From Verrucomicrobiota bacterium (GTDB taxonomy: Bacteria > Verrucomicrobiota > Verrucomicrobiia > Verrucomicrobiales > DEV007), in assembly GCA_045046875.1 (NCBI GenBank), contig JASFYY010000010.1, positions 1 to 64,000 of the forward strand: a DNA stretch of 64,000 bases, written 5' to 3'. A program made the translations under genes and the position numbers. The notes beneath the pieces are model-generated. The model saw nothing but the letters and a program-made list of their open reading frames with translations. It made no database searches and had not been told where the DNA came from. This document shows positions 1 through 64,000 of this stretch, piece by piece. The number at the start of each line of letters is the position of its first letter. Position 1 is the stretch's first letter.

Positions 1-833
1 GATGCCGCCATTGAGTCCGTGATCAACATGATCGTCTCCAACGGGCGACATTTAAAAGCGATGCGAATCATCTCCGGACACAGATGAATCCGGTCACAGA
101 TCATCTCCGTCATCACTTCATCATCCAACAAAGCCGCACCCACCAAACCCACCTCACGATGATGCAGTGGTGTCATCTGATTGCAATAGTGCGTCAAATG
201 AGTCAATCCCGCCTCGCGCCCCGCACAAAACTGATCGTAAGTCGCCGCTGAGTGCGCTCCCGAAGTAGTGATCCCATGCCGCTTCATTTCACTGATGAAA
301 TCCACCGCCCCCTCCATCTCTACCGCCAATGACACCACCCCCACCGGCGCGATTTCGTTCAGTTCCAGAATTTCATCCGCATCCGGCAGACGCACATACG
401 CCCCGTTCTGGGCACCTAAACAATCAGGACTGATATACGGCCCTTCGATGTGCAACGAAGGCGTCCGGGCAAACTCTTCATTCTTACGATACTCCGCCAC
501 CGCAGCCGCCATATCTTTTAAATTCTCCGGTGGCAGGGTCAGAGTCGTCGGCAGATAAGTGGTCACCCCTTCACGCAACTTGGTTTCAGAAATTGTCCTC
601 ACCGCTTCCTCTGTGGCATCAGAAAGGTCACAACCTTTTACTCCGTGGGTATGGATATCAATAAAACCCGGCACAGCATAATAGCCCTGCGCATCATAAG
701 ACGAACCTGACGCGGTCTCAGCATCCCCCGCGACCACATCAGCGATGCAGCCTTGCGCATCAATGTTAATGGATGCGCAACGGATTTCCTCACCAGGCGT
801 CAGCAATTTACAATTATGTATCAAAGTGGTCAT
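1..833 (-). CDS. nagA: N-acetylglucosamine-6-phosphate deacetylase (5' part; runs off the window)
   Basis: Not in the ORF track because it is truncated. Manual translation of the minus strand from ATG at 833 (MTTLIHNCKLLTPG...) gives VPGFIDIHTHG, HIEGPY and MLITDSMAA, typical NagA motifs. Confidence 0.9.
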   Translation of the reverse strand, partial: MTTLIHNCKLLTPGEEIRCASINIDAQGCIADVVAGDAETASGSSYDAQGYYAVPGFIDIHTHGVKGCDLSDATEEAVRTISETKLREGVTTYLPTTLTLPPENLKDMAAAVAEYRKNEEFARTPSLHIEGPYISPDCLGAQNGAYVRLPDADEILELNEIAPVGVVSLAVEMEGAVDFISEMKRHGITTSGAHSAATYDQFCAGREAGLTHLTHYCNQMTPLHHREVGLVGAALLDDEVMTEMICDRIHLCPEMIRIAFKCRPLETIMLITDSMAA

Positions 834-880
834 TCTATATTCTGTATTCTATATTCTGTATTCTGTATTCTGTATTCTAT
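832..880. repeat. Tandem heptamer repeat ATTCTRT x7
   Basis: attctat attctgt attctat attctgt attctgt attctgt attctat, abutting the nagA start codon. Confidence 0.95.
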
Positions 881-1025
881 TCCACACCGCACGACATCTT
901 TTTAAACGAAAAATCAAACCTGCGATGGGCACTGATATATGTTGATATGCATTACTTTTTGCTTCAATTCCTCTTCCCTATCAGTGAAATCAGTGGTTAT
1001 ATATGTTTTTTTATGTGGTGTAATT

Positions 1026-2549
1026 CTATTTCTTAAAATCCGGGTGTTTGGGCGTGCCTCCCGTATACGGGTAAGTATCAAACAAAACCGGGGTCTCGGT
1101 ATGACGCGGATCACCCGACGCCGCCAATTCAGCTGTCAGTTGAGTGGTAAGTTTTTTCAAAACCCCTGCATAAGCCACCTCAGCTGCGACATTGTGTAAC
1201 TGATCTGGATCTTTTTTCAAATCATACAACTCATCCGCCGGACGCTTGGCAAAACACCAATCCCAGGATCTCCGGTGTGCCTCATCTTTATCCTTGTTAT
1301 CCGCAATGTAGTTTTTAGTGGGGCCTCCATCCGTGTCTCCAAACCACGCCCCGGTGAACGCCGCTTTTTCCCAAAAAGGTGTTCCGTTCGGCCAGCGATA
1401 GGGTTCGTAATTGCGGATATAAAGAAAATCCGCCGTGCGCAAAGCGCGAGTCGGGTAACCTCCCATGTCAGGAGCCTCTTGTGATGGCACATGACGCTCC
1501 TTCCCGAACAATACATCCTGCCTCAACAGGGCATCACCCCCACCCGTCACCGCCGGCAGCAAATCACGCCCCGTCATTTCATCTGGAATCGCCACTCCTG
1601 CCGCACTCAGAAACGTAGGCGCGAGATCCGTCAAACTGACAAAACCATTCATCACCTGACCTGCTTTCACTTTCGCCGGCCAGGACAAAACAAGCGGAAC
1701 CCGTGAGCCACTGTCGTAAACATTACTCTTACAACGAGGGAAGGGCATACCATGATCTCCGGTGATCACCACGATCGTATTGTCCAACTCACCTGTCTCT
1801 TCCAGCAACTTCAAAGCCGCAGCCACATCGTCATCAAAACGCTGCACTTCAAAAAAATAATCGGCGTAATCGGAACGGATCACTTCACTCTCTGGAAAAA
1901 ACGGGAACAACTTGATCTTGGATAAATCCATCCCCGATTCGCGGCCTGAACCTGTTTCATAAGGGCGATGAGGATCACTGGCTCCCAACCAAAAACAAAA
2001 AGGCTCACCTTTTGGACGGGCCGCGAGAAACTGGGCAAAACCTTTTTTGTAGTTTTTTCCCGCCGGCGGGTCTTTTTTCCATTTGCCATCCAATTTACCC
2101 GGCCCCCAGGATTTCCTCCAATACCCGGTATGATAACCCGCTTTAGCTAGAATGTGCGGATACACCTTCAGTTTCTGATCCAAGGTGCTGTGCAAGTTCC
2201 CTCCAGGCCCCAAACGCCAATGCCATTGCCCCGTCAGAATCGCATTCCTCGAAGGGGTGCACGATGGTGATGAAATATAGGCGTGATGAAACAGCACTCC
2301 CTGTCTGGCTATGCGGTCGAAAGTCGGCGTCTGCACCACCGGTTCGCCATAAGCGCCCGCATGAGGCCAGCCCCAATCATCAGCGATGCAAAAAAGGATA
2401 TTCGGCCGCGGCTCTTCCTTTGCGCTCAAGGCAGTGCTGACAAAACACAGACTGACCAGATAAAAAGCAATTTTTCTCCATCTTTTCATATACGGGAAAG
2501 TCATGGCAATCCGGGCTTTCAGCAAGAAAATCTTCATGCAATTCAACAA
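1026..2549 (-). CDS. Sulfatase (formylglycine-dependent, S1 family), secreted
   Basis: PNILFCIADD, CTPSR (CxPxR), GDHG motifs and a signal peptide; true start probably slightly downstream (MKRWRK...). Confidence 0.93.
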   Translation of the reverse strand: MLNCMKIFLLKARIAMTFPYMKRWRKIAFYLVSLCFVSTALSAKEEPRPNILFCIADDWGWPHAGAYGEPVVQTPTFDRIARQGVLFHHAYISSPSCTPSRNAILTGQWHWRLGPGGNLHSTLDQKLKVYPHILAKAGYHTGYWRKSWGPGKLDGKWKKDPPAGKNYKKGFAQFLAARPKGEPFCFWLGASDPHRPYETGSGRESGMDLSKIKLFPFFPESEVIRSDYADYFFEVQRFDDDVAAALKLLEETGELDNTIVVITGDHGMPFPRCKSNVYDSGSRVPLVLSWPAKVKAGQVMNGFVSLTDLAPTFLSAAGVAIPDEMTGRDLLPAVTGGGDALLRQDVLFGKERHVPSQEAPDMGGYPTRALRTADFLYIRNYEPYRWPNGTPFWEKAAFTGAWFGDTDGGPTKNYIADNKDKDEAHRRSWDWCFAKRPADELYDLKKDPDQLHNVAAEVAYAGVLKKLTTQLTAELAASGDPRHTETPVLFDTYPYTGGTPKHPDFKK

Positions 2550-2558
2550 GACTTATAA

Positions 2559-4445
2559 TTAATTCGCCAAGCGCGATCTCAACTGCAGGATCAACAGTTC
2601 CGTATTGGTAAGCTCTTCACGTTGTTTCAAAATATCCACCAAGACCTTGGGAGTATCGGTCAATATATTATCCACCCCGAGTTCAATCATCATTTGCATC
2701 TGGATAGGATCATTCACCGTCCAGACATGCACCTCCTTGCCCTGCGCCTCGGCGGCTGCCACCATCGACCGTGTGACCTGACTGGCATTCAAACTAAGGA
2801 AGTCCGTTTCGGCACGAGTGACATCCCCCACCGCTGAGGTCACTATCAATCCCGTGGCCACCTCGGGAGCCAGCAGTTTAAAATCCTTCAAACCCGGATA
2901 ATCAAGAGAAGTCACCACGCACTCGTCGGCATATTTTTTAGCTTTGATCAAATCCGCCACTGCGCGGTTCAAGCCCTCTCGATCCGGTCCAAACTTCAAC
3001 TCGATGTTCAGCTTCATTTTCCCACGCACCAAATCAATCACTTCGTCCAGCGTAGGCAAAGGTTCTCCTTTGAATTCTGCTGAGAACCAGGCACCCACAT
3101 CCAATTCCAAACGCTGCTCCCTGGTCATATCCGCCACCTTCAAATCCACCCCCGATACACGCTTCAATTCACTGTCATGAATCATCACCAGCTCATCATC
3201 CGCATTGATCTGTATATCGATCTCCGCAAAATCCGCACCTTCCCCTATGGCTAAACGCAGCGCACTCAATGTGTTTTCCGGCGCATCCACCGAGCTCCCT
3301 CGATGAGCGGTCACCGCCACCTGGCGATCCGTGTTCGCATCTTCAAGCAAACCCCAGCCCACCAACAATGACGCAGAAAAAAACGCCAGTAATCCTAGCC
3401 ATAAAATCTGGCTTGATTTTTTTAAACCCAAAAAAGAAAAATCCTCACTGACTACGCCGCCAGCAATGGGCTCACTCTCCGCTGGAGCCGTTTGCAAATA
3501 ATGCCGCGAAATGAATAGGCATTGGGCTGAAAAAGCGATGAAAGTGATCACGCTGGTCAGCACAAAATGGATCACTAAAATCAAAGCCCCTCCAATCACC
3601 ACCATCTGGATTTTCTCTCCATAAAATCCTAGGAAAAACTTGTCAATTCCCTTCAATAACAAGGCGCTCACCCCCATCAATGCAAACGACCCGACGGCCA
3701 CCCCCAACACCTCCAGCGCAAACTGCCAGGTTCGACCGGCGCTGCGTGCTGAACTCTGACAAATGCTTTTGCGCACCCCCACTCCTTCGAACAATAAAAT
3801 CGGCAGCGCCAAAAACCAACGCAGATATATCCACAACAGCCCCACCAGCGTGATCAAACCCGCCAGCGAGGTATAAATCACCGCTCTCCAGAAAACCGGT
3901 GGTTTCACACTGAGATAATAATTGATATCCCGATCCGACAGCATCGTCAGATAACAAATACCCGCTACTATCAACAGCGGAAGAGCCACCAGCAGAGCGG
4001 CTAAAAAATATAACAATCCCAAACGCAGCAACCTCGGAAACTGGTTTTTTTCTATCCACAGAACCTCCATCAATCTAGGCAGTCGCCCACCTACTAAAGA
4101 CGCTCGTGAAATGATTATCATGCCCGATTGCTCAAAGAAAAAAACCGTCAACGCGAAGGTCACGGTTAAGACCAAAAAAGCCATTCCCTGGAAAGATAGA
4201 AAAAAAGCGCTTAAATCAAAGTTACTAATCACCTCGCCACCCCCACTCTTCGTCAACCATTGTATCGCACCAGCCGCCAAAGGTCCGAGAACCAGCCCTG
4301 CCAGCATCCCATACATGATTCTCACCGCAACCAAACGAGCTAACACATGGCGCTGGGCGAGCGCATCCCACACCACCCTGACATCTTGTTTCCAGCCACG
4401 AATGATTAATTCTGTTTTTTCCGCATCCATCGCTCCAGAAACCAA
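2559..4445 (-). CDS. Glycerophosphodiester phosphodiesterase with N-terminal multi-TM membrane domain
   Basis: AHRG, PENT, EIDIQ, HD, NIELK, WTVN and LTD motifs of the GDPD domain after about 7 hydrophobic segments. Confidence 0.9.
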   Translation of the reverse strand: MVSGAMDAEKTELIIRGWKQDVRVVWDALAQRHVLARLVAVRIMYGMLAGLVLGPLAAGAIQWLTKSGGGEVISNFDLSAFFLSFQGMAFLVLTVTFALTVFFFEQSGMIIISRASLVGGRLPRLMEVLWIEKNQFPRLLRLGLLYFLAALLVALPLLIVAGICYLTMLSDRDINYYLSVKPPVFWRAVIYTSLAGLITLVGLLWIYLRWFLALPILLFEGVGVRKSICQSSARSAGRTWQFALEVLGVAVGSFALMGVSALLLKGIDKFFLGFYGEKIQMVVIGGALILVIHFVLTSVITFIAFSAQCLFISRHYLQTAPAESEPIAGGVVSEDFSFLGLKKSSQILWLGLLAFFSASLLVGWGLLEDANTDRQVAVTAHRGSSVDAPENTLSALRLAIGEGADFAEIDIQINADDELVMIHDSELKRVSGVDLKVADMTREQRLELDVGAWFSAEFKGEPLPTLDEVIDLVRGKMKLNIELKFGPDREGLNRAVADLIKAKKYADECVVTSLDYPGLKDFKLLAPEVATGLIVTSAVGDVTRAETDFLSLNASQVTRSMVAAAEAQGKEVHVWTVNDPIQMQMMIELGVDNILTDTPKVLVDILKQREELTNTELLILQLRSRLAN

Positions 4446-4446
4446 T

Positions 4447-4920
4447 CTATCGCCGCCAAGTGGCTAAATGTTCCACCAGAAGCTGCACCTTTTTTTTGCC
4501 CGCACGCTTGATCGGAAAATACGTGTGTTTCAAATCATCGCCGTCATAATAATGGATAACCACACGGCCTTCATCCTTTTTCACATAGGCAAATTTCGAT
4601 TTCAAAATCACCTGAGACTCCCCCTTTAGCTTGCTAATGACCAATTGAGTTTCCACTTCCGGATCTTCCGACTCCATTATCTCAACCTTTATCCGGTGGC
4701 GCTCCACCAACCAAAATGCTACCAAAACAAAGGCCAACATCGTCAGCCCCATCAAAACCAGCCTCAGATTCACCGCTCCGACTTCCGCAAACTCTCGCCA
4801 GGCCAACAAACCCAGCAGCAACACCCCTCCCGCACAATAAAACGGTGAGCGATCTTTGACTTCATCATAGGTTTTTAAAAACAATGTTTGCATAGCAGCC
4901 TTCCCAATGGATCCATTCAC
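4447..4920 (-). CDS. Hypothetical membrane protein
   Basis: Two TM segments; overlaps the pyk stop (ATGA-type coupling). Confidence 0.7.
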   Translation of the reverse strand: MNGSIGKAAMQTLFLKTYDEVKDRSPFYCAGGVLLLGLLAWREFAEVGAVNLRLVLMGLTMLAFVLVAFWLVERHRIKVEIMESEDPEVETQLVISKLKGESQVILKSKFAYVKKDEGRVVIHYYDGDDLKHTYFPIKRAGKKKVQLLVEHLATWRR

Positions 4921-6320
4921 ACCACCCGCGACAATATCGCTCCCACCACTTGATCTCCTTTTTTGATCCCGGTGATGATAATAATCGAGTTCCCTTTTTC
5001 CAATTTGCCCTCCGCTACCAGTTTTTTAAGCGCCCGGTCAATGGTGGTCTCCGGATGGCCTTCATCAAAATCCATCTGAAAAGGTTTCACCCCCCAGTTC
5101 AGAGTCAGCGAGGCAGCCACCTTCCCGTCCGAGCACGCCGCATATATTGGCGAATAACGAGGGCGCTGCCACGACACATAACGAGCCATCGTCCCGGTAT
5201 TGGTGAATAACAAAACCGCATCCGCCTTCAATTGATCGGCCAGCACCACCGCACTATTCGCCAACTTCTCCCGCGGCCCCTGGAACACCGCCAGCTTGTG
5301 GTAATCGGCTCCGCCACTGCGTTCTGTTCTTCTCGCGATTCGATCGAGCACCTCGATGCACTTCACCGGGTATTGACCCACTGCGCTTTCGCCGCTTAAC
5401 ATGATGGCATCCGTTTCCTCAAAAACAGCGTTGGCCACATCGGTGATCTCGGCACGGGTTGGCATCGGGCTTTCGATCATACTCTCCAGCATGTGGGTCG
5501 CCACGATCACCGGCCGTCCGAGAGTTAAACAAGTTTTGACCAAGCGCCGCTGTATAATCGGCAACTCCTCATAGGGACACTCAATGCCCAAATCCCCACG
5601 CGCCACCATGATCCCGTCCGCCACCGCTACAATTTCGTCAAAATTTTTGACCGCCTGCTGATCCTCGATCTTGGCGATGATGGCAGGTTGGTGCTGATGC
5701 CCAACCAACAAACCTTTCAACAATAAAATATCCGCCGCCTCACGCACAAAAGACAAAGCGATGAAATCCACTCCCAATTCAATGCCCAGTTCAATATCTT
5801 TCCGGTCTTTTTCGGTCACCGGTGGTAAACTGACCTTCACCCCCGGCAAATTGATATGGCGTCGACTGCCCAGCGTTCCAGGAGTCAAAATCTCGCAGTC
5901 CACCTTGTTATCATACTTCTCCAACACCTTCATGTGGATCTCCCCACTATCGACCAGAATCACGTCACCCACACTGATGTCATTGATGAAATTTTCGTAA
6001 TTCACATCCACCGAATGCTCTTCCTCACTCTGCTCGCCTCGAACGGTGAAAGTAAACTTCTCTCCAGGCTTCAGATTCAAATCCGACGGCAAATTGCCGG
6101 TGCGAATCTCCGGCCCCTGGGTGTCCAACAGAATGCCCACTTCCATCCCCCTGCTTGCTGCTTGCTCGCGCACCGTTGCCACCACCTCCCTCACCCAGTC
6201 ATGCGGCGCATGCGACATATTCAAACGGACAATGTTCATGCCCATATCCATCAGCTTGCCAATTTTTTTAGCCTTGCTCGATGCCGGCCCCAGAGTTGCA
6301 ATGATTTTTGTCTTTCTCAT
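4917..6320 (-). CDS. pyk: Pyruvate kinase
   Basis: RKTKIIATLGPAS, DTQGPEIRTG, IAKIE, MVARGDLG, PTRAEITDVANA, MLSGESAVG. Confidence 0.98.
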   Translation of the reverse strand: MRKTKIIATLGPASSKAKKIGKLMDMGMNIVRLNMSHAPHDWVREVVATVREQAASRGMEVGILLDTQGPEIRTGNLPSDLNLKPGEKFTFTVRGEQSEEEHSVDVNYENFINDISVGDVILVDSGEIHMKVLEKYDNKVDCEILTPGTLGSRRHINLPGVKVSLPPVTEKDRKDIELGIELGVDFIALSFVREAADILLLKGLLVGHQHQPAIIAKIEDQQAVKNFDEIVAVADGIMVARGDLGIECPYEELPIIQRRLVKTCLTLGRPVIVATHMLESMIESPMPTRAEITDVANAVFEETDAIMLSGESAVGQYPVKCIEVLDRIARRTERSGGADYHKLAVFQGPREKLANSAVVLADQLKADAVLLFTNTGTMARYVSWQRPRYSPIYAACSDGKVAASLTLNWGVKPFQMDFDEGHPETTIDRALKKLVAEGKLEKGNSIIIITGIKKGDQVVGAILSRVV

Positions 6321-6432
6321 GCAATAGCTTCTTTCGTGGCTATCACCCGCTTTGTCACCAAAATATCAGCACCCGGATGAAATGAAGTTTCAATAAAAGA
6401 CATCAATACTCACCATGCGCCCCGCTGTTCCA

Positions 6433-7125
6433 TCACTTTTTATCTGCCGTCGGCTTCTCCACTTCGATGTCCTGACCGTCTGACAAACGGATCAAAGCCC
6501 CCCGGATCATATTACCCTTCTCTTCACGGCTGATATCCGGATATTTTTTCATCGTCTGTTTGATATATTGGTGAAACTTCTCTCTCTTTTCCGGAGACAG
6601 GCCTTTATAACGTTTCACCTCTTCCGGCCGCGGCCCCTTGCGTTTCTTTTTGCCACCTTCGCTGTCCTTTATCCTCCCCCCGTCTTTGCCTATGCTCTTG
6701 CCCATTGGAGCGATACTTTTTTCGTCGTATTTCAACTCCACCACCTCGCCCCCCACCGAAACTTTCACACTCACTTTCCCCAGATCATCCGCAGGACTGA
6801 CCTCCAACAACTTCATTCCACTTTCAGTTTCATCATCAGTGGATATCACCAGCGTTTTTTTGGTGTCCTGATTATAAAGAGTCGCCAGAGACTCTTCCCC
6901 CATGTTCACCACCGCACGTAGCACAAAACTATCAGAGAGATTCAAGGTGCGTAAAAAAGGCGAACGTGTTTTCACTTGTTCAAAATCCGCTGCGCTCACC
7001 GGCCGCGGCAAATCCCCGGCTTCATCCTGAGCCAAACCAGGCGTAAGAATCACCCCCCCAATAACCAGCCTTACCGCCAACCGCATCGACCAAAAAAAAT
7101 ACTTCTGGATTGCACCTCTGTTCAT
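6433..7125 (-). CDS. Hypothetical exported protein at the end of the T2SS-like operon (GspC-like position)
   Basis: Signal or anchor segment; co-oriented and 6 nt from the upstream gene. The GspC relationship is positional inference only. Confidence 0.55.
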   Translation of the reverse strand: MNRGAIQKYFFWSMRLAVRLVIGGVILTPGLAQDEAGDLPRPVSAADFEQVKTRSPFLRTLNLSDSFVLRAVVNMGEESLATLYNQDTKKTLVISTDDETESGMKLLEVSPADDLGKVSVKVSVGGEVVELKYDEKSIAPMGKSIGKDGGRIKDSEGGKKKRKGPRPEEVKRYKGLSPEKREKFHQYIKQTMKKYPDISREEKGNMIRGALIRLSDGQDIEVEKPTADKK

Positions 7126-7131
7126 TTTCCT

Positions 7132-7686
7132 CTAATTACCACCCTCGGCTCTTTTACCAAACCACCTGGCCACCGTCACTTCACAGATCGACTGCGGCTC
7201 TTTTTCCTTCGACTTTGCGTCCAAGGACAACTTTAGCGTCTTGATTATTTGAAACCGATCCAGTCCCTGCAACTTGGACAACCAATCATTCACCTTCGCC
7301 GCTTCACCTTGAATCCTCAAAGTCACCGCTACCTCATCATAATAAGCAGTCGATTCAGGCTCCAACAAAGTCTGCCGCTCTATCTTGATTCGGTTTTCAT
7401 AAAGCGAGTCCTGCAAATACTGAACCAGTTCCCCCTGCGCCTTGCCCACCGAATCAAAAGCCGATGGCATTTTTTTCATCAACCACTGATCCCGCTGCTG
7501 CCAGTATTCCTTCTCTGCCAACCACCCTTGTTGCTCAAGCAACTCTAATTTAAGCTCCCCGGCCTTCCCCTTACTGCCCTTCAAAGCCTTATAAACGGCT
7601 CGCCCCGCAAACATATTTGCCACCGCAAAAATGGTGAACAAACACAACAACAATAATTTGATTTCCCGGCTATTCAGATGTCGCAT
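7132..7686 (-). CDS. GspM/PilO-like inner-membrane platform protein
   Basis: N-terminal LNSRE + TM + periplasmic region; follows the GspL-like gene. Confidence 0.65.
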   Translation of the reverse strand: MRHLNSREIKLLLLCLFTIFAVANMFAGRAVYKALKGSKGKAGELKLELLEQQGWLAEKEYWQQRDQWLMKKMPSAFDSVGKAQGELVQYLQDSLYENRIKIERQTLLEPESTAYYDEVAVTLRIQGEAAKVNDWLSKLQGLDRFQIIKTLKLSLDAKSKEKEPQSICEVTVARWFGKRAEGGN

Positions 7687-8899
7687 CGTTCACCTCCCCA
7701 TGAATTTCAAAACTAGCCGCATTGTTTTTGCCTACTTTAGGTTGTGGCATATTCCATCGATAGCGTTCCATGAACTGGCTGCTCGCCAAATCTTCCTCAA
7801 ACTGAAACGCCACCTGTGCATCCCTCGCCTGACCCCGAATCCTCACCGATGCCCCCTTGGTCTCGAACTCACGAATCACCAGCCCACTAGGAGGCATCAA
7901 GCGAGTCACTTCGTTCAATTGCACCAGGGGAAAACTCTTGAGATCAAAAGCCGGCGTCAGCTCCTGCCAGCGGCTCGCCGCTGCTTCGATCTCCCTCACC
8001 TCAGGACGATTGGCTTCCACTTGTTGCTCCAGCATCTCAATGTTTTTTTGGCTTCGCTGGGCAAAAACCCACAAAGCCGTTCCGACCATCACATAAAGCA
8101 CCGCCACCGCCAACATCACCGCATTGCGTTTATGGGTTTTCTTTTTCTGCAGACGCTGCTGACGCACCTCCAAGGGTTGCAGGTTTTCCATGTGACTGAC
8201 CACTTCCTGAGTCAGACTTGTCCCCAGCGCCGCCTGATACTCCACCGACATCACCAGGGTCTTTTCAAAAGCAGTCCTCCCATCTCTCGCAAAAGCCCCC
8301 CATACCAGCAATCGCGGATTCACTCCCACATTGCCGTCAGCCTGTAACGATAAAAGCAACAAATTCACTTCCCGGGCCAAGATCTCGTCCAATTGATCGG
8401 ATCCACTCAATTGAATAACATCCGTGACCTGTCCGTTCACCCTGGCGGCCAAAGCCAAACGACCCTGCTCGCTCCAAATCACAAAATCATATTCAAGCGT
8501 GCTTCCCAGCAATCTCGCCAAGGGAAAATAGGCAGCCGCTCCGGCGACGCAGCATGATTGGGGGAAATCAGCACTCAGCACATCAACCGATAATAATACC
8601 TGGCGCTCCCTTTTCTCCACCACATGAAAATCAAAGGGGATCTCGCGTCCCACCGCTTCGGCCAAACCTCGTTTATCAATCTGAGCATAGACCATGTCGG
8701 CAAACAACGACTCATCCAAGGTCGGTAATAGCATGGAAAAAGTCATACAGTACGCCGCCGGAACAGCCACCACCACGTCTCGCCGGTGTTTCAACAGATC
8801 ACCGGGATCCTTTCCACTGGCCGTTGTCCGCTCGCCCTGCCACAAACTCCAACCGGAGTCGCTTTCGTTCACGCGTGCTATTTCATAATCTCTGGCCAT
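7670..8899 (-). CDS. GspL/PilN-like protein
   Basis: Cytoplasmic N-domain, single TM, coiled coil and a PilN-like C-terminus (VRIRGQA); operon position. Confidence 0.65.
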   Translation of the reverse strand: MARDYEIARVNESDSGWSLWQGERTTASGKDPGDLLKHRRDVVVAVPAAYCMTFSMLLPTLDESLFADMVYAQIDKRGLAEAVGREIPFDFHVVEKRERQVLLSVDVLSADFPQSCCVAGAAAYFPLARLLGSTLEYDFVIWSEQGRLALAARVNGQVTDVIQLSGSDQLDEILAREVNLLLLSLQADGNVGVNPRLLVWGAFARDGRTAFEKTLVMSVEYQAALGTSLTQEVVSHMENLQPLEVRQQRLQKKKTHKRNAVMLAVAVLYVMVGTALWVFAQRSQKNIEMLEQQVEANRPEVREIEAAASRWQELTPAFDLKSFPLVQLNEVTRLMPPSGLVIREFETKGASVRIRGQARDAQVAFQFEEDLASSQFMERYRWNMPQPKVGKNNAASFEIHGEVNDATSE

Positions 8900-8920
8900 T
8901 CTGTCCTAAGTTCTTATAAG

Positions 8921-9844
8921 TTAAAATTCAAAACTCGCAACTTTCTCATCACCACCGCCTCCGCTTTCTATCAACACCACCAAGCTCAGCGTAAGATCCC
9001 CCACCACAGCCCGGCTTTCGATTCTTTTGATCGAATTTTCCAAAGTGATCCATTCTTCCACCCGGCTCATTGCGCCATTCCCCAGCCCTAACAGATCGAC
9101 TAGCTCATTTAAATCACTGATCACATAATCATCCAATGTGGCCATTTCTCCATCACTGCCCTTGCGGGTCGCCACCAGATTTTGCGCAGCATCACCCGAA
9201 CTCTGGAACAACGCCTCAAGCAAATCGGCAGGTGCCTGGTTCACATCGATCATGCCATCTCCATAAATGGTAAAATAAGACCGCCAGTCAGGTTTTTGCC
9301 TGGCCACCTCATCCATGCCTTTCACCAACAACATCTGCTCGATCGATACCAAGGGAGCATTGCTGGGATAACTCGGAAATCCACGCGCCGCGTAATAATC
9401 ATTCTCCGCGCCACTGGTCTTCACCTCACTGTCCTCATCAATCCAATCCGCCAGCGACTCCGCAGCGATGCTTGCTTTGGTCGCATCCAGTCCCCACAAA
9501 ATAAATAATTCCCGCACCGTATCAGCCATCACCTGGTCTTCTATCGCATTAACCAAAATCCTCCCCCCCTCGGTGCCCACATAAACATCAAACCGGCGTC
9601 CATCAGGGTATTCCTGATGCAGCAGCGGATCCCCGCTTTTCATCTTAGGGTGCATCGCCAAAGCTACGCCCGATTCGGCCAGTTGCCGCGCCATGAAACG
9701 TTGACGCTCAAGACTGTTTTCATCCCAGCCAAACTGCGCCGATTCCCACATCGCCGTCGCCACAAATAACAATACCATCAAAGCAAACATCACCGCCAAC
9801 AAAGCGATGCCCCTGACCGACTCTTTATTATTTGAAACCCTCAT
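8921..9844 (-). CDS. gspK: Type II secretion minor pseudopilin GspK
   Basis: RGIALLAV prepilin-like start, DWIDED, GAE..YY, IDVNQAP motifs. Confidence 0.85.
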   Translation of the reverse strand: MRVSNNKESVRGIALLAVMFALMVLLFVATAMWESAQFGWDENSLERQRFMARQLAESGVALAMHPKMKSGDPLLHQEYPDGRRFDVYVGTEGGRILVNAIEDQVMADTVRELFILWGLDATKASIAAESLADWIDEDSEVKTSGAENDYYAARGFPSYPSNAPLVSIEQMLLVKGMDEVARQKPDWRSYFTIYGDGMIDVNQAPADLLEALFQSSGDAAQNLVATRKGSDGEMATLDDYVISDLNELVDLLGLGNGAMSRVEEWITLENSIKRIESRAVVGDLTLSLVVLIESGGGGDEKVASFEF

Positions 9845-10845
9845 CGCCCACCCCCCTGTGTTGAAGCTCCATTCGTTCCATTCGCTCCGCCGTTTCCACC
9901 CCTGGCTCCAGCTCCCGTCCCCGCGGGCCTCGCTCCACCAGCGTCCCGGCTCCCTCCCGCTCGCCCCCCATTACCCGTCCGTCCACCTTTACCCCTACCG
10001 TCCCCACCTCCCTTTGCCCCGTCCCGATCCGCACCCGCCGCCGGCGGTCGCTGCCCCGCCGCGCCGCCCGATGAACGGCCGCTGCTGGTCCCACTCGGTT
10101 CTTCAAGCTCCGTCCCCTCACCCGCATCCGTGTTTTGCACCAGATGGCCGGGCATTTCAAAAACCACCCGCAATGGCGCTGGCCGCCATGGATCCAACAA
10201 AGACAACTCCAACATTTCCGGCATCGAAGTCGACTGCCAGCTATCCGTCCAATCCATTTGCCCGGCATCCCAATAACGCCAAGTCATCGAAACGATATTA
10301 TCCAACAACGGCAACCAATACCTGCCGTCGTCATCGACCTCGAAAAACGGATCGCTTTCACCTACCCGAATCGCCATTTCCCCATCTTTAGCTATCGGCT
10401 TGAAATCCTCACGGCTCACCGCCACTTGAAACAATGGCCCCACATAATCATCCAGCTCTCCGCCCTTTTTTTCCAACTGCGGCCGCAGAGCAATGATGGT
10501 TTCCCCATCCGTATCCTCATTCACTCCCATCGCATAAGCCGTGACCGCCCCCTCAATTTTCATCTCCTCCTGCCCGGACAAACTTTTCTCACCAGTTGTG
10601 ATCGTTACCGTAGTGCCCGCCGGCAGCGATTCCAAAGTTTTGCGGTATAACCTAAGAAAACGACTCACCTGTTGATCCCTCGCATCCAGCACCCGCAGCT
10701 CCGCCGCACTGTCAGCCGCCTGCCACACCACCCCGAAAACCGAAGCCAAGATCAACGACAAAATCACCATCGCCACCACCACCTCGATCAACGAAAAACC
10801 GCCGCGCTCACTTTTACCCTTATGCAAATTTACCTGCCCCCTCAT
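9841..10845 (-). CDS. Pseudopilin GspJ-like with Gly-rich C-terminal tail
   Basis: GFSLIEVVVA N-methylation motif; operon order. Confidence 0.75.
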   Translation of the reverse strand: MRGQVNLHKGKSERGGFSLIEVVVAMVILSLILASVFGVVWQAADSAAELRVLDARDQQVSRFLRLYRKTLESLPAGTTVTITTGEKSLSGQEEMKIEGAVTAYAMGVNEDTDGETIIALRPQLEKKGGELDDYVGPLFQVAVSREDFKPIAKDGEMAIRVGESDPFFEVDDDGRYWLPLLDNIVSMTWRYWDAGQMDWTDSWQSTSMPEMLELSLLDPWRPAPLRVVFEMPGHLVQNTDAGEGTELEEPSGTSSGRSSGGAAGQRPPAAGADRDGAKGGGDGRGKGGRTGNGGRAGGSRDAGGARPAGTGAGARGGNGGANGTNGASTQGGGR

Positions 10846-11282
10846 TTCCCCTCCTCCTCCGGCCGATAGACAATCACCTCGGCACTATCCCCCTCGCCTT
10901 CCCCTCCCCGGGTGAATACTGCCGACACCTTCAGACGATACAATCCGTCCAGTGCTTCACCCTCACTGTTGACTTCATTCAAGGCTTCCAATTCACTCCG
11001 ATAGACCACCTCCAAATGGCTGTCATGACGTTCAAACGCCATCTGCTCAAGAGGGCGATGACGAGCCTCGACCAACATCGCATCCATGCCATACTGCAAC
11101 TGCATGTCGCGGGCATAAAATTTCGACGTCTCGGTGATGCGATTGATCGCGACCAGTATCCCCGTCACCGCTATCGCAAAAACCGTCACCGCCAACACCA
11201 CGTCGAGCAACAGGTAGGCTCGCTCACCCCCTTTGACAAAACGAGAGTCGGCTGATTCACTCCACATAGGATTTTTCCTCAT
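10842..11282 (-). CDS. Pseudopilin GspI-like
   Basis: Degenerate prepilin motif RAYLLLDVVLA plus hydrophobic helix. Confidence 0.65.
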   Translation of the reverse strand: MRKNPMWSESADSRFVKGGERAYLLLDVVLAVTVFAIAVTGILVAINRITETSKFYARDMQLQYGMDAMLVEARHRPLEQMAFERHDSHLEVVYRSELEALNEVNSEGEALDGLYRLKVSAVFTRGGEGEGDSAEVIVYRPEEEGK

Positions 11283-11937
11283 TGATATCCCCCGTCAAAG
11301 GATGAAAACCCACCTCAAAAAAAGACCCTTGCGCCTGAATCCGAATTTTAAACGGGTCGCACATGCCCGAAGATTGAAACACCCAACGCTTGAACACCGC
11401 CCCCTGCATCGCCACCCAGTCATGATCGCCTCTCATCATGATCTCATAACTCACCCCCTGGGGTAATTGATAAGTCTGATGGTAAACACCCGCCAACTCA
11501 TCACCTTCAGACAAGACCCCTTGTGCTGCACTTGCCCCCTCGCTCAAATCCCCCAAACGTTTTTTCGAAGCGGCCTCCATCTCACGCGTCTTTTCAACAG
11601 CTTCAAGTGCTTGCACCCAGTCATCAAACTCCTGCTTGCCACCGTAGGGACTGAAATATTCCGCGGCATAAAATCCCTGCTGATCAAAAACAATTTGATA
11701 AGGGTGCATTTCCCTCATCGCCCGGGCGCGAACCGTGCGGGCCATCCTCACCAGCTCCGCCACCGGTTGCCGCGCTTCGTGCTGACGTTGCAAACCACTG
11801 ATCGCCGGCACACTGATCCCTATCAATACCGCCAATACCGCCAACGTGATCACGATTTCCACCAGGGTAAAAGCGCGGCCAGAAAGAGCCGCACGCCCTT
11901 CCCTTGCCAACCATGACCTTTTACCCAATGTGTTCAC
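11257..11937 (-). CDS. Pseudopilin GspH-like
   Basis: RAFTLVEIVITL prepilin motif. Confidence 0.75.
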   Translation of the reverse strand: MNTLGKRSWLAREGRAALSGRAFTLVEIVITLAVLAVLIGISVPAISGLQRQHEARQPVAELVRMARTVRARAMREMHPYQIVFDQQGFYAAEYFSPYGGKQEFDDWVQALEAVEKTREMEAASKKRLGDLSEGASAAQGVLSEGDELAGVYHQTYQLPQGVSYEIMMRGDHDWVAMQGAVFKRWVFQSSGMCDPFKIRIQAQGSFFEVGFHPLTGDINEEKSYVE

Positions 11938-12362
11938 CAGTTTCCCTGATCATCCTCACTTTCCACTCCATCTTCCCCCAAAGTGAACAGATCGTATTTT
12001 TTCTTACTTTTTGTAGCAGGAAAACGGTATTGATACTCCTGCCCCCAAGGATCCAACATCATCTCCTGCAAATACTGCCGCCAACGTTGGGGTTGGGGAT
12101 CTGATGTCGGTTTTTCCACCAAGGCTGCCAAACCTTGCTCCTGGGTAGGAGGCTTAAAATAATTATTCCGTTCATACTGCTGCAAAGCCAGATCCAATAC
12201 CTTCAAATCCGAACCCACCCGCTCATACTTGGCATCATCGATCAGCCCGGTTAACAAATAAATCCCTGAAGCTGCCAATATCCCTATAATCGTAAGCACA
12301 ATCACCAACTCCACCAAAGTAAAAGCCCGACGTTTTTGTTTCTCTATCACCTTCATACTCAA
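11934..12362 (-). CDS. gspG: Major pseudopilin GspG
   Basis: FTLVEL, PTQEQGLAALV, DPWGQEYQY, LGEDG..SEDD.GNW. Confidence 0.93.
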   Translation of the reverse strand: MSMKVIEKQKRRAFTLVELVIVLTIIGILAASGIYLLTGLIDDAKYERVGSDLKVLDLALQQYERNNYFKPPTQEQGLAALVEKPTSDPQPQRWRQYLQEMMLDPWGQEYQYRFPATKSKKKYDLFTLGEDGVESEDDQGNW

Positions 12363-12438
12363 TTCCTATTCGTGTTCATTAGTGTCCATCTTGACTGCCA
12401 TAGCTTTAGCGAAGGATGTTAGTGGTTCCCCCTTTTCC

Positions 12439-13692
12439 CTAACCCCGTCTAGAAATCCCCGATACCGATCCAAATATAGTCGTCATTATCGAATACGCCA
12501 CCACTCCGACGATAACCGCCATCACAATCAATACCACCATGGGTACAAAACTGGTCAGTCGCTCGATTCTTATATCCAACTCTTCATCATATTTTCTCGC
12601 TGATTTCACAAATGCTTTTCCCAGTTCCCCGGTCTGCTCGCCCACCGCAACCCGGTCAGTCAGAGCCAGTGGAAAAAAATCCGACTTGCCCAGTGCCTTG
12701 GCCAGCGAGCCGCCTTCTCCCACATCCAACACCACCTTGGTCAAAAGGTTTTGCATGAATACATTGGTGCTGCCACGTGCCACCAACTTCAACGCATTGA
12801 GCAAAGGCACGCCATTGCTCAAAAGATTGGCCATCGTATGACAATACTGGGCATAAAAACGTCCCGCAATCACCGGACCGAACACCGGCATCAACATCTT
12901 CACCTTGTGCCACCACAAACGCCCACCCGTGGTGCCGATAAAAATCCGGAACGCCAAAAACAAGGCGACCAACACCAACAGGATCATCCACCACCAGTTC
13001 ACCATAAAGTCGCTGAAATTGATCAAAGCCTGGGTGATCATCGGCAGCTCCCCGCCAGTCTTACTGATCAACTGGGACAATTTGGGCATCAAAACCGTAC
13101 TGAACACAAACAACAGCACCACACAGCCCAATAACAACACCGCCGGATAAATCATCGCTCCGGTCACCCGTCGCTGCAGTGAATACATCTGCTTCAAACT
13201 GATCGCCAAACGCTGTAATATCTCCGCCAGGGAACCGCTCGCCTCCCCCGCTGCCACCAGATTACAGTATAGCGTATCAAAAGACGGCGATGCTTTTTTC
13301 AGCGCCAGCGAAAACCTCACGCCTTCGCGGATCTCCTCGCGCAAAACAAACGCCACTATTTTGACCAAAGGGTTTTTTTGCCGCTCATGCAAAACCCGCA
13401 AAGCTTGCTCCAGATTGATACCCGCATCAAGCAAGTCCGCCAGATCCTCGGTGAACGTTATCACCTGCACCCGGCTCAGTTTAACCGGCCCGCTGACCTC
13501 TTTACCCACCGCCTTCTTTTTATCCCCCGCACTCTTAGTCTCCGTCTGCCCAGCTTCCGCCATCACCACCGTGATCGGGTGCAACGCTTTGGCTTCCAGC
13601 TCACGATAGGCCTCCGCCTTGCTCTTCACCGCAAGACTGCCACTCACCGTCTTCCCTCCGGAATCGACCGCTCTGTATTCAAAAGCTGGCAA
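12439..13692 (-). CDS. gspF: Type II secretion inner-membrane protein GspF/PilC
   Basis: AGEASGSL, AMIYP, GEQTGEL; three TMs. Confidence 0.93.
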   Translation of the reverse strand: MPAFEYRAVDSGGKTVSGSLAVKSKAEAYRELEAKALHPITVVMAEAGQTETKSAGDKKKAVGKEVSGPVKLSRVQVITFTEDLADLLDAGINLEQALRVLHERQKNPLVKIVAFVLREEIREGVRFSLALKKASPSFDTLYCNLVAAGEASGSLAEILQRLAISLKQMYSLQRRVTGAMIYPAVLLLGCVVLLFVFSTVLMPKLSQLISKTGGELPMITQALINFSDFMVNWWWMILLVLVALFLAFRIFIGTTGGRLWWHKVKMLMPVFGPVIAGRFYAQYCHTMANLLSNGVPLLNALKLVARGSTNVFMQNLLTKVVLDVGEGGSLAKALGKSDFFPLALTDRVAVGEQTGELGKAFVKSARKYDEELDIRIERLTSFVPMVVLIVMAVIVGVVAYSIMTTIFGSVSGISRRG

Positions 13693-13724
13693 AATATTTA
13701 CATCTGAATTTTCTATCTCAACTA

Positions 13725-15416
13725 TCAGCCCCCATCCATTGAGGTATTGGTCAGCACTTCTTCAATCGTCGTCAGCCCCTGTTTGACCTTTGCCCATCCA
13801 TCATCCCGCAAAGGTTTCATCCCATCACGCAAAGCCTGTTCCTTCATCAGCGGCACTTTGCTGCGCCCGATAATCATCTCCTGCAATTCCGCCGTCACCA
13901 TGCAAATTTCAATAATCGACATGCGCCCCTTGTAGCCCGTCTCGCGACAAGCCTGACAACCCACCGCTGCCATGATCATCTCCCTGCCCGCCAAAGGGTA
14001 AGCAATACTGGTCAGATAGCTCTCATCAAAAGAAGCCGGTGCCTTGCAATGCTCACACAACCGCCGCACCAAACGCTGGGCCAAAAAAGCCCGCACCGAA
14101 GAGCCGATCAAAAAAGGTTCGATGCCCATGTCCATCAAGCGCGAAATCCCTCCCACCGCGTCATTGGTATGCAAAGTGCTGAACACCAAATGCCCCGTCA
14201 AAGCTCCGCGAATGGCAATCTCCGTGGTTTCAACATCACGCATCTCCCCCACCATGATGATATTCGGGTCACCACGCAGAATACTGCGCAGCCCGTTCGC
14301 AAAAGTCAGCCCGATTTCAGGTTTCACCGCAATTTGAACCACCCCGTCCAACTTGTTTTCCACCGGATCCTCCACCGTCACGATACGTGTTTCCTTGGTG
14401 TTCAACTCCTTCAAAAAAGTGTACAAAGTCGTCGATTTGCCCGAGCCCGTAGGGCCGGTCACCAGGATAATCCCATTAGGCATCGTCAACAATTTACGAA
14501 TCTTCTCCTCCGCAGCTTCGTCCATGCCCAGCATCGCCAGATCGAACTTCTGCCGGGTCAGCAAACGCAGGCTGACACTTTCTCCGTTCACCGAGGGAAT
14601 CGTAGCCACCCGCACGTCGATCGGCTCCCCGTCCAGTTCCAGATTGATCCTTCCATCCTGCGGCAAGCGGCGCTCGGCGATATCCAGATGTGCCATGATC
14701 TTCAAACGTGAAATCAACGATGCCTGCAAAGTTCTCACATTGGGAGGCACCGTCACTTCCTGCAACGAACCATCCACCCGGTAGCGGATCCGCAAATTAT
14801 TTTCCAAGGGCTCAAAATGAATGTCCGTCGCCCGCTCCCGCAGCGCCTGACGAAAGATTTGATTCACAAAATTCATCACCGAAGCCTCTTCGTCCTCCTC
14901 ATCGAGCACATTGACCTCCTGCCCCATTTCTCCATCATCCGTCACCTGATCACGGCCATCCATCAACTCATCAAAATTTTCCGCCCCCACTCCGTATCCC
15001 TGTCGCAGCCCCTCCATGATCTGATAGCGCGTCGACACCGCCCAGCTCACTCGTTTGTCCAAACTGCGCCCCACCGCCTGCTTGGCTTCGACATCAAAAG
15101 GATCATAAGTCATCAGACAAATCGCTCCACTCTCCATTCTTCCCGGCAGCAAGCGGTAACGCAAAGCCAGCTTGGCCGGAAAGCGGTTGTGCAAGGGTTG
15201 GCTCAAGTCCAGTTCGGAATTCTCCAGAAAATCCAAACCTATGCCCTTGGCCAGATTGATTGCCAAACGTTTTTCCTCCACCAAATCCGACTCCAACAAA
15301 GCCTCCACCAGCGAAGAATGCCCCTTCTCCGCAGCCGCCAACACCGCTTCACAACGAGCCTGATCCACACAACCACTCTCCATCGCCAGTTGGGTCACAA
15401 GAGGTATCAGAGACAT
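13725..15416 (-). CDS. gspE: Type II secretion ATPase GspE/PilB
   Basis: ATDIHFEP, ERRLPQDGR, GPTGSGKSTTLY, TVEDPVE, STLHTND, CxxC...CxxC. Confidence 0.96.
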   Translation of the reverse strand: MSLIPLVTQLAMESGCVDQARCEAVLAAAEKGHSSLVEALLESDLVEEKRLAINLAKGIGLDFLENSELDLSQPLHNRFPAKLALRYRLLPGRMESGAICLMTYDPFDVEAKQAVGRSLDKRVSWAVSTRYQIMEGLRQGYGVGAENFDELMDGRDQVTDDGEMGQEVNVLDEEDEEASVMNFVNQIFRQALRERATDIHFEPLENNLRIRYRVDGSLQEVTVPPNVRTLQASLISRLKIMAHLDIAERRLPQDGRINLELDGEPIDVRVATIPSVNGESVSLRLLTRQKFDLAMLGMDEAAEEKIRKLLTMPNGIILVTGPTGSGKSTTLYTFLKELNTKETRIVTVEDPVENKLDGVVQIAVKPEIGLTFANGLRSILRGDPNIIMVGEMRDVETTEIAIRGALTGHLVFSTLHTNDAVGGISRLMDMGIEPFLIGSSVRAFLAQRLVRRLCEHCKAPASFDESYLTSIAYPLAGREMIMAAVGCQACRETGYKGRMSIIEICMVTAELQEMIIGRSKVPLMKEQALRDGMKPLRDDGWAKVKQGLTTIEEVLTNTSMDGG

Positions 15417-15748
15417 AAAGTTAACAGATCAGTTGGAAAAAACACAGTGATACCTGTGTGCTACACAAAATCACTGAATATTACAACCCCGATCATCAGC
15501 AAATAGTTTCGCGCCAACTGTAAAAAACAAAAAACGATACGAGTCGAGCGAAGCAGAAAAATCCTCCAGAGGCCTCAACACCTCACTGGAAGGAATCCTC
15601 CGGCTAAAAACATCAGTGCCGGTTACAGGACAAAAAAGTTAGCCATTGGTTTTTGAAAGCTACCTTATCACACATCAACATCATTTCGCCCGTTGCCTTC
15701 GGCTGTCTACGCTACGCTCCGGCTCAGGGCTGGCAATAAAAACGATTT

Positions 15749-15899
15749 AACCCCGGCGCTTCGCACTGGGTTATCACATTTTTTCCTTTCAGGACAGTTT
15801 GCTTTCATCTCTTCGCACCAACGGTGCTCAATGAGATAGCCCAGTGCGAAGCGCTGGGTAAAAAACCCAACTCTTCCAGCCCTGCAAAGGGCGAAACGC
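15749..15899. repeat. REP/BIME-like palindromic intergenic element
   Basis: aaccccggcgcttcgcactgggttat (~15749-15774) is nearly the reverse complement of atagcccagtgcgaagcgctgggt (~15836-15859); additional gccctgcaaagggc hairpin. Confidence 0.7.
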
Positions 15900-16029
15900 A
15901 TAGCAGTCAGCAGCTTAACTTTTCTGTCTTACACTCATCAGTGCCTATCAGTGCAAATCAGTGGTTAACCCATTCCCATATTCACTCCCCTCGTCTCCGT
16001 TTACCTGCATCCATCCCACCAACTCCAAT

Positions 16030-17604
16030 TCAAGGCAGTTGCGGCGCCAACACCTTGCCCGCATCATCCACCGGATAAACCGCCTGATGTTTTTTCAACT
16101 GCGCAATCAACCCCTCCATCATCCGCTTAAGCTCCACGGGTTTGCTATCGGCCAGGTTAGTCGATTCAAAAGGATCCTCCGCTAGGTTAAACAGTTGGTA
16201 ATGCCCACCCTCGAACTGGATGTGTTTGCCCGTAGTCGGTATTTTTGGCAAAGTGTGATAGATCACCTTCCAGTCACCATCACGCCAGGTAGTGAAATAG
16301 TTGCTGCGGTGAATCCCGTGCGGGTAATGCATCAGAAATTGTTGCGGCCGCGAGCTGTCACCCTTACCACTCAGCAAGGTTTGCAAAAGCTGCCCGTCCA
16401 CCGGATAATCTTGTGGTGCCTTGGCTCCCGTGAATTCAAGGATCGTAGGAAACAGGTCAGGCACCGAAGCCACCTGCCCCTGAATCACCCCATGCGGAAT
16501 CGGCAGTTTTTTCTGCCACCGGTTCTGTGGATTCTCTTTTGCCCAGGCCGCGATGAAAGGCACCCGCATCCCGCCCTCGTAATGCGCGCCTTTTTTCCCG
16601 CGTAAAGGAGCCGCACAAGCCACCACGTGCTGATCCCCCAGAGGGGCATCGCTGCCATTGTCGCCGAGGAAAAAAATCAGCGTATTCTCTGCGATACCAA
16701 GATCTTCAAACTGATCCATCATGTCTCCCAGCGATTTATCCATACCCTCCACCAAGGTGGCAAAAGCCTGCGCCTGCTTGGATTTGCCCGAATCTTTATA
16801 ATGATCCGCAAAACGCGGGTCGCAATTAAAAGGCGCGTGCAATGCGTAATGGGAAAAATACAGATAAAAAGGTTTGCCGCTTTTCACCGATTCGGCCACC
16901 GCCTTTTTGGTCTCGATCGTTAACGCCTCGGTCAGGAAAGTATCACTGCCATGATATTTTTCCAAATGAGGCACCGCATGGCCCCGCCGTTTTTTATTCG
17001 CCCCGTAATTTTTTTCACCAAAATAACTGCCCGGAGCGCCAAAAGACGAACCTCCGATATTAACATCAAAGCCCAGATTCAACGGCTCCTGCCCATCGTG
17101 ATCCCAAGGACCAAAATGCCCCTTGCCCACATGAATCGTCCGGTAGCCACTCTTACGCAATACCCCCGGCAAGGTCACATCGCCCTTTTTCAAACCTTCC
17201 CAGTTCCAATCCGGCGCACCGTTTTTGCCCGCATTATTATTGTTCTCGTTGATCCAATTGGTGGTGCGGTGACGAGCCGCATTCTGCCCGGTCATGATCG
17301 AAACCCGGGTCGGCGAGCAAACACTCATCGCATAAAACTGATTGAACCGAATCCCCTGCTTCGCCAGGCGCTCCATGCTCGGAGTGCGGTAATAATCGTT
17401 CAAAGGGTAGCGTTTGGCTTTGCCCTGCTTGTCCGTGAGAAAAGGCAGCGACGTATCCATCACCCCCATATCATCCACCAGAAAGACCATGATATTAGGC
17501 TGATCCGCCGCCTGGGACCGGGTTAGCGGGGTAAAAACAAGCACACAAAATAACAAAACTGACTGGAGGGATTTCATAGGATATATTCTCAATCCAGAAT
17601 CCAT
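16030..17604 (-). CDS. Sulfatase (S1 family), secreted
   Basis: PNIMVFLVDDMG, CSPTR, GKGH, GDNG, YEGGMRVP; signal peptide (likely start MKSLQ). Confidence 0.94.
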   Translation of the reverse strand: MDSGLRIYPMKSLQSVLLFCVLVFTPLTRSQAADQPNIMVFLVDDMGVMDTSLPFLTDKQGKAKRYPLNDYYRTPSMERLAKQGIRFNQFYAMSVCSPTRVSIMTGQNAARHRTTNWINENNNNAGKNGAPDWNWEGLKKGDVTLPGVLRKSGYRTIHVGKGHFGPWDHDGQEPLNLGFDVNIGGSSFGAPGSYFGEKNYGANKKRRGHAVPHLEKYHGSDTFLTEALTIETKKAVAESVKSGKPFYLYFSHYALHAPFNCDPRFADHYKDSGKSKQAQAFATLVEGMDKSLGDMMDQFEDLGIAENTLIFFLGDNGSDAPLGDQHVVACAAPLRGKKGAHYEGGMRVPFIAAWAKENPQNRWQKKLPIPHGVIQGQVASVPDLFPTILEFTGAKAPQDYPVDGQLLQTLLSGKGDSSRPQQFLMHYPHGIHRSNYFTTWRDGDWKVIYHTLPKIPTTGKHIQFEGGHYQLFNLAEDPFESTNLADSKPVELKRMMEGLIAQLKKHQAVYPVDDAGKVLAPQLP

Positions 17605-17698
17605 TTAAGCAAGCGCATTTGCTAACAGCCGCCTCGCGCTAAAGCGCACCACGTAAAATGGATTGCCAATCCGTTCCGTTTCACACTCAGCGTGAATC

Positions 17699-18073
17699 TC
17701 ATGATGCTTTTGCCGCAGGGATGCTGCACAGCACCACCTGCGTAACAGCCATTCCCAAAACCCCGAGAACCACGTAGAAATCAAACACCATGCTATCTTT
17801 GAATAAGTGCGACAATCCGGTGTAAATGATCCCTATCACAACCAGAAGGCGGGTGATTTTTGCCAAAATGACGAAACGAGAATTTAAAGGAAGACGATAG
17901 CTGGCGACCACACTCCAGAGTATGAGTGCGTATAACACGCTCAAAAACGCAGACAGGTAGAATTCGTCTTTATAGTGGGAAAAATACACGACTACGCCAA
18001 AACCAATAGCGCCGAACGCATGCGAAAAGACACTCTCTTTTTTTATATTAGGCGTAGATGGCATAATTTCCAT
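17699..18073 (-). CDS. Hypothetical 4-TM membrane protein
   Basis: Four hydrophobic segments. Confidence 0.6.
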   Translation of the reverse strand: MEIMPSTPNIKKESVFSHAFGAIGFGVVVYFSHYKDEFYLSAFLSVLYALILWSVVASYRLPLNSRFVILAKITRLLVVIGIIYTGLSHLFKDSMVFDFYVVLGVLGMAVTQVVLCSIPAAKAS

Positions 18074-18107
18074 TTACAAAAAACCAGCCGTCGAGTCAAT
18101 ACCCCAC

Positions 18108-18177
18108 GTAGGATAGATTTCCATATCTGTCTTCCCTGCTGGCCGCTACAACGGACAGATATGGAAATCTATCCTAC
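18108..18177. repeat. Perfect 24-bp inverted repeat (REP-like hairpin) just outside attL
   Basis: gtaggatagatttccatatctgtc (18108-18131) / gacagatatggaaatctatcctac (18154-18177). Confidence 0.9.
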
Positions 18178-18229
18178 CCCAATCTTTGCGCAGCCCCCGG
18201 CTTGCCAGCCGTAGCCTTGGCGAAGGCTG

Positions 18230-18273
18230 GTGGAGCATACCGGAATCGAACCGATGACCTCCTCAATGCCATT
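18230..18273 (-). repeat. attL core: displaced 3' half of tRNA-Ala
   Basis: gtggagcataccggaatcgaaccgatgacctcctcaatgccatt, identical to 59749-59792; the original CCA end is retained at 18228-18230. Confidence 0.96.
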
Positions 18274-18437
18274 AACCATGCCTTGGAAGAATTTTCAGTG
18301 GGCAAAAACTGCTCTAGCCCACATACCAGCAAAGGATTCCAGCCCTTTACTATATGAGATTCAGAAGATTTTACCCCACCGCCCCGAGCAATCGAACCTC
18401 TTATATTTCCGGTCAACGAGCAAGATAAAGATGGAAA

Positions 18438-19532
18438 GTGCTTCTGAAAAGTGCTTCCATGCTTAGCATGAAACTCAAAGGACTCTTTTGCAAAAAGGAA
18501 ACAGGAATCTACTATTACCAGCCGCCCCAAAAGAAAGGCTATAGGGCGAGCATTATCTCCCTGCGGACAAAAGACAAGGACGAAGCCATCAAGAAATATC
18601 TGGAAGTCTCGCAGAATGCCCAATCGCTGATCAAGCCCGCCGCCCTCGCCTTCGAAGTCGAACGCTTTCACAAAGCTAAAACCAAATCCAAGCGCCACAC
18701 TGCCGACTCGAGCAGGGGCTCCAAATACGTGCTCAAGCTGCTCATTGACCGCCTGGGTAAACGAAAGAACATCGCCAGCATAACTACCGCCGACCTCAAA
18801 AAATGGAAAGACGAACTCGACGCCAACGAACGCTCCAGCGCTACCATTCGCACCTACTTTGGACGCCTCAGTTCGTTTTTTGCCTGGGCAATAAAGGAAG
18901 GCGTCTGCACTAGCAACCCCGTCAACGCTATCGAACTGCCAAAAACAATTGCGTCCAGATCTGAACGGTATTGCACCCGCGCTGAACGAGAAGCCCTGCT
19001 TGCTGCCTGTCCCGAAAAGCGAGACGATCTTGCCCTTATCTTGCACGTTGGTTTTTTTGCGGGCTTGAGAGTCAGCGAGATCATCGAGATGCGTCCCGAT
19101 TGGATCGACCTGCAGTCCGGAACCCTGACCATCCAGAACACCCCCACGTTCACTACCAAAGACAAGCGCCACCGTATCATCCGCATGTCCCCCAGGCTCA
19201 CCACATTCCTTACCGAATACGGGATGAGAGAACCTTTCATGCTGCGCCCCGACAAAAAACATGGGCAGAAAATCACCCATCACAAAGACAAAAAAACCAC
19301 CGCTTGGAGATATCGATATGATCCGCGCCGCCCCTTCAAAAAACTCGCTGTCCAATGCGATCTGCCTTGGGTAAGCTTCCACACTATGCGACACACTTTC
19401 GCTACGCTCCACGCCCTCGCGGGAACCCCCCTCACCACCATCGCTCGCGAAATGGGCGATGATGAGCGCACTACTTACCACAACTACGTGGGACACAGCC
19501 GCCACAGCGAACACGCCGCCGCTATCGATTAG
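18438..19532 (+). CDS. int: Tyrosine recombinase / phage integrase
   Basis: GLRVSE (Arg), TKDKR (Lys), FHTMRHTFA (HxxR), C-terminal Tyr; adjacent to att. True start probably ATG 18459 or 18468. Confidence 0.95.
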   Translation: MLLKSASMLSMKLKGLFCKKETGIYYYQPPQKKGYRASIISLRTKDKDEAIKKYLEVSQNAQSLIKPAALAFEVERFHKAKTKSKRHTADSSRGSKYVLKLLIDRLGKRKNIASITTADLKKWKDELDANERSSATIRTYFGRLSSFFAWAIKEGVCTSNPVNAIELPKTIASRSERYCTRAEREALLAACPEKRDDLALILHVGFFAGLRVSEIIEMRPDWIDLQSGTLTIQNTPTFTTKDKRHRIIRMSPRLTTFLTEYGMREPFMLRPDKKHGQKITHHKDKKTTAWRYRYDPRRPFKKLAVQCDLPWVSFHTMRHTFATLHALAGTPLTTIAREMGDDERTTYHNYVGHSRHSEHAAAID

Positions 19533-19555
19533 GTTGTGATACTGTTTTTGTAAAT

Positions 19556-19837
19556 TCATAAATATTTCCAAGGGTCAAATACAAGAGTTACTGTGCCCGA
19601 CTGATCTTTGGCATCCTGCTCTTTTCTGTATTCCTGCAATCTAGCAACACTCACAAAACCAGTGTTATTGCACAGAAAACAAAAGCAGTGTGATTTATGC
19701 TCGCCGTTCGGGCACTCAACCTCACAATCAGAATAATCCGGTAATGCCAACTTCTTTATTTCCTCCAATAACTCATGCGCCTTAGTGCTTGGCCGCTCGC
19801 CCTGTAAAACGATTATATGTTCAAATTTTTCGCTCAT
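19556..19837 (-). CDS. Phage hypothetical protein, Cys/His cluster
   Basis: CPNGEHKSHCFCFLCNNTG; overlaps the upstream gene in the early operon. Confidence 0.6.
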   Translation of the reverse strand: MSEKFEHIIVLQGERPSTKAHELLEEIKKLALPDYSDCEVECPNGEHKSHCFCFLCNNTGFVSVARLQEYRKEQDAKDQSGTVTLVFDPWKYL

Positions 19838-20204
19838 GGTCGCTGGACTCCTTTCCTCTTTCCTCAGCTAACATTTCGTCATGCACATCCAAGAGTATCT
19901 CAAAGCACTTCCAATATACCATTGGAGTCCCCGCCTCTAATGACCTCAGCATTTTTTGCAGCAAGGCAACTGTCCGGGGTGCGTGAGCAGGAGAACTACC
20001 CGCCAAACCAGGCTTGCGATACAAAAGGTGACGCTGTTCAATTACCTCCATCAAACCTCTCGCTTCCTCAATCTCTTCGTCACTTGGCAAAGACCCAGAT
20101 GCAGCCATCCTCTGCAATCTAGTCAGCACCACCCTCGCCCCCGATGGAACAGCTTTAGGCGTTGGAGGTATTTGTAAAGGCTTAGGAATAGAACTTTTGC
20201 TCAT
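19821..20204 (-). CDS. Phage hypothetical protein
   Basis: Chain of overlapping ORFs (ATGA coupling). Confidence 0.6.
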   Translation of the reverse strand: MSKSSIPKPLQIPPTPKAVPSGARVVLTRLQRMAASGSLPSDEEIEEARGLMEVIEQRHLLYRKPGLAGSSPAHAPRTVALLQKMLRSLEAGTPMVYWKCFEILLDVHDEMLAEERGKESSDHERKI

Positions 20205-20965
20205 GAACCCTGCCTCCCCTCTCTGCGAGTTAATGCTTCAAAACCAGTCAAGACACTTGCAAAGCACCGCGGACACGCAATGCACTGCTCTTCGCTATTT
20301 GGAGATACGTCTACCCCTGCGGCAGCGCCCTCAGCAAAACTATGCCCACATTCATTACATTCCCAAACCACACTGTTAGAACACGCCTGTTCTAACACCC
20401 TAGCTATACTGCTATCAGGATGATTTATTTTGCCTCTCACCGGATGCCACCCAAACGATTTACAAAGGTCTCTGACTTTCCTAGTCTTGAACCCCTCGTC
20501 AATAAACACATCCACTACTTTATTTTCGACCTGTATCTTACGGATCCCCCCCGCCGATACCACAAAACCTCTCTTTACCACACACCCCATATCCCACACC
20601 ACATATTCATAACCTTCATTCTGAACACCCACCAAAAGCATCCTCAACGGGTATATCCCGAAACTAGACACCAAATCCTTACTTACCCCTTTAGCCTCTT
20701 CCATTTTTCGCCCCATCCACCCCAGCTCAGCAGAACAATCAATCACACCTACAACAGATTTTTCCGCCCACCCCAAAACCGAAAGAGGCTCAGCAGCAGG
20801 TAAACCACGCTTGAGGATCTCCTTCTTCACCCACTCTGCAAAATCCCTCACCACTTGCGGCGAACAATTCTCTAAAGGCGTTTCATGCCCACCCTCCAAA
20901 CGGATCGATCTCGGGACCTGCGAAGGGCACGCCTTCATTTTTATATTTATTGTATGTTTACTCAT
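20201..20965 (-). CDS. Phage hypothetical protein with C-terminal zinc ribbon
   Basis: CNECG...CPRC; coupled to its neighbours. Confidence 0.65.
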   Translation of the reverse strand: MSKHTINIKMKACPSQVPRSIRLEGGHETPLENCSPQVVRDFAEWVKKEILKRGLPAAEPLSVLGWAEKSVVGVIDCSAELGWMGRKMEEAKGVSKDLVSSFGIYPLRMLLVGVQNEGYEYVVWDMGCVVKRGFVVSAGGIRKIQVENKVVDVFIDEGFKTRKVRDLCKSFGWHPVRGKINHPDSSIARVLEQACSNSVVWECNECGHSFAEGAAAGVDVSPNSEEQCIACPRCFASVLTGFEALTRREGRQGS

Positions 20966-21216
20966 TTCACCACCCCCTCTCTCTCAATAACAAATCCGCC
21001 ATCCCTCTCTAACGCCCGCATGTAACCATCCTGCCCAATGCGAGTCACCCGCGTTTTTGCATTTACCCGCATGCCGTGATTTTTTGCCGTCAGCAGCGCA
21101 TGATCCTCATCCCGTGCTCTAATATTTCGAAAATTGCGCCTGCCATCCGGAGAATTAGCAATCGAAAAATAGTCCCACTTAGGGTAAGTCATATCCATGT
21201 TCACTTGTTCACTCAT
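20962..21216 (-). CDS. Phage hypothetical protein
   Basis: Coupled ORF. Confidence 0.6.
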   Translation of the reverse strand: MSEQVNMDMTYPKWDYFSIANSPDGRRNFRNIRARDEDHALLTAKNHGMRVNAKTRVTRIGQDGYMRALERDGGFVIEREGVVK

Positions 21217-21428
21217 TTCACCATCCCCCCATCTGCTTCTGCTAACCTCAATGCCCGCTCCACCGCTTCGACCGTGTAGATTGTATCCTTGCCATTCGCC
21301 CTCACCGGCTTTAGCTCATACCGTTCCCTCAGCTCATCGAACAGCATTGTCTTGCCCCCGAGGGACTCCAGTACCTCCGCTTTGCTTAGCGTAAAACGCC
21401 TGATCGCTTTTATTTCTAAAAAATCCAT
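21213..21428 (-). CDS. Small DNA-binding protein, excisionase-like candidate
   Basis: 71 aa with a winged-helix-like pattern (LSKAEVLESLGG...LKPVR.NGKDTIYTVEAVE); function inferred. Confidence 0.5.
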   Translation of the reverse strand: MDFLEIKAIRRFTLSKAEVLESLGGKTMLFDELRERYELKPVRANGKDTIYTVEAVERALRLAEADGGMVK

Positions 21429-21706
21429 TATCCCAGAATAGTTAAAAGTTCACACACACCCACCACTGGAATCGCTAAGGCCAGGAGCACCACCGCCATC
21501 CCCTCGACCACCTCCTGACTTTGCGTCTTCGCCACCCTTTCTCGGCACCAGGTGATTTTGAAATCCTCGCCCACCTTTAGGATGTTGGACTTTCTCAGCA
21601 GCTTCTCCACCTTATTACAGGCAGCCACCTCATTAGCCTGATTCTCCACCCCTATCTGGCAGCGTCCACCATCGCCCAATTTTATATCTATCAAATAATC
21701 CTTCAT
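21428..21706 (-). CDS. Phage hypothetical protein with C-terminal TM
   Basis: Start reassigned to ATG 21706, which overlaps the BRO stop. Confidence 0.55.
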   Translation of the reverse strand: MKDYLIDIKLGDGGRCQIGVENQANEVAACNKVEKLLRKSNILKVGEDFKITWCRERVAKTQSQEVVEGMAVVLLALAIPVVGVCELLTILG

Positions 21707-22581
21707 GATTTCAATGCTTTTATTGATGATTTTGCCACCAGTCGCCACTCATGACATCGGTTCCGCTTACGCACCTCGATCGCATAGCGCACATCCCCAT
21801 CTTGAGATTCCCACTCAGCATCCCGATAGACACCCAGTAAGCGCCCTATTCTCGAGTAACTGGCAAACCTGGTGCAATCGTCACCCCATACATACTCAAG
21901 GTGCCCACTTTCGCGGGCGATGTGGATCAGCTCAGCAGCCCTGATCCACTGCCCATTGTGATTCTCATGCAGATACAGCAAGAAATCTACCAACTCAGGC
22001 CACTTCGATTTGAAAAACTTCGAGCACACCACACCAGCCACCTGACTGATCGAGGGCACCTCCCTTTTTTGAGTCGCATCCCTCACCAGAGCAGCCGCCT
22101 CGCCACGGACATTGACCACCGATGACGGCCAGAGAAGATCAGGCCCGGCAGCTTTAGCTATTTTGATCAAATCCATTGCGCTAGTTGCGATATTAACCCC
22201 GTTAGCGAGAGCCACTGCAGCGAGAGTGTCTGTTGTAGGCAGCGCCACCGGAATTTGGTATTTGCCTGTTTTACGAATAGATGGCAGGACTTCAGAAGTG
22301 ACCCACTTTTTAAAAGTTTTCGCCTCAGCCTTTCTTGATCTAAGAATCAAAGAATATAAGCCAGACTCAGAGATAACATTGCGACTAGGCCCACCAAGAG
22401 CACCGTCGGTATTACCGACGGTGCTCTTTTCATCCTCATCTAGTGAAACAATAGCATCCCGAGGGTTCTTTATATTGAGAGCATCGCAAATATCCTTCGC
22501 CACAAACCACGGCTCCCCATCTTGATCAACAATCCGGATATCTCCGAAAAGCTCATGGCCGAATAATTGAACAGGATTCAC
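21703..22581 (-). CDS. BRO-N family antirepressor-like protein
   Basis: GEPWFVAKDICDAL, ISESGLYSLILRSRKAEAKTFKKWVTSEVLPSIRKTG. Confidence 0.92.
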   Translation of the reverse strand: MNPVQLFGHELFGDIRIVDQDGEPWFVAKDICDALNIKNPRDAIVSLDEDEKSTVGNTDGALGGPSRNVISESGLYSLILRSRKAEAKTFKKWVTSEVLPSIRKTGKYQIPVALPTTDTLAAVALANGVNIATSAMDLIKIAKAAGPDLLWPSSVVNVRGEAAALVRDATQKREVPSISQVAGVVCSKFFKSKWPELVDFLLYLHENHNGQWIRAAELIHIARESGHLEYVWGDDCTRFASYSRIGRLLGVYRDAEWESQDGDVRYAIEVRKRNRCHEWRLVAKSSIKALKS

Positions 22582-23090
22582 GCTGCTACCTCCTCACTAT
22601 TTTTCTTGCCAGCCACATCCACACCAGTGTTAGCTGGCCGTGAACTTTCCAAATACACCGAACAGCCATCATGAAACCATCTTTCGAACGATTCCCACAT
22701 ACAGACCAGTCCTACGCAATCAATGACGACAGTGAGGCTCAGTCCATCATGGCCGAGCTTGGCGTTCTGGACGGCATATCTAAAAAGGTCGGATTTGCCA
22801 ACACCAATGCCATGATAGCAGTAAGTTCGCATCATTGGTGCCTGTGCCTCCGCGTTTGGGACAACCCTGATCCTGATGAGAACGGATTCGCCATCCGAGC
22901 CGAGCCCAAGGAACTCGTCGACAGACTTTCTATGGAAGCTCTCCTGCAGCGCTTTCTCAAGGGGAGTAGCGAGATAAGAGTCAATATTGTGGAGAATGAG
23001 CCACGACCTTGAGCGATCCAGTTCAAGGAGCTCTCGCAACTCATCAGGCGCAGAATCCGGTTGGGGTATTATTTTATCACCTCTTTTCAT
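22578..23090 (-). CDS. Phage hypothetical protein
   Basis: Coupled at both ends to neighbours. Confidence 0.55.
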   Translation of the reverse strand: MKRGDKIIPQPDSAPDELRELLELDRSRSWLILHNIDSYLATPLEKALQESFHRKSVDEFLGLGSDGESVLIRIRVVPNAEAQAPMMRTYCYHGIGVGKSDLFRYAVQNAKLGHDGLSLTVVIDCVGLVCMWESFERWFHDGCSVYLESSRPANTGVDVAGKKNSEEVAA

Positions 23091-23239
23091 GCCGCTTCCT
23101 TTTTAATTTTCTTTACCGATTCGTTAAGCAGCCGAATCGCCGCCTCTGAGGGTGAGCAACACCATTCCTGTGCTCGAAGGAGAATTAATGACAAAACCTC
23201 CTTTGTGTATTTGCTAGGATCAAACTCGATTGCATTCAT
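23087..23239 (-). CDS. Cro-position small protein
   Basis: First gene divergent from the repressor; likely start ATG 23239 (MNAIEFDP...KKEAA). Confidence 0.55.
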   Translation of the reverse strand: MNAIEFDPSKYTKEVLSLILLRAQEWCCSPSEAAIRLLNESVKKIKKEAA

Positions 23240-23245
23240 AATTAT

Positions 23246-23330
23246 TGACATTATCTGACTAATAGTCAAAACGTCAACAGGAAAATGTTTTTTTATTTGT
23301 TTTTTTTGATATTTAGTCAATAATAGTCAT
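23246..23330. promoter_or_regulatory. Divergent immunity region with operator-like 13-mers
   Basis: Perfect palindrome TGACTA-A-TAGTCA (23256-23268) and variants TGATATTTAGTCA (23307-23319) and TCAATAATAGTCA (23317-23329). Confidence 0.7.
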
Positions 23331-23726
23331 ATGGACGAGATTTCCCTTAAATTTAAAAAATGGCTAGATGATAGAAATCTAAAAGCTAATGACATCTGCG
23401 AAGATTTGAAAATTAGCGCAGGAACCCTTACTCAATGGAGATCTCGCGGCGTCCCATTACGAAAACAACCTTATATTGTCAGACTTATGCAGAGGTGGCA
23501 TGACCACCAAATCGAAGCACTCCGAACCAACGGTTCAATGACACTCGAAGTCGACATGGACACCTTCAATGCGTGGAATCAAGCGGCGTTAGAGGACGGC
23601 AAGATCATTAGCGACTGGGCAATCGATCAACTCACAGCCGCCGCCGCCGCAGATCCAGAAATCCAACGGCTCGCAGCAGAAGATCCAAGTATCTATAAAA
23701 CCAAAGGCGAGCCCCGCTCAGCTTAG
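23331..23726 (+). CDS. CI-like XRE HTH repressor
   Basis: LKANDICEDLKISAGTLTQWRSRG HTH; the only plus-strand phage gene besides int; no S24 peptidase domain visible. Confidence 0.8.
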   Translation: MDEISLKFKKWLDDRNLKANDICEDLKISAGTLTQWRSRGVPLRKQPYIVRLMQRWHDHQIEALRTNGSMTLEVDMDTFNAWNQAALEDGKIISDWAIDQLTAAAAADPEIQRLAAEDPSIYKTKGEPRSA

Positions 23727-23776
23727 CCACTACACCTGCCAACATCATCAACGGACCATGGCAAAAAGGATTTTAA

Positions 23777-24382
23777 TCACCATTTAATCCTGTAGCGTTT
23801 ATAAAGATCCACCTTCTTTTCCCCCTTACACTGCCCACACATCCGGCTAGGCTTCCCAACTCCGCCTCCATGCCTCCCTCGCCCACCGCAGCTTGGACAA
23901 GTCTTTTTCCCTACACGTAGAGGAATAACCATCTCAGCTCCCGCTTTCAAGCCTTGGATAAATGCCCGCTTGCTCAGTCTTACTATTGGCGGATCCACTA
24001 GCAACACCCCCACTGTTGCCTTTCCTCCAAGCACAGTTGTGTATTCATACACCTCATCCGAGATTTTCACTGCCAGCTTCACCACTGTATCATCCGTTAA
24101 TCGTTTGCCAGGTATCTTCACCGCCCACGTTTTATCTTTCCCCCTTACTAAATAAAGATTGCCCTCCACATGCGAAACCACCTCCACAGAATATTTCTGC
24201 ACTTGTTCCTGTCGAGTAATTTCATCTACATCCGCCACCGCCTGGTAAACTCTCTCAAATTTATCCGACGAAAAATCCATTTTCCTCACAGGATAATCTA
24301 CAGGATCCTGTGCCTTTAGAGACGCGACAACGAAAAAACATAAGCAAAAAACAAACTCAGCTAAAGGAATATCCACTTTCAT
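23777..24382 (-). CDS. Exported moron protein with C-terminal DnaJ-type zinc finger
   Basis: Signal peptide; CPSCGGRG...CGQCKGE; own sigma70-like promoter. Confidence 0.65.
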   Translation of the reverse strand: MKVDIPLAEFVFCLCFFVVASLKAQDPVDYPVRKMDFSSDKFERVYQAVADVDEITRQEQVQKYSVEVVSHVEGNLYLVRGKDKTWAVKIPGKRLTDDTVVKLAVKISDEVYEYTTVLGGKATVGVLLVDPPIVRLSKRAFIQGLKAGAEMVIPLRVGKKTCPSCGGRGRHGGGVGKPSRMCGQCKGEKKVDLYKRYRIKW

Positions 24383-24388
24383 CCCCAC

Positions 24389-24417
24389 ACCCTAAGCACC
24401 TAACCCAAGGAAATCAA
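24389..24417 (-). promoter_or_regulatory. Sigma70-like promoter, probably leaderless
   Basis: TTGATT-17 nt-TAGGGT-6 nt-ATG (24382). Confidence 0.55.
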
Positions 24418-24438
24418 TTGCATTTTAATCCCCTTCCC

Positions 24439-24918
24439 CTAAGCCACTAACCCCCGCTCCCGCAGTCGATCCAACGCACCTCCACCCATCGGAGCTGTCG
24501 CCAGATCGTATTTCAGCCGCCCCCGCCGCCACAGAAAAAAGTTACACCTCTTGAAAAAAGCATCATGCCCCGGCATATCTCTCCAAGTTTTGCCCCGCCA
24601 GACCTCATTCCAGCCCACCACCGGCAGGTGCCTAGTCACCTGTTCCAACGGCAACTCCTCCAACGGATGCTTCACCCGCCTCTTCGTGACCACTCCATCC
24701 GTTACTACCGAGCCCACCACCACTCGCCTATATTCATACCGGCCATTGCCCGCATCCCGTCGGGTGAACAATTCACCCCGCCGCCGTAACGTCTTGATAG
24801 ACGATACCACCGCCGAAGTCGCATCCCCCGTCAACTCGCGCAACTCAGCCATCGCGTACCAATGCCCAAACGCCATGCACCCCTTTATTCTATCCCTAAC
24901 CAACGCCCCATCTTTCAT
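24439..24918 (-). CDS. Phage protein with N-terminal winged-helix-like domain
   Basis: WYAMAELRELTG..TSAVVSSIKTLRRRG pattern; coupled to the upstream holin-like gene. Confidence 0.55.
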   Translation of the reverse strand: MKDGALVRDRIKGCMAFGHWYAMAELRELTGDATSAVVSSIKTLRRRGELFTRRDAGNGRYEYRRVVVGSVVTDGVVTKRRVKHPLEELPLEQVTRHLPVVGWNEVWRGKTWRDMPGHDAFFKRCNFFLWRRGRLKYDLATAPMGGGALDRLRERGLVA

Positions 24919-25157
24919 TCTTGCTCCCGCCGCCTGCTCAGCGCATCGATATGATTTTGCTGCATGCTCACGATCTGACCGTGTAATTCCTTACGATCCG
25001 CCTGGCATTCCTGGCTCGCCCGCTCCAGCGCCTCGATCCTCACATCCTGCTGCTGGAGAATCTTTTTAATTAGCACCCAAATAATCAGCAGCATGAACCC
25101 CGCCGTAGTGCCCTGCTCAAGAAAATACTTTAAAATCTGATCGTTACCCATAGCCAA
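24915..25157 (-). CDS. Holin-like protein (1 TM + coiled coil)
   Basis: Small, single TM, adjacent to the endolysin. Confidence 0.55.
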   Translation of the reverse strand: MAMGNDQILKYFLEQGTTAGFMLLIIWVLIKKILQQQDVRIEALERASQECQADRKELHGQIVSMQQNHIDALSRRREQE

Positions 25158-25172
25158 GAAGGTTGATTCTAC

Positions 25173-25943
25173 TTACACCCCCATTCGCCGAATATTACTC
25201 GGCAAACCTACCCGCGCATAATAACTATTGCTATTCAGATAAGGAATCGCCGCTTGGAAGTGCATCGCGTCGAAATACTGCCCAGGATACTTGCTATTCT
25301 CAAACTCACCTGGCCAACCCCAAGCACGTGGACCCCACAGGAAACCATGACGCTCCATGATCTCCACCCCCTCAATTGAGAATCCACATTCCCGCGTCCG
25401 CAACCCGGATCCCCATGCAGTCAGATCAATCGCAGCACCCCACGAATGAATACTGTAGCTCCTACCCTCCCGTTTGCGTCGATAATTGAAACACCCCGCA
25501 TACACATTCCAACCCTCAGCAAAAAAGCGCTCCTCGCCCAAAGAAGCCCACAGCTCAGCAAACGCAGCCTCCATCCTCGGCACCAGCAGTTTGTGGCACT
25601 TATGGTCATCGAATACATCGCCCGTATGATCCGACAGCCCCGCACCATCCCGTTCATAGAGCACCATTCTGCTCGTTGGAAAGTTAAACCAACCCAAATA
25701 GTTCGGATCCCTCTTCGGCTCGCCATACACAGCGATCACCTGCCCCCGCACCGCCTCATCCGGCAGGAAGATCACCTCAGCCTCCGCCAGACCTACCTTC
25801 TCGGCAGGACCAGCTTCCTGCGGCTTCTCGATCAGCAGTTGCTTTTTCATCGCCGCATCAAGAAAATGATCCGCTTTATACAAACAATCCATCACAGACA
25901 AATCTTTAATTTTTGTTTTCATAATTGCTCCAAAGTGTCCCAT
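25173..25943 (-). CDS. Endolysin, M15-family metallopeptidase
   Basis: GCFNYR...SIHSWGAAID...DAMHFQ motifs. Confidence 0.85.
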   Translation of the reverse strand: MGHFGAIMKTKIKDLSVMDCLYKADHFLDAAMKKQLLIEKPQEAGPAEKVGLAEAEVIFLPDEAVRGQVIAVYGEPKRDPNYLGWFNFPTSRMVLYERDGAGLSDHTGDVFDDHKCHKLLVPRMEAAFAELWASLGEERFFAEGWNVYAGCFNYRRKREGRSYSIHSWGAAIDLTAWGSGLRTRECGFSIEGVEIMERHGFLWGPRAWGWPGEFENSKYPGQYFDAMHFQAAIPYLNSNSYYARVGLPSNIRRMGV

Positions 25944-26321
25944 CCATCAGGTATCAAAATATCATCTAACCAAGATCTTCGATTCGTCCGCACCATCACC
26001 GTCCGCCGATCCTGCAGCGTCCACAGCCCCGGCAACGCCGCCTCCGGATTCACCCGCGCCCGCTCGCGCCATACAGCCCGGAGTCTCACCTCCCGCCGCA
26101 GATCGCACTCCAGCATCACCCTCCCCACCATCAGCGGCAGCATAGAACTCACGCTCAAAATCAGCGCGAGCTGCATCCACCCCGTCCGGCACACTTGCCG
26201 AGCACCACGCCGCCCACACAGCCAGCGTCGCAAAGAGCGCCAGCACCGAGATGGCCAGCGCACCAGAGACCAACACGCACAGCAGAGGCGTGCTATCAGC
26301 TTCGATAGGATCACTCCACAT
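25919..26321 (-). CDS. Lysis-cassette membrane protein (two overlapping open frames: 25962-26321 and 25919-26314)
   Basis: Both frames are open, each with a hydrophobic segment; which is real cannot be decided by eye. Confidence 0.4.
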
Positions 26322-26943
26322 TTTTTGCAGGCGGGTAAGAGCTTGTCATCATAGGAGTGATTTGAGGCAACTTGCTGGAGATCGGAGTCACCGGGTAAAC
26401 CTTGATCCCGACTCCGTAACCGGGCGGGAGAGTCACCTCTGCGATACCGCCACCACCGTCCGTCCCAATCCGGCCAGACAGACCTTTGAATACGGAGCCG
26501 ATTTGTTGCCCCGCTGGCGTGCTGCAACTCGCAAGCGTAAAGGCCGCCGCCGCCATCAAAAAAATCGGTAGCACGTTATTGACCCCAGAAATATCGAAGC
26601 CGCCTTTGGGACGTGCTTTACTCGATTGGCTGGACACGTTGGCATCACGGCTGAAAAATCCATTAACACCAGACATTGCCAAAATCAACGCAACAAGGTT
26701 TTGTAAAGCTTCACCCCCTTCCGCCGATATTTCATCGCCCCCGAGATGTCCAGTGAATACGCCGATAGCCGCCGCTATTTGAGAAATCCCCGCCGTAGTG
26801 GTTTTCCAATTGCGGAGATTTGCGAATAGTAATTTGTATAGATAATTGAATAGTAGTTTCATAACGAATCCCGGTTTGTTGCTGTTCCGGTTTCGTCGTA
26901 GTTCACGCATACGCTTGAGCTGTCTGTTTGCATCACCGGCCAT
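26311..26943 (-). CDS. Holin-like protein with internal lipobox
   Basis: NWKTT + two TMs, then FLMAAAAFTLASC; first gene of the lysis cassette. Confidence 0.6.
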   Translation of the reverse strand: MAGDANRQLKRMRELRRNRNSNKPGFVMKLLFNYLYKLLFANLRNWKTTTAGISQIAAAIGVFTGHLGGDEISAEGGEALQNLVALILAMSGVNGFFSRDANVSSQSSKARPKGGFDISGVNNVLPIFLMAAAAFTLASCSTPAGQQIGSVFKGLSGRIGTDGGGGIAEVTLPPGYGVGIKVYPVTPISSKLPQITPMMTSSYPPAKNVE

Positions 26944-27040
26944 CGTAGAAATGGACGTGTCAAAAAACGGTGGTCAGAAAGTAGGCCACCGTGAATTCGG
27001 GGCAACATTCTAAAAAAGCTCTCATCCCAGACATCTGGAT

Positions 27041-27094
27041 AAAAAAATGCCCGCACCAGAGCAACTTTCTCCCGAAATTGCTACCGATGCGGAC
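27041..27094 (-). terminator. Intrinsic terminator-like long hairpin with T-tract downstream of the sulfotransferase
   Basis: Minus strand GTCCGCATCGGTAGCAATTTC-GGGA-GAAAGTTGCTCTGGTGCGGGC-ATTTTTTT. Confidence 0.6.
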
Positions 27095-27162
27095 TTTTCC
27101 ATTGGGGTGGGAATATAAAAAAGCAACAAAACTAACTAGATCAACTGTTTTGTTTAACTTTT

Positions 27163-27954
27163 TTACTGATAATCAAAATAGCACTCCGGCACCACTTCAC
27201 CCTTTCCTCGATCATCCAGTAGTAGCTTGAGCTTTTTGTTCCATGGATCGAAAAATTTAGTGAGCTTTTCCGTCACTTCAGCATTTGGAATAAACGAGTA
27301 TTGGAAACTGTTGAGCTTTACTTCATTTACCGGGCAATCTGGCAGCTCTAACCAGTCGAACAAATCCCTATAAAAAGCAGAAAAATCACGCTGCATATTC
27401 TCCAGGAAACAAACCTTCACCTGCTCAGCTTGAAAGACAGCGGTGATTCCAGAGAGAAAAAAAGAGCGTTTACCTATCTCGCTCAAAGCGTTATTTTTCC
27501 CAGCGATCATCTGATCCACATGATCCTCCAGTGAGAGTTCAGGATGGAAACCCTTCCAGGACTCCAATTCTTTCTTATCACAAGTTCGTAAAGCACGCTG
27601 AAAGTGATTCCATAGAGAAAAAGTTGACTCCACAGGATCTCGAATGATCACGATGATTTTCGGAGCCTCAGCAAGCTCGCGGATCTTGATCAAAGATTCC
27701 TGCTGCCAGAAATATGACGGAGTAGCATCCAAACGATACGCCGCCACCCCTGGGTAAACATCAACGCAACGCTCCAGCCTCTGTTTAGCAAAATCAGGGC
27801 GAGTGTAAAAATGCGATTCCTTGTCAGTGCAACGCCAGGGAACGGAAGCCATATCAGGAATTTCAATGCCAGAATGAGAACTAAGCACGCTGGCCAGCGT
27901 CGTTGTACCGCATTTCCCGAAAGCAGGAACATAGAGATTTGGCACACCCTTCAT
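27163..27954 (-). CDS. PAPS-dependent sulfotransferase
   Basis: 5'-PSB GKCGTTTL, KESHFY, DATPSY, 3'-PB IRDPVESTFSLWNH. Confidence 0.88.
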   Translation of the reverse strand: MKGVPNLYVPAFGKCGTTTLASVLSSHSGIEIPDMASVPWRCTDKESHFYTRPDFAKQRLERCVDVYPGVAAYRLDATPSYFWQQESLIKIRELAEAPKIIVIIRDPVESTFSLWNHFQRALRTCDKKELESWKGFHPELSLEDHVDQMIAGKNNALSEIGKRSFFLSGITAVFQAEQVKVCFLENMQRDFSAFYRDLFDWLELPDCPVNEVKLNSFQYSFIPNAEVTEKLTKFFDPWNKKLKLLLDDRGKGEVVPECYFDYQ

Positions 27955-29153
27955 CCATCCTCCCTCCGCTGATAGAAATGATCAAGAACTGCCGTGCGCA
28001 GCAGTCCGGCGGCATTGGCAGACCATTCCAGCGGACTGCCTGTCGCCTTGAGTAGATCTCGCCCGGGATCGAAGCCAAACTTACTCAAAATCAGCTCGCG
28101 TGAATGGTATTGCCTATTCGAATGCGATCCGTGGGGCTCAGCTAATGCAGTATAATCTTTAACAAATCCCACTGCCCCACCGACCCGATCAGACCACTCT
28201 GTCGCCCAATGCTGGTAGCCCTCCAAATACTTCGCATTGTTATTAAATTGCGCCCACTGACCCGCCTTAGCTGCTGCCCCCACCGTTGCTAAAAAGGCCA
28301 GCTGATCACCAGCACCAATCACTGAATCTTCGTACCATCCCAAGCCATCCCATAGCTCTCCACGAACAGCCCAGCCTAGTCCTGTCTTGTAGATCTGCTC
28401 GATAGGCAGCCTGCCGTGAATAAAATTAGCTGCTGCCCCCAAAGAGTCCTGACGCTGATCTGTAAACTCGCAAATAATTTTCTCAGCTACCTGCACCGCA
28501 GCGCTTTCATCCAGAGCCCGACACACACATTCGAACCAATCTTCACCACAGTTTTGAATATCGGTATCTCCGTCCAGCCAGCCCACATTCACAAAACCAC
28601 GCTCACGCAAAATTTGTGTACCAACATTGATCAACGCTTCCTTCTGCCACAATACGGAGTCAGATCTTAGCTGGAGCAAATTGCCCGCTCGATCCGTCAG
28701 ACTAAACGCCTGGTCACCGAACGCCAGCTCCACAACCAACAACCTATCTTTCATCCAATCAAAACGTTCAATAAATCGTTCAAAATTAGCCCGAGGAGCG
28801 TTATAACCACAAGGATTGAAATACACCGCCACAAACCCAAGCTCACCACCATTCAAATCGTTGAACGCCTCCTGCCGCCTGATATGCGACACACTCACCT
28901 CTTCAGGATGATGCACCACCGTCCTCACACTTGGGAATGCCACCCTGACCGCAGCCTCCGCTGCAGCCCTGTAGTTCCCCACACGCCTGCGCTCCCTATA
29001 GAAATCAGCCCCTGCAGACAACCCGTAGCCACCGCCAGGCTCCGCAAACACAGCTGTCAGCATCTCCTCAGACCATTCCTTCACCCCCTTCACAGCAGCC
29101 TTCTCACCGTCAGGATAAAGACACACCACCTTGCTCCTATCTTTTTTCATCAT
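27951..29153 (-). CDS. Glycosyltransferase-like protein (GT-A-type DxD)
   Basis: VAVYFNPCGY, LWQKEALIN, VGWLDGD, GLGWA, IGAGD, HG motifs resemble GT-A fold enzymes. Confidence 0.65.
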   Translation of the reverse strand: MMKKDRSKVVCLYPDGEKAAVKGVKEWSEEMLTAVFAEPGGGYGLSAGADFYRERRRVGNYRAAAEAAVRVAFPSVRTVVHHPEEVSVSHIRRQEAFNDLNGGELGFVAVYFNPCGYNAPRANFERFIERFDWMKDRLLVVELAFGDQAFSLTDRAGNLLQLRSDSVLWQKEALINVGTQILRERGFVNVGWLDGDTDIQNCGEDWFECVCRALDESAAVQVAEKIICEFTDQRQDSLGAAANFIHGRLPIEQIYKTGLGWAVRGELWDGLGWYEDSVIGAGDQLAFLATVGAAAKAGQWAQFNNNAKYLEGYQHWATEWSDRVGGAVGFVKDYTALAEPHGSHSNRQYHSRELILSKFGFDPGRDLLKATGSPLEWSANAAGLLRTAVLDHFYQRREDG

Positions 29154-30556
29154 CGATCAAGACCCAAATAAATCCGCAAAATAAAAGGCTGCGTTTTCCT
29201 CCTTATTATCCCCACGTCATAAGCTCCAGGAGCAGGCTCCGTGACCACAGCCGACACAAAGCTCCCCGGATAAGCCCCACCATCCCAATTCGCCGCCACG
29301 AAATTAGATCCAGGTGCCTCCTGCAACTTCAACGAAAACTTATCAAAATCAGCGCTGAAATTGTTAGCCAAATCCGCAGGTTTCAAAACCAACGTCGCGC
29401 CAGCATTATCAGCAAACATCTTAAAATCCAAATCAGAGGTAGTCGTCGCACCGGCAATATCACCGAGCATCCAAGTCTCAAAAATTGAATAGCCACGCCA
29501 CGCAGCATTACTCGTCGTGATCCAATTAGTGTGCCCCGTATCCACACCATTATACCAAATATCAAACTTCTGATTCGCACTCAACCGCCCCACCCCATCG
29601 AGCGACACCCCACTAGACCAGACCATATCAATCGCCCTCACGTTTGTGTAGTCCTCAGTATCCACCGTCGACGAAATAACAATCCCACTCGACCCATTCA
29701 CCGCCGCACTAATCCCCAGAGTATGCTTGTAATCCGAAAACGTCCGCTGATTCGCATCCACCGCCGGAAACGCCTCACCTGTAGCCGACGTATCCCCAGT
29801 GATCACCGCTGCCGTAAAAACCCCGCTCCCGTTACGCGTCACATCAATAGTAGTATTGATCACCGCATACCGTGCAAGGTAATCTGATGCTGGGATATTG
29901 ACCACCACCTGCACATCATACGAAACTGTCGTGCTATTCGCCTGATCCGGCAGATTTATCGTCAAAACTCCCGGCGTCGACTGATTGTGCGTCATGTCGA
30001 AAGTATCACTACTCGCCGCCACAGCAGCCCCTGTCAGCCCATAAGGGATTGCCACCTTGATCACACATTTAGCATCCAAAAATGCAGTCTCCCCCGTCAG
30101 CTGAGCCTCCACCAGCGAACGCAGGCGCTTCGCTGTCAGATCGAGCATCATGCGATACCTCACCCCCTCAGCATCCGACATCGGTGCCACCGAGCCATCG
30201 TTCAATACCACCGGGCGCTCCCCCACAAACTCCACAATCTGCAAAATCGCTTCAGTCGGAGCAGCAGCCACCAGTTCCCCCCCACGCCGAAAACCCAAAC
30301 CAAAAGGAGCATTGCTATCTCCCACAGAAAATGCATTCACCACCAGATCCCGAGTATCCTTCGGCTCCAAAGAAGCATAGTTAGACTGCAACACATCATT
30401 CACCGGCACCACCTTCGCCGGAAACTCCCCACCCGCCGAGCTCTGATCCACCGCCAATGGTGGCAACTCCACCCCCATCAAAGCCACCTTCCAGCTATTC
30501 AGATCAATATCAAAACTAGGCGACAAAGCCTGCAAAATTTCATTATTAGTAGCCAT
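29150..30556 (-). CDS. Putative tail or receptor-binding structural protein
   Basis: Beta-rich Thr/Ser/Ala composition; distal tail position. Confidence 0.5.
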   Translation of the reverse strand: MATNNEILQALSPSFDIDLNSWKVALMGVELPPLAVDQSSAGGEFPAKVVPVNDVLQSNYASLEPKDTRDLVVNAFSVGDSNAPFGLGFRRGGELVAAAPTEAILQIVEFVGERPVVLNDGSVAPMSDAEGVRYRMMLDLTAKRLRSLVEAQLTGETAFLDAKCVIKVAIPYGLTGAAVAASSDTFDMTHNQSTPGVLTINLPDQANSTTVSYDVQVVVNIPASDYLARYAVINTTIDVTRNGSGVFTAAVITGDTSATGEAFPAVDANQRTFSDYKHTLGISAAVNGSSGIVISSTVDTEDYTNVRAIDMVWSSGVSLDGVGRLSANQKFDIWYNGVDTGHTNWITTSNAAWRGYSIFETWMLGDIAGATTTSDLDFKMFADNAGATLVLKPADLANNFSADFDKFSLKLQEAPGSNFVAANWDGGAYPGSFVSAVVTEPAPGAYDVGIIRRKTQPFILRIYLGLDR

Positions 30557-30559
30557 AAT

Positions 30560-33250
30560 TCAAGTAATCGATGCAAACCCCAAAGACACCGCCCCAGAGT
30601 CACCTTCAGGCACCGCCTGTGGTCCGGTGATCGCTACGATGCCGTTAGGATCCGGCTTGCTGTTCTCCGTATCAAAATCACGCAAATACACCCTCATCGC
30701 AAAGTTACCGCTCGTCGGCTTAGTTCCTGCCGCCACCGCATTGCCATACTTAATCTGATCCATCGAGATCACCCCCACCCCATTCACCAACTCATTCGTC
30801 ACCCGCACACCAAAGCGGTGGATGCTCAGCGCAGGCATCAAGATGATCCTCTGCTCCAGCGCAGGATTCGCCACGTCCCACACCACATCCTTCAAGTTCA
30901 TCCCAGGCGAACCAGGACCAGTGTCTTGCGGAGCCGTTCCCAGCTCCACCACCATCACCCATTGTGCAAAACTCTCCGACTTCATCACTCCCATCTGGTA
31001 AGCCCAGTCCGCGAAAAACTGACGCCCTCGGCTCAGCTGCCCGTCATTGACGAAGCCCTCGAACAGCGTGCGATTAAAATTCGTCGGATAGTAACTCGAC
31101 AACCCAGTCCGTCCCGACACCCGATACCACACATTGCCATCACAAGCCGCGAACTGCCCAGCCTTCAGCACATCCCCCGAATGACCCCCACCCGCGAAAA
31201 TATCGATATCCACCAGACCCGTATTCTCAAACACACGATTTAGGTAAACATCATCAGGATCCGGCAAGTCACCAGACAACAGCAACGGCACCACGTCCTC
31301 CGGAGACGCATCATGCACAGCAGGCAACAATCCCCCAGGCCTCCACGCATCAAGATCCACATCCTCGAGCAAACCGCTCTCCGGTTTTTTAAAATTCCCC
31401 ATCACCGGAAACAAATCCAACATCGGGGGAAATACCCAGTGAGCAAAAGTCGAAATATCCGGCTCCCGCAATTTTATATCCCCACTCGCCACATAGCCCT
31501 CCAGCACATCCACCCGATCCGTCAGCGCCGCGAAAGTTTCCAACAAGTTGATGATCTGCCCCATCGGATGTTCATGCGGATCCAGCGCAGACGTATCGTC
31601 AGCAGCCAGTATGATTATCCCCAGCGTATTGGCACCCGGCGCAGGATTGTAGCCACCTATCAGCGTCACCTCCAACAAATCATCGCTGGTATAGCTCAGT
31701 GTGTAATCCACACCCGCAACCAACTGCTTCCCACTCGCCATGTTCTCCCGGATCTGCACCAACAAATACGGCGTAGCCAGATTGTGCTGAAACGAACTCA
31801 GCACCACATTCCCAAACAAAAAAGACTTGCCCGCATGCCCGACCGTCATCTGGTCAGTAGTGAATGGTATTCTTGCAGGCCAGTCATACGGACGCAGCCA
31901 GTCAATCGCCTCCAGCACAGCCTGCCCTTCCCATATCAGATCCCGTTTGACCGTCACCTCTGTTAAATAAGTCCAAGTCAGCAGATTAGTATCATCGGTA
32001 GGATCATCATACACCACCTCGATCGAGAACGGCAGAGTGATCTCATCCTTATCATCCAACGCCGCAGCTCGCAGTACAGCAGCCATATCCCACTTATCCA
32101 AGCCCATCGACACCGTCACATCCCCCAAAGGTGCATCCACCTCCACGATCTCCAGCTCAGCATGATTATCCCCAGCCATCGACCCCACGAACTCCACATG
32201 CCCCACATTGGGCGAGGGATTCGTCACCACAAAAGCCCCGTCCTCATCCGCTAACGGCGCTATCCCCTCTCCGAATCGAGTTGGACCATCGTCATTACTG
32301 AACAACCAACTGCGCCTACCCTTCCACCTCGCCTGATATGTCCCGCGGTAGAACGGATTAAAAGTTATCTTCTGTATCTCATTCAGCTCCACCCCGCCAG
32401 CATCACCGCCTTCTTGAAAAGTGTTCACCTTCGGAGGATTGATAGGCACCCGCTTCCACGACGACTCAAACGCCACCGGAGCCAGCACCGTCCGGATTTC
32501 ATGCGTCCAGATCCCATCCTTCTCATGCGACCGAACCCTTACAAACGACGTAGGGTTCAAAGAATTCGCCGCCGCCACCAGAGGCACCGCCGCATTTTGC
32601 CCGGCGAACACAGCAAACCAAGAGCCATCGCCCATCGGTCTCTCCACCGTCGCATTTTCAAATCCCACCGTCACCGCCCCATATTTCTTACCCACCCCCA
32701 CATTGCTCAGCCCATTGATAGCCGCCTCCATTTCAGCAGCGCCCGCAGCAAATCCTATATCCACCGTCAGCTCGTTCGCCTGGTGCACCCCCACACCGAG
32801 GTCAGTTATATCCACCGCCGCCCCGCCCGGCGACTCCGCCAATTGGTAGTCATCATTCGTTTTATTGATGATGTAAAAGTCCTTACCCGTCAGCAACCCA
32901 CCAGACAAAGTGTCCGTCGTTAGCAACCGCAAGCGCGTCCCATTCTCTCTGCCATGAGCCACTGCCAGCACTCGATCCGTCACCGGATCCACAGTGAAGA
33001 TCATCGCCTCCCCCTCCAGCATCAGTGCAAAAGTCCCAGCCTTAGCCCGCTCATCCACCACACCCACCGAGGCCGCCACCCGCCGCACCGTGCGTTCCAC
33101 CTCCACCATTTCCGAACCCACCTTCTGCGCCATTCGCATGCTCAGGTGCATGGTATCGCCCTGATTCTGAATAGCCCACGTAAAATCACTCCCGCCCAAC
33201 TCCTCGGACACCGAGTTTTTCCCCAAATCTAAAAATAATAACTGCTCCAT
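30560..33250 (-). CDS. Large tail/baseplate or fibre protein (896 aa)
   Basis: Size and position downstream of the tape measure module. Confidence 0.55.
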   Translation of the reverse strand: MEQLLFLDLGKNSVSEELGGSDFTWAIQNQGDTMHLSMRMAQKVGSEMVEVERTVRRVAASVGVVDERAKAGTFALMLEGEAMIFTVDPVTDRVLAVAHGRENGTRLRLLTTDTLSGGLLTGKDFYIINKTNDDYQLAESPGGAAVDITDLGVGVHQANELTVDIGFAAGAAEMEAAINGLSNVGVGKKYGAVTVGFENATVERPMGDGSWFAVFAGQNAAVPLVAAANSLNPTSFVRVRSHEKDGIWTHEIRTVLAPVAFESSWKRVPINPPKVNTFQEGGDAGGVELNEIQKITFNPFYRGTYQARWKGRRSWLFSNDDGPTRFGEGIAPLADEDGAFVVTNPSPNVGHVEFVGSMAGDNHAELEIVEVDAPLGDVTVSMGLDKWDMAAVLRAAALDDKDEITLPFSIEVVYDDPTDDTNLLTWTYLTEVTVKRDLIWEGQAVLEAIDWLRPYDWPARIPFTTDQMTVGHAGKSFLFGNVVLSSFQHNLATPYLLVQIRENMASGKQLVAGVDYTLSYTSDDLLEVTLIGGYNPAPGANTLGIIILAADDTSALDPHEHPMGQIINLLETFAALTDRVDVLEGYVASGDIKLREPDISTFAHWVFPPMLDLFPVMGNFKKPESGLLEDVDLDAWRPGGLLPAVHDASPEDVVPLLLSGDLPDPDDVYLNRVFENTGLVDIDIFAGGGHSGDVLKAGQFAACDGNVWYRVSGRTGLSSYYPTNFNRTLFEGFVNDGQLSRGRQFFADWAYQMGVMKSESFAQWVMVVELGTAPQDTGPGSPGMNLKDVVWDVANPALEQRIILMPALSIHRFGVRVTNELVNGVGVISMDQIKYGNAVAAGTKPTSGNFAMRVYLRDFDTENSKPDPNGIVAITGPQAVPEGDSGAVSLGFASIT

Positions 33251-33274
33251 CGCGCTCTACGAAGCGCGATGGAG

Positions 33275-33871
33275 TCAAATAACCTTTCTCAAATCAAAAA
33301 TCTCAATTGTTAGCGCAGCTCTCTTTACCATCATTCTAGACAAATCATTTTCTATCTCCACCAACTGACTCCCCGCCGATTTATACCGTTCATCAAGAAA
33401 TCCATACTTCGTTACCTTACTGCCATTAGCCTGCTCAAAATTATACTTATCAATAAATTCTTTATGCCACATCACTTCAGCATTTGCCTCATCAATTCGA
33501 GATGACATAATGGTCAATTCCAATTCATACACCTTCAACTTATTTGCAATCTCCTGCACTTCATTCTGCCTCTCCAGCTCTTTTGCTGATTTCTGCTGAG
33601 CTATCCTCGAATCCCTCAGCTCAGTCGACTGCAAAATCACCGCCACAGCCACACCCACCAGCGCAATGCCTGAAAATAAAGCATTCACCGCCCCAAAACT
33701 ATCGCCAATTGCTGCCGCCTGGTTCATATCCCCGGATAGACACCAAATGATACCCGTCAAAACAAACCAAAGACCAACCATCAACGCCAGATACCCGGCG
33801 ATCATACCAGGATCATACCATTTTCTCGTTCCTTCTTTATCCTCACTCATGCCCCAACGCTCGTCCCACAT
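33275..33871 (-). CDS. Membrane moron resembling the N-terminus of putative abortive-infection (AbiC-like) proteins
   Basis: GDSFGAVNALFSGIALVGVAVAVILQSTEL after a TM, then a coiled coil; more AT-rich than neighbours; start probably 33850. Confidence 0.55.
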   Translation of the reverse strand: MWDERWGMSEDKEGTRKWYDPGMIAGYLALMVGLWFVLTGIIWCLSGDMNQAAAIGDSFGAVNALFSGIALVGVAVAVILQSTELRDSRIAQQKSAKELERQNEVQEIANKLKVYELELTIMSSRIDEANAEVMWHKEFIDKYNFEQANGSKVTKYGFLDERYKSAGSQLVEIENDLSRMMVKRAALTIEIFDLRKVI

Positions 33872-33894
33872 CTAAGCTACATGCAAGAAAAAAT

Positions 33895-34062
33895 TCACCC
33901 CTCTTCACCCTCCCCAAAAAACAACGGATCGAACGGAATCGCCACATAAGGAAACTCCGGCTCCAAACGCGGCCTCTCATCCCTCGCCACCTCCGCCGCC
34001 TTCTCCCGCTCCGCCCTCAGCCGAGCCGCCTTATCAAATCCAAATCCGTCATCTACGCTCAT
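33895..34062 (-). CDS. Small phage protein (55 aa, below the ORF-track cutoff)
   Basis: MSVDDGFGFDKAARLRAEREKAAEVARDERPRLEPEFPYVAIPFDPLFFGEGEEG; phage-like codon usage. Confidence 0.6.
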   Translation of the reverse strand: MSVDDGFGFDKAARLRAEREKAAEVARDERPRLEPEFPYVAIPFDPLFFGEGEEG

Positions 34063-34080
34063 AATCCTACATCCTTCTCC

Positions 34081-35130
34081 CTAAGTCCAAAACTGCCCCC
34101 GGATCCTCGACTGATTCAACAGCGCCTCAGCCTGGAAACTAGCCGCATTATTCTCATCTAAAAACCCCTGCACCGCCAGGTTCCCTACCCCACCAGCCAG
34201 AGGCACATCAAAGCTCAAGCTTCTACTCTGCACCGCCTCCAGATCCTGATCCACCCCATAGCGCAAATGCCAAAACACCCGCTGGCTCACATACGGCGTC
34301 CACGACTCATCCGGCTCCGACCCCTTGACCGCCCCCACTGGCGACACCAGATACAGCGTAGCCAACCACCTCTCATCCAATCCCGGATCCTCACCTCCCA
34401 ATATCCCGAGCCCATCCAACTCTAGCGGATCCGGAGGAATGTATTTTCTCACCACCTTCAGCGAAGCCTGATCCCTCGCAGGCATCCGCACCCCCAGTTG
34501 GAAGTCCACCTTATTGCCCGCACCCACCCAATCTACCGTCAGCGCAGGGCGAGGTTGCACCAGCACCACGTCCACTGCCCGCAGCAAGCGCACCTCATCC
34601 GGATCCGGCAACGCCCCCGAAAATCTAGTCACCGCACCCACCCCGTCCAGCTCCGTTGATCCCCGCCGATCCTCCACCCCCAGCTCCAGAAAATAGCCCG
34701 GCACCGCCTCTGCCTCACCGAACTCACTCGCATCGTAACCCACCGCACGCCAGCGATCATTAGCCACCGGCAGCACAGGGTTTTCGCTCAACCACGCATC
34801 CAACCACTCCGCCCCCTCGCTCACTTCCGCCGCCAGTCTCTCCACCGTCCAGCTCGGAGCCGCCTTCGTCGCCACTCGTATCACCACCTCCTCCTCATTC
34901 ACAAACCCCGCATCCACCTGAGCCCCCCATCGACCTTCCTCCACATTCCAACCCAAAGTCATCATCCATGGGTGGCGAAACTGATCACTCTCCACCACCG
35001 TCACCCGCAGCGGACGCGACCGGGTAAGCTGATCCACCACACGGTTCCATTCATCGATCCCAATCGAATCGATCAGATATTCGCCATCGCCAAAAGTCGC
35101 CTCTGGAACCAAACCCGCCATAATCCTCAC
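34081..35130 (-). CDS. Putative tail protein
   Basis: Coupled tail-module ORF. Confidence 0.55.
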   Translation of the reverse strand: MRIMAGLVPEATFGDGEYLIDSIGIDEWNRVVDQLTRSRPLRVTVVESDQFRHPWMMTLGWNVEEGRWGAQVDAGFVNEEEVVIRVATKAAPSWTVERLAAEVSEGAEWLDAWLSENPVLPVANDRWRAVGYDASEFGEAEAVPGYFLELGVEDRRGSTELDGVGAVTRFSGALPDPDEVRLLRAVDVVLVQPRPALTVDWVGAGNKVDFQLGVRMPARDQASLKVVRKYIPPDPLELDGLGILGGEDPGLDERWLATLYLVSPVGAVKGSEPDESWTPYVSQRVFWHLRYGVDQDLEAVQSRSLSFDVPLAGGVGNLAVQGFLDENNAASFQAEALLNQSRIRGQFWT

Positions 35131-35756
35131 ACCGAACTAAAATGATGTGTCCCACTCCCCTCACCCTCACCGGGTATAAACACATGCCCCAGATTGTGCA
35201 GCGTCTTCTGTCTCACCCGCTCCACCTTGATCCTTTTTTTATCCCAATACAAAATCGCCAATGCCTCAAACCCCACCCCTGGACCAGCATCCTTCCGTGC
35301 CGCCTTCACATCCGCAACATGCACGATGCTCAACCAATCCTCAGCATCCATCAGCGGCTCCCCCGCCTGCACATCCCACAGCATGCGCACGCACACAAAA
35401 GACCGTCCATCCTCACCAGCGCCCTCGATCACCGGGATCTCAGGCACCTCTACCTTTTCCCCATCCAGATCGATCCCGTCTAGCCCTATCCCATCCACAG
35501 TCGGCATCTCATCCAGCACAAAACCAACCCCCACCCGAGCCAACAAGCCCGTCACCGACACCAAAAAATGAGGACTCCACGACGGCGGCTCCTCGAAGAT
35601 CACCCCCGTGCCATCCGGACCATAAGCCACCCGCGCATTTGGATCCGTTATCACCACATCACGCTGCGCAGCATAACGCAGCAACCTCGCCCAAAACACG
35701 TCCACTGGATCTCGATCCCGAGGCCGCAGCTCATCTATGTTTACCAGGTCATTCAT
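35127..35756 (-). CDS. Putative tail protein
   Basis: Coupled tail-module ORF. Confidence 0.55.
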   Translation of the reverse strand: MNDLVNIDELRPRDRDPVDVFWARLLRYAAQRDVVITDPNARVAYGPDGTGVIFEEPPSWSPHFLVSVTGLLARVGVGFVLDEMPTVDGIGLDGIDLDGEKVEVPEIPVIEGAGEDGRSFVCVRMLWDVQAGEPLMDAEDWLSIVHVADVKAARKDAGPGVGFEALAILYWDKKRIKVERVRQKTLHNLGHVFIPGEGEGSGTHHFSSV

Positions 35757-36460
35757 TTAGTCCCACTGATCAACTCGCTCAATGCAGGATTCCAACCGCC
35801 AGGAGGGGATAACTTCCACGATTCTCGAACCTCCACCACATCACCCCGCTCGATGATCTGCGGAGGAGAAAATTTAAAATTCCGCTTTTCATAAGAACCT
35901 TTTATCCCAGGCGGACGCGTCACTATCTTATCCAACTGCCGCGTCAACGCATGCGGAAACGTCCGCCGCACATAACTTCTATTATAAACCAACTGCTCAA
36001 GAGGATACGTCCGCACTCCGTGCATCGGATTTTTATCCCCTACTTTAGCATCCACCCCCTTAGTGAAACCGCCTGCCAGACTCCCCGCTCCATCCGGGAT
36101 CAACCGAGGAAACAACAAATCTCGCCCCTCATAATACCCTCCGAATTTTTTAATGATATTCTCAAGATCCCAATGAGTCTCTATTTTCTCTTGAGAGAAA
36201 GACCTATCATAGTTCGTTATGACTTTATCCTCCTTCCCCCCATCGCCGAGCCCCTCATAAAACACCTCCACAATCCAGCCCGCAAGCTCCGTATCCGCCT
36301 CTACCTGACTGAATGACCTATCCACCTCCGGCACACCAGAGACAAACGTATCCCCTACCGTCCACACTTCATCGAACGTATCCACATGCCAGCTCCGCGT
36401 CGTCGATAACACCCCCAAACGATCACGCCCGCCCCTGGTTCCTGCTGTCCTTTGCCCCAT
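35753..36460 (-). CDS. Putative distal tail protein
   Basis: Immediately downstream of the tape measure gene. Confidence 0.55.
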   Translation of the reverse strand: MGQRTAGTRGGRDRLGVLSTTRSWHVDTFDEVWTVGDTFVSGVPEVDRSFSQVEADTELAGWIVEVFYEGLGDGGKEDKVITNYDRSFSQEKIETHWDLENIIKKFGGYYEGRDLLFPRLIPDGAGSLAGGFTKGVDAKVGDKNPMHGVRTYPLEQLVYNRSYVRRTFPHALTRQLDKIVTRPPGIKGSYEKRNFKFSPPQIIERGDVVEVRESWKLSPPGGWNPALSELISGTK

Positions 36461-36463
36461 ATT

Positions 36464-38233
36464 CTATCTCCGGTTAAACACCGCCCTACCAGTCGGCGGA
36501 TTCTTAGTTGGTTTTTGTTTCTCGATCCGTTCCAAAGTCGCCAACACCTTCTCCTGCACCTGCACCCCCTTCTCCGCCACCTCCAAAGCCCGCTCCGGGA
36601 TCTGTTGACTGCCAAACAGAGAATTCACCGCATTTTGCAAACTACCCGTAGCAGCACCACCCGATTTACCACCCACACCAGAAAAAGCCCCACCCGCCTG
36701 CAGCCCAAATTTATCGCCAAAATTCCTCTGCATCGATCTTAATTCATTCAGCCCTGGCGTATCCGCAAAGAGCCTCGACCGACCAGACGGCTGCGGCGTC
36801 CCACCCGCCGCCAACTTAGCTTCACGGAAATCATGATCCAACGGCGTGAACTGCCCCAAATCAATCTCCTCCATCAAGTTGATCGCATCCGTCACCGGCT
36901 TTATCATAGCCGCCAATCGATCTTCCTTGCTCTTAGTATCAAAAAGAGGCGAACTTTCAGCAGGTCCAGCAGGTCTGCCCGCACGAATATTCTCCTTCTG
37001 ACCTCTAGTCATATTCGATATATCCGTCGTCTCACCCGTATCTTGATTGTGGGAAAATTCCATCTTCTGCAATCCCACAGAATTAAGTAACCCATTCAAA
37101 AAACCTTCAGAACTCTCGAACGCCGTTTTAATAGAACCAAATAGTCTATCCCCAAACGCCTCCGCCATGTTGAGGAATTGAGCCTTTAACCCATCAAGCT
37201 TTCCACCTTCGCCAAGCGATTGGAAAGTTTTTATAACTACCGCCTGCAGATGATTCGCCGCCTTCTCAAAAGCGATCTGCAACGCCACCCCAAGCGCCCC
37301 CATGATATCCCCACCGCTCAGCTCCTCCAACGACGTCCGCACAAACGTCACCCCGTCACCCAGCGCCTCACCCACCAGCGCCGCCTCGTCCTTCATCGAC
37401 TTCACCAGCTCGATAGCATCCACCAGCACCGGCTTCAGCGCATCACCCAGAGGCTTCCCCATCTCCAACCGCAAAATCGAAAATTGATCCTTCAGCGTAG
37501 AATACCTACCCGCCAAAGTCGTCGCCTGCCTCTCCAGCAGGTTATGAAAATTACCGCCTTCACTGGTCAAGTCGATGAAAGCTTGTTTAACATTCTCAAA
37601 CCCTATCTTTCCCTTACTTCCCAGCTCCTTCACCTGGTCCACACTCACCCCCAGCTGCTTGGCGAACTCCTGCAGCACCGGGATCCCCCGCCCCGTCAGC
37701 TCATTAATATCCTTTGCGAACAACCGCCCCTGCACTTGCGCCTTTCCATATAACGACGCAATTTCACCAATCGGCGCACCGATAGCCGACGAAATATCAC
37801 CGATCCTCCTCAAAGTATCAGGCACCTCCTCCGCTGCCGCGCCGAACGCCAGCAACGATTTAGCAGCATTCCCCAGATCCTCGAACTGCAGCGGCGTATT
37901 AGCCGCATCCTCCCGGATCCTCGCCAAAAGTTCCGTCGCCTGCGAGCTATCACCCACCAGCACATCAAACGCCACCTCGAGCTGCTCCTGATTCGCAGCC
38001 TCCACCAACGAATCCTTCAAAATCTTACCAATCCCCACCGCAGCCACCCCCACACCAATCGCCGCCAATGCAGGCAAAAACGCAGCTTTAAACCCCTTCG
38101 CCAGATTCGATCCCAGCCCACGTCCCTTGCGCTCCGCCCCACCCGCAAACGTGCTCAGCCTCTTATTCGCCTGCCCCAAAGCAGCCCGAAACTTACTGAT
38201 CTCCAAATCCAATTCTGCAGTTATCTCAGCCAT
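36464..38233 (-). CDS. Tail tape measure protein
   Basis: EQLEVAFDVLVG...AANTPL...LRRIGDIS...YGK...GRL..DINEL..RGIP tape-measure domain. Confidence 0.92.
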   Translation of the reverse strand: MAEITAELDLEISKFRAALGQANKRLSTFAGGAERKGRGLGSNLAKGFKAAFLPALAAIGVGVAAVGIGKILKDSLVEAANQEQLEVAFDVLVGDSSQATELLARIREDAANTPLQFEDLGNAAKSLLAFGAAAEEVPDTLRRIGDISSAIGAPIGEIASLYGKAQVQGRLFAKDINELTGRGIPVLQEFAKQLGVSVDQVKELGSKGKIGFENVKQAFIDLTSEGGNFHNLLERQATTLAGRYSTLKDQFSILRLEMGKPLGDALKPVLVDAIELVKSMKDEAALVGEALGDGVTFVRTSLEELSGGDIMGALGVALQIAFEKAANHLQAVVIKTFQSLGEGGKLDGLKAQFLNMAEAFGDRLFGSIKTAFESSEGFLNGLLNSVGLQKMEFSHNQDTGETTDISNMTRGQKENIRAGRPAGPAESSPLFDTKSKEDRLAAMIKPVTDAINLMEEIDLGQFTPLDHDFREAKLAAGGTPQPSGRSRLFADTPGLNELRSMQRNFGDKFGLQAGGAFSGVGGKSGGAATGSLQNAVNSLFGSQQIPERALEVAEKGVQVQEKVLATLERIEKQKPTKNPPTGRAVFNRR

Positions 38234-38898
38234 TATCTTCTACTTTTAAAACCCGCTTTTCTAGCCGCATTCTCAAGAAAGTAATCCACCTGGCTGTGCA
38301 TCCTCTCCGACTGCGTCTTCATCGCAAAATCCATCCGCCGCTCGATCCCTTTCACATTCCCCGCGAACTTGACCTTATTCGTTATCAGCACATTGATCCC
38401 CCGACCACTCACCCGGATCTTCACCGCCCCCGGCGACGAATGCCGCCAGATCCAAGCCGGAGGTTTGTATCCCAGCTTGGCCGCCGCCGTATTGAATCCC
38501 CCCGCCAAAAAACCAACCTTCTTTTTACGCTCCCGCAGGTATCTAGTGAATTCACCCTTGGGAACCAAATGCACCACCCCGCGCTTATTAACCCGCCCGC
38601 GAAAATTCCTCCGCTTTTGATGCACCTGCTTCAGATCCACACCCTTGCGGGCAAACTTCGCCGATGCAGGAGCCAATACTCGCCTTATATCACGCTCCAC
38701 CGCAGCCTCCCCTTGCTTTTTCGCAGCCTGACCAGATACCCCCTCAGACCCAGGAGGAGTCACCGAAATCAAAGTCTTCACAATACTCTTCGCCTGCGCC
38801 TTCATCACTTCCTCCAGCGATTTCTTAGAATACTTCATGAAACGCTCAACCGACCGATTGAACTCCCCCGTCTCAAAATGTAGCTCTTTTACAGCCAT
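38233..38898 (-). CDS. Basic neck/tail-completion protein (HK97 gp10-like position)
   Basis: Lys/Arg-rich; structural module. Confidence 0.5.
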   Translation of the reverse strand: MAVKELHFETGEFNRSVERFMKYSKKSLEEVMKAQAKSIVKTLISVTPPGSEGVSGQAAKKQGEAAVERDIRRVLAPASAKFARKGVDLKQVHQKRRNFRGRVNKRGVVHLVPKGEFTRYLRERKKKVGFLAGGFNTAAAKLGYKPPAWIWRHSSPGAVKIRVSGRGINVLITNKVKFAGNVKGIERRMDFAMKTQSERMHSQVDYFLENAARKAGFKSRR

Positions 38899-39592
38899 CA
38901 GAATAAATTACCCTCTTCCTCAGCGTCCGCGTCAAAGCTCGCCAGAATCCGATCGATCTTCTCATCCACCCGCGCCACCTCTCCAGGCGCCACCGTCCAC
39001 ACATGCGGCACCGCTGCCCAATGACAGTGCCAATACTGGAACGCCCTGCACAACGGCAGCTCGTCCATGATCCACCGCTCCAATTCAGGAGTCACACGCC
39101 CACCCGCCAGAGTAAAAACGAACCTCGCCGTTCCCCCTGGCGTCAGCAATTTGGGGGCGGATCCTCACCACGACCAGCCTCCTCAGCACTATCCGTCAGC
39201 ACCGTCTCAGCATACGCCTCCCGCGCCAAGATCGTCACCCGCAGCACCTCCACCATCAACGGGCGCATCTGATCCATCTGCATGCCCGTTTCTTCAAAAT
39301 ACTCCACCGCCTCCCGCACCGCATCATCTCCAGCGCGGAATGCGGTGAACACCTCATCCACCGGCTCCGACTGCATCCACGCAATCGTCGCCACCTCTTT
39401 CAGTAGCTCCGCCGCAGGCATCTTCCTTGCCTCATCAAAGCTCCCCACGATCAAACGCAGATTCATATCCACCGAGCGCTGAAACGCCCGAAAACTGAAC
39501 GTCCGCAACTTCAACCCCGCCACCTCGGTCACCCCACCAGACACCTCCTCAAAAGCCCGGTTCAGCTCCTTCTCTCTTTTTTCGTCATTCAT
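38898..39592 (-). CDS. Tail assembly chaperone pair (G 39143-39592; GT via -1 frameshift into 38898-39149)
   Basis: Slippery heptamer C CCA AAT (39155-39149) just before the G stop; the downstream ORF is in the -1 frame. Confidence 0.75.
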
Positions 39593-39596
39593 AAAT

Positions 39597-40130
39597 TCAC
39601 AACTGTTTCAGCAATTCAGCCCGTTCTTTTTCGGTGGAATCCTCTCTGATATAAACAGACTTCTTCCCCTTCCTCACCTTCATGTGACGCAGCAAAGGCT
39701 CACCAAAATCAGGGTGAAATTTCTTCGACGACAACTTATGACGAAGTGCCTCATACTCTCGCAGCAATCGCGCCTGCATCGCAATTGGATGATGCGGATT
39801 CGCATCCAGCCAAGCATCATCTCGCAGCAAAGCCCAAAACTCCTCCAGGGTGAACTCCTGTCCCGCTGCAATAGGCATCACCTGCACCTTAGCATCACCA
39901 TCAAAACACCACGTCACCTCCCGCTTAAGCCGCCCTTCCGGCAACTCCTCCGTCGCATCAAGGAACGCCGCAGTGTGTTCCTTGCCCAACTTGGAAGGCA
40001 GCGGAGCCAAGCGGAATCCAAACGCCAAAGCCGCCGCCACCTCCACCGTTTTGGGAGATTTCAAAGGAGGACGGTCATCCACCACGCGCTGGAGATTAAC
40101 ACCCTCCAGATCCTTGATAGACCCCGTCAT
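39597..40130 (-). CDS. Phage hypothetical protein
   Basis: Start reassigned to ATG 40130, which overlaps the upstream stop. Confidence 0.6.
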   Translation of the reverse strand: MTGSIKDLEGVNLQRVVDDRPPLKSPKTVEVAAALAFGFRLAPLPSKLGKEHTAAFLDATEELPEGRLKREVTWCFDGDAKVQVMPIAAGQEFTLEEFWALLRDDAWLDANPHHPIAMQARLLREYEALRHKLSSKKFHPDFGEPLLRHMKVRKGKKSVYIREDSTEKERAELLKQL

Positions 40131-40456
40131 GCAGCAGCTCCAGCAGCATGCGTGCCAGACGCACTCCATCCGTTGCGACCAGTATTGCTCTGATCCTCGT
40201 CCGTGCTCTCGATCAAAGTCACGCCGCCCGTCAGACCAGCGATAGTCGGACCACCTCCCCCCAGCGCAAAATCAGCAGGCACATCACCTTTGCCGCTCGC
40301 AGAAAATTCATATATTTCCCCATAAGCAGTCGCCGCATGGAACCCCCCCACACTCGTCAGCGTCGGAGTCGATACATCCACGCTCTTTTTCAAGCGAAAC
40401 TCCTCCGTCAAAGCAGTACCGATAGAAACGATTCCGAAAGAAGTAATGGCAGGCAT
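40127..40456 (-). CDS. Small tail-tube-like protein B
   Basis: 109 aa, Gly/Thr-rich; resembles the upstream paralog. Confidence 0.5.
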   Translation of the reverse strand: MPAITSFGIVSIGTALTEEFRLKKSVDVSTPTLTSVGGFHAATAYGEIYEFSASGKGDVPADFALGGGGPTIAGLTGGVTLIESTDEDQSNTGRNGWSASGTHAAGAAA

Positions 40457-40490
40457 AATAAAAAAGTTAAATAATAGTTACAAAAGAAAA

Positions 40491-40814
40491 TTAAGCCGCC
40501 GTGGAGAATGCTTTGCCAGTGATCTCAAAATCAGGGTATTCCCCCTCAGCCACCTCAGTGGACTCCGCAGATATCACCTTCACCGCCCCAGCAACGAACT
40601 CCCCGGAAGTCACCCCAGCAAACGCAGGATCACCCTTGCCGCGAATCGTCACATCCTCCTCGATGAGTTTTTTGGCACGCATCTTAACAAACTCCCCCAA
40701 CTCATCACGGACAACTGCCTTGCCCTGCTTACGCCCACGCCGCGATTCCGAAGTGAATCCATTCGTCGGGGTGGTCAATCCAAAGGTGCTAGTTACTCCA
40801 TGTGCGTCAGCCAT
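40491..40814 (-). CDS. Small tail-tube-like protein A
   Basis: 107 aa from ATG 40814; between the tail-terminator region and the chaperones. Confidence 0.5.
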   Translation of the reverse strand: MADAHGVTSTFGLTTPTNGFTSESRRGRKQGKAVVRDELGEFVKMRAKKLIEEDVTIRGKGDPAFAGVTSGEFVAGAVKVISAESTEVAEGEYPDFEITGKAFSTAA

Positions 40815-40840
40815 AACAAATAGCAATTGTCAAAACACAT

Positions 40841-41059
40841 CTACTCGCCCACGCTACTCTCGATCACCACACCCGAATCACCCCGGAGCTCCAAAATCGG
40901 TCGCGACTCCTCATCCGGCCAATCCCGCTTTTTCAAAAAAGCCTCATAGCTCCGCCGCCGATCCTTCAGATCCCCTACCCCAATCACAGCCCTGGCATTC
41001 TGCCCATTCGCCGTCACCGACACTACCTGCCCCAAATCCACTCTTTTTTTCTTTGCCAT
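40841..41059 (-). CDS. Phage hypothetical protein
   Basis: Start ATG 41059 (MAKKKRVDL), 14 nt after TTGACA. Confidence 0.55.
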   Translation of the reverse strand: MAKKKRVDLGQVVSVTANGQNARAVIGVGDLKDRRRSYEAFLKKRDWPDEESRPILELRGDSGVVIESSVGE

Positions 41060-41079
41060 AAATATTGGCAAAATGTCAA

Positions 41080-41295
41080 TCACTCCCTTCCATGGATCTT
41101 AAACCTCCAGTGTTTACCGGACACCTCCAACACCCCCTTTTTTACCAGCGCATTCATGTGTCCCATCGCAGCGGACTGAGTAAATCCAAAAAAAGCAGCC
41201 ACGTCTCGACTGCTAGGCAGCCGATCCTCATTAGCAAAGAATTCCTTGATAAAAACCAACACCTCAGCTTGTCGCTTACTCAATTCATCAGACAT
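41080..41295 (-). CDS. Stand-alone LexA-type winged-helix DNA-binding domain
   Basis: LSKRQAEVLVFIKEF....RLPSSRDVAAFFGF.QSAAMGHMNALVKKGVL matches the LexA N-terminal domain pattern. Confidence 0.8.
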   Translation of the reverse strand: MSDELSKRQAEVLVFIKEFFANEDRLPSSRDVAAFFGFTQSAAMGHMNALVKKGVLEVSGKHWRFKIHGRE

Positions 41296-41340
41296 TCACT
41301 AACCAATGAACGAAAACCTAGCCACACTCAAGGAAAAAAC

Positions 41341-41640
41341 TCACTCCACACACCCAGATTCATAGCACTCATGCCCTAGCCCCCAAGGCTCCACCTTCCC
41401 AAAAACAGCATATTCTAAAAAGACCATCTCCTCCCTCACTCGATCTGGCACCAACGAGCAACCCGTCATCCACAGCACCACCAGCAACGAGGTCAGTAAC
41501 ACTACCAGCCACCGGAAAAAACGCCAGCGCCTCACTTTAAGTGTTTCCGAAAAAATTACCCTCCTCTTTTTATTGCGACCCCTATACCTAACTTTTATAT
41601 ACTCCCAGCGAGGATGCGCTTCAATATTCATCATCTTCAT
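41341..41640 (-). CDS. Membrane protein / lipoprotein candidate
   Basis: Basic N-terminus, TM, LWMTGC lipobox-like motif. Confidence 0.45.
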   Translation of the reverse strand: MKMMNIEAHPRWEYIKVRYRGRNKKRRVIFSETLKVRRWRFFRWLVVLLTSLLVVLWMTGCSLVPDRVREEMVFLEYAVFGKVEPWGLGHECYESGCVE

Positions 41641-42068
41641 TGTTTCTCCACTCCCATCTTCACCGCCATCGCAGAGACCCATTTCTGCCCATCATTCAGA
41701 CTCCGCCAATCCCCCGTCGAAAAACTCGTTCCTCCCGTCAGACCAAAACCCTCCACTTGCAGTGCCGCATCCAACTGAACTTTATTAGCCTGCGAAAACA
41801 ACCAATCAATGCCCGCCTTATCCACCACCTCACGATGCCGCACCAACGACGTCTGATCCGAGAATGCCGGAGTCTCCACCCTCACCTCAAGCTCCGCCAC
41901 GTATAGTGGACCGACCGACCAATTCAACTCCACCGCAAAAATCAGAAACTCTTTAGTTGGATCAAGATCCACATCACTAGTCTCACCCCGCACCTCCACC
42001 ACAAACGCCTCGCCTGCAAAATAAGCGTCCGCATAAGCCTTCAAAGCCTGCTCAATATTCAGATTCAT
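41637..42068 (-). CDS. Tail terminator-like protein
   Basis: 143 aa; head-tail connector position. Confidence 0.5.
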   Translation of the reverse strand: MNLNIEQALKAYADAYFAGEAFVVEVRGETSDVDLDPTKEFLIFAVELNWSVGPLYVAELEVRVETPAFSDQTSLVRHREVVDKAGIDWLFSQANKVQLDAALQVEGFGLTGGTSFSTGDWRSLNDGQKWVSAMAVKMGVEKQ

Positions 42069-42652
42069 ACCAAGCCTATTATTTTACTCAAAGCCTCCGC
42101 CTCTTTCCTCGCCCCCACCAAAGCTCGATGAGGTTTCGGCTCAGCAGGTAGCCCCAGCAACGCATAGATCTCATCCGTATAAAGCCCGCGTGAAGGGATC
42201 TCCAGCACATCCGATAATCCATGCGCCACCGCCAAGCTATGCAGATCCAGCACACGGTGCCGGAACGCCCGCGCCACCTTCACCCCAGCCCGCTCACAAG
42301 CCCTTAATACAAACGCACGATCAAAAGACGGATTCAGTCCCGCCAACATCACCGGCTCGTCCTGCGTAGCCTCACACCAGTTCAACAGCTCCAAAATAGC
42401 TTCCCCCTCAGTCGGCAACACCGGATTCGTGCACCGAGCCATACTCAAGCCATGCACATCAGCAGCTCTGTCATCCCACTTCGCCCCCTCCCACATCTGG
42501 CAGTCCATCTGGAACTCGCCCACACCGCCAGTCAGCCACACCGCACCCATCTCGACAATACTGTGTTTATTCGCATCCAAGCCAGTCGTCTCAAGATCCA
42601 CCACCAGTATCCGGGGAGACATCACATATTCATTCGGTTCGCCATCGTTCAT
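42065..42652 (-). CDS. DEDD-family 3'-5' exonuclease
   Basis: ExoI VVDLETTG, ExoII NPSFD, ExoIII-like HRALVGA. Confidence 0.85.
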   Translation of the reverse strand: MNDGEPNEYVMSPRILVVDLETTGLDANKHSIVEMGAVWLTGGVGEFQMDCQMWEGAKWDDRAADVHGLSMARCTNPVLPTEGEAILELLNWCEATQDEPVMLAGLNPSFDRAFVLRACERAGVKVARAFRHRVLDLHSLAVAHGLSDVLEIPSRGLYTDEIYALLGLPAEPKPHRALVGARKEAEALSKIIGLV

Positions 42653-42674
42653 GGTATCCGACCGATGTCAATGA

Positions 42675-42998
42675 TCAGCCAGGCCACTGAATCGCCACAA
42701 ACTCCCACGAGATCGCCCCCGATCCACGTCCGCTCAGATCCTCATCAAAGCGATACGTCTCCCCCGCATGCACAATCGACGCCCCTTTTTGCGGCAACGC
42801 CGCCAGCACACTCTTGCGGATCGTCACCGTCAGCGACTTGATCCTACCTATCCCCCCATCCATCAGCTCCGCCTGCTGTCCACTCACCACCGCCGCACAT
42901 GCATAAGGCGTCCCACCTATCGTTACCGTCTCCGGCCACAGATCCTCTGCCGAAGCCTGCATCTGATCTTCAAATCCCGCGAGTTGATTAGCATCCAT
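42675..42998 (-). CDS. Head-tail joining/closure protein
   Basis: 107 aa, beta-rich (lambda FII-like position); start ATG 42998. Confidence 0.55.
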   Translation of the reverse strand: MDANQLAGFEDQMQASAEDLWPETVTIGGTPYACAAVVSGQQAELMDGGIGRIKSLTVTIRKSVLAALPQKGASIVHAGETYRFDEDLSGRGSGAISWEFVAIQWPG

Positions 42999-43015
42999 AC
43001 TCAAGCTCAGTCGTC

Positions 43016-43060
43016 AAAAAAAGCAGCTCCGACTCGCTCAAAAGAGCCAATCGGAGCCGC
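43016..43060 (-). terminator. Intrinsic terminator after the capsid operon
   Basis: GCGGCTCCGA...TCGGAGCTGC followed by T7 that runs into TTGACG. Confidence 0.8.
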
Positions 43061-43086
43061 AGGTAGCATAGGACTTTGGTGGTCTG

Positions 43087-43617
43087 CTATTCTCCTTTCT
43101 TCGCCTTTTTAGGCGGAGCACGGAAAGTGTCCGCAGCTCGCTCCACCGGTTCTGGTGGCGCGGCTGGATCCGTCTCAGTATCCTGTCCTTTTTTGGACTC
43201 AGGATCTGCTTTATTATCGGAAATTTTCTTTTTCTCAGCTTCGATTTTTTCAGCTGCTGCAGCCTTCTCTTTCACCGCTGCCGCCTGCTCGTCAGCTTCT
43301 TTCTTCAGCTTTTCTTCTTCAGCTTTTGCCTCCGCAGCTGCCGTGTCCACAGCCTCGGCACCCAAACGATCAATTTCAGCCAGCTTGGCTTCTTCGATCT
43401 TCAGTCCTGCCGCGGCACCGGCTTCGCGGAATTTGTGTGACTTTGCACATCTGCCTCGCATCCAAATTTCAAGACGAGGATAATCGTCATTCGGAGCATC
43501 GTCCGCCGCGACCCGTTCTTTAAACTCCTTCAGCAGTTCACTGAACGGCTTAACATCGGAAACCACTTTCCCCTCCCGACGGTTTAGAGAAAAGGCGATG
43601 AGGATAGCTAGTTTCAT
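43087..43617 (-). CDS. Phage protein with Ala/Lys/Glu-rich low-complexity tail
   Basis: Directly downstream of the capsid gene. Confidence 0.65.
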   Translation of the reverse strand: MKLAILIAFSLNRREGKVVSDVKPFSELLKEFKERVAADDAPNDDYPRLEIWMRGRCAKSHKFREAGAAAGLKIEEAKLAEIDRLGAEAVDTAAAEAKAEEEKLKKEADEQAAAVKEKAAAAEKIEAEKKKISDNKADPESKKGQDTETDPAAPPEPVERAADTFRAPPKKAKKGE

Positions 43618-43660
43618 AAAGTGACTTGGTTAGAAATTGATTCCAGATGCTTCAGTCTGA

Positions 43661-44587
43661 TTATGGAGTGACAATGCGTTTCAGCGCGCCAACCTCACCG
43701 ATAGCGAAGCCATAGTGAGCCTCGATCACCTGCACCTCTTGTGACGTATCAGGATAAACCAGATGCTTGTATTCCAAAACCAGCCCGGTGTATTCATCCT
43801 TCACAATGCGATAATCATAAACCTGAGACATCTGCGCCTTCGTTGGAGGCACCGGAGCAAATGCCGTAAGGATGGCCGAAGGAAAACTAACAAAACCCGC
43901 CAGTTTTTCCAACCCATTAGTAGGCACCCCGTTCGAACCAAAAGTATTGAACTCCAAAATACGCTGCACTAATGCCTCACGTAGCACCGCTGGATCATTC
44001 GACTGCGACGCATCGAGCAAAGCAGGGCTCCCAACTAAGGCATAATAAAAAGCAGGGTTGAGCACCATACCACGCCCCACATTTGGCCAATCGGCCTCCA
44101 TTGCCAATTTTGCCAATTCGGCGACATCAACCTCATCGAAGTTATCTGCGATAGTAGCCGCGATGGTAGTGGAAGGGAAATTGGCTGCTGTCACCACCGA
44201 CAGAACGTCAGCGGTAATATCCGAAGCCAGCTTTTCAGCCTTTAATTGCCCGTGCATCTCTGGATTAAATTTTGGCTCGCGCGCCACTTGCTGTGCCGTG
44301 AACGAGATCGCTTGAACTTTGTGTTTATCAAGAGCAACAGTTTTCGACAAAGTGTTCGTATCAGTTGCTTTAGCAAGGTAAGAATCAGACGCAGCCATAT
44401 CCTGACTCGCGTCGGTGGCCAGCGGGTAATATGGAACATTTATCGTCCCATCCCCCTGCAGCTCCACATCCTCGTATGCTTGCGAAAAAATTGATAGTGG
44501 CAGAATCGCTTTACGAAAAGCGACCAGCGCTGAATCTAAGACTTCTGTGAGTTGGAGTTCGGAAACAATTGCGTTTGTAGTAGCCAT
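43661..44587 (-). CDS. Major capsid protein
   Basis: 308 aa; GDGTINVP, LNPAFY and YGFAIG..ALKRI HK97-fold-like motifs; follows protease and scaffold. Confidence 0.8.
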   Translation of the reverse strand: MATTNAIVSELQLTEVLDSALVAFRKAILPLSIFSQAYEDVELQGDGTINVPYYPLATDASQDMAASDSYLAKATDTNTLSKTVALDKHKVQAISFTAQQVAREPKFNPEMHGQLKAEKLASDITADVLSVVTAANFPSTTIAATIADNFDEVDVAELAKLAMEADWPNVGRGMVLNPAFYYALVGSPALLDASQSNDPAVLREALVQRILEFNTFGSNGVPTNGLEKLAGFVSFPSAILTAFAPVPPTKAQMSQVYDYRIVKDEYTGLVLEYKHLVYPDTSQEVQVIEAHYGFAIGEVGALKRIVTP

Positions 44588-44648
44588 TTGAGTAGTGAGT
44601 TTTTGTGATTATTTTTGAAATACAGATTCTGCGATTCGTTTTAAATTG

Positions 44649-45272
44649 TTACTTGCTTCGCGATTTGAATTCTCGCAGCAGCGCGCTGCGTTCCTCCTGC
44701 GTTTCACAGGCTTTCAAATTTTCCTCAAGCTCTGCCCGAGTCTTAGCTTTAGCGTTTGTTCCACCTTGCGTTTCATCTTTCCCAGGCAATCCAGTTTCAG
44801 GCACGCCAGCTGATGCCAGCGCATCAGTCGTCGCCTGCTGCACCGTAGTTTTCGATTTCACCGCCTCATCCAGCGCCGCTTGCAGCTCAGTATTAGCCGT
44901 GCGTTGAGCATCAAGATCCGTAGTCGCCGTCGCCAACTCATTTGTCAGTCGCGCCACTTCCGCCCGCGCCTGACCTGCCGAAGCTGTCAGCTGCCGATTG
45001 GATGCGACCAACTGAGCATTGCTGCTCACCATCGCCTTGGCATTATCCAAGATCCCTGGCTTCGCAACCTGCTCTCCAGATTTATTCTTAGCCGCAGCTT
45101 CCTTCGCCGCCTCAGCTTCCGCTTGCACCGCCTCCATCTCACCCGCAGCCGAAGCCAGCGATGTCAGATACTGCAGCTCAGCAGTCGTGACTTCAGTGTG
45201 ATCTCCCTCAGCAGTGCCAAGTAGAGTGATAAGACGGGCTCGTTGTTCAGCGCTAAGTTTCATGAATATCAA
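44649..45272 (-). CDS. Scaffolding-like protein
   Basis: Ala-rich coiled coil between protease and capsid. Confidence 0.6.
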   Translation of the reverse strand: MIFMKLSAEQRARLITLLGTAEGDHTEVTTAELQYLTSLASAAGEMEAVQAEAEAAKEAAAKNKSGEQVAKPGILDNAKAMVSSNAQLVASNRQLTASAGQARAEVARLTNELATATTDLDAQRTANTELQAALDEAVKSKTTVQQATTDALASAGVPETGLPGKDETQGGTNAKAKTRAELEENLKACETQEERSALLREFKSRSK

Positions 45273-45308
45273 ATTTGTTTTTTTGAGTAGAATGCGATCA
45301 AATCGACT

Positions 45309-46145
45309 TTATGCATTCGCCGCCGTGTCAATCAGATTGGCGAACAAGTGGTCAATTGTGAGAAAAAAACCATCCACCAATCCCGCGTCCAAAGCCCCTT
45401 GCCCCGAGTAGTATCCCCCCTGATACATCGCCTCCGCCAGATGCGGACGCCGCGAACGAACAAAAGCCTTAAACTCACCACCCACCTGCGTCACCCGTTC
45501 TTGGAAAAATGCCCGCTGCTTATCGCTCAGCGTTTTCCCAGGCATACCACCAGCCTTCAAGTCGCCATCAGTGAACAGCTCCATTTTCAAACCATCCATC
45601 TCCCACGCCCGGCTCTCATCCAGGATCGCAATATACGCAGAAATCGAACCCACAATCGCACTCGGTCCAGCATAGATTTCATCACAAGCCGACGCCAAAT
45701 AATAACCCGCGCTGCACGCCATGTTATCGACATAAGCAATCGTCCGCTTCGTCTCCGCCAACTCACGGATCAACTCCGCACCTTCACCCACGCTGGTCGC
45801 GATCCCGCCCGGAGTATTAAAAGTCGTCACCACCGTATGCACATCATCCCGCTGCTTCAGCTCCGCACACTGCCTTTCAAGCAGCGCCAGATCATACCCC
45901 CCGCCACACTCCATTTCCATGAAGCTCAAATGTTTCCCGATCACCCCCGCCACCCTATTCAGCGCAAAGCCATCCGCAATCAAAACCCCAGGAGGCGGAG
46001 ACGTCCGCTCAACTGGCGCAGCGTGCGCCGTATTCACTCGCCCCATCAAATGCGAGTGCAGCACCTTCCCCATCGACGCATGCTGATCCTCCCGGATCAA
46101 CCAAGGCTCAGAATAAAACTTTGTCGCGATTCTATGTAAACTCAT
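45309..46145 (-). CDS. S49-family prohead protease (lambda gpC-like)
   Basis: NTPGG, ACSAGYYLAS, VGSIS, GLVDG. Confidence 0.9.
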   Translation of the reverse strand: MSLHRIATKFYSEPWLIREDQHASMGKVLHSHLMGRVNTAHAAPVERTSPPPGVLIADGFALNRVAGVIGKHLSFMEMECGGGYDLALLERQCAELKQRDDVHTVVTTFNTPGGIATSVGEGAELIRELAETKRTIAYVDNMACSAGYYLASACDEIYAGPSAIVGSISAYIAILDESRAWEMDGLKMELFTDGDLKAGGMPGKTLSDKQRAFFQERVTQVGGEFKAFVRSRRPHLAEAMYQGGYYSGQGALDAGLVDGFFLTIDHLFANLIDTAANA

Positions 46146-47665
46146 TATTTTTCCTTTTTATCTAAGCCCGAATTTTCAGCGAGCATCGGGGTTGAAAGCC
46201 CAGGGAAAACTTCCCTATAGTCCAACGGAGGCTCATACTCCGCGCACCGCTTTTTGGCATAGCCCACCTCATTGATCCTCTGGTTAACTTGCTTCTTCCA
46301 AAAAATCCCCTTATTCCCAGAGAGCTCAGCCCACGTCGCATTACCCGTCTCCAAATTGATAATCGACAACTTGCCTTCACGTCCTTTATCAATAGTCAGA
46401 TTCGGCTGCCCAATCCACTCCACCAGCCGCCAGTATTCCTCACCAGGATCAGGCAGGCGCCCCGCCTTGATCTCCTTCGCCATGTGGTAAGCGTAATAAC
46501 GCTTACACCACTTCGCGAGTTTGTATTGCTCGTTCAAAATCCAGCGATTGATCTCGTCCATCACATATCGGATACCCGGACCCGTCACCCCGCTGATCTC
46601 GCATAAAGCCTCATAAGGCAAATCCACCCCCCATGTGCAATCTCTCAGCAAAGACTTTTCAAAATCCATGTGGTTCTGAGATGGGCGATTAGAAGTGATC
46701 ACCTTCAAAGTTTCCCCCGGCGCGAGATCTGGAGTTTTACCCCCGCCCGTCGCCATCTCCCAATCTACCTCTTGAGTTGACCCATCCGGCATCGTCACTT
46801 TAGCCTTGATCAGTGGACCAGCCAAACCCGACGCACTCGACACCACCGCCGTCGGCAGCGCCTTCTCTTTTACCACGCCAATACGATTGTCATCCTTGAT
46901 GCCATGCTTCACAAATCCCCTCGTCTGCACCACATCCATCATGTTGGTCACCGCATGCACCAATATCGACAAGCCTCGCACTTGACCATGCGTTTCAAAA
47001 TTCCCAAAATAGATAGCATCCCGCACATCCACCGGGCTGAAATTCGACGGATCCTCGCTGGAGCGCAAAGAGTATCCCATGTGCCGACCGAACTTGTCCA
47101 GCCTCACCCCCATCGTCATGTTGCTCGGAGGCTTCGACGGATTAGTGATCTGATCCGCCTCATAAAAAGCCAACCTCGCCCCCTTGCTCGAAGTCTCCGT
47201 CAGCACCGCCAAACTATCCCCATCCTTAAACCTGTTGCGATTGATCTGCTGCTGCGCCGTGAAAAAATCAAATTTTCCAGCCCGATCAAAAATCTGTTCA
47301 GCACCCGCCCGAGCCATAAAATTATCAAACGCCAGCTCATTCCATTCATCGTCACTAGTATTCGGCTGCGGAGTCATCGACCCGATCAGCTTCGACATCC
47401 CGTTTACCAGGCGTCGCGCAAAACCAAAGTTCGCATAAAGCCAATGCACACGTTTCCGAATCTCCCTCGCGCTGATCGGAGTCATCTGCCTGCGCGAATC
47501 CGTCGACGGCATATACACATATCCACGAGCCGGGCTGCTGCTCGCCGCCTCATACCCACTCATCAGCAAATACCCCCCCTGCACACCCTCCATTTGTGTC
47601 CCTGAAATTGACCGTTCACGTGAACGGTCAAACTGAGCTTGTTCTGTTTTCAGAGCATCACTCAT
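46145..47665 (-). CDS. Portal protein, lambda family
   Basis: YEAA, LYANFGFAR, DGDS, GVRLDKFGR, QVRGLS, IDKGRE; position. Confidence 0.85.
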   Translation of the reverse strand: MSDALKTEQAQFDRSRERSISGTQMEGVQGGYLLMSGYEAASSSPARGYVYMPSTDSRRQMTPISAREIRKRVHWLYANFGFARRLVNGMSKLIGSMTPQPNTSDDEWNELAFDNFMARAGAEQIFDRAGKFDFFTAQQQINRNRFKDGDSLAVLTETSSKGARLAFYEADQITNPSKPPSNMTMGVRLDKFGRHMGYSLRSSEDPSNFSPVDVRDAIYFGNFETHGQVRGLSILVHAVTNMMDVVQTRGFVKHGIKDDNRIGVVKEKALPTAVVSSASGLAGPLIKAKVTMPDGSTQEVDWEMATGGGKTPDLAPGETLKVITSNRPSQNHMDFEKSLLRDCTWGVDLPYEALCEISGVTGPGIRYVMDEINRWILNEQYKLAKWCKRYYAYHMAKEIKAGRLPDPGEEYWRLVEWIGQPNLTIDKGREGKLSIINLETGNATWAELSGNKGIFWKKQVNQRINEVGYAKKRCAEYEPPLDYREVFPGLSTPMLAENSGLDKKEK

Positions 47666-47976
47666 TACGACCGCAAAGGTTGATGTGAATAATCCGTGCC
47701 CGACCCAAACGCCCTCGAATCCACCACCGGTTGCCCTGCCGCCAAGTTAGCCAAAGCAGCCTGGCATGCCGCGATAAAATCAAGTTGATCCTCCGGTTTC
47801 GCCAGCGTGATCCCCGCCGCATTCCGATCCCCCATCGACGACGTCGTGATGTGGATATTGACCGACACCCGCGACTCCAGTGCTGCCCGCACCTTATCTT
47901 TTAACGCAATAATTTCAGCCTCAGACTTGTTGTCCGTCAGCTCAGCGATGTAAATAGGATTATTGAACAAGCCCAC
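47665..47976 (-). CDS. Head completion protein (gpW position)
   Basis: Small ORF between terminase and portal. Confidence 0.55.
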   Translation of the reverse strand: MGLFNNPIYIAELTDNKSEAEIIALKDKVRAALESRVSVNIHITTSSMGDRNAAGITLAKPEDQLDFIAACQAALANLAAGQPVVDSRAFGSGTDYSHQPLRS

Positions 47977-47995
47977 GCCTCGGCGGGAATGTCAA

Positions 47996-48175
47996 TCACT
48001 CCGACTCTTCCGCTTCATCCGCCTCTTTCTCCCTCTTCACCTTCGCCCAGCGTGCCCGCGCCGCTGCGCTCGCCTGCTCACTGCTTCGAGCCTTGCTCTT
48101 GCCCTTCCCCGCAGTTCCGCCCTTCTTCCCCATCTCCGAGAAGTATTTCGAGATTATGCTCTTTTTGTCCGCCAT
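47996..48175 (-). CDS. Small basic KGG-motif-like protein
   Basis: MADKKSIISKYFSEMGKKGGTAGKGKSKARSSEQASAAARARW. Confidence 0.6.
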   Translation of the reverse strand: MADKKSIISKYFSEMGKKGGTAGKGKSKARSSEQASAAARARWAKVKREKEADEAEESE

Positions 48176-48287
48176 GCTCGGGGGAACATACCACAAGAAC
48201 CCCATCTGACCAGAAGCGAACCACCAAGCCCGCTTCCACCGCCTCAGCATGCATCGCTTTTAATTTTTCAGTGTGTTTCTTAGCCAT
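48078..48287 (-). CDS. Small hypothetical protein (overlaps the KGG ORF in another frame)
   Basis: ATG directly downstream of a sigma70-like promoter. Confidence 0.4.
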   Translation of the reverse strand: MAKKHTEKLKAMHAEAVEAGLVVRFWSDGVLVVCSPEHGGQKEHNLEILLGDGEEGRNCGEGQEQGSKQ

Positions 48288-48296
48288 CGTTCTTTA

Positions 48297-48325
48297 ACTA
48301 TGCGCAAGCGGCTTGCGTTTGTCAA
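48297..48325 (-). promoter_or_regulatory. Sigma70-like promoter with palindromic spacer
   Basis: TTGACA-17 nt-CATAGT; the spacer contains CGCAAGC-N-GCTTGCG (48303-48317). Confidence 0.65.
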
Positions 48326-50223
48326 GCCGCCTCTTGTTCCCCCTCTTCCGGTGGCGACTCATCCGGATCAAAAGCCAGCAGGTAAGGTTTGACCACATAC
48401 CAATCCACAAAATTGAGTTTCACCCCATCACCAAAATCATTAGCTCCTTTTGGTTTTGCCCACTGCTGGATGTATTGATTTCCACGCACCACCAACTTCC
48501 TCTCCTCCTGACACAATTCCGCTGTGAAACTAGGATCAGGATTGCGCATCATGTGGATCAACGGAGCCTTCGCCACATTCCCTTCAGCTCGCTCCTCCAG
48601 TATTTTCTTACGCCCCGCGATACAATGTTCATAAACAATCGTTTTGAAATTGTCGTCCGAGAACTGGTAAGCCGTCACCGGATGACCCGCCTGACTATAG
48701 CGCTCCTTCGCCTCCACCACATCTTTCACCTGGGTTCCACCCGCACCACGTGCTGGGTAAAATCTCAACATCGGCGTTCCATCAGGCATCTCTCCAATCA
48801 CCGTTTGTAAACAAAAATTTCTAACCACAAAGGTATCAAACCCCTCATCAATTAGCCCGGTTAATACAACCGGATCTATTTGCTCATCCTCCGGCGTATC
48901 CCCCCAGTCATCCACAATCACCGGAGTATCCGCCGCCAACAGCAAATCCCGCTCAGAAATACAAGTTCCATAATCAACGATATAAGCCTCATCCTCTTTG
49001 ATCCGCCACGCCATCTTCACCCACTTGTAAACATCCAACTGCTTATCCACCCCCATCGTCACCAGATCCGGCACCACCGGACAATGCCCATGTTCATAAG
49101 TTCCCTCCATGTCACTCATGTGACTGTCCCGCACCTCCACCGTCTTTTTCCTCACCGGTTCACCCAGGCGATTACGCCGAAAGTGATCCAGCTTATCGGA
49201 ATCGCCCTGAGCATCGAGCCACTCCGACACAATGATTCCCCAAGCAGCTTTGGGGAAAGTAGAATACAAATCAGAAATATCGCAGGAAAAACGTCGAGGC
49301 TTAGGTTTGAAACGATCCTGCCCATAGTTCGTCCGCCGCCACTCGTAGCGGCTCATCATCTCAGGCTTGTGTTTCTCCTCAATCTTTCCTTTGCAAGCAG
49401 GATTAGCACACTCGTAGTAAGTCTCCGTCAGCACCCTGTCCGCATCCCACCCGCCAACCAGATCTTTACAGTGTTCAAATTTTAGCTGCTTGAAATCAAT
49501 CGTCTGGTAAAAATCACAATGCGGACACGGCACAAAACAACGATGCCGACTGCCTTTCAAATAGTCCTGGTTCAACTGGCTCTCCCACTGATCAGGCTTG
49601 GAGATCTCCACAAAAAAAGCATCCGATACTCGCTTCGTTCGATCCCTCAACAAATGCACCGGGTGCGACTCCGTCCGATGCTCTACCGTCCGATAGGCAT
49701 CCACCTCATCCGCAATCGCCAGCCCAATCGACTTGTTAGCCAGCGCCCCCACCGAATTCGCCCCCGCCAAATAAATCGTCAACCCCTTTAGCGACAAAGT
49801 CAGGTTAGTAATCCCGTCATCATTTTCAGCGATCTTGCCGTCAGCTGCCGCGCAATTTCTCAGCATCGGCTGCAACCGCTCCGTGCTGATCTTCCTCGCC
49901 TCGTCGCGGCTATCGATACAATAAAAAATATTGCGCGAGAAATTTACTACCCAATAGCAAATCAAAATCAAACACGCCAAAGTGAATCCACTCTGCGAAG
50001 ATTTCCGACACACAAACTCATCCCAATCCCCCGAGCTCGCCACGTCAAACAGGATCCGTGTATGTGGCGTCAGCGACGAATCATAACGTCCAGGAAAATC
50101 CGCACTCTCCTTTGTATCAAGCTTGATATTTTCCTCACCCCATTCATGAATCGGCTGAGTCGGACGAGCCCGAAGCACCCGCTTAAACACCGACGTCACA
50201 AAACCAGCCGTCGAAAACATCAT
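48322..50223 (-). CDS. terL: Terminase large subunit, GpA family
   Basis: W.E.N, LTPH, KSSQSGFT (Walker A-like), IADEVD, VPCPHC..Q, YECANPAC, GVDKQ, NDFGD. Confidence 0.93.
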   Translation of the reverse strand: MMFSTAGFVTSVFKRVLRARPTQPIHEWGEENIKLDTKESADFPGRYDSSLTPHTRILFDVASSGDWDEFVCRKSSQSGFTLACLILICYWVVNFSRNIFYCIDSRDEARKISTERLQPMLRNCAAADGKIAENDDGITNLTLSLKGLTIYLAGANSVGALANKSIGLAIADEVDAYRTVEHRTESHPVHLLRDRTKRVSDAFFVEISKPDQWESQLNQDYLKGSRHRCFVPCPHCDFYQTIDFKQLKFEHCKDLVGGWDADRVLTETYYECANPACKGKIEEKHKPEMMSRYEWRRTNYGQDRFKPKPRRFSCDISDLYSTFPKAAWGIIVSEWLDAQGDSDKLDHFRRNRLGEPVRKKTVEVRDSHMSDMEGTYEHGHCPVVPDLVTMGVDKQLDVYKWVKMAWRIKEDEAYIVDYGTCISERDLLLAADTPVIVDDWGDTPEDEQIDPVVLTGLIDEGFDTFVVRNFCLQTVIGEMPDGTPMLRFYPARGAGGTQVKDVVEAKERYSQAGHPVTAYQFSDDNFKTIVYEHCIAGRKKILEERAEGNVAKAPLIHMMRNPDPSFTAELCQEERKLVVRGNQYIQQWAKPKGANDFGDGVKLNFVDWYVVKPYLLAFDPDESPPEEGEQEAA

Positions 50224-51197
50224 TCCTCCGACTCCAATTCAAATGCTGGACCGAAGTCAGCAGCCCCCATGCTTTCAAAACATTTATCCAACGCCTCATT
50301 CCAGGTCTCCGTCATCTGCTGAAACAAATCCCCCGAAATAGACAGCTTCGTCGCCACCCGCACCGGCAGCGACCGCAATCCTTGATGCACCGTATTCAAC
50401 CGCTCGATGAACTCCGCCTCGAGCTCATCCCGGTTCACCAACCTGCCCGCCGTCAGCAATACCGACTCCGCATCCTTCTCAGCTTTCCGCAGCGCCTCAA
50501 AAGCTCGCTCCCATGCCCGCTGCCTCATCTCCACCGAGGCCGGTTCATTTTTGATCGCATGCTGCACCATGCCCGCCGCCAACTGCTCAGCCTGCCTCGC
50601 CCTTCCCAGAGCCGCCTCAAAACCTAGACCCTTTGGAAGATTCCTCGAATCAAAAGAAATCCCACTCGACACATCCCCCTGCCCCTCCGCCTTATCACCA
50701 GATTCCAACTTCAACAAAGACTCCGGCACCTTCTGCGTCATCACCCGCCGCCACCACCCAGCCACCTCTCCAGGGTTATCCAATGGCGGAGGATCGGGCG
50801 GATTCTTTTCCCGCCCACGCTTGATCATTCGTTTAATCGTCCTGTCCGATTTATATCCGAGCAGCTCAGCGTAATGGCTCAGCTTATGCGGGTAGGTTGT
50901 CGCCGTCGATTTCTTCGCCGCCTGCTTCCGATCCGGCACCCACGCCCCCAGCTCAGCGAACTCCGCATCCGTCAGCCGTCCACCCTTCGCCCACTTTCGC
51001 AACAACGACGCCACCCGAGTTTTGAGCAGCTCATCCGTATCCGTATCACCCGCCACCAGCTGCGCCATCATTTCGCGCTCATTCCCTGACAGCGTTGCCC
51101 CCTTCCCCACTTTAGTGATGACGTTTCTCAAATCCGCCGTCAGCACCTTTTCCGCCAGATCCGGAGTAACGTCAGACATCGCCTCCCACTTTCTCAA
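50220..51197 (-). CDS. Terminase small subunit-like protein
   Basis: Directly upstream of terL; HTH-like segment and C-terminal GRLVNRDE...LRSLP motif. Confidence 0.6.
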   Translation of the reverse strand: MRKWEAMSDVTPDLAEKVLTADLRNVITKVGKGATLSGNEREMMAQLVAGDTDTDELLKTRVASLLRKWAKGGRLTDAEFAELGAWVPDRKQAAKKSTATTYPHKLSHYAELLGYKSDRTIKRMIKRGREKNPPDPPPLDNPGEVAGWWRRVMTQKVPESLLKLESGDKAEGQGDVSSGISFDSRNLPKGLGFEAALGRARQAEQLAAGMVQHAIKNEPASVEMRQRAWERAFEALRKAEKDAESVLLTAGRLVNRDELEAEFIERLNTVHQGLRSLPVRVATKLSISGDLFQQMTETWNEALDKCFESMGAADFGPAFELESEE

Positions 51198-52524
51198 TCA
51201 CCAGCCCATGCCCTAACGCCCGTTCCAAAATCACCGCACAATATTTCGGATCCAATTCCGTCATCACACAGCGCCGCCCAGTTTCCTCAGCCGCAATCAA
51301 AGTCGTGCCACTTCCGCCAAACAGCTCCAGCACAATTTCACCCTTCCTCGACGAATTCCAAATTTGCCGCGCCACCAACCCCAACGGCTTGATAGTCGGA
51401 TGCATAGGACTCTTCGCCGCCTTCGGTTCCCGGATCACACTCGAGCCCCTATCATTTCTCAAATTTTTGATAACCTCAATCAGATCCACCTTCGATTTTT
51501 TCAGCAAAGCCGCCTCATCATCGATCACCGTGCTTTCCGAAAATCCCCCCTGCCAATAATGCGCAGCCCCCGGCTTCCAACCATACAGAATAGGTTCATG
51601 CTGCCACTGGTGATCCTGCCGCCCCAGCGTAAACCCACTTTTCACCCACACCAGGCACTGCTTCAAATCCCAATCAGCTCGCGCAAAACACTCCCGATTC
51701 ACCAGCCCATGAGTCTCCGCATGAGCCACGTAAATTGCCCCACCCTTTTTCGTGAATTTAAACGCCACCTCAAAAGCCGACTCCAAAAGCTCTTCATAGT
51801 CCGCCGCCGACAACTCATCATTAATCAACTCCTGCGGCACCACTCCACTTTCGCCACCCTTACTTTCAACCCGACTCGCCTGCAATTCATGGTACGCCAC
51901 ATTGTAAGGCGGATCCGTCCACACCATATCTGCTACTTTATCACCAAGCAGCAACCTCCAACTTCCCTCATTCGTGCAATCCCCACAAAGTAATCGATGC
52001 TCGCCCACCTGGAACAAATCCCCAAACTCCACCTGCCACTTTTCCTGCAGCTCTTCCGCCGCCGAAACCAACTCCTCCGTTTCCTCCTGATCGCCCTCCA
52101 AATCGGGAGCCGACAGCATCCCCAATAATTCCTCCGCATCGAACCCCGCCAGCGCGATATCCAATCCCGCCGCCTCCAAGTCCTGGGCAATAAAATTTAA
52201 AACCTCATCATCGAACACACCAATCAAACGATTCGCTGCAATCAACCGAGCCAAGTGAGTCTCTTCATCATAGTCCACTATCGATACCTCGACGTGCGTG
52301 TAACCCATATCCGCCAGCACCTTCGCCCGCAAATGCCCCGAAACCAGCATCCCATTCCGCCGATTCACCACCAGCGGATCAAAATAATCATGCCCCAACG
52401 ATTTCTTTAACACCTCCCACTCCGGACTCCCCGGCTCCGGATGCTTCCTCGGATTCCGTGGATGCGGTTTCAGCCCCGCCACCTCCACCCTCTCAATGTT
52501 CAATTTTGCTACCAGCTCGCTCAC
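51172..52524 (-). CDS. ParB-like N-domain fused to N6A/N4C DNA methyltransferase
   Basis: LKPHPRNPRKH, VSGHLR; TDPPYNV, HPTIKP, LFGGSGTT, ELDPKY. Confidence 0.9.
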   Translation of the reverse strand: MSELVAKLNIERVEVAGLKPHPRNPRKHPEPGSPEWEVLKKSLGHDYFDPLVVNRRNGMLVSGHLRAKVLADMGYTHVEVSIVDYDEETHLARLIAANRLIGVFDDEVLNFIAQDLEAAGLDIALAGFDAEELLGMLSAPDLEGDQEETEELVSAAEELQEKWQVEFGDLFQVGEHRLLCGDCTNEGSWRLLLGDKVADMVWTDPPYNVAYHELQASRVESKGGESGVVPQELINDELSAADYEELLESAFEVAFKFTKKGGAIYVAHAETHGLVNRECFARADWDLKQCLVWVKSGFTLGRQDHQWQHEPILYGWKPGAAHYWQGGFSESTVIDDEAALLKKSKVDLIEVIKNLRNDRGSSVIREPKAAKSPMHPTIKPLGLVARQIWNSSRKGEIVLELFGGSGTTLIAAEETGRRCVMTELDPKYCAVILERALGHGLVIEKVGGDV

Positions 52525-52587
52525 TCCTTTTCGACCTTGTCAAACAGGACAAGGACACAAAGTTTTTCACTATCCCACGCAAAATAG

Positions 52588-52637
52588 CACTGGGAGACGC
52601 CTTACCCGCAGTGAAGAGGACAAAAGCAAAAGATTCC
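52588..52637 (-). other. Candidate cos site (cosQ-like + cosN-like)
   Basis: GGAATCT-22 nt-CGGGTAAGGCGTCT inside a CACTG/CAGTG dyad, upstream of the packaging genes. Confidence 0.45.
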
Positions 52638-52657
52638 TTATTTTTTAAGGACAAAAA

Positions 52658-52994
52658 GCATAGGTGCACAGGTGAGCAGGAAGATTGTCACTGTCCTATA
52701 GAAAAATATCTCTCACTCTCAGCAATAGGGAAGCTAAGAACACCCTATGTTACCTATGCTACCTATGCTTTCTGCCTCCCTCCCATTGGAAATCCTTTAA
52801 CTGTAAGCAAGTTATCCATCGCGAAAAAAGCATAGGTTAAACATGCAAGGCATAGGTGGGTGTGCCTTTAGCCCATTGGGGTGCGGGGAAAAGGCTCGTG
52901 AAATCAAAAAAACGTGACCGCCCCCATCAGCGAGGAAGGAAATTAAAGCGCAGCCCCTGCACCTATGCCTAAAAGCATAGGTAGCGGCATGGGT
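52658..52994. repeat. Cluster of GCATAGGT/ACCTATGC octamers (origin iteron candidate)
   Basis: 7 exact and 2 near copies in both orientations within a non-coding gap. Confidence 0.8.
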
Positions 52995-53054
52995 GAGATT
53001 AACGACAAGCAGCAACTAAAGAAGCGCTGCGAAGGAACAGGTTGAGCCAGCGGC

Positions 53055-54761
53055 TTAGCCCTCAAGCGTCACCAGGTATCTTCGCTGGCGATTCTTTCCG
53101 CGATTACCAAAGCGCACGCAGCGCCCATCTTTGAGCTTAAATAGCCGCCCACCATACTTCATAGAGAAAATTTTACCCATAGCAGCCTTCGTCTTCGGCG
53201 TCGCCTCATAGTGCCTGGCCATGCCTTCCTCGACCTTTTTCCACCTACCCTCAATCAGCCAAGGGAAACAATCTTGTTCCACTGCCACATCCAGCACCTC
53301 TGGAAACGTAAACTCCTGCGTCCTATTGCCCTCAGCCGTATTAACTTTGTCCGCCAAATCCGTCACCAACGCCATCATATCCTCAAACTCAGAGTCCGCA
53401 CTCTCATCATCAGGAGGACGCACACAAGGATCCCCAAATCCAGCAGCCTCTACAATCCCACCGAATATCTCACACCATTTCTGAAAACCTCCCATCATCG
53501 TGCTGCCTTTAGCCCGGCCAGCCTTGTCCCATTCACGGATTAGCGTCCACAATGCCGTCAGCACATCGCTTCTTACACTTTCATTGGCTAAAAATTCATC
53601 ATCGATCACCCGGCGAATCGCCCTATCCTGCACATCCGCCTCATCTAGGTGCAATTTGCACTGCAGGAACCTTCCCGCCAAATCACTTTCAATTGTTAAT
53701 CCGTGCCCGGTCACAAACACCATCGCTCGGTTGATTACATCGAACTCTTTCTGACCACCCATCACACGCCCTGTCCAATATGGAGACGTCATGAAAGCGT
53801 TCAGCTCATTACTCCTCAAATTCCCCGCAACGTCATCCATGATAATGTAAGGACTCGCTGCCAGTGACGCCGCATCCAGCATCTTTCGGAACTCCTCATC
53901 ATTCTTAGGCTTGCTCCGGACACGACACCTCCCGATCACAGGCGTCACCACCAGCTTAAACAAAAGAGTTTTTCCTGATCGATGTGAGTTAGCATTATAA
54001 AGCGCACCCAAACGCTGTGCCAATGGTGGCAACAGCCCCGCCCCATAAAACGCCACCATCGCCCCGATATGAGCAGCCAGATCCCTGGAAACAGTTCGCT
54101 CCTTATTCCAATCCGCAAAATCAAACTCCCTGTGTAGATCCAACAGCAAGTGATGCGCCATATCAAGAGTCATATCATCCTTAATTTCCACCTGACTAGG
54201 CATTGTAAAAATGCCGCTCTCATCATCATACCCCTGACTCAATAGCTCAATCCTACCATCACCACGCACAACTGGCTGCTGCACCTGATTAACTTTCTCC
54301 AGCGATTTCAACTTATACAAAAATTGACGTGAAGACAAAGTGCCTCGAGCACACTCCGTCGTCATCGTTGTCGGCAATCTAACCGTTTTCTCTTTATCCC
54401 CCTTACCCACCAACTGCTGCTTATAAGTAACTGCCAAATCCTCAATAAAAGTTCGAAAAGTATCATCCTCAAGCACCTCAATCACCCCCGTCTCCCTGTT
54501 CACCAGCACCACCGTCGTATCACGCCTATACACCCCATGATCGCGACAAATCGCCCCAGCCTCCCTTGCAAAATCAGCCAACCTTCGTCCCACCCTCGGC
54601 AGCTCAATATAAGGCAATGCCAAATCCTCCTCTTCAACACCCCCACCATCTCCGCCATCTGGCGGCATCCCTCCATCCACCCCACTTCCAGCCTCTTCCC
54701 GCGCCAGCCTATTCATAGCAGCCACCTGCCCGTCAGCATCAAATTCAATTACCTCGCCCAT
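53055..54761 (-). CDS. Primase-associated P-loop NTPase / helicase-like replication protein
   Basis: RSGKTLL Walker A, IIMDDV Walker B, GRVMG, FVTG. Confidence 0.7.
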   Translation of the reverse strand: MGEVIEFDADGQVAAMNRLAREEAGSGVDGGMPPDGGDGGGVEEEDLALPYIELPRVGRRLADFAREAGAICRDHGVYRRDTTVVLVNRETGVIEVLEDDTFRTFIEDLAVTYKQQLVGKGDKEKTVRLPTTMTTECARGTLSSRQFLYKLKSLEKVNQVQQPVVRGDGRIELLSQGYDDESGIFTMPSQVEIKDDMTLDMAHHLLLDLHREFDFADWNKERTVSRDLAAHIGAMVAFYGAGLLPPLAQRLGALYNANSHRSGKTLLFKLVVTPVIGRCRVRSKPKNDEEFRKMLDAASLAASPYIIMDDVAGNLRSNELNAFMTSPYWTGRVMGGQKEFDVINRAMVFVTGHGLTIESDLAGRFLQCKLHLDEADVQDRAIRRVIDDEFLANESVRSDVLTALWTLIREWDKAGRAKGSTMMGGFQKWCEIFGGIVEAAGFGDPCVRPPDDESADSEFEDMMALVTDLADKVNTAEGNRTQEFTFPEVLDVAVEQDCFPWLIEGRWKKVEEGMARHYEATPKTKAAMGKIFSMKYGGRLFKLKDGRCVRFGNRGKNRQRRYLVTLEG

Positions 54762-55960
54762 TAGCTAAGCCCTCCTTCCAGCTCCGCCAAGCGCTTCTTC
54801 GCCACCTCGCTTACCGTCGCATAGTAACGCAGCCCCTCTTTTATCCACTCACCACCAGTCGGATCAGAATCCGCCACCCCCACATCACACCACCAGTTCA
54901 CCACATCACGACGAGCGAACTGCTCAATCAAAGGTCGCGCCTCCGGTTTACTATTAATATAAAGCAATTTCTGCAACACCGGCTTAGCAAAACGAACATG
55001 CTCCTTACCCTTCGACATCTTCCCCTCGCGAAAACACCCAGGCAGCCTAGTCAGCCGCACCGCCGTCAACACCCCACTATCTGCCCCATTTGTGATCAAA
55101 AAGCGCAGCCCAGGAGCCATCGCCGCCTTGATATCATCCCAATGACGCTTTGTCTTCGCATCCACCTGGACCAGCGCATGCACACTACGCCCACCCGACG
55201 AATAAATAGCACCGATCTTCAAAGGCAACTGCGCCACCGCCCCCAACCATTCCCGCACCGGAGCATCATCCGACTCCAGCACCATCCACCTCCACGCCGT
55301 CACACTTTCCTCACTGCGCCTGCTGCGCGTCCCCTGACGCGGATTCGGATGGTAATCCCCATCCACCGGCTGCCCTAGAAACCAAACCCCACACTTACCC
55401 GTCTCAGGCACCGGATCATCAGGCCACATCGCCTGCCCTTGAGTATATTCCTCCGTAAAAACCAACACCTTCTCGTTTGTAGCATCATACAAAGTGCTCA
55501 AAAACCCCTCAGTATCCAACGTCGCCGGATCCACCTCACTACGGTTAGCCAACCAGACAAGATCCACCTCCCTCGCCCAATCGCCCGCAAACTCCCGCAA
55601 CGCAGCTGGATCATATACCGGCTTCGGAACCGGAGCCACCACAGCCCTACGCCCCCCCACAGGTTCAGCTACCCCCTTCCCATCATACCCCTGGCCAATC
55701 AAATAACCCCTATCCTGATCATCCGGCGAGCCATCCGCACTTCGCAGCTTGTGCTCCAGCTCCTTCGCCGACCACTTCACATCGCACCGACCGTTAAAAT
55801 CCTCCATCATCGGCATAGCTTGATCCACCGACAAATGGAAACCCTTCACCAATGCGCAAGCCGCAGCAAACGTCGCATTGTGACCACCACTCCCGCTAAT
55901 AGCAGGCGGCATAGCCGCCACATACATACGGGCACGTTCAGAAATAGTAGGACGAGACAT
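54761..55960 (-). CDS. DNA primase (AEP/RepB-like with PriCT-like N-domain)
   Basis: PPAISGSGGHNATF..AC, WSAKELEHK, LESD, SGGRSVHALV, RLTRLPG. Confidence 0.75.
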   Translation of the reverse strand: MSRPTISERARMYVAAMPPAISGSGGHNATFAAACALVKGFHLSVDQAMPMMEDFNGRCDVKWSAKELEHKLRSADGSPDDQDRGYLIGQGYDGKGVAEPVGGRRAVVAPVPKPVYDPAALREFAGDWAREVDLVWLANRSEVDPATLDTEGFLSTLYDATNEKVLVFTEEYTQGQAMWPDDPVPETGKCGVWFLGQPVDGDYHPNPRQGTRSRRSEESVTAWRWMVLESDDAPVREWLGAVAQLPLKIGAIYSSGGRSVHALVQVDAKTKRHWDDIKAAMAPGLRFLITNGADSGVLTAVRLTRLPGCFREGKMSKGKEHVRFAKPVLQKLLYINSKPEARPLIEQFARRDVVNWWCDVGVADSDPTGGEWIKEGLRYYATVSEVAKKRLAELEGGLS

Positions 55961-55998
55961 AACGCAGAATTACCACCAAAGTCAAAATGCACACAGAC

Positions 55999-57624
55999 CT
56001 ACGCCTCCATAATCTCCCGTTCAATCTTCGCCACATTCAAGCCATAGATCACCGCCAGATCTCCAAACGCCTTATCCCCGATTCCCTCCCACTTCATACG
56101 AGTTGCCAATAATAATGCCGTGATCCAAGCGTCCAGCGTCTTTCCATCTGGATCCGAAGCCACCACATGCTCCATTACCACCCCACCCCAACCACCATCA
56201 CCTAGCTTACCGTCCATCCCCAGCCATTTTCGAGCAATGAACTCTTTCCCCGGATAATCGATCTCATCCAGCACCATACGCAACACCACTAGTTTAGCTT
56301 TGCTATCCACCCCTTTTTTATTGATCAACTCCGCCATAGCATTCAGCGCCTCCACCGTTACCTTCTCACCCTTTTCCATCTCCTCCCGCTTCGCTTTAGC
56401 TTTAGCCTTCCTCTCCCCCTCACCCTTTTCATTCTTCACCGGACGTTTTGAAAAAATACTTTCCACCCCATCAGCCGCCGCCTTTTCATTTACCGCCTCA
56501 ACAGCCAATTTACGCACAACCAATTTATGCGTCCGCCCCGAGTATGGATTTCTCGCCAAAACCACAGGCACATCAGGCGCACCCCTTAACAACTTACCCC
56601 ACGTCCCTGCCGACTCATCGTAATGCCCCAAATCCTCATAACCAGGGCGTCTTGACAAGTCTGCGTAATCACCTCCAAACATCGGATATTGGTTATTCTG
56701 AAAAACCAGCTCAGCCTCAGTCAAAGATAACACCTTCTGCCCTTTCAGCTTCGCCTTGGACGCCGCCTCTTTCCAAGCCAATTCACTTTTCTCGCGAAAA
56801 CAAACCGGCCTAGTGCACAGATCAGGATCAATTCCCCGCTTCACCTTTCCCCGCCCACCAGAACGATCCGCCAACAACTCCCCAAGATCAGGATCATTAC
56901 CCGTCCGGAACTCACAATCCTTACATGCCCCCACTTTAGGAAGTAAAATTTGATCAGACAAACTAAAACCACCAAGCCTCAAATCGATAATAAAGTCCTC
57001 ACGAATCAGCTCCGCAGCCTCAGTGATACTCATCGGACCATCCCCCCAATCACCACCAGACAAAATCAAATCCATCGCCCGCTTACGCTCTGCTTTATCC
57101 GGGATCCGCCCCACCATTTCCCCCACCCGTATCGGCACCTCCCCACGATCAATCATCTTCAAGATTTTCGCCGGAGCATTAATCAGCTTTAAGCGACTCC
57201 TTATATGCCCCGCCTTGCACCCAATTTTACTCGCAATCTCCGCCGGAGAATACAACGCCACCCCATCTTCCCCCTTCAATTTCAACAAAGATGCATACCC
57301 CCGTGCCTCCTCACTCGGCAGCACATCCTCCCGCTGCAGGTTCTCCACCAACTGCAGCTCCACCACCTCATTGTCAGTCAACACCCTCACCACACAAGGC
57401 ACCTGCTTTTCCTCAGTCAGCACCGCTCCTCGAAACCTCCGTTCCCCAGCCACAATTTCAAACATCCCATCACTGCCCACCTTCCTCACCGTCAAGTTTT
57501 GCATTATCCCATGCTGGCGAATAGAATCAGCCAGCTCCTTCAACTTCTCCACATCAAAAGTCTTACGTGGATTCGTTGGGCTCGGCTGCAGCTTATTCAG
57601 ATCAATATATTCAATTACATTCAT
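55999..57624 (-). CDS. ParB/RepB/Spo0J family protein
   Basis: PSPTNPRKTFD..L.ELADSIRQHGIMQ, IVAGERRFR, ENLQRED, HTH, Cys cluster. Confidence 0.9.
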   Translation of the reverse strand: MNVIEYIDLNKLQPSPTNPRKTFDVEKLKELADSIRQHGIMQNLTVRKVGSDGMFEIVAGERRFRGAVLTEEKQVPCVVRVLTDNEVVELQLVENLQREDVLPSEEARGYASLLKLKGEDGVALYSPAEIASKIGCKAGHIRSRLKLINAPAKILKMIDRGEVPIRVGEMVGRIPDKAERKRAMDLILSGGDWGDGPMSITEAAELIREDFIIDLRLGGFSLSDQILLPKVGACKDCEFRTGNDPDLGELLADRSGGRGKVKRGIDPDLCTRPVCFREKSELAWKEAASKAKLKGQKVLSLTEAELVFQNNQYPMFGGDYADLSRRPGYEDLGHYDESAGTWGKLLRGAPDVPVVLARNPYSGRTHKLVVRKLAVEAVNEKAAADGVESIFSKRPVKNEKGEGERKAKAKAKREEMEKGEKVTVEALNAMAELINKKGVDSKAKLVVLRMVLDEIDYPGKEFIARKWLGMDGKLGDGGWGGVVMEHVVASDPDGKTLDAWITALLLATRMKWEGIGDKAFGDLAVIYGLNVAKIEREIMEA

Positions 57625-57646
57625 TTTTTTTTCGCGTTGTTAGTTA

Positions 57647-58183
57647 CTATTCAGGTTTAAATTTTCTCTTCCCCATTCCACCTCGCCTGCTGCAGTTACC
57701 CATTTGCACCGCCGCATATTTCTTACATGCCTCCTTGCTCTTCCCCCCAGGCACATGAGTCCCTACCGCCCCCCACTTTTCCATGAATTCCACAATCACT
57801 CGTTTCTCCCGCGCCCCCGTTGCCGACTTCGTCTCATTCAGAATCACCGCCATTTGAGTTAGACTTGTCCCCTGCATGATATCCGGGCAAGTCCTCCTAC
57901 AAAGCGCCGCAAAGTTCTTAAACGCCCCCCACGGATTCCTCGCGCCCTGCCAGACAAAACGAACCACCGCACGCAACGCCTCAACCCGCGCAGCAATCAG
58001 CAGCTCCTTCAGTTCATCCTCCATATCACGCGCCGCCTGCTCTTCCCCGTGGATCACCATGCTCAAAGGCGTGCGCCCCTCCACCACCTCAGCCACCCCG
58101 TCACGCCAAATGGCTCCCATCGTCGATTCCGACCGCCGCTCCCAATCGGAGAAATTATGCTTACCAGTTTTAATTTTGCCCAT
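57647..58183 (-). CDS. Phage protein with sigma-region-4-like HTH
   Basis: QGTSLTQMAVILNETKSATGAREKR resembles a region-4 HTH; inference. Confidence 0.5.
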   Translation of the reverse strand: MGKIKTGKHNFSDWERRSESTMGAIWRDGVAEVVEGRTPLSMVIHGEEQAARDMEDELKELLIAARVEALRAVVRFVWQGARNPWGAFKNFAALCRRTCPDIMQGTSLTQMAVILNETKSATGAREKRVIVEFMEKWGAVGTHVPGGKSKEACKKYAAVQMGNCSRRGGMGKRKFKPE

Positions 58184-58189
58184 AACTAA

Positions 58190-59065
58190 TCATTTAACTT
58201 TAGGAAATTCACGAACACGTAGAACCTGTGGCCATTCCTCCGGATCCCCTCCTTTGCTATGCCTCGTTGAAAACTCTCGCCCCCTAATCAAAGCATTCCC
58301 ACCCACCTGCTTCATGAAAAATGCAACACTCTTAACTGCGCATTCCTCTATCAAGTTCTCAGCCCATTCCCCCTCAAAAGAGCGTGCTCCGCCGCCGCTT
58401 TCCCCACCTACAATCAACCAATCGGGACGAACTCCCCCCATGTGGATCGGTCCTAGTAATGGCTCAGCACTAACAAAATGCACTTTGGCTGGAATATCCA
58501 TTAAACACGGAACTCTCTCATCCCATCGGATCTGATCCTCTGCACTAGTTCCTAACCAAATATTATCAGGAGCACCGTCAATAATCCACCTAGAAATAAA
58601 TGAGGCTGTCTCTGCAGGAAAGCCTGACTGCAGACTAGCTGCCGAACTAAAAGTAAAAACCCTTTGGATTCGATCGTGAAAACACTCTGGACGCTTAGTC
58701 AATAACAGCCAATCCAAATGCGGAGTAACACGAATTAAATCCAACAAATCTCGCAACCACTCAATCTCAACCTCATCATCCAACCAATCAGCTAGTGACG
58801 CGCAGAACACGCGAGGCCTCTTACTGAAACCATTTTCGTAGTGAAAACGCTCAGCATCTTGATTCCATTTTAACGGCTTATTCCAATTCGCCACACTAGT
58901 CCGCCGCCTCGGAGCACCTTCACCCCAATTAATCGCCTCGCCCTTGTTCCACCGCTTGTTCCGACTCTCGGCGTAGCAACGCGCACATCCTGCCGAAACC
59001 TTTGTACACCCCTCCCACGGATTAAACGTATAATCACACCACTGGATTTTTGTTTTATCGTTCAT
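58190..59065 (-). CDS. Gp37/Gp68 (DUF5131) family protein
   Basis: TKIQWCDYTFNPWEGCTKVSAGCARCYAE, RVFCASLAD, LLTKRP, VSAEPLLG, WLIVGGESG, FFMKQ. Confidence 0.92.
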   Translation of the reverse strand: MNDKTKIQWCDYTFNPWEGCTKVSAGCARCYAESRNKRWNKGEAINWGEGAPRRRTSVANWNKPLKWNQDAERFHYENGFSKRPRVFCASLADWLDDEVEIEWLRDLLDLIRVTPHLDWLLLTKRPECFHDRIQRVFTFSSAASLQSGFPAETASFISRWIIDGAPDNIWLGTSAEDQIRWDERVPCLMDIPAKVHFVSAEPLLGPIHMGGVRPDWLIVGGESGGGARSFEGEWAENLIEECAVKSVAFFMKQVGGNALIRGREFSTRHSKGGDPEEWPQVLRVREFPKVK

Positions 59066-59397
59066 AGCCTCTTAAATTCAATCCTTGTCACAATCGTCCC
59101 CGGATCACACTTCATGTGCCTGCAGAACATTTTTATGAACTCCTCCCGGCTCATATCTGGAAACCCTTCTTCCTCCACCTCTTTCTGCGCGATGAAATAC
59201 AACCGCTCCCTGGTTACAGCCAATACTTCGAACTCCCCCAATCTCTCTACCTTCTCGCCCCGCTTCAGCCCCATGCCTTTTTTCACAGCACAAAGAATGT
59301 CTCCCCGCTCTAAGTTTCTCCACCCTAGCCGCCTGGTAACAGTCTTGGATCCATCCATGAATTGCTCCGTTGTGAGCATAAATGACATATTTCTCAT
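59062..59397 (-). CDS. ASCH-domain protein
   Basis: MRNMSF..T.EQF.DGSKTVTRR.GW...EGF..MS..EF..MF; start reassigned to 59397. Confidence 0.8.
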   Translation of the reverse strand: MRNMSFMLTTEQFMDGSKTVTRRLGWRNLERGDILCAVKKGMGLKRGEKVERLGEFEVLAVTRERLYFIAQKEVEEEGFPDMSREEFIKMFCRHMKCDPGTIVTRIEFKRL

Positions 59398-59612
59398 TTT
59401 CGTAATGCTGATTTTATTGCTATTCTCGACCTCTTGACCGCCGCCGCATGGCGACCCAACAAACTCGCCGCAGCCCCTAAATTCGCCGCATACCCCACCG
59501 ATACCAAAGCTGCCCGCTTGCCAAACAAGCTCAACATCCGCCACCCAGGAGGCACAGCTTTGCCCTCCAGCGGACTCCCTTCCGTCCAGAATTTCTCTCC
59601 ACCACCACTCAT
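59394..59612 (-). CDS. Phage hypothetical protein (first gene inside attR)
   Basis: Its stop overlaps the ASCH start (ATGA). Confidence 0.45.
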   Translation of the reverse strand: MSGGGEKFWTEGSPLEGKAVPPGWRMLSLFGKRAALVSVGYAANLGAAASLLGRHAAAVKRSRIAIKSALRK

Positions 59613-59748
59613 ACCGCCCCCCCTTCCACTCGATTCACCCCACAAGAAATCAGCACATTTGCATTAAAGGTGCTTCTAAAAAGTGCTTCCGCTATTTTGG
59701 GAGAGCTTGAAACAAGCTCTACAGACCATATAAAATAAGGGGAAATAA

Positions 59749-59792
59749 GTGGAGCATACCGGAATCGAACCGATGACCTCCTCAATGCCATT
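59749..59792 (-). repeat. attR core (3' half of the intact tRNA-Ala)
   Basis: Identical to 18230-18273. Confidence 0.96.
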
Positions 59793-59822
59793 GAGGCGCT
59801 CTACCAACTGAGCTAATGCCCC
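59750..59822 (-). tRNA. tRNA-Ala (GGC)
   Basis: GGGGCATTAGCTCAGTTGGTAGAGCGCCTCAATGGCATTGAGGAGGTCATCGGTTCGATTCCGGTATGCTCCA; cloverleaf, anticodon GGC, G3:U70. Confidence 0.97.
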
Positions 59823-59893
59823 ATATTTGCCAACGGTTTCATTTTTCTGCTTCTGCGAAGTGGAAACAAACCGTTATCAGTGGGAACGCGCGC

Positions 59894-59922
59894 ATCTTAT
59901 TCCTGAAACACCCTTTCATCAA
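59894..59922 (-). promoter_or_regulatory. tRNA promoter
   Basis: TTGATG-17 nt-TAAGAT followed by a GC-rich discriminator GCGCGCG. Confidence 0.7.
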
Positions 59923-60034
59923 CCCCTTTTTACCCTTCTCTTCATCATCCTTATAGATCCTTACTCAGAAAGCTTGCCGTGAGTTCATTTTTTTGTAAAC
60001 TGCCTTCATCCCCCCAAATCTGCCTTTAATTTTC

Positions 60035-61546
60035 ATGAAAAGCTTTTTCCCACTCCATTCGTTCTCCAAATACCAGCTGCAGTTCTTTTCATTACTCAGC
60101 GCTTGCCTGATAACCCTTCTTCCGGCTCACGGCCAACAAGCCGCTTTACGCACTTTCAGTAACATCCAAGGGGTCAAATTCCAAGGGCGCTTGGTAGCGG
60201 TCTCAGCGGACAAAGCCACCCTGCAACTCGCCAATGGCAGGAACTACACCACCTCCATTGCCAGTTTCTCGCCTGCTGATCAGGCTTACATCAAGGCCTG
60301 GAACTCCAATAGTTCCAGCGGCTCGATGACGTCCCTGCCCGCTCCAGTGAAATCAGGCGTGAAAATTGATAAAATCAATGCCTTGCTCGGCCTGCCTCTG
60401 TTCATCGATGGTGACCTTTGGAACAACCCCAGTGGACAAACTGCCAAACGTCTGCGCTGGCCTAGGGAATCAAACACCCCGTTCTCTAGCAGTTACCGTG
60501 GTTACCCCGAAAAAAATTACCGCATCGCCCAAACCCGCCCCTATTCAGTGGTGCTCTATGGCGACAATGGCAAGGTCTCCAGCCTCTCGGTCGTATTTGC
60601 CAACAAAGGCGATTTTTTCAGTGCTGCCGGCAGCGGCGAAAACCATTTCATTAAAGGCAAAGCCGTGCCCGACAGCGCCGCCGGGCTGAGAAAACTGATG
60701 GACTATGACACCAAAATCATTTCCGAAGCACTGACCAAAGCGTTGGGGCCACCCAAGCGCCAGCAATTCGGAGACGGATCGACCCGGCAGATTGTCTATC
60801 GCTGGGATTGGAGCGGTCACGCTTTTTTACTTTCCAAAGTCGACGGCGAATACGTCAGCCTCTCCATCCAACCCGTTGCGTTTGCCGACAAACGCGGCCG
60901 CATGAAACGCATCCCCGACTCCGTGATCAGCAAACGCCTTCAGGACAATATTGAAAAACGCGACAACGGTGACGTGGTGATCAATAACATCCCCATGGTC
61001 AATCAAGGCCCCAAAGGTTACTGCGTGCCCGCCACCGCCGAACGCTGCATGCGATACCTCGGCATACCCGCCGACATGTACCTGCTCGCGATGGCAGGAA
61101 AAACCGAAGCCGGAGGCGGTACCTCGGCCACGGTTTTGCTCGAAGCTGTCGGTCGCGATATCAAACGCAAGGGCCGCACCTTCAATATCTGGGATAGCAA
61201 ACTCAAACTCCGTGAAATCGCTCGATACATCGACCATGGCATCCCGGTGATGTGGGGGCTTTTCAGCACCAAGGAATTTAACAGAACCGCAGATTCCCGC
61301 ACCATGGAACGAAAAAACTCGGCAGGCTGGAACCAGTACAAAGCAAAAATCAAAAGAGTTTCCAATGCCAACAAACTAACAGTCGATCCCAGCACCTCCC
61401 ATGTCGTCATCATCACTGGTTACAACAAAAGCACTGGCGAGATCGCCTTCAGTGACAGCTGGGGCGAACGTTACAAAGAACGCTGGATCACCATCTCCGA
61501 AGCCCAGCAAGTTTCCCAAGACCGTTTCTACGTGGTTGAGCTATAA
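60035..61546 (+). CDS. Secreted protein: SHD1-like N-domain + C39-like cysteine peptidase
   Basis: RTFSN.QG..F.G....FSPADQAYI; QGPKGYCVPA, HVVIITGY, FSDSWG. Confidence 0.75.
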   Translation: MKSFFPLHSFSKYQLQFFSLLSACLITLLPAHGQQAALRTFSNIQGVKFQGRLVAVSADKATLQLANGRNYTTSIASFSPADQAYIKAWNSNSSSGSMTSLPAPVKSGVKIDKINALLGLPLFIDGDLWNNPSGQTAKRLRWPRESNTPFSSSYRGYPEKNYRIAQTRPYSVVLYGDNGKVSSLSVVFANKGDFFSAAGSGENHFIKGKAVPDSAAGLRKLMDYDTKIISEALTKALGPPKRQQFGDGSTRQIVYRWDWSGHAFLLSKVDGEYVSLSIQPVAFADKRGRMKRIPDSVISKRLQDNIEKRDNGDVVINNIPMVNQGPKGYCVPATAERCMRYLGIPADMYLLAMAGKTEAGGGTSATVLLEAVGRDIKRKGRTFNIWDSKLKLREIARYIDHGIPVMWGLFSTKEFNRTADSRTMERKNSAGWNQYKAKIKRVSNANKLTVDPSTSHVVIITGYNKSTGEIAFSDSWGERYKERWITISEAQQVSQDRFYVVEL

Positions 61547-61567
61547 AAGCGTCGCTATTCAAAAAAA

Positions 61568-62599
61568 CTACTCACCCTTTGCCCACGCGGCAATAATCCC
61601 GGTGAGGCCCTTGCCGGCCGCTTCCAAGCGATCAAGGTCGATCTGCTGCATTTGGTCTCCCGCTTGATGATATTCACGATAACGGAAAGGGCCGGTATCC
61701 GTGATCATCAAAGCAGGATAACCCACTTGCCAAAACGACCAATGATCAGAGCGGTCCGCATGAAGAGCTCCCGGCTTGGCTATATTCATCTCAATGGTCA
61801 AATCGCTGCCTGCTTGAAAACCGGCCTTCGCCTGGCGGACCAATTGCCCGGACTTCTCATTGCCCACCAAAACCAGGAAATTGCCCACCGTCGGAGCTCC
61901 TTGAGGAGCTCCTTTGGGATGTTTCTGGCTGTTGGCCGCATCAGAAAAAAAAGCCAGCGAATCCAAACTGAGCATGGCCACCACATTCACCCCTTTGTTT
62001 TTCAAGGCTTTGGCATACACCAGACTCCCCATCTGCTCCGTCCTCGCCCAAGGAGCTTCCTCATTAACAAAAGCCACGAACTTCAAAGTACGCTCGTTTT
62101 CCGTACCGATAAAAGCATTAGCCAGACTCAACAAAGCCGCGACACCCGAAGCATTGTCATCCGCCCCCGGACTGCCCGCCACCGTATCGTAATGTGCTCC
62201 TATCACAATCACCTCGTCATGCTTCTTTCCACCCGGCACCGTTACTTCTAAATTCCACACCTCCTGCCCCTCCACCAGGTATTTCTGACGCTGCACCTGG
62301 TAACCCATGTTACTTTCCCCCAGCGAAGACTCGATGAAATACGCCGCCGCTCTTAAACTCTCGATTTTGCCGACATGGCGCTCCCCTATATCCTCGGCCA
62401 GAACCTTCACATAATGTTCCAAATCAACCCGGTTGACCGGCTTCCTCATCATGCGGGTGAACTGCTGCTCGTGCACATCCGGACGCGCCGCCTGCTGCGG
62501 TCGAAACCATTCGGTATACAAAAAAGAGGCCGCCGTGATCAGCACCAGTCCTGCCGGCAAACCGACTAAACAAAAACGAATAACTTTACCCGGATCCAT
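61568..62599 (-). CDS. M28 family peptidase
   Basis: IGAHYD, PGADDNASG, NEE, RSDHWSFW, YH. Confidence 0.92.
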   Translation of the reverse strand: MDPGKVIRFCLVGLPAGLVLITAASFLYTEWFRPQQAARPDVHEQQFTRMMRKPVNRVDLEHYVKVLAEDIGERHVGKIESLRAAAYFIESSLGESNMGYQVQRQKYLVEGQEVWNLEVTVPGGKKHDEVIVIGAHYDTVAGSPGADDNASGVAALLSLANAFIGTENERTLKFVAFVNEEAPWARTEQMGSLVYAKALKNKGVNVVAMLSLDSLAFFSDAANSQKHPKGAPQGAPTVGNFLVLVGNEKSGQLVRQAKAGFQAGSDLTIEMNIAKPGALHADRSDHWSFWQVGYPALMITDTGPFRYREYHQAGDQMQQIDLDRLEAAGKGLTGIIAAWAKGE

Positions 62600-62620
62600 A
62601 TTTATTAAAAACTTCAGTAT

Positions 62621-63079
62621 TTACCGCACCTTACGGCGATAGCGTTTCAAGCTATCATCCATCACACTTTGAGAACTTTCCAGCAAATCACACAAACCAT
62701 CGGTAAAAATCACCTCGGCCCCCAGAGCATACACCATATTCTGCTCCGCCAGATCATCCGTCGCCACCGTGATCCGGTGACGCTGCGCGTATTTGGCACT
62801 CAAGCGCTCAATGATATCATCCGCCGTGTGAGACGAATCGCTATAAAAAACCTGAACTTCGTGTTCGGCACGGTGTTGCGGTGACTCCATGCGCTCCCCG
62901 CGACCGTCAAAAACCAGCACCACTCTTACCCCGGAGACATCCTGATAACGCCCCAGAAGAAGTTTGAGCCGTTCATGCGCCAGCCCGATGCCACTGCGAT
63001 GCAGCTCTTTCAATTCTGGCCAGGCGTGAATGACATTATTGCCATCAACCAAAAGATATGTGCGATCGCTTGCCATCAC
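62621..63079 (-). CDS. NYN-domain (YacP-like) ribonuclease
   Basis: LLVDGNN, LVFDG, TADDIIE, VATDD. Confidence 0.88.
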
Positions 63080-63148
63080 CCCAATAATGGATGAACCAAC
63101 AAGCTCCGCTCCGCCGCTGAATCCATCAAGCAGCAGCGGAAAAGAAAA

Positions 63149-63487
63149 TCAGCTATCTGATTTTTCTTCGCTGGCTTTTTTGGCCACTGCTTTTTTAGCA
63201 GGTGCCTTTTTTGCTGCCGCCTTTTTTGCGGGTGCTTTTTTTGCGGGTGCTTTTTTGGCCGGGGCCGGAGCCTTCTTAGCTGCCGCCTTTTTTGCGGGTG
63301 CTTTTTTGGCCGGAGCCTTTTTAGCCGCTACTTTTTTAGCCGCAGCTTTCTTTTTAGGCGCTGCACTGGTAGATTTTTTTCCAGTGGTTTTGGCCAAACG
63401 CATCGCTGTCACCTCACGCTCTTTTTTGCGTTTAAGGTAGGTTTTGCGTCTTTTACGTTTGATCTCTTTATTATACTGCTTGCTCAT
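63149..63487 (-). CDS. Histone H1-like nucleoid protein
   Basis: Repeated AKKAP/AAKK pentapeptides. Confidence 0.8.
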
Positions 63488-63834
63488 GGCTAAAAAATAT
63501 TGGCGCCCCTGTTTCGGAAGCCTTGCCTATTTAGCCGCACAATCCTAATCGTGCAAGCAGAAAACCTCGCACTCTCCATAGCATCCCTGTGGTCTTTCTT
63601 CTGCAGATCGACACTATTTTCAATAAAATCGCAACTTACATCGATTTGCGGCGTTTTATTCCTACGTCAGCCACTTATCTCCCACAAAACTTTCTTTAGA
63701 TTGAATTGAATAAAATTTCCACCCCAGCCGTCTACCCTGTTGTGTTTTGTAAGTCTGTCACAGTCAAACGATTCACGACAATACCCTAATATAACAAGAT
63801 ACATTCCATTCCAAGCCCTCAAACCTCTCTCTCT

Positions 63835-64000
63835 ATGAAATCAGTCCTCAAAACCATACTCGCCCTGACAACCGCCTCTGGACTCGCCACAGGTCTGGTC
63901 GTCGCCAAAAAACACCCTGAAATATTCGGCTTACAGAGAGCTGCCGTTGCTGTTTCACCGATTATCATCCACAAAGACCTTACCGTCAGTTTCCTGGAAC
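63835..64000 (+). CDS. Exported protein, 5' fragment
   Basis: MKSVLKTILALTTASGLATGLVVA... open to the window end. Confidence 0.55.
   Translation, partial: MKSVLKTILALTTASGLATGLVVAKKHPEIFGLQRAAVAVSPIIIHKDLTVSFLE

Follow-up and report, generated by a model that had tools for sequence, protein, structure and literature searches.

The prophage and its motif sites

The window, a 64,000-nt stretch of a Verrucomicrobiota contig, contains a prophage of about 41.6 kb. One border is a 44-bp att core that repeats the 3' end of tRNA-Ala(GGC) (59749..59792, minus strand), and the opposite border is a second copy of this core (18230..18273, minus strand). The prophage encodes a tyrosine integrase (18438..19532, plus strand; PF00589, E 3.8e-12), an antirepressor and, near 23.3 kb, a divergent Cro/CI-like pair. 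Its replication block carries, ahead of ParB, primase and helicase, the gene of a 178-aa helix-turn-helix (HTH) protein with a NUMOD3-like basic tail (57647..58183, minus strand), a putative activator of the sites described here. A 465-aa minus-strand ORF across the integrase gene is an antisense shadow. TTGACC at 19578 was dismissed because its downstream ORF is this shadow, but it is still counted among the 63 offset-19 rows of the information-content alignment used below.

Seven minus-strand genes of the prophage are preceded by TTGAC[AG], with the first T at 52543, 47995, 43017, 42671, 41079, 40833 and 26963 and a spacer of 13 or 14 nt to a GTG or ATG, as the first-pass annotation had reported. 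ORFs of 72-450 aa begin at all seven start codons. Offsets are given from the first T of the motif to the start codon or to a pyrimidine|purine (Y|R) step, so that offset 19/20 corresponds to a spacer of 13/14 nt. The annotation had also proposed that the motif marks the late modules. All seven sites do lie in the late block, but two of the seven genes are non-structural, i.e., the ParB/DNA methylase fusion at 52524 and the 3'-5' exonuclease at 42652.

The fusion gene is the first of the packaging block, preceded by a 530-nt gap, and TTGACA (52538..52543, minus strand) stands at offset 19 to its GTG 52524. This is the sole one of the seven sites without a Y|R step and the only one with a Shine-Dalgarno (SD)-like core, AAGGAG, abutting the GTG. 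TTGACA at 47990..47995 (minus strand) follows right behind the upstream stop codon and lies at offset 19 to GTG 47976, which opens a 103-aa gene preceding the portal; with its C|G step, the predicted +1 is 47976. An ordinary sigma70-type site, TTGACA-17-CATAGT (48297..48325, minus strand), precedes the small gene ending at 47996 and was excluded from the motif count. Next come TTGACG (43012..43017, minus strand; T|A step) at offset 19 to ATG 42998, whose product is head-tail attachment-like (PF05354 match just below cut-off), and TTGACA (42666..42671, minus strand; C|A step) at offset 19 to the exonuclease ATG 42652. TTGACA at 41074..41079 (minus strand), again right behind a stop codon, is at offset 20 to ATG 41059 (72 aa), with a T|A step at 20, and TTGACA at 40828..40833 (minus strand; T|A step) is at offset 19 to ATG 40814, a conserved 107-aa gene preceding the tape-measure block. 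The last site, TTGACA at 26958..26963 (minus strand), lies behind a weak hairpin and T tract at offset 20 to ATG 26943, which encodes a 210-aa hydrophobic protein upstream of an endolysin-like gene at 25943; here a C|G step at offset 19 gives a predicted +1 of 26944.

An extra, eighth TTGACA was found within the 3' end of the S49 protease gene (45326..45331, minus strand), 68 nt upstream of ATG 45263. Its C|A step at offset 19 places the predicted +1 at 45312, with a predicted leader of 49 nt, and the capsid operon (45263, major capsid 44587, 43617) would be under the control of this site. The two TTGACT variants of the first-pass annotation are also present, but are weaker candidates: one (33273..33278, minus strand; 22-nt spacer, T|A step at 20) is 28 nt upstream of ATG 33250, an 896-aa gene with a weak tail-fibre match, and the other (55980..55985, minus strand; 19-nt spacer, Y|R step at 20) is 25 nt upstream of the primase ATG 55960, a replication gene.

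The capsid operon ends in a predicted intrinsic terminator (43016..43060, minus strand), a hairpin at 43060-43023 followed by a T7 tract whose final TT begin the TTGAC of 43017. This hairpin is strong (-31.9 kcal/mol for the folded 63-mer) and that upstream of 26963 is weaker (-15.0). Among motif sites, 6 of 102 begin in such a tract, compared with 2 of 215 control sites, whereas the mean hairpin energy upstream is equal (-10.0 and -9.9, respectively). Terminator overlap is therefore limited to a minority of sites.

Positional enrichment in phages and host

The chance estimate was made for the 28.2-kb late coding strand, with 17 TTGAC[AG], 34 genes and a 2-nt offset window. Seven matches at offset 19/20 compare with 0.04 expected (binomial P about 2e-14; 4e-9 after correction for 55 offsets x 4096 hexamers), which excludes chance placement of the seven sites. 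Relatives in viral contigs were found with alignments, as single-protein scans were insufficient (those with capsid and portal gave no matches in viral contigs). Over 24 dereplicated loci, window included, 72 of 268 TTGAC[AG] are exactly at offset 19/20 (59 + 13). Twelve single-change hexamer patterns yielded 0-1 at offset 19 in the same loci.

The host genome without this prophage behaves differently. Only 6 + 6 of its 4224 TTGAC[AG] are at offsets 19 + 20, against a background of about 2-13, and its TTGAC peak is instead at offsets 34-38 (13, 20, 18, 13 and 12). The two positional counts that the first-pass annotation had suggested thus agree with its impression that host starts lack this geometry: the motif is phage-specific, confined to phage late genes. 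Its information content is limited to (T)TTGACR, with none at -21..-49 of the alignment where upstream activator boxes were sought. GTG is unusually frequent at motif starts (67/105). No description of the motif was found in a search of mainly open-access literature.

The motif is anchored to a pyrimidine|purine step

Capsid genes separate the word from the start codon. TTGACA occurs 40-71 nt upstream of ATG in 11 of 14 capsid clusters (80% identity), and in 9 of these 11 a Y|R step stands at 19/20 (background 0.38, P 0.004). More generally, 47 of 59 intergenic TTGACA located 21-80 nt from a start in the relatives have this step, with a background of 0.45; with a single site counted for each gene family, the figure is 21 of 30 (P 0.005), and the peak is centred at 19. 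Leadered TTGACG sites showed no excess (6/16), and the host control was at background (47/105). At motif starts themselves, a pyrimidine at -1 was found in 89 of 105 cases, compared with 308 of 638 other gapped starts (Fisher 6e-13). Since the step is retained at start-codon distances of 21-80 nt, the word is not locked to the start codon; as judged from the DNA sequences, it is tied to the Y|R step at offset 19/20.

A -1Y/+1R start-site preference and 10% leaderless starts are reported for Akkermansia (PMC4782308). Anchoring to the step, together with the background level in the host, points to the signature of a transcription start. Of the two functions first considered for the motif, a compact promoter is thus favoured over a translation or re-initiation signal, because 47 of 59 sites keep the step away from the start codon. 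The associated proposal of leaderless mRNAs needs to be narrowed. It may hold for starts at offset 19/20, but the capsid and several other families have leaders, so the mRNAs would not all be leaderless. The predicted leaders, beginning at the Y|R step, are A/C-rich.

Missing -10 and Shine-Dalgarno elements

Promoters of the sigma70 family open via a -10-type element. The motif matches the -35 hexamer TTGACA of such promoters, but TAnnnT was found neither at spacer 16-18 of the leadered intergenic sites (0/59) nor at -12..-7 of the motif sites (0/102). The latter region has a GC content of 0.68-0.75, with A-11 in 4 and T-7 in 11 of the 102 sites. Opening of this GC-rich melting region without TAnnnT is therefore unexplained by any known sigma region 2 contact. 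A start about 35 nt from the first T, as in sigma70-type promoters, would exclude the start codons at offset 19/20 from the transcript, and the Y|R peak at 19 does not correspond to it in sequence. A scan for sigma70-type promoters listed neither the five reported sites within 38000-56500 nor 52543, and found none in the 530-nt gap upstream of 52524. SD-like cores are depleted (2 of 105 motif starts versus 72 of 638 other gapped starts). The initial observations that the spacers share no -10 box or consistent SD sequence, and that the word is too near the start for a normal sigma70 promoter, are therefore borne out.

The 178-aa protein as candidate activator

Homologues of the 178-aa protein were identified in 18 of 19 fetched records, a count that relied on three hand-picked seeds (E 0.6-4.3); strict automatic iteration gave 7 of 19. 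The exception is phage Moulinsart, in which the motif is absent at the 39 annotated starts examined. Two subfamilies of the protein align by profile (probability 93, E 3.5e-7). In prophages from a phylum sample, 8 of 45 TTGAC[AG] words fall at offsets 19-22 where the factor is present, compared with 3 of 152 words where it was not found; several elements of the second group are contig fragments or lacked an upstream fetch. Three elements of ambiguous factor status (G390, G477 C22 and G206; 3/48) were left out of this comparison: G477 C22 lacks the motif and carries a factor-like ORF of weak score (E 0.005), and in G390, where the motif stands at 21/22, the only factor candidate is weak. The co-occurrence may reflect shared ancestry only, as related phages are not independent observations.

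Searches with phmmer on cluster representatives gave 154 matches to the protein, whereas a word-indexed protein search returned only the protein itself, NCBIfam gave no match, and Foldseek nothing at E <= 0.001 in PDB or the viral library. In a fold search with the better model, the top rows were sigma region 4 (Z 5.0-5.7; the best with rmsd 2.9 over 57 residues at Z 5.7), tied with ScpB and other HTH proteins. The matches span residues 65-146, and no row aligned the protein to a sigma-2 domain alone. Atlas scored the likeness to sigma region 4 at 0.76, which we take as a lead only, and Pfam Sigma70_r4 matches 7 of 143 family members (best E 0.004). The recognition helix ETRAAxSAREK lacks the residues of host sigma-A (VTRERIRQIE), i.e., the base-reading residues of region 4.2 are not kept. 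The best PDB sequence match of the family is a mycobacteriophage immunity repressor HTH (E 0.027). These models suggest a weak sigma-4 likeness.

Proposed mechanism and alternatives

Our main reading, to which we assign a probability of roughly 0.55, is that TTGAC[AG] acts as a compact late promoter that starts at the purine of the Y|R step 19/20 bases on and is switched on by the 178-aa protein. Its sole element would be the host -35 word at -19..-14, with the -10 box absent. Transcription would begin at the purine 19 (sometimes 20) bases after the first T, giving predicted 5' ends at 52524, 47976, 45312, 42998, 42652, 41059, 40814 and 26944. A leaderless mRNA would result where the start codon itself supplies this purine as its A or G, and transcripts of the capsid and some other genes would carry an A/C-rich leader. 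The signal is short enough for the 19-26 nt that separate the next gene from a preceding stop codon or terminator tail, so each late module could have its own start. More tentatively, the 178-aa protein might bind TTGACA itself or let host sigma region 4 bind near the start, and might thus replace the missing -10 contact.

A further-reaching version, which we consider conceivable but doubtful, is that host polymerase starts 19 bp from a lone TTGACA, with the small phage HTH protein repositioning or replacing sigma region 4. GC-rich DNA would then be opened without sigma region 2 contacts, as an initiation counterpart of the Q-lambda geometry; such promoters, employed across a widespread family of Verrucomicrobiota phages, would form a new bacterial promoter class. 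If true, a 19-bp promoter consisting of a -35 word alone over GC-rich DNA would be another way of starting transcription and a new route for phage takeover of host polymerase, for which exact start nucleotides and one candidate protein are named here. In a large family of uncultured phages, the motif also corrects start-codon calls (many of them GTG) and marks the limits of late operons, and it could provide an inducible expression part of very small size for use in Verrucomicrobiota.

It is unlikely that the same promoter and starts are used without the 178-aa protein, by host polymerase and sigma-A aided by replication, supercoiling or another phage protein such as the ParB-like 541-aa protein. 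This would agree with the word being the exact host -35 consensus with the same final A/G tolerance, with the missing sigma-A base-reading residues in the 178-aa protein, and with ParB-like domains in 12-13 of the 19 records. However, thousands of host TTGACA have no Y|R excess at 19/20, which indicates that a phage product is needed, and 6-7 motif-bearing records yielded no member of the ParB-like family, while the HTH family was found in all 18.

Less probable again is a sigma-dependent pause or Q-like antiterminator-loading site, at which polymerase would halt at the Y|R step and no new transcripts would be made. The Y-1/G+1 step is part of the elemental pause consensus, but this consensus also has G at -10, where no enrichment was found (G 32, C 38 of 102). 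Some sites do adjoin terminators, and a repositioned sigma region 4 is known from a paused complex and not from initiation (PMC9388147). On the other hand, a -10-like pause element directly downstream of the word is absent, the 43017 site lies past the hairpin and is thus too late for antitermination, and no sigma70-type promoter was found in the 530-nt gap upstream of 52524. A/C-rich leaders starting at the step would also be left unexplained.

We regard an operator or stoperator function as improbable, in which a phage repressor bound to the word would silence late genes in the lysogen; the 178-aa protein, with its repressor-like PDB match, could be such a repressor. The sites are asymmetric, have the same direction and lie in short gaps, but a 6-bp word with over 4000 host copies cannot confer repressor specificity, there is no information upstream of it, a fixed Y|R step is not predicted, and the prophage has its own Cro/CI-like pair and antirepressor. 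Equally improbable is a role of UUGACA within the mRNA, where it would promote initiation or re-initiation of translation as proposed for SAS. The most frequent spacing does keep a fixed distance to the start codon, SD cores are under-represented and many sites are directly behind a stop codon, but the capsid words 40-71 nt from ATG still keep the step, and at 43017 the terminated RNA would end within the word.

Relation to known systems

The compact promoter proposed here shares the TTGACA word and the Y-1/R+1 start with sigma70/sigma-A promoters. The phage word, however, is about 16 bp nearer the start, and a -10 is missing at either geometry. The host's own leaderless promoters have TTGAC 34-38 nt before starts, and leaderless mRNAs are known in the phylum (PMC4782308). 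Thermus phages Lalka27a and YS40 likewise have many internal late promoters and no phage RNA polymerase; their leaderless mRNAs start on the first base (A or G) of the start codon, and a phage factor was inferred (bioRxiv 10.64898/2026.04.20.719267). Unlike the motif here, these promoters are described as retaining a TAnnnT-type -10 (TAGGGT) at its normal place.

At lambda PR', a 1-bp gap would equal the -19..-14 placement. The Q-lambda loading complex has sigma region 4 moved onto a -35-like site directly upstream of sigma region 2, and the likeness at PR' consists of sigma region 4 on a -35-like word adjoining the sigma-2 site (PMC9388147). By that account the complex differs from the motif here in being paused elongation, with a real -10-like element, a Q-binding element and one site per genome.

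The phiEco32 proteins gp36 and gp79 also redirect host polymerase to phage promoters, and gp36 is described as having sigma-2-like and sigma-4-like domains that read the -10 and -35 regions (PMC12276001). The candidate 178-aa protein differs from gp36 in combining an HTH with a basic tail. In T4, gp55 and gp33 redirect host polymerase, and the late promoters are single-element.

The SAS/ESAS of cluster K mycobacteriophages is likewise asymmetric and keeps a constant distance to the start codon that follows; SAS is 13 bp long, lies 3-7 bp from the start, contains the SD core and marks non-structural genes (PMC3203893). An SD core 3-7 bp before the start occurs at 2 of 105 motif starts. Nor does the word, with 4224 host copies, resemble a stoperator, an asymmetric host-rare site of 13 bp (length as given in PMC3203893). 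The motif here is a 6-bp, SD-free word of late genes, detached from the start codon in leadered genes. RinA-type activators are reportedly small phage proteins encoded upstream of the packaging module that turn on late genes. The target of RinA is a single promoter region ahead of terS, whereas here about eight dispersed sites carry the host consensus word.

A compact motif precedes late genes of a complete prophage

A complete prophage, about 41.6 kb long, lies in the window, bounded by two 44-bp repeats of a tRNA-Ala 3' end (18230-18273 and 59749-59792). An integrase (18438-19532) is accompanied by a minus-strand gene run comprising a replication block (ParB-like, primase, helicase-like), a ParB/methylase fusion, a gpA-type terminase, a lambda-type portal, an S49 protease, capsid, tape measure, tail and lysis-like genes. 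Named relatives are found in Verrucomicrobiaceae, Prosthecobacter and Akkermansia records, which points to a host within Verrucomicrobiota.

As the first-pass annotation had described, TTGAC[AG] lies on the minus strand at 52543, 47995, 43017, 42671, 41079, 40833 and 26963, each time 19 or 20 nt (counted from its first T) ahead of a start codon, with longer TTGACT variants at 33278 and 55985. The late coding strand holds 17 such words in 28.2 kb, and seven of them occupy offsets 19/20, against 0.04 expected (P 2e-14). At four of the seven sites the motif almost wholly fills the gap after the upstream stop codon (gaps of 19, 20, 22 and 26 nt), and none of the overlapping genes in the window carries it. 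The hairpin at 43060-43023 has a T tract running into the next motif, so that the site at 43017 indeed starts inside the T tract of a predicted terminator.

The first-pass annotation had not seen the geometry at the host gene starts it inspected, and in the host genome offsets 19/20 are not enriched (6 and 6 of 4224). Host TTGAC instead peaks 34-38 nt before starts, which is the geometry of ordinary leaderless promoters. A further small host peak lies 47-49 nt upstream of start codons.

Conservation among related loci

Capsid-anchored loci were collected from viral, genome and metagenome collections, giving 24 after dereplication, window included. Counted to an ORF-opening ATG or GTG, 59 of their 268 TTGAC[AG] words are at offset 19, 13 at offset 20 and 8 at 22, while any other offset within the compared range of 8 to 44 holds at most 5. 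The proposed comparison of TTGAC positions gave a peak at 19/20 in these loci, where the host has none. Twelve single-change patterns of the word yielded just 0-1 occurrences at offset 19 in the 24 loci. The motif profile reads (T)TTGACR, a GC-rich spacer and mostly GC just ahead of the start codon; upstream of the word it carries no information. The motif precedes 100/892 gapped starts vs 5/394 short-gap starts. The spacers were said to share neither a consistent Shine-Dalgarno sequence nor a common -10 box, and this was borne out: SD-like cores are scarcer at motif starts (2/105 vs 72/638 other gapped starts), and TAnnnT at -12 to -7 occurs in 0/102 sites.

In one provirus (L097), the same 20-nt word, TTGACG plus spacer, stands before three small unrelated ORFs (5080, 20333 and 20965), which suggests a mobile promoter cassette. 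In a distantly related prophage (L254, G390:C70), five late genes are preceded at offsets 21/22 by the variant (G)TTGAC[CG].

Promoter versus translation signal

The annotation had left two readings, a compact promoter and a translation or re-initiation signal. A ribosomal signal is expected to be fixed to the start codon and a promoter to the start site. At motif starts the base at -1 is a pyrimidine in 89/105 cases, against 308/638 other gapped starts; loosely defined host leaderless starts give 89/131. PMC4782308 reports the Y-1/R+1 rule in bacteria including Akkermansia. Six of the seven window sites have the pyrimidine|purine (Y|R) step at 19/20, the exception being 52543.

Leadered genes, with the word further upstream, provide the clearer test. 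TTGACA lies 40-71 nt before the ATG in 25 of 30 distinct capsid upstream regions; an A/C-rich leader follows, and at offset 19 or 20 it usually opens with C|GAA. By lineage, 9/11 capsid sites have the step at 19/20 (background 0.38, P 0.004); the two that miss it share one upstream sequence. When every intergenic TTGACA word that lies 21-80 nt from a start is counted, the step is found at 19/20 in 47/59 (background 0.45), with a -10 at normal spacing in 0/59. Taking one site per gene family gives 21/30 (P 0.005) and a peak at offsets 18-20. The host control is flat (47/105), and TTGACG leadered sites have no step excess (6/16). A further site in the window, at 45331, would place the start of the capsid operon at 45312; the operon ends at the 43060-43023 hairpin.

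The word is therefore detached from the start codon in leadered genes, which counts against the translation signal, and the Y|R anchoring there favours the compact promoter. Judged from sequence, the motif is probably a promoter (probability about 0.7), with the start site predicted 19 nt after the first T and TTGACA at -19 to -14. Transcription from it would presumably be late.

A candidate activator

A 178-aa HTH protein (57647-58183, minus strand) is a member of a large, unnamed family of viral proteins spanning at least 30 Atlas clusters (best score 0.96; 154 representatives at E <= 0.001), the nearest named clusters being Sigma70_r4 (0.76). Its predicted structure (pLDDT 88.6) combines a long helix with an HTH unit of three helices and, at the C-terminus, a basic helix; NUMOD3 likeness of the basic C-terminus is seen in 5/143 members. 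Sigma region 4 domains top the fold matches, weakly (Z 5.0-5.7) and tied with other HTH proteins; a shallower model reached Z 6.8. The family shares a conserved recognition helix, which is not that of host sigma-A.

Of the 19 fetched records, 18 have a homologue, and each of these 18 also has at least one motif site; the homologue count relied on three hand-added seeds (strict iteration gives 7/19). A profile comparison nevertheless aligns the two subfamilies (probability 93, E 3.5e-7). The portal of phage Moulinsart is related, yet neither factor nor motif was found in this phage. Elements located via the factor and carrying the motif are G528, G429, a second, related prophage on host contig C83 and, weakly, G462; G372, G180 and G324, whose fetched stretches showed no late module, have 0-2 motif hits. 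In a sample of 401 genomes of the phylum, the terminase-bearing elements have 8/45 words at offsets 19-22 when the factor is present vs 3/152 when none was detected, three unclear elements (3/48) being left out. The link is co-occurrence among kin, not proof; on these sequence comparisons, a promoter with this protein as its activator is somewhat better than an even bet.

The C83 prophage (~4900-28000, plus strand) encodes an HTH factor, ParB, primase, terminase, portal, protease and tape measure, has a TTGACA-N13-GTG site at 16225, and gave no match to the window capsid at E 1e-4.

Possible mechanism and known systems

Positions -12 to -7 are about 70% GC and lack TAnnnT, so host sigma region 2 would have nothing known to read, which implies a phage factor. 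At lambda PR', a 1-bp gap separates the -35-like site from the sigma region 2 site. In the Q-lambda loading complex (PMC9388147), sigma region 4 has left the flap tip for a -35-like site directly upstream of sigma region 2. Combined, placement and gap would equal -19 to -14, and this complex is a structural precedent for the geometry. A phage protein might reposition host sigma region 4 onto TTGACA, which would account for the word being the exact host consensus; alternatively, the HTH of the 178-aa protein may itself read TTGACA. Neither option would explain opening of the GC-rich region.

The motif probably belongs with phage late promoters. It falls outside sigma70 promoters, Q pause elements, SAS (PMC3203893) and stoperators (PMC9283540). 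In its working it would most resemble the late promoters of Thermus phages, which are dense and leaderless (bioRxiv 10.64898/2026.04.20.719267), but their -10 is absent here. Searches of the available literature gave no description of this motif. It may even be a new promoter class, though this is less likely than not.

Other genes of the prophage

Many homologues of the capsid (43661-44587) are ~388 aa vs ~305 aa, the difference being some 80 aa inserted within the protein. A small basic gene with MGKKGG repeats lies between the terminase and head genes (48325-47996, minus strand; homologues in 4/19 records). An ordinary promoter of sigma70 type, whose -35 is covered by a hairpin, serves this gene alone, which may be expressed in the lysogen. 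The connector and tail genes are separated by two insertions (41080-41682, minus strand): a LexA-type DNA-binding gene (71 aa), with a terminator-like hairpin inside it (41214-41194), and a 113-aa gene; a search of 19 records found homologues of neither. A 198-aa DUF6082-like membrane protein in the tail block (33275-33871, minus strand), with a homologue in phage Moulinsart, is likely an accessory gene. After the tail genes, a sulfotransferase-like gene (PF00685/PF13469) and a 400-aa gene of unknown function (27163-29153, minus strand) possibly serve virion or host-surface modification. Upstream of a Bro-N antirepressor, a divergent small-gene pair (23087-23726) with several TTGAC words over its two strands (23320, 23277, 23269 and 23245) is likely the immunity switch.
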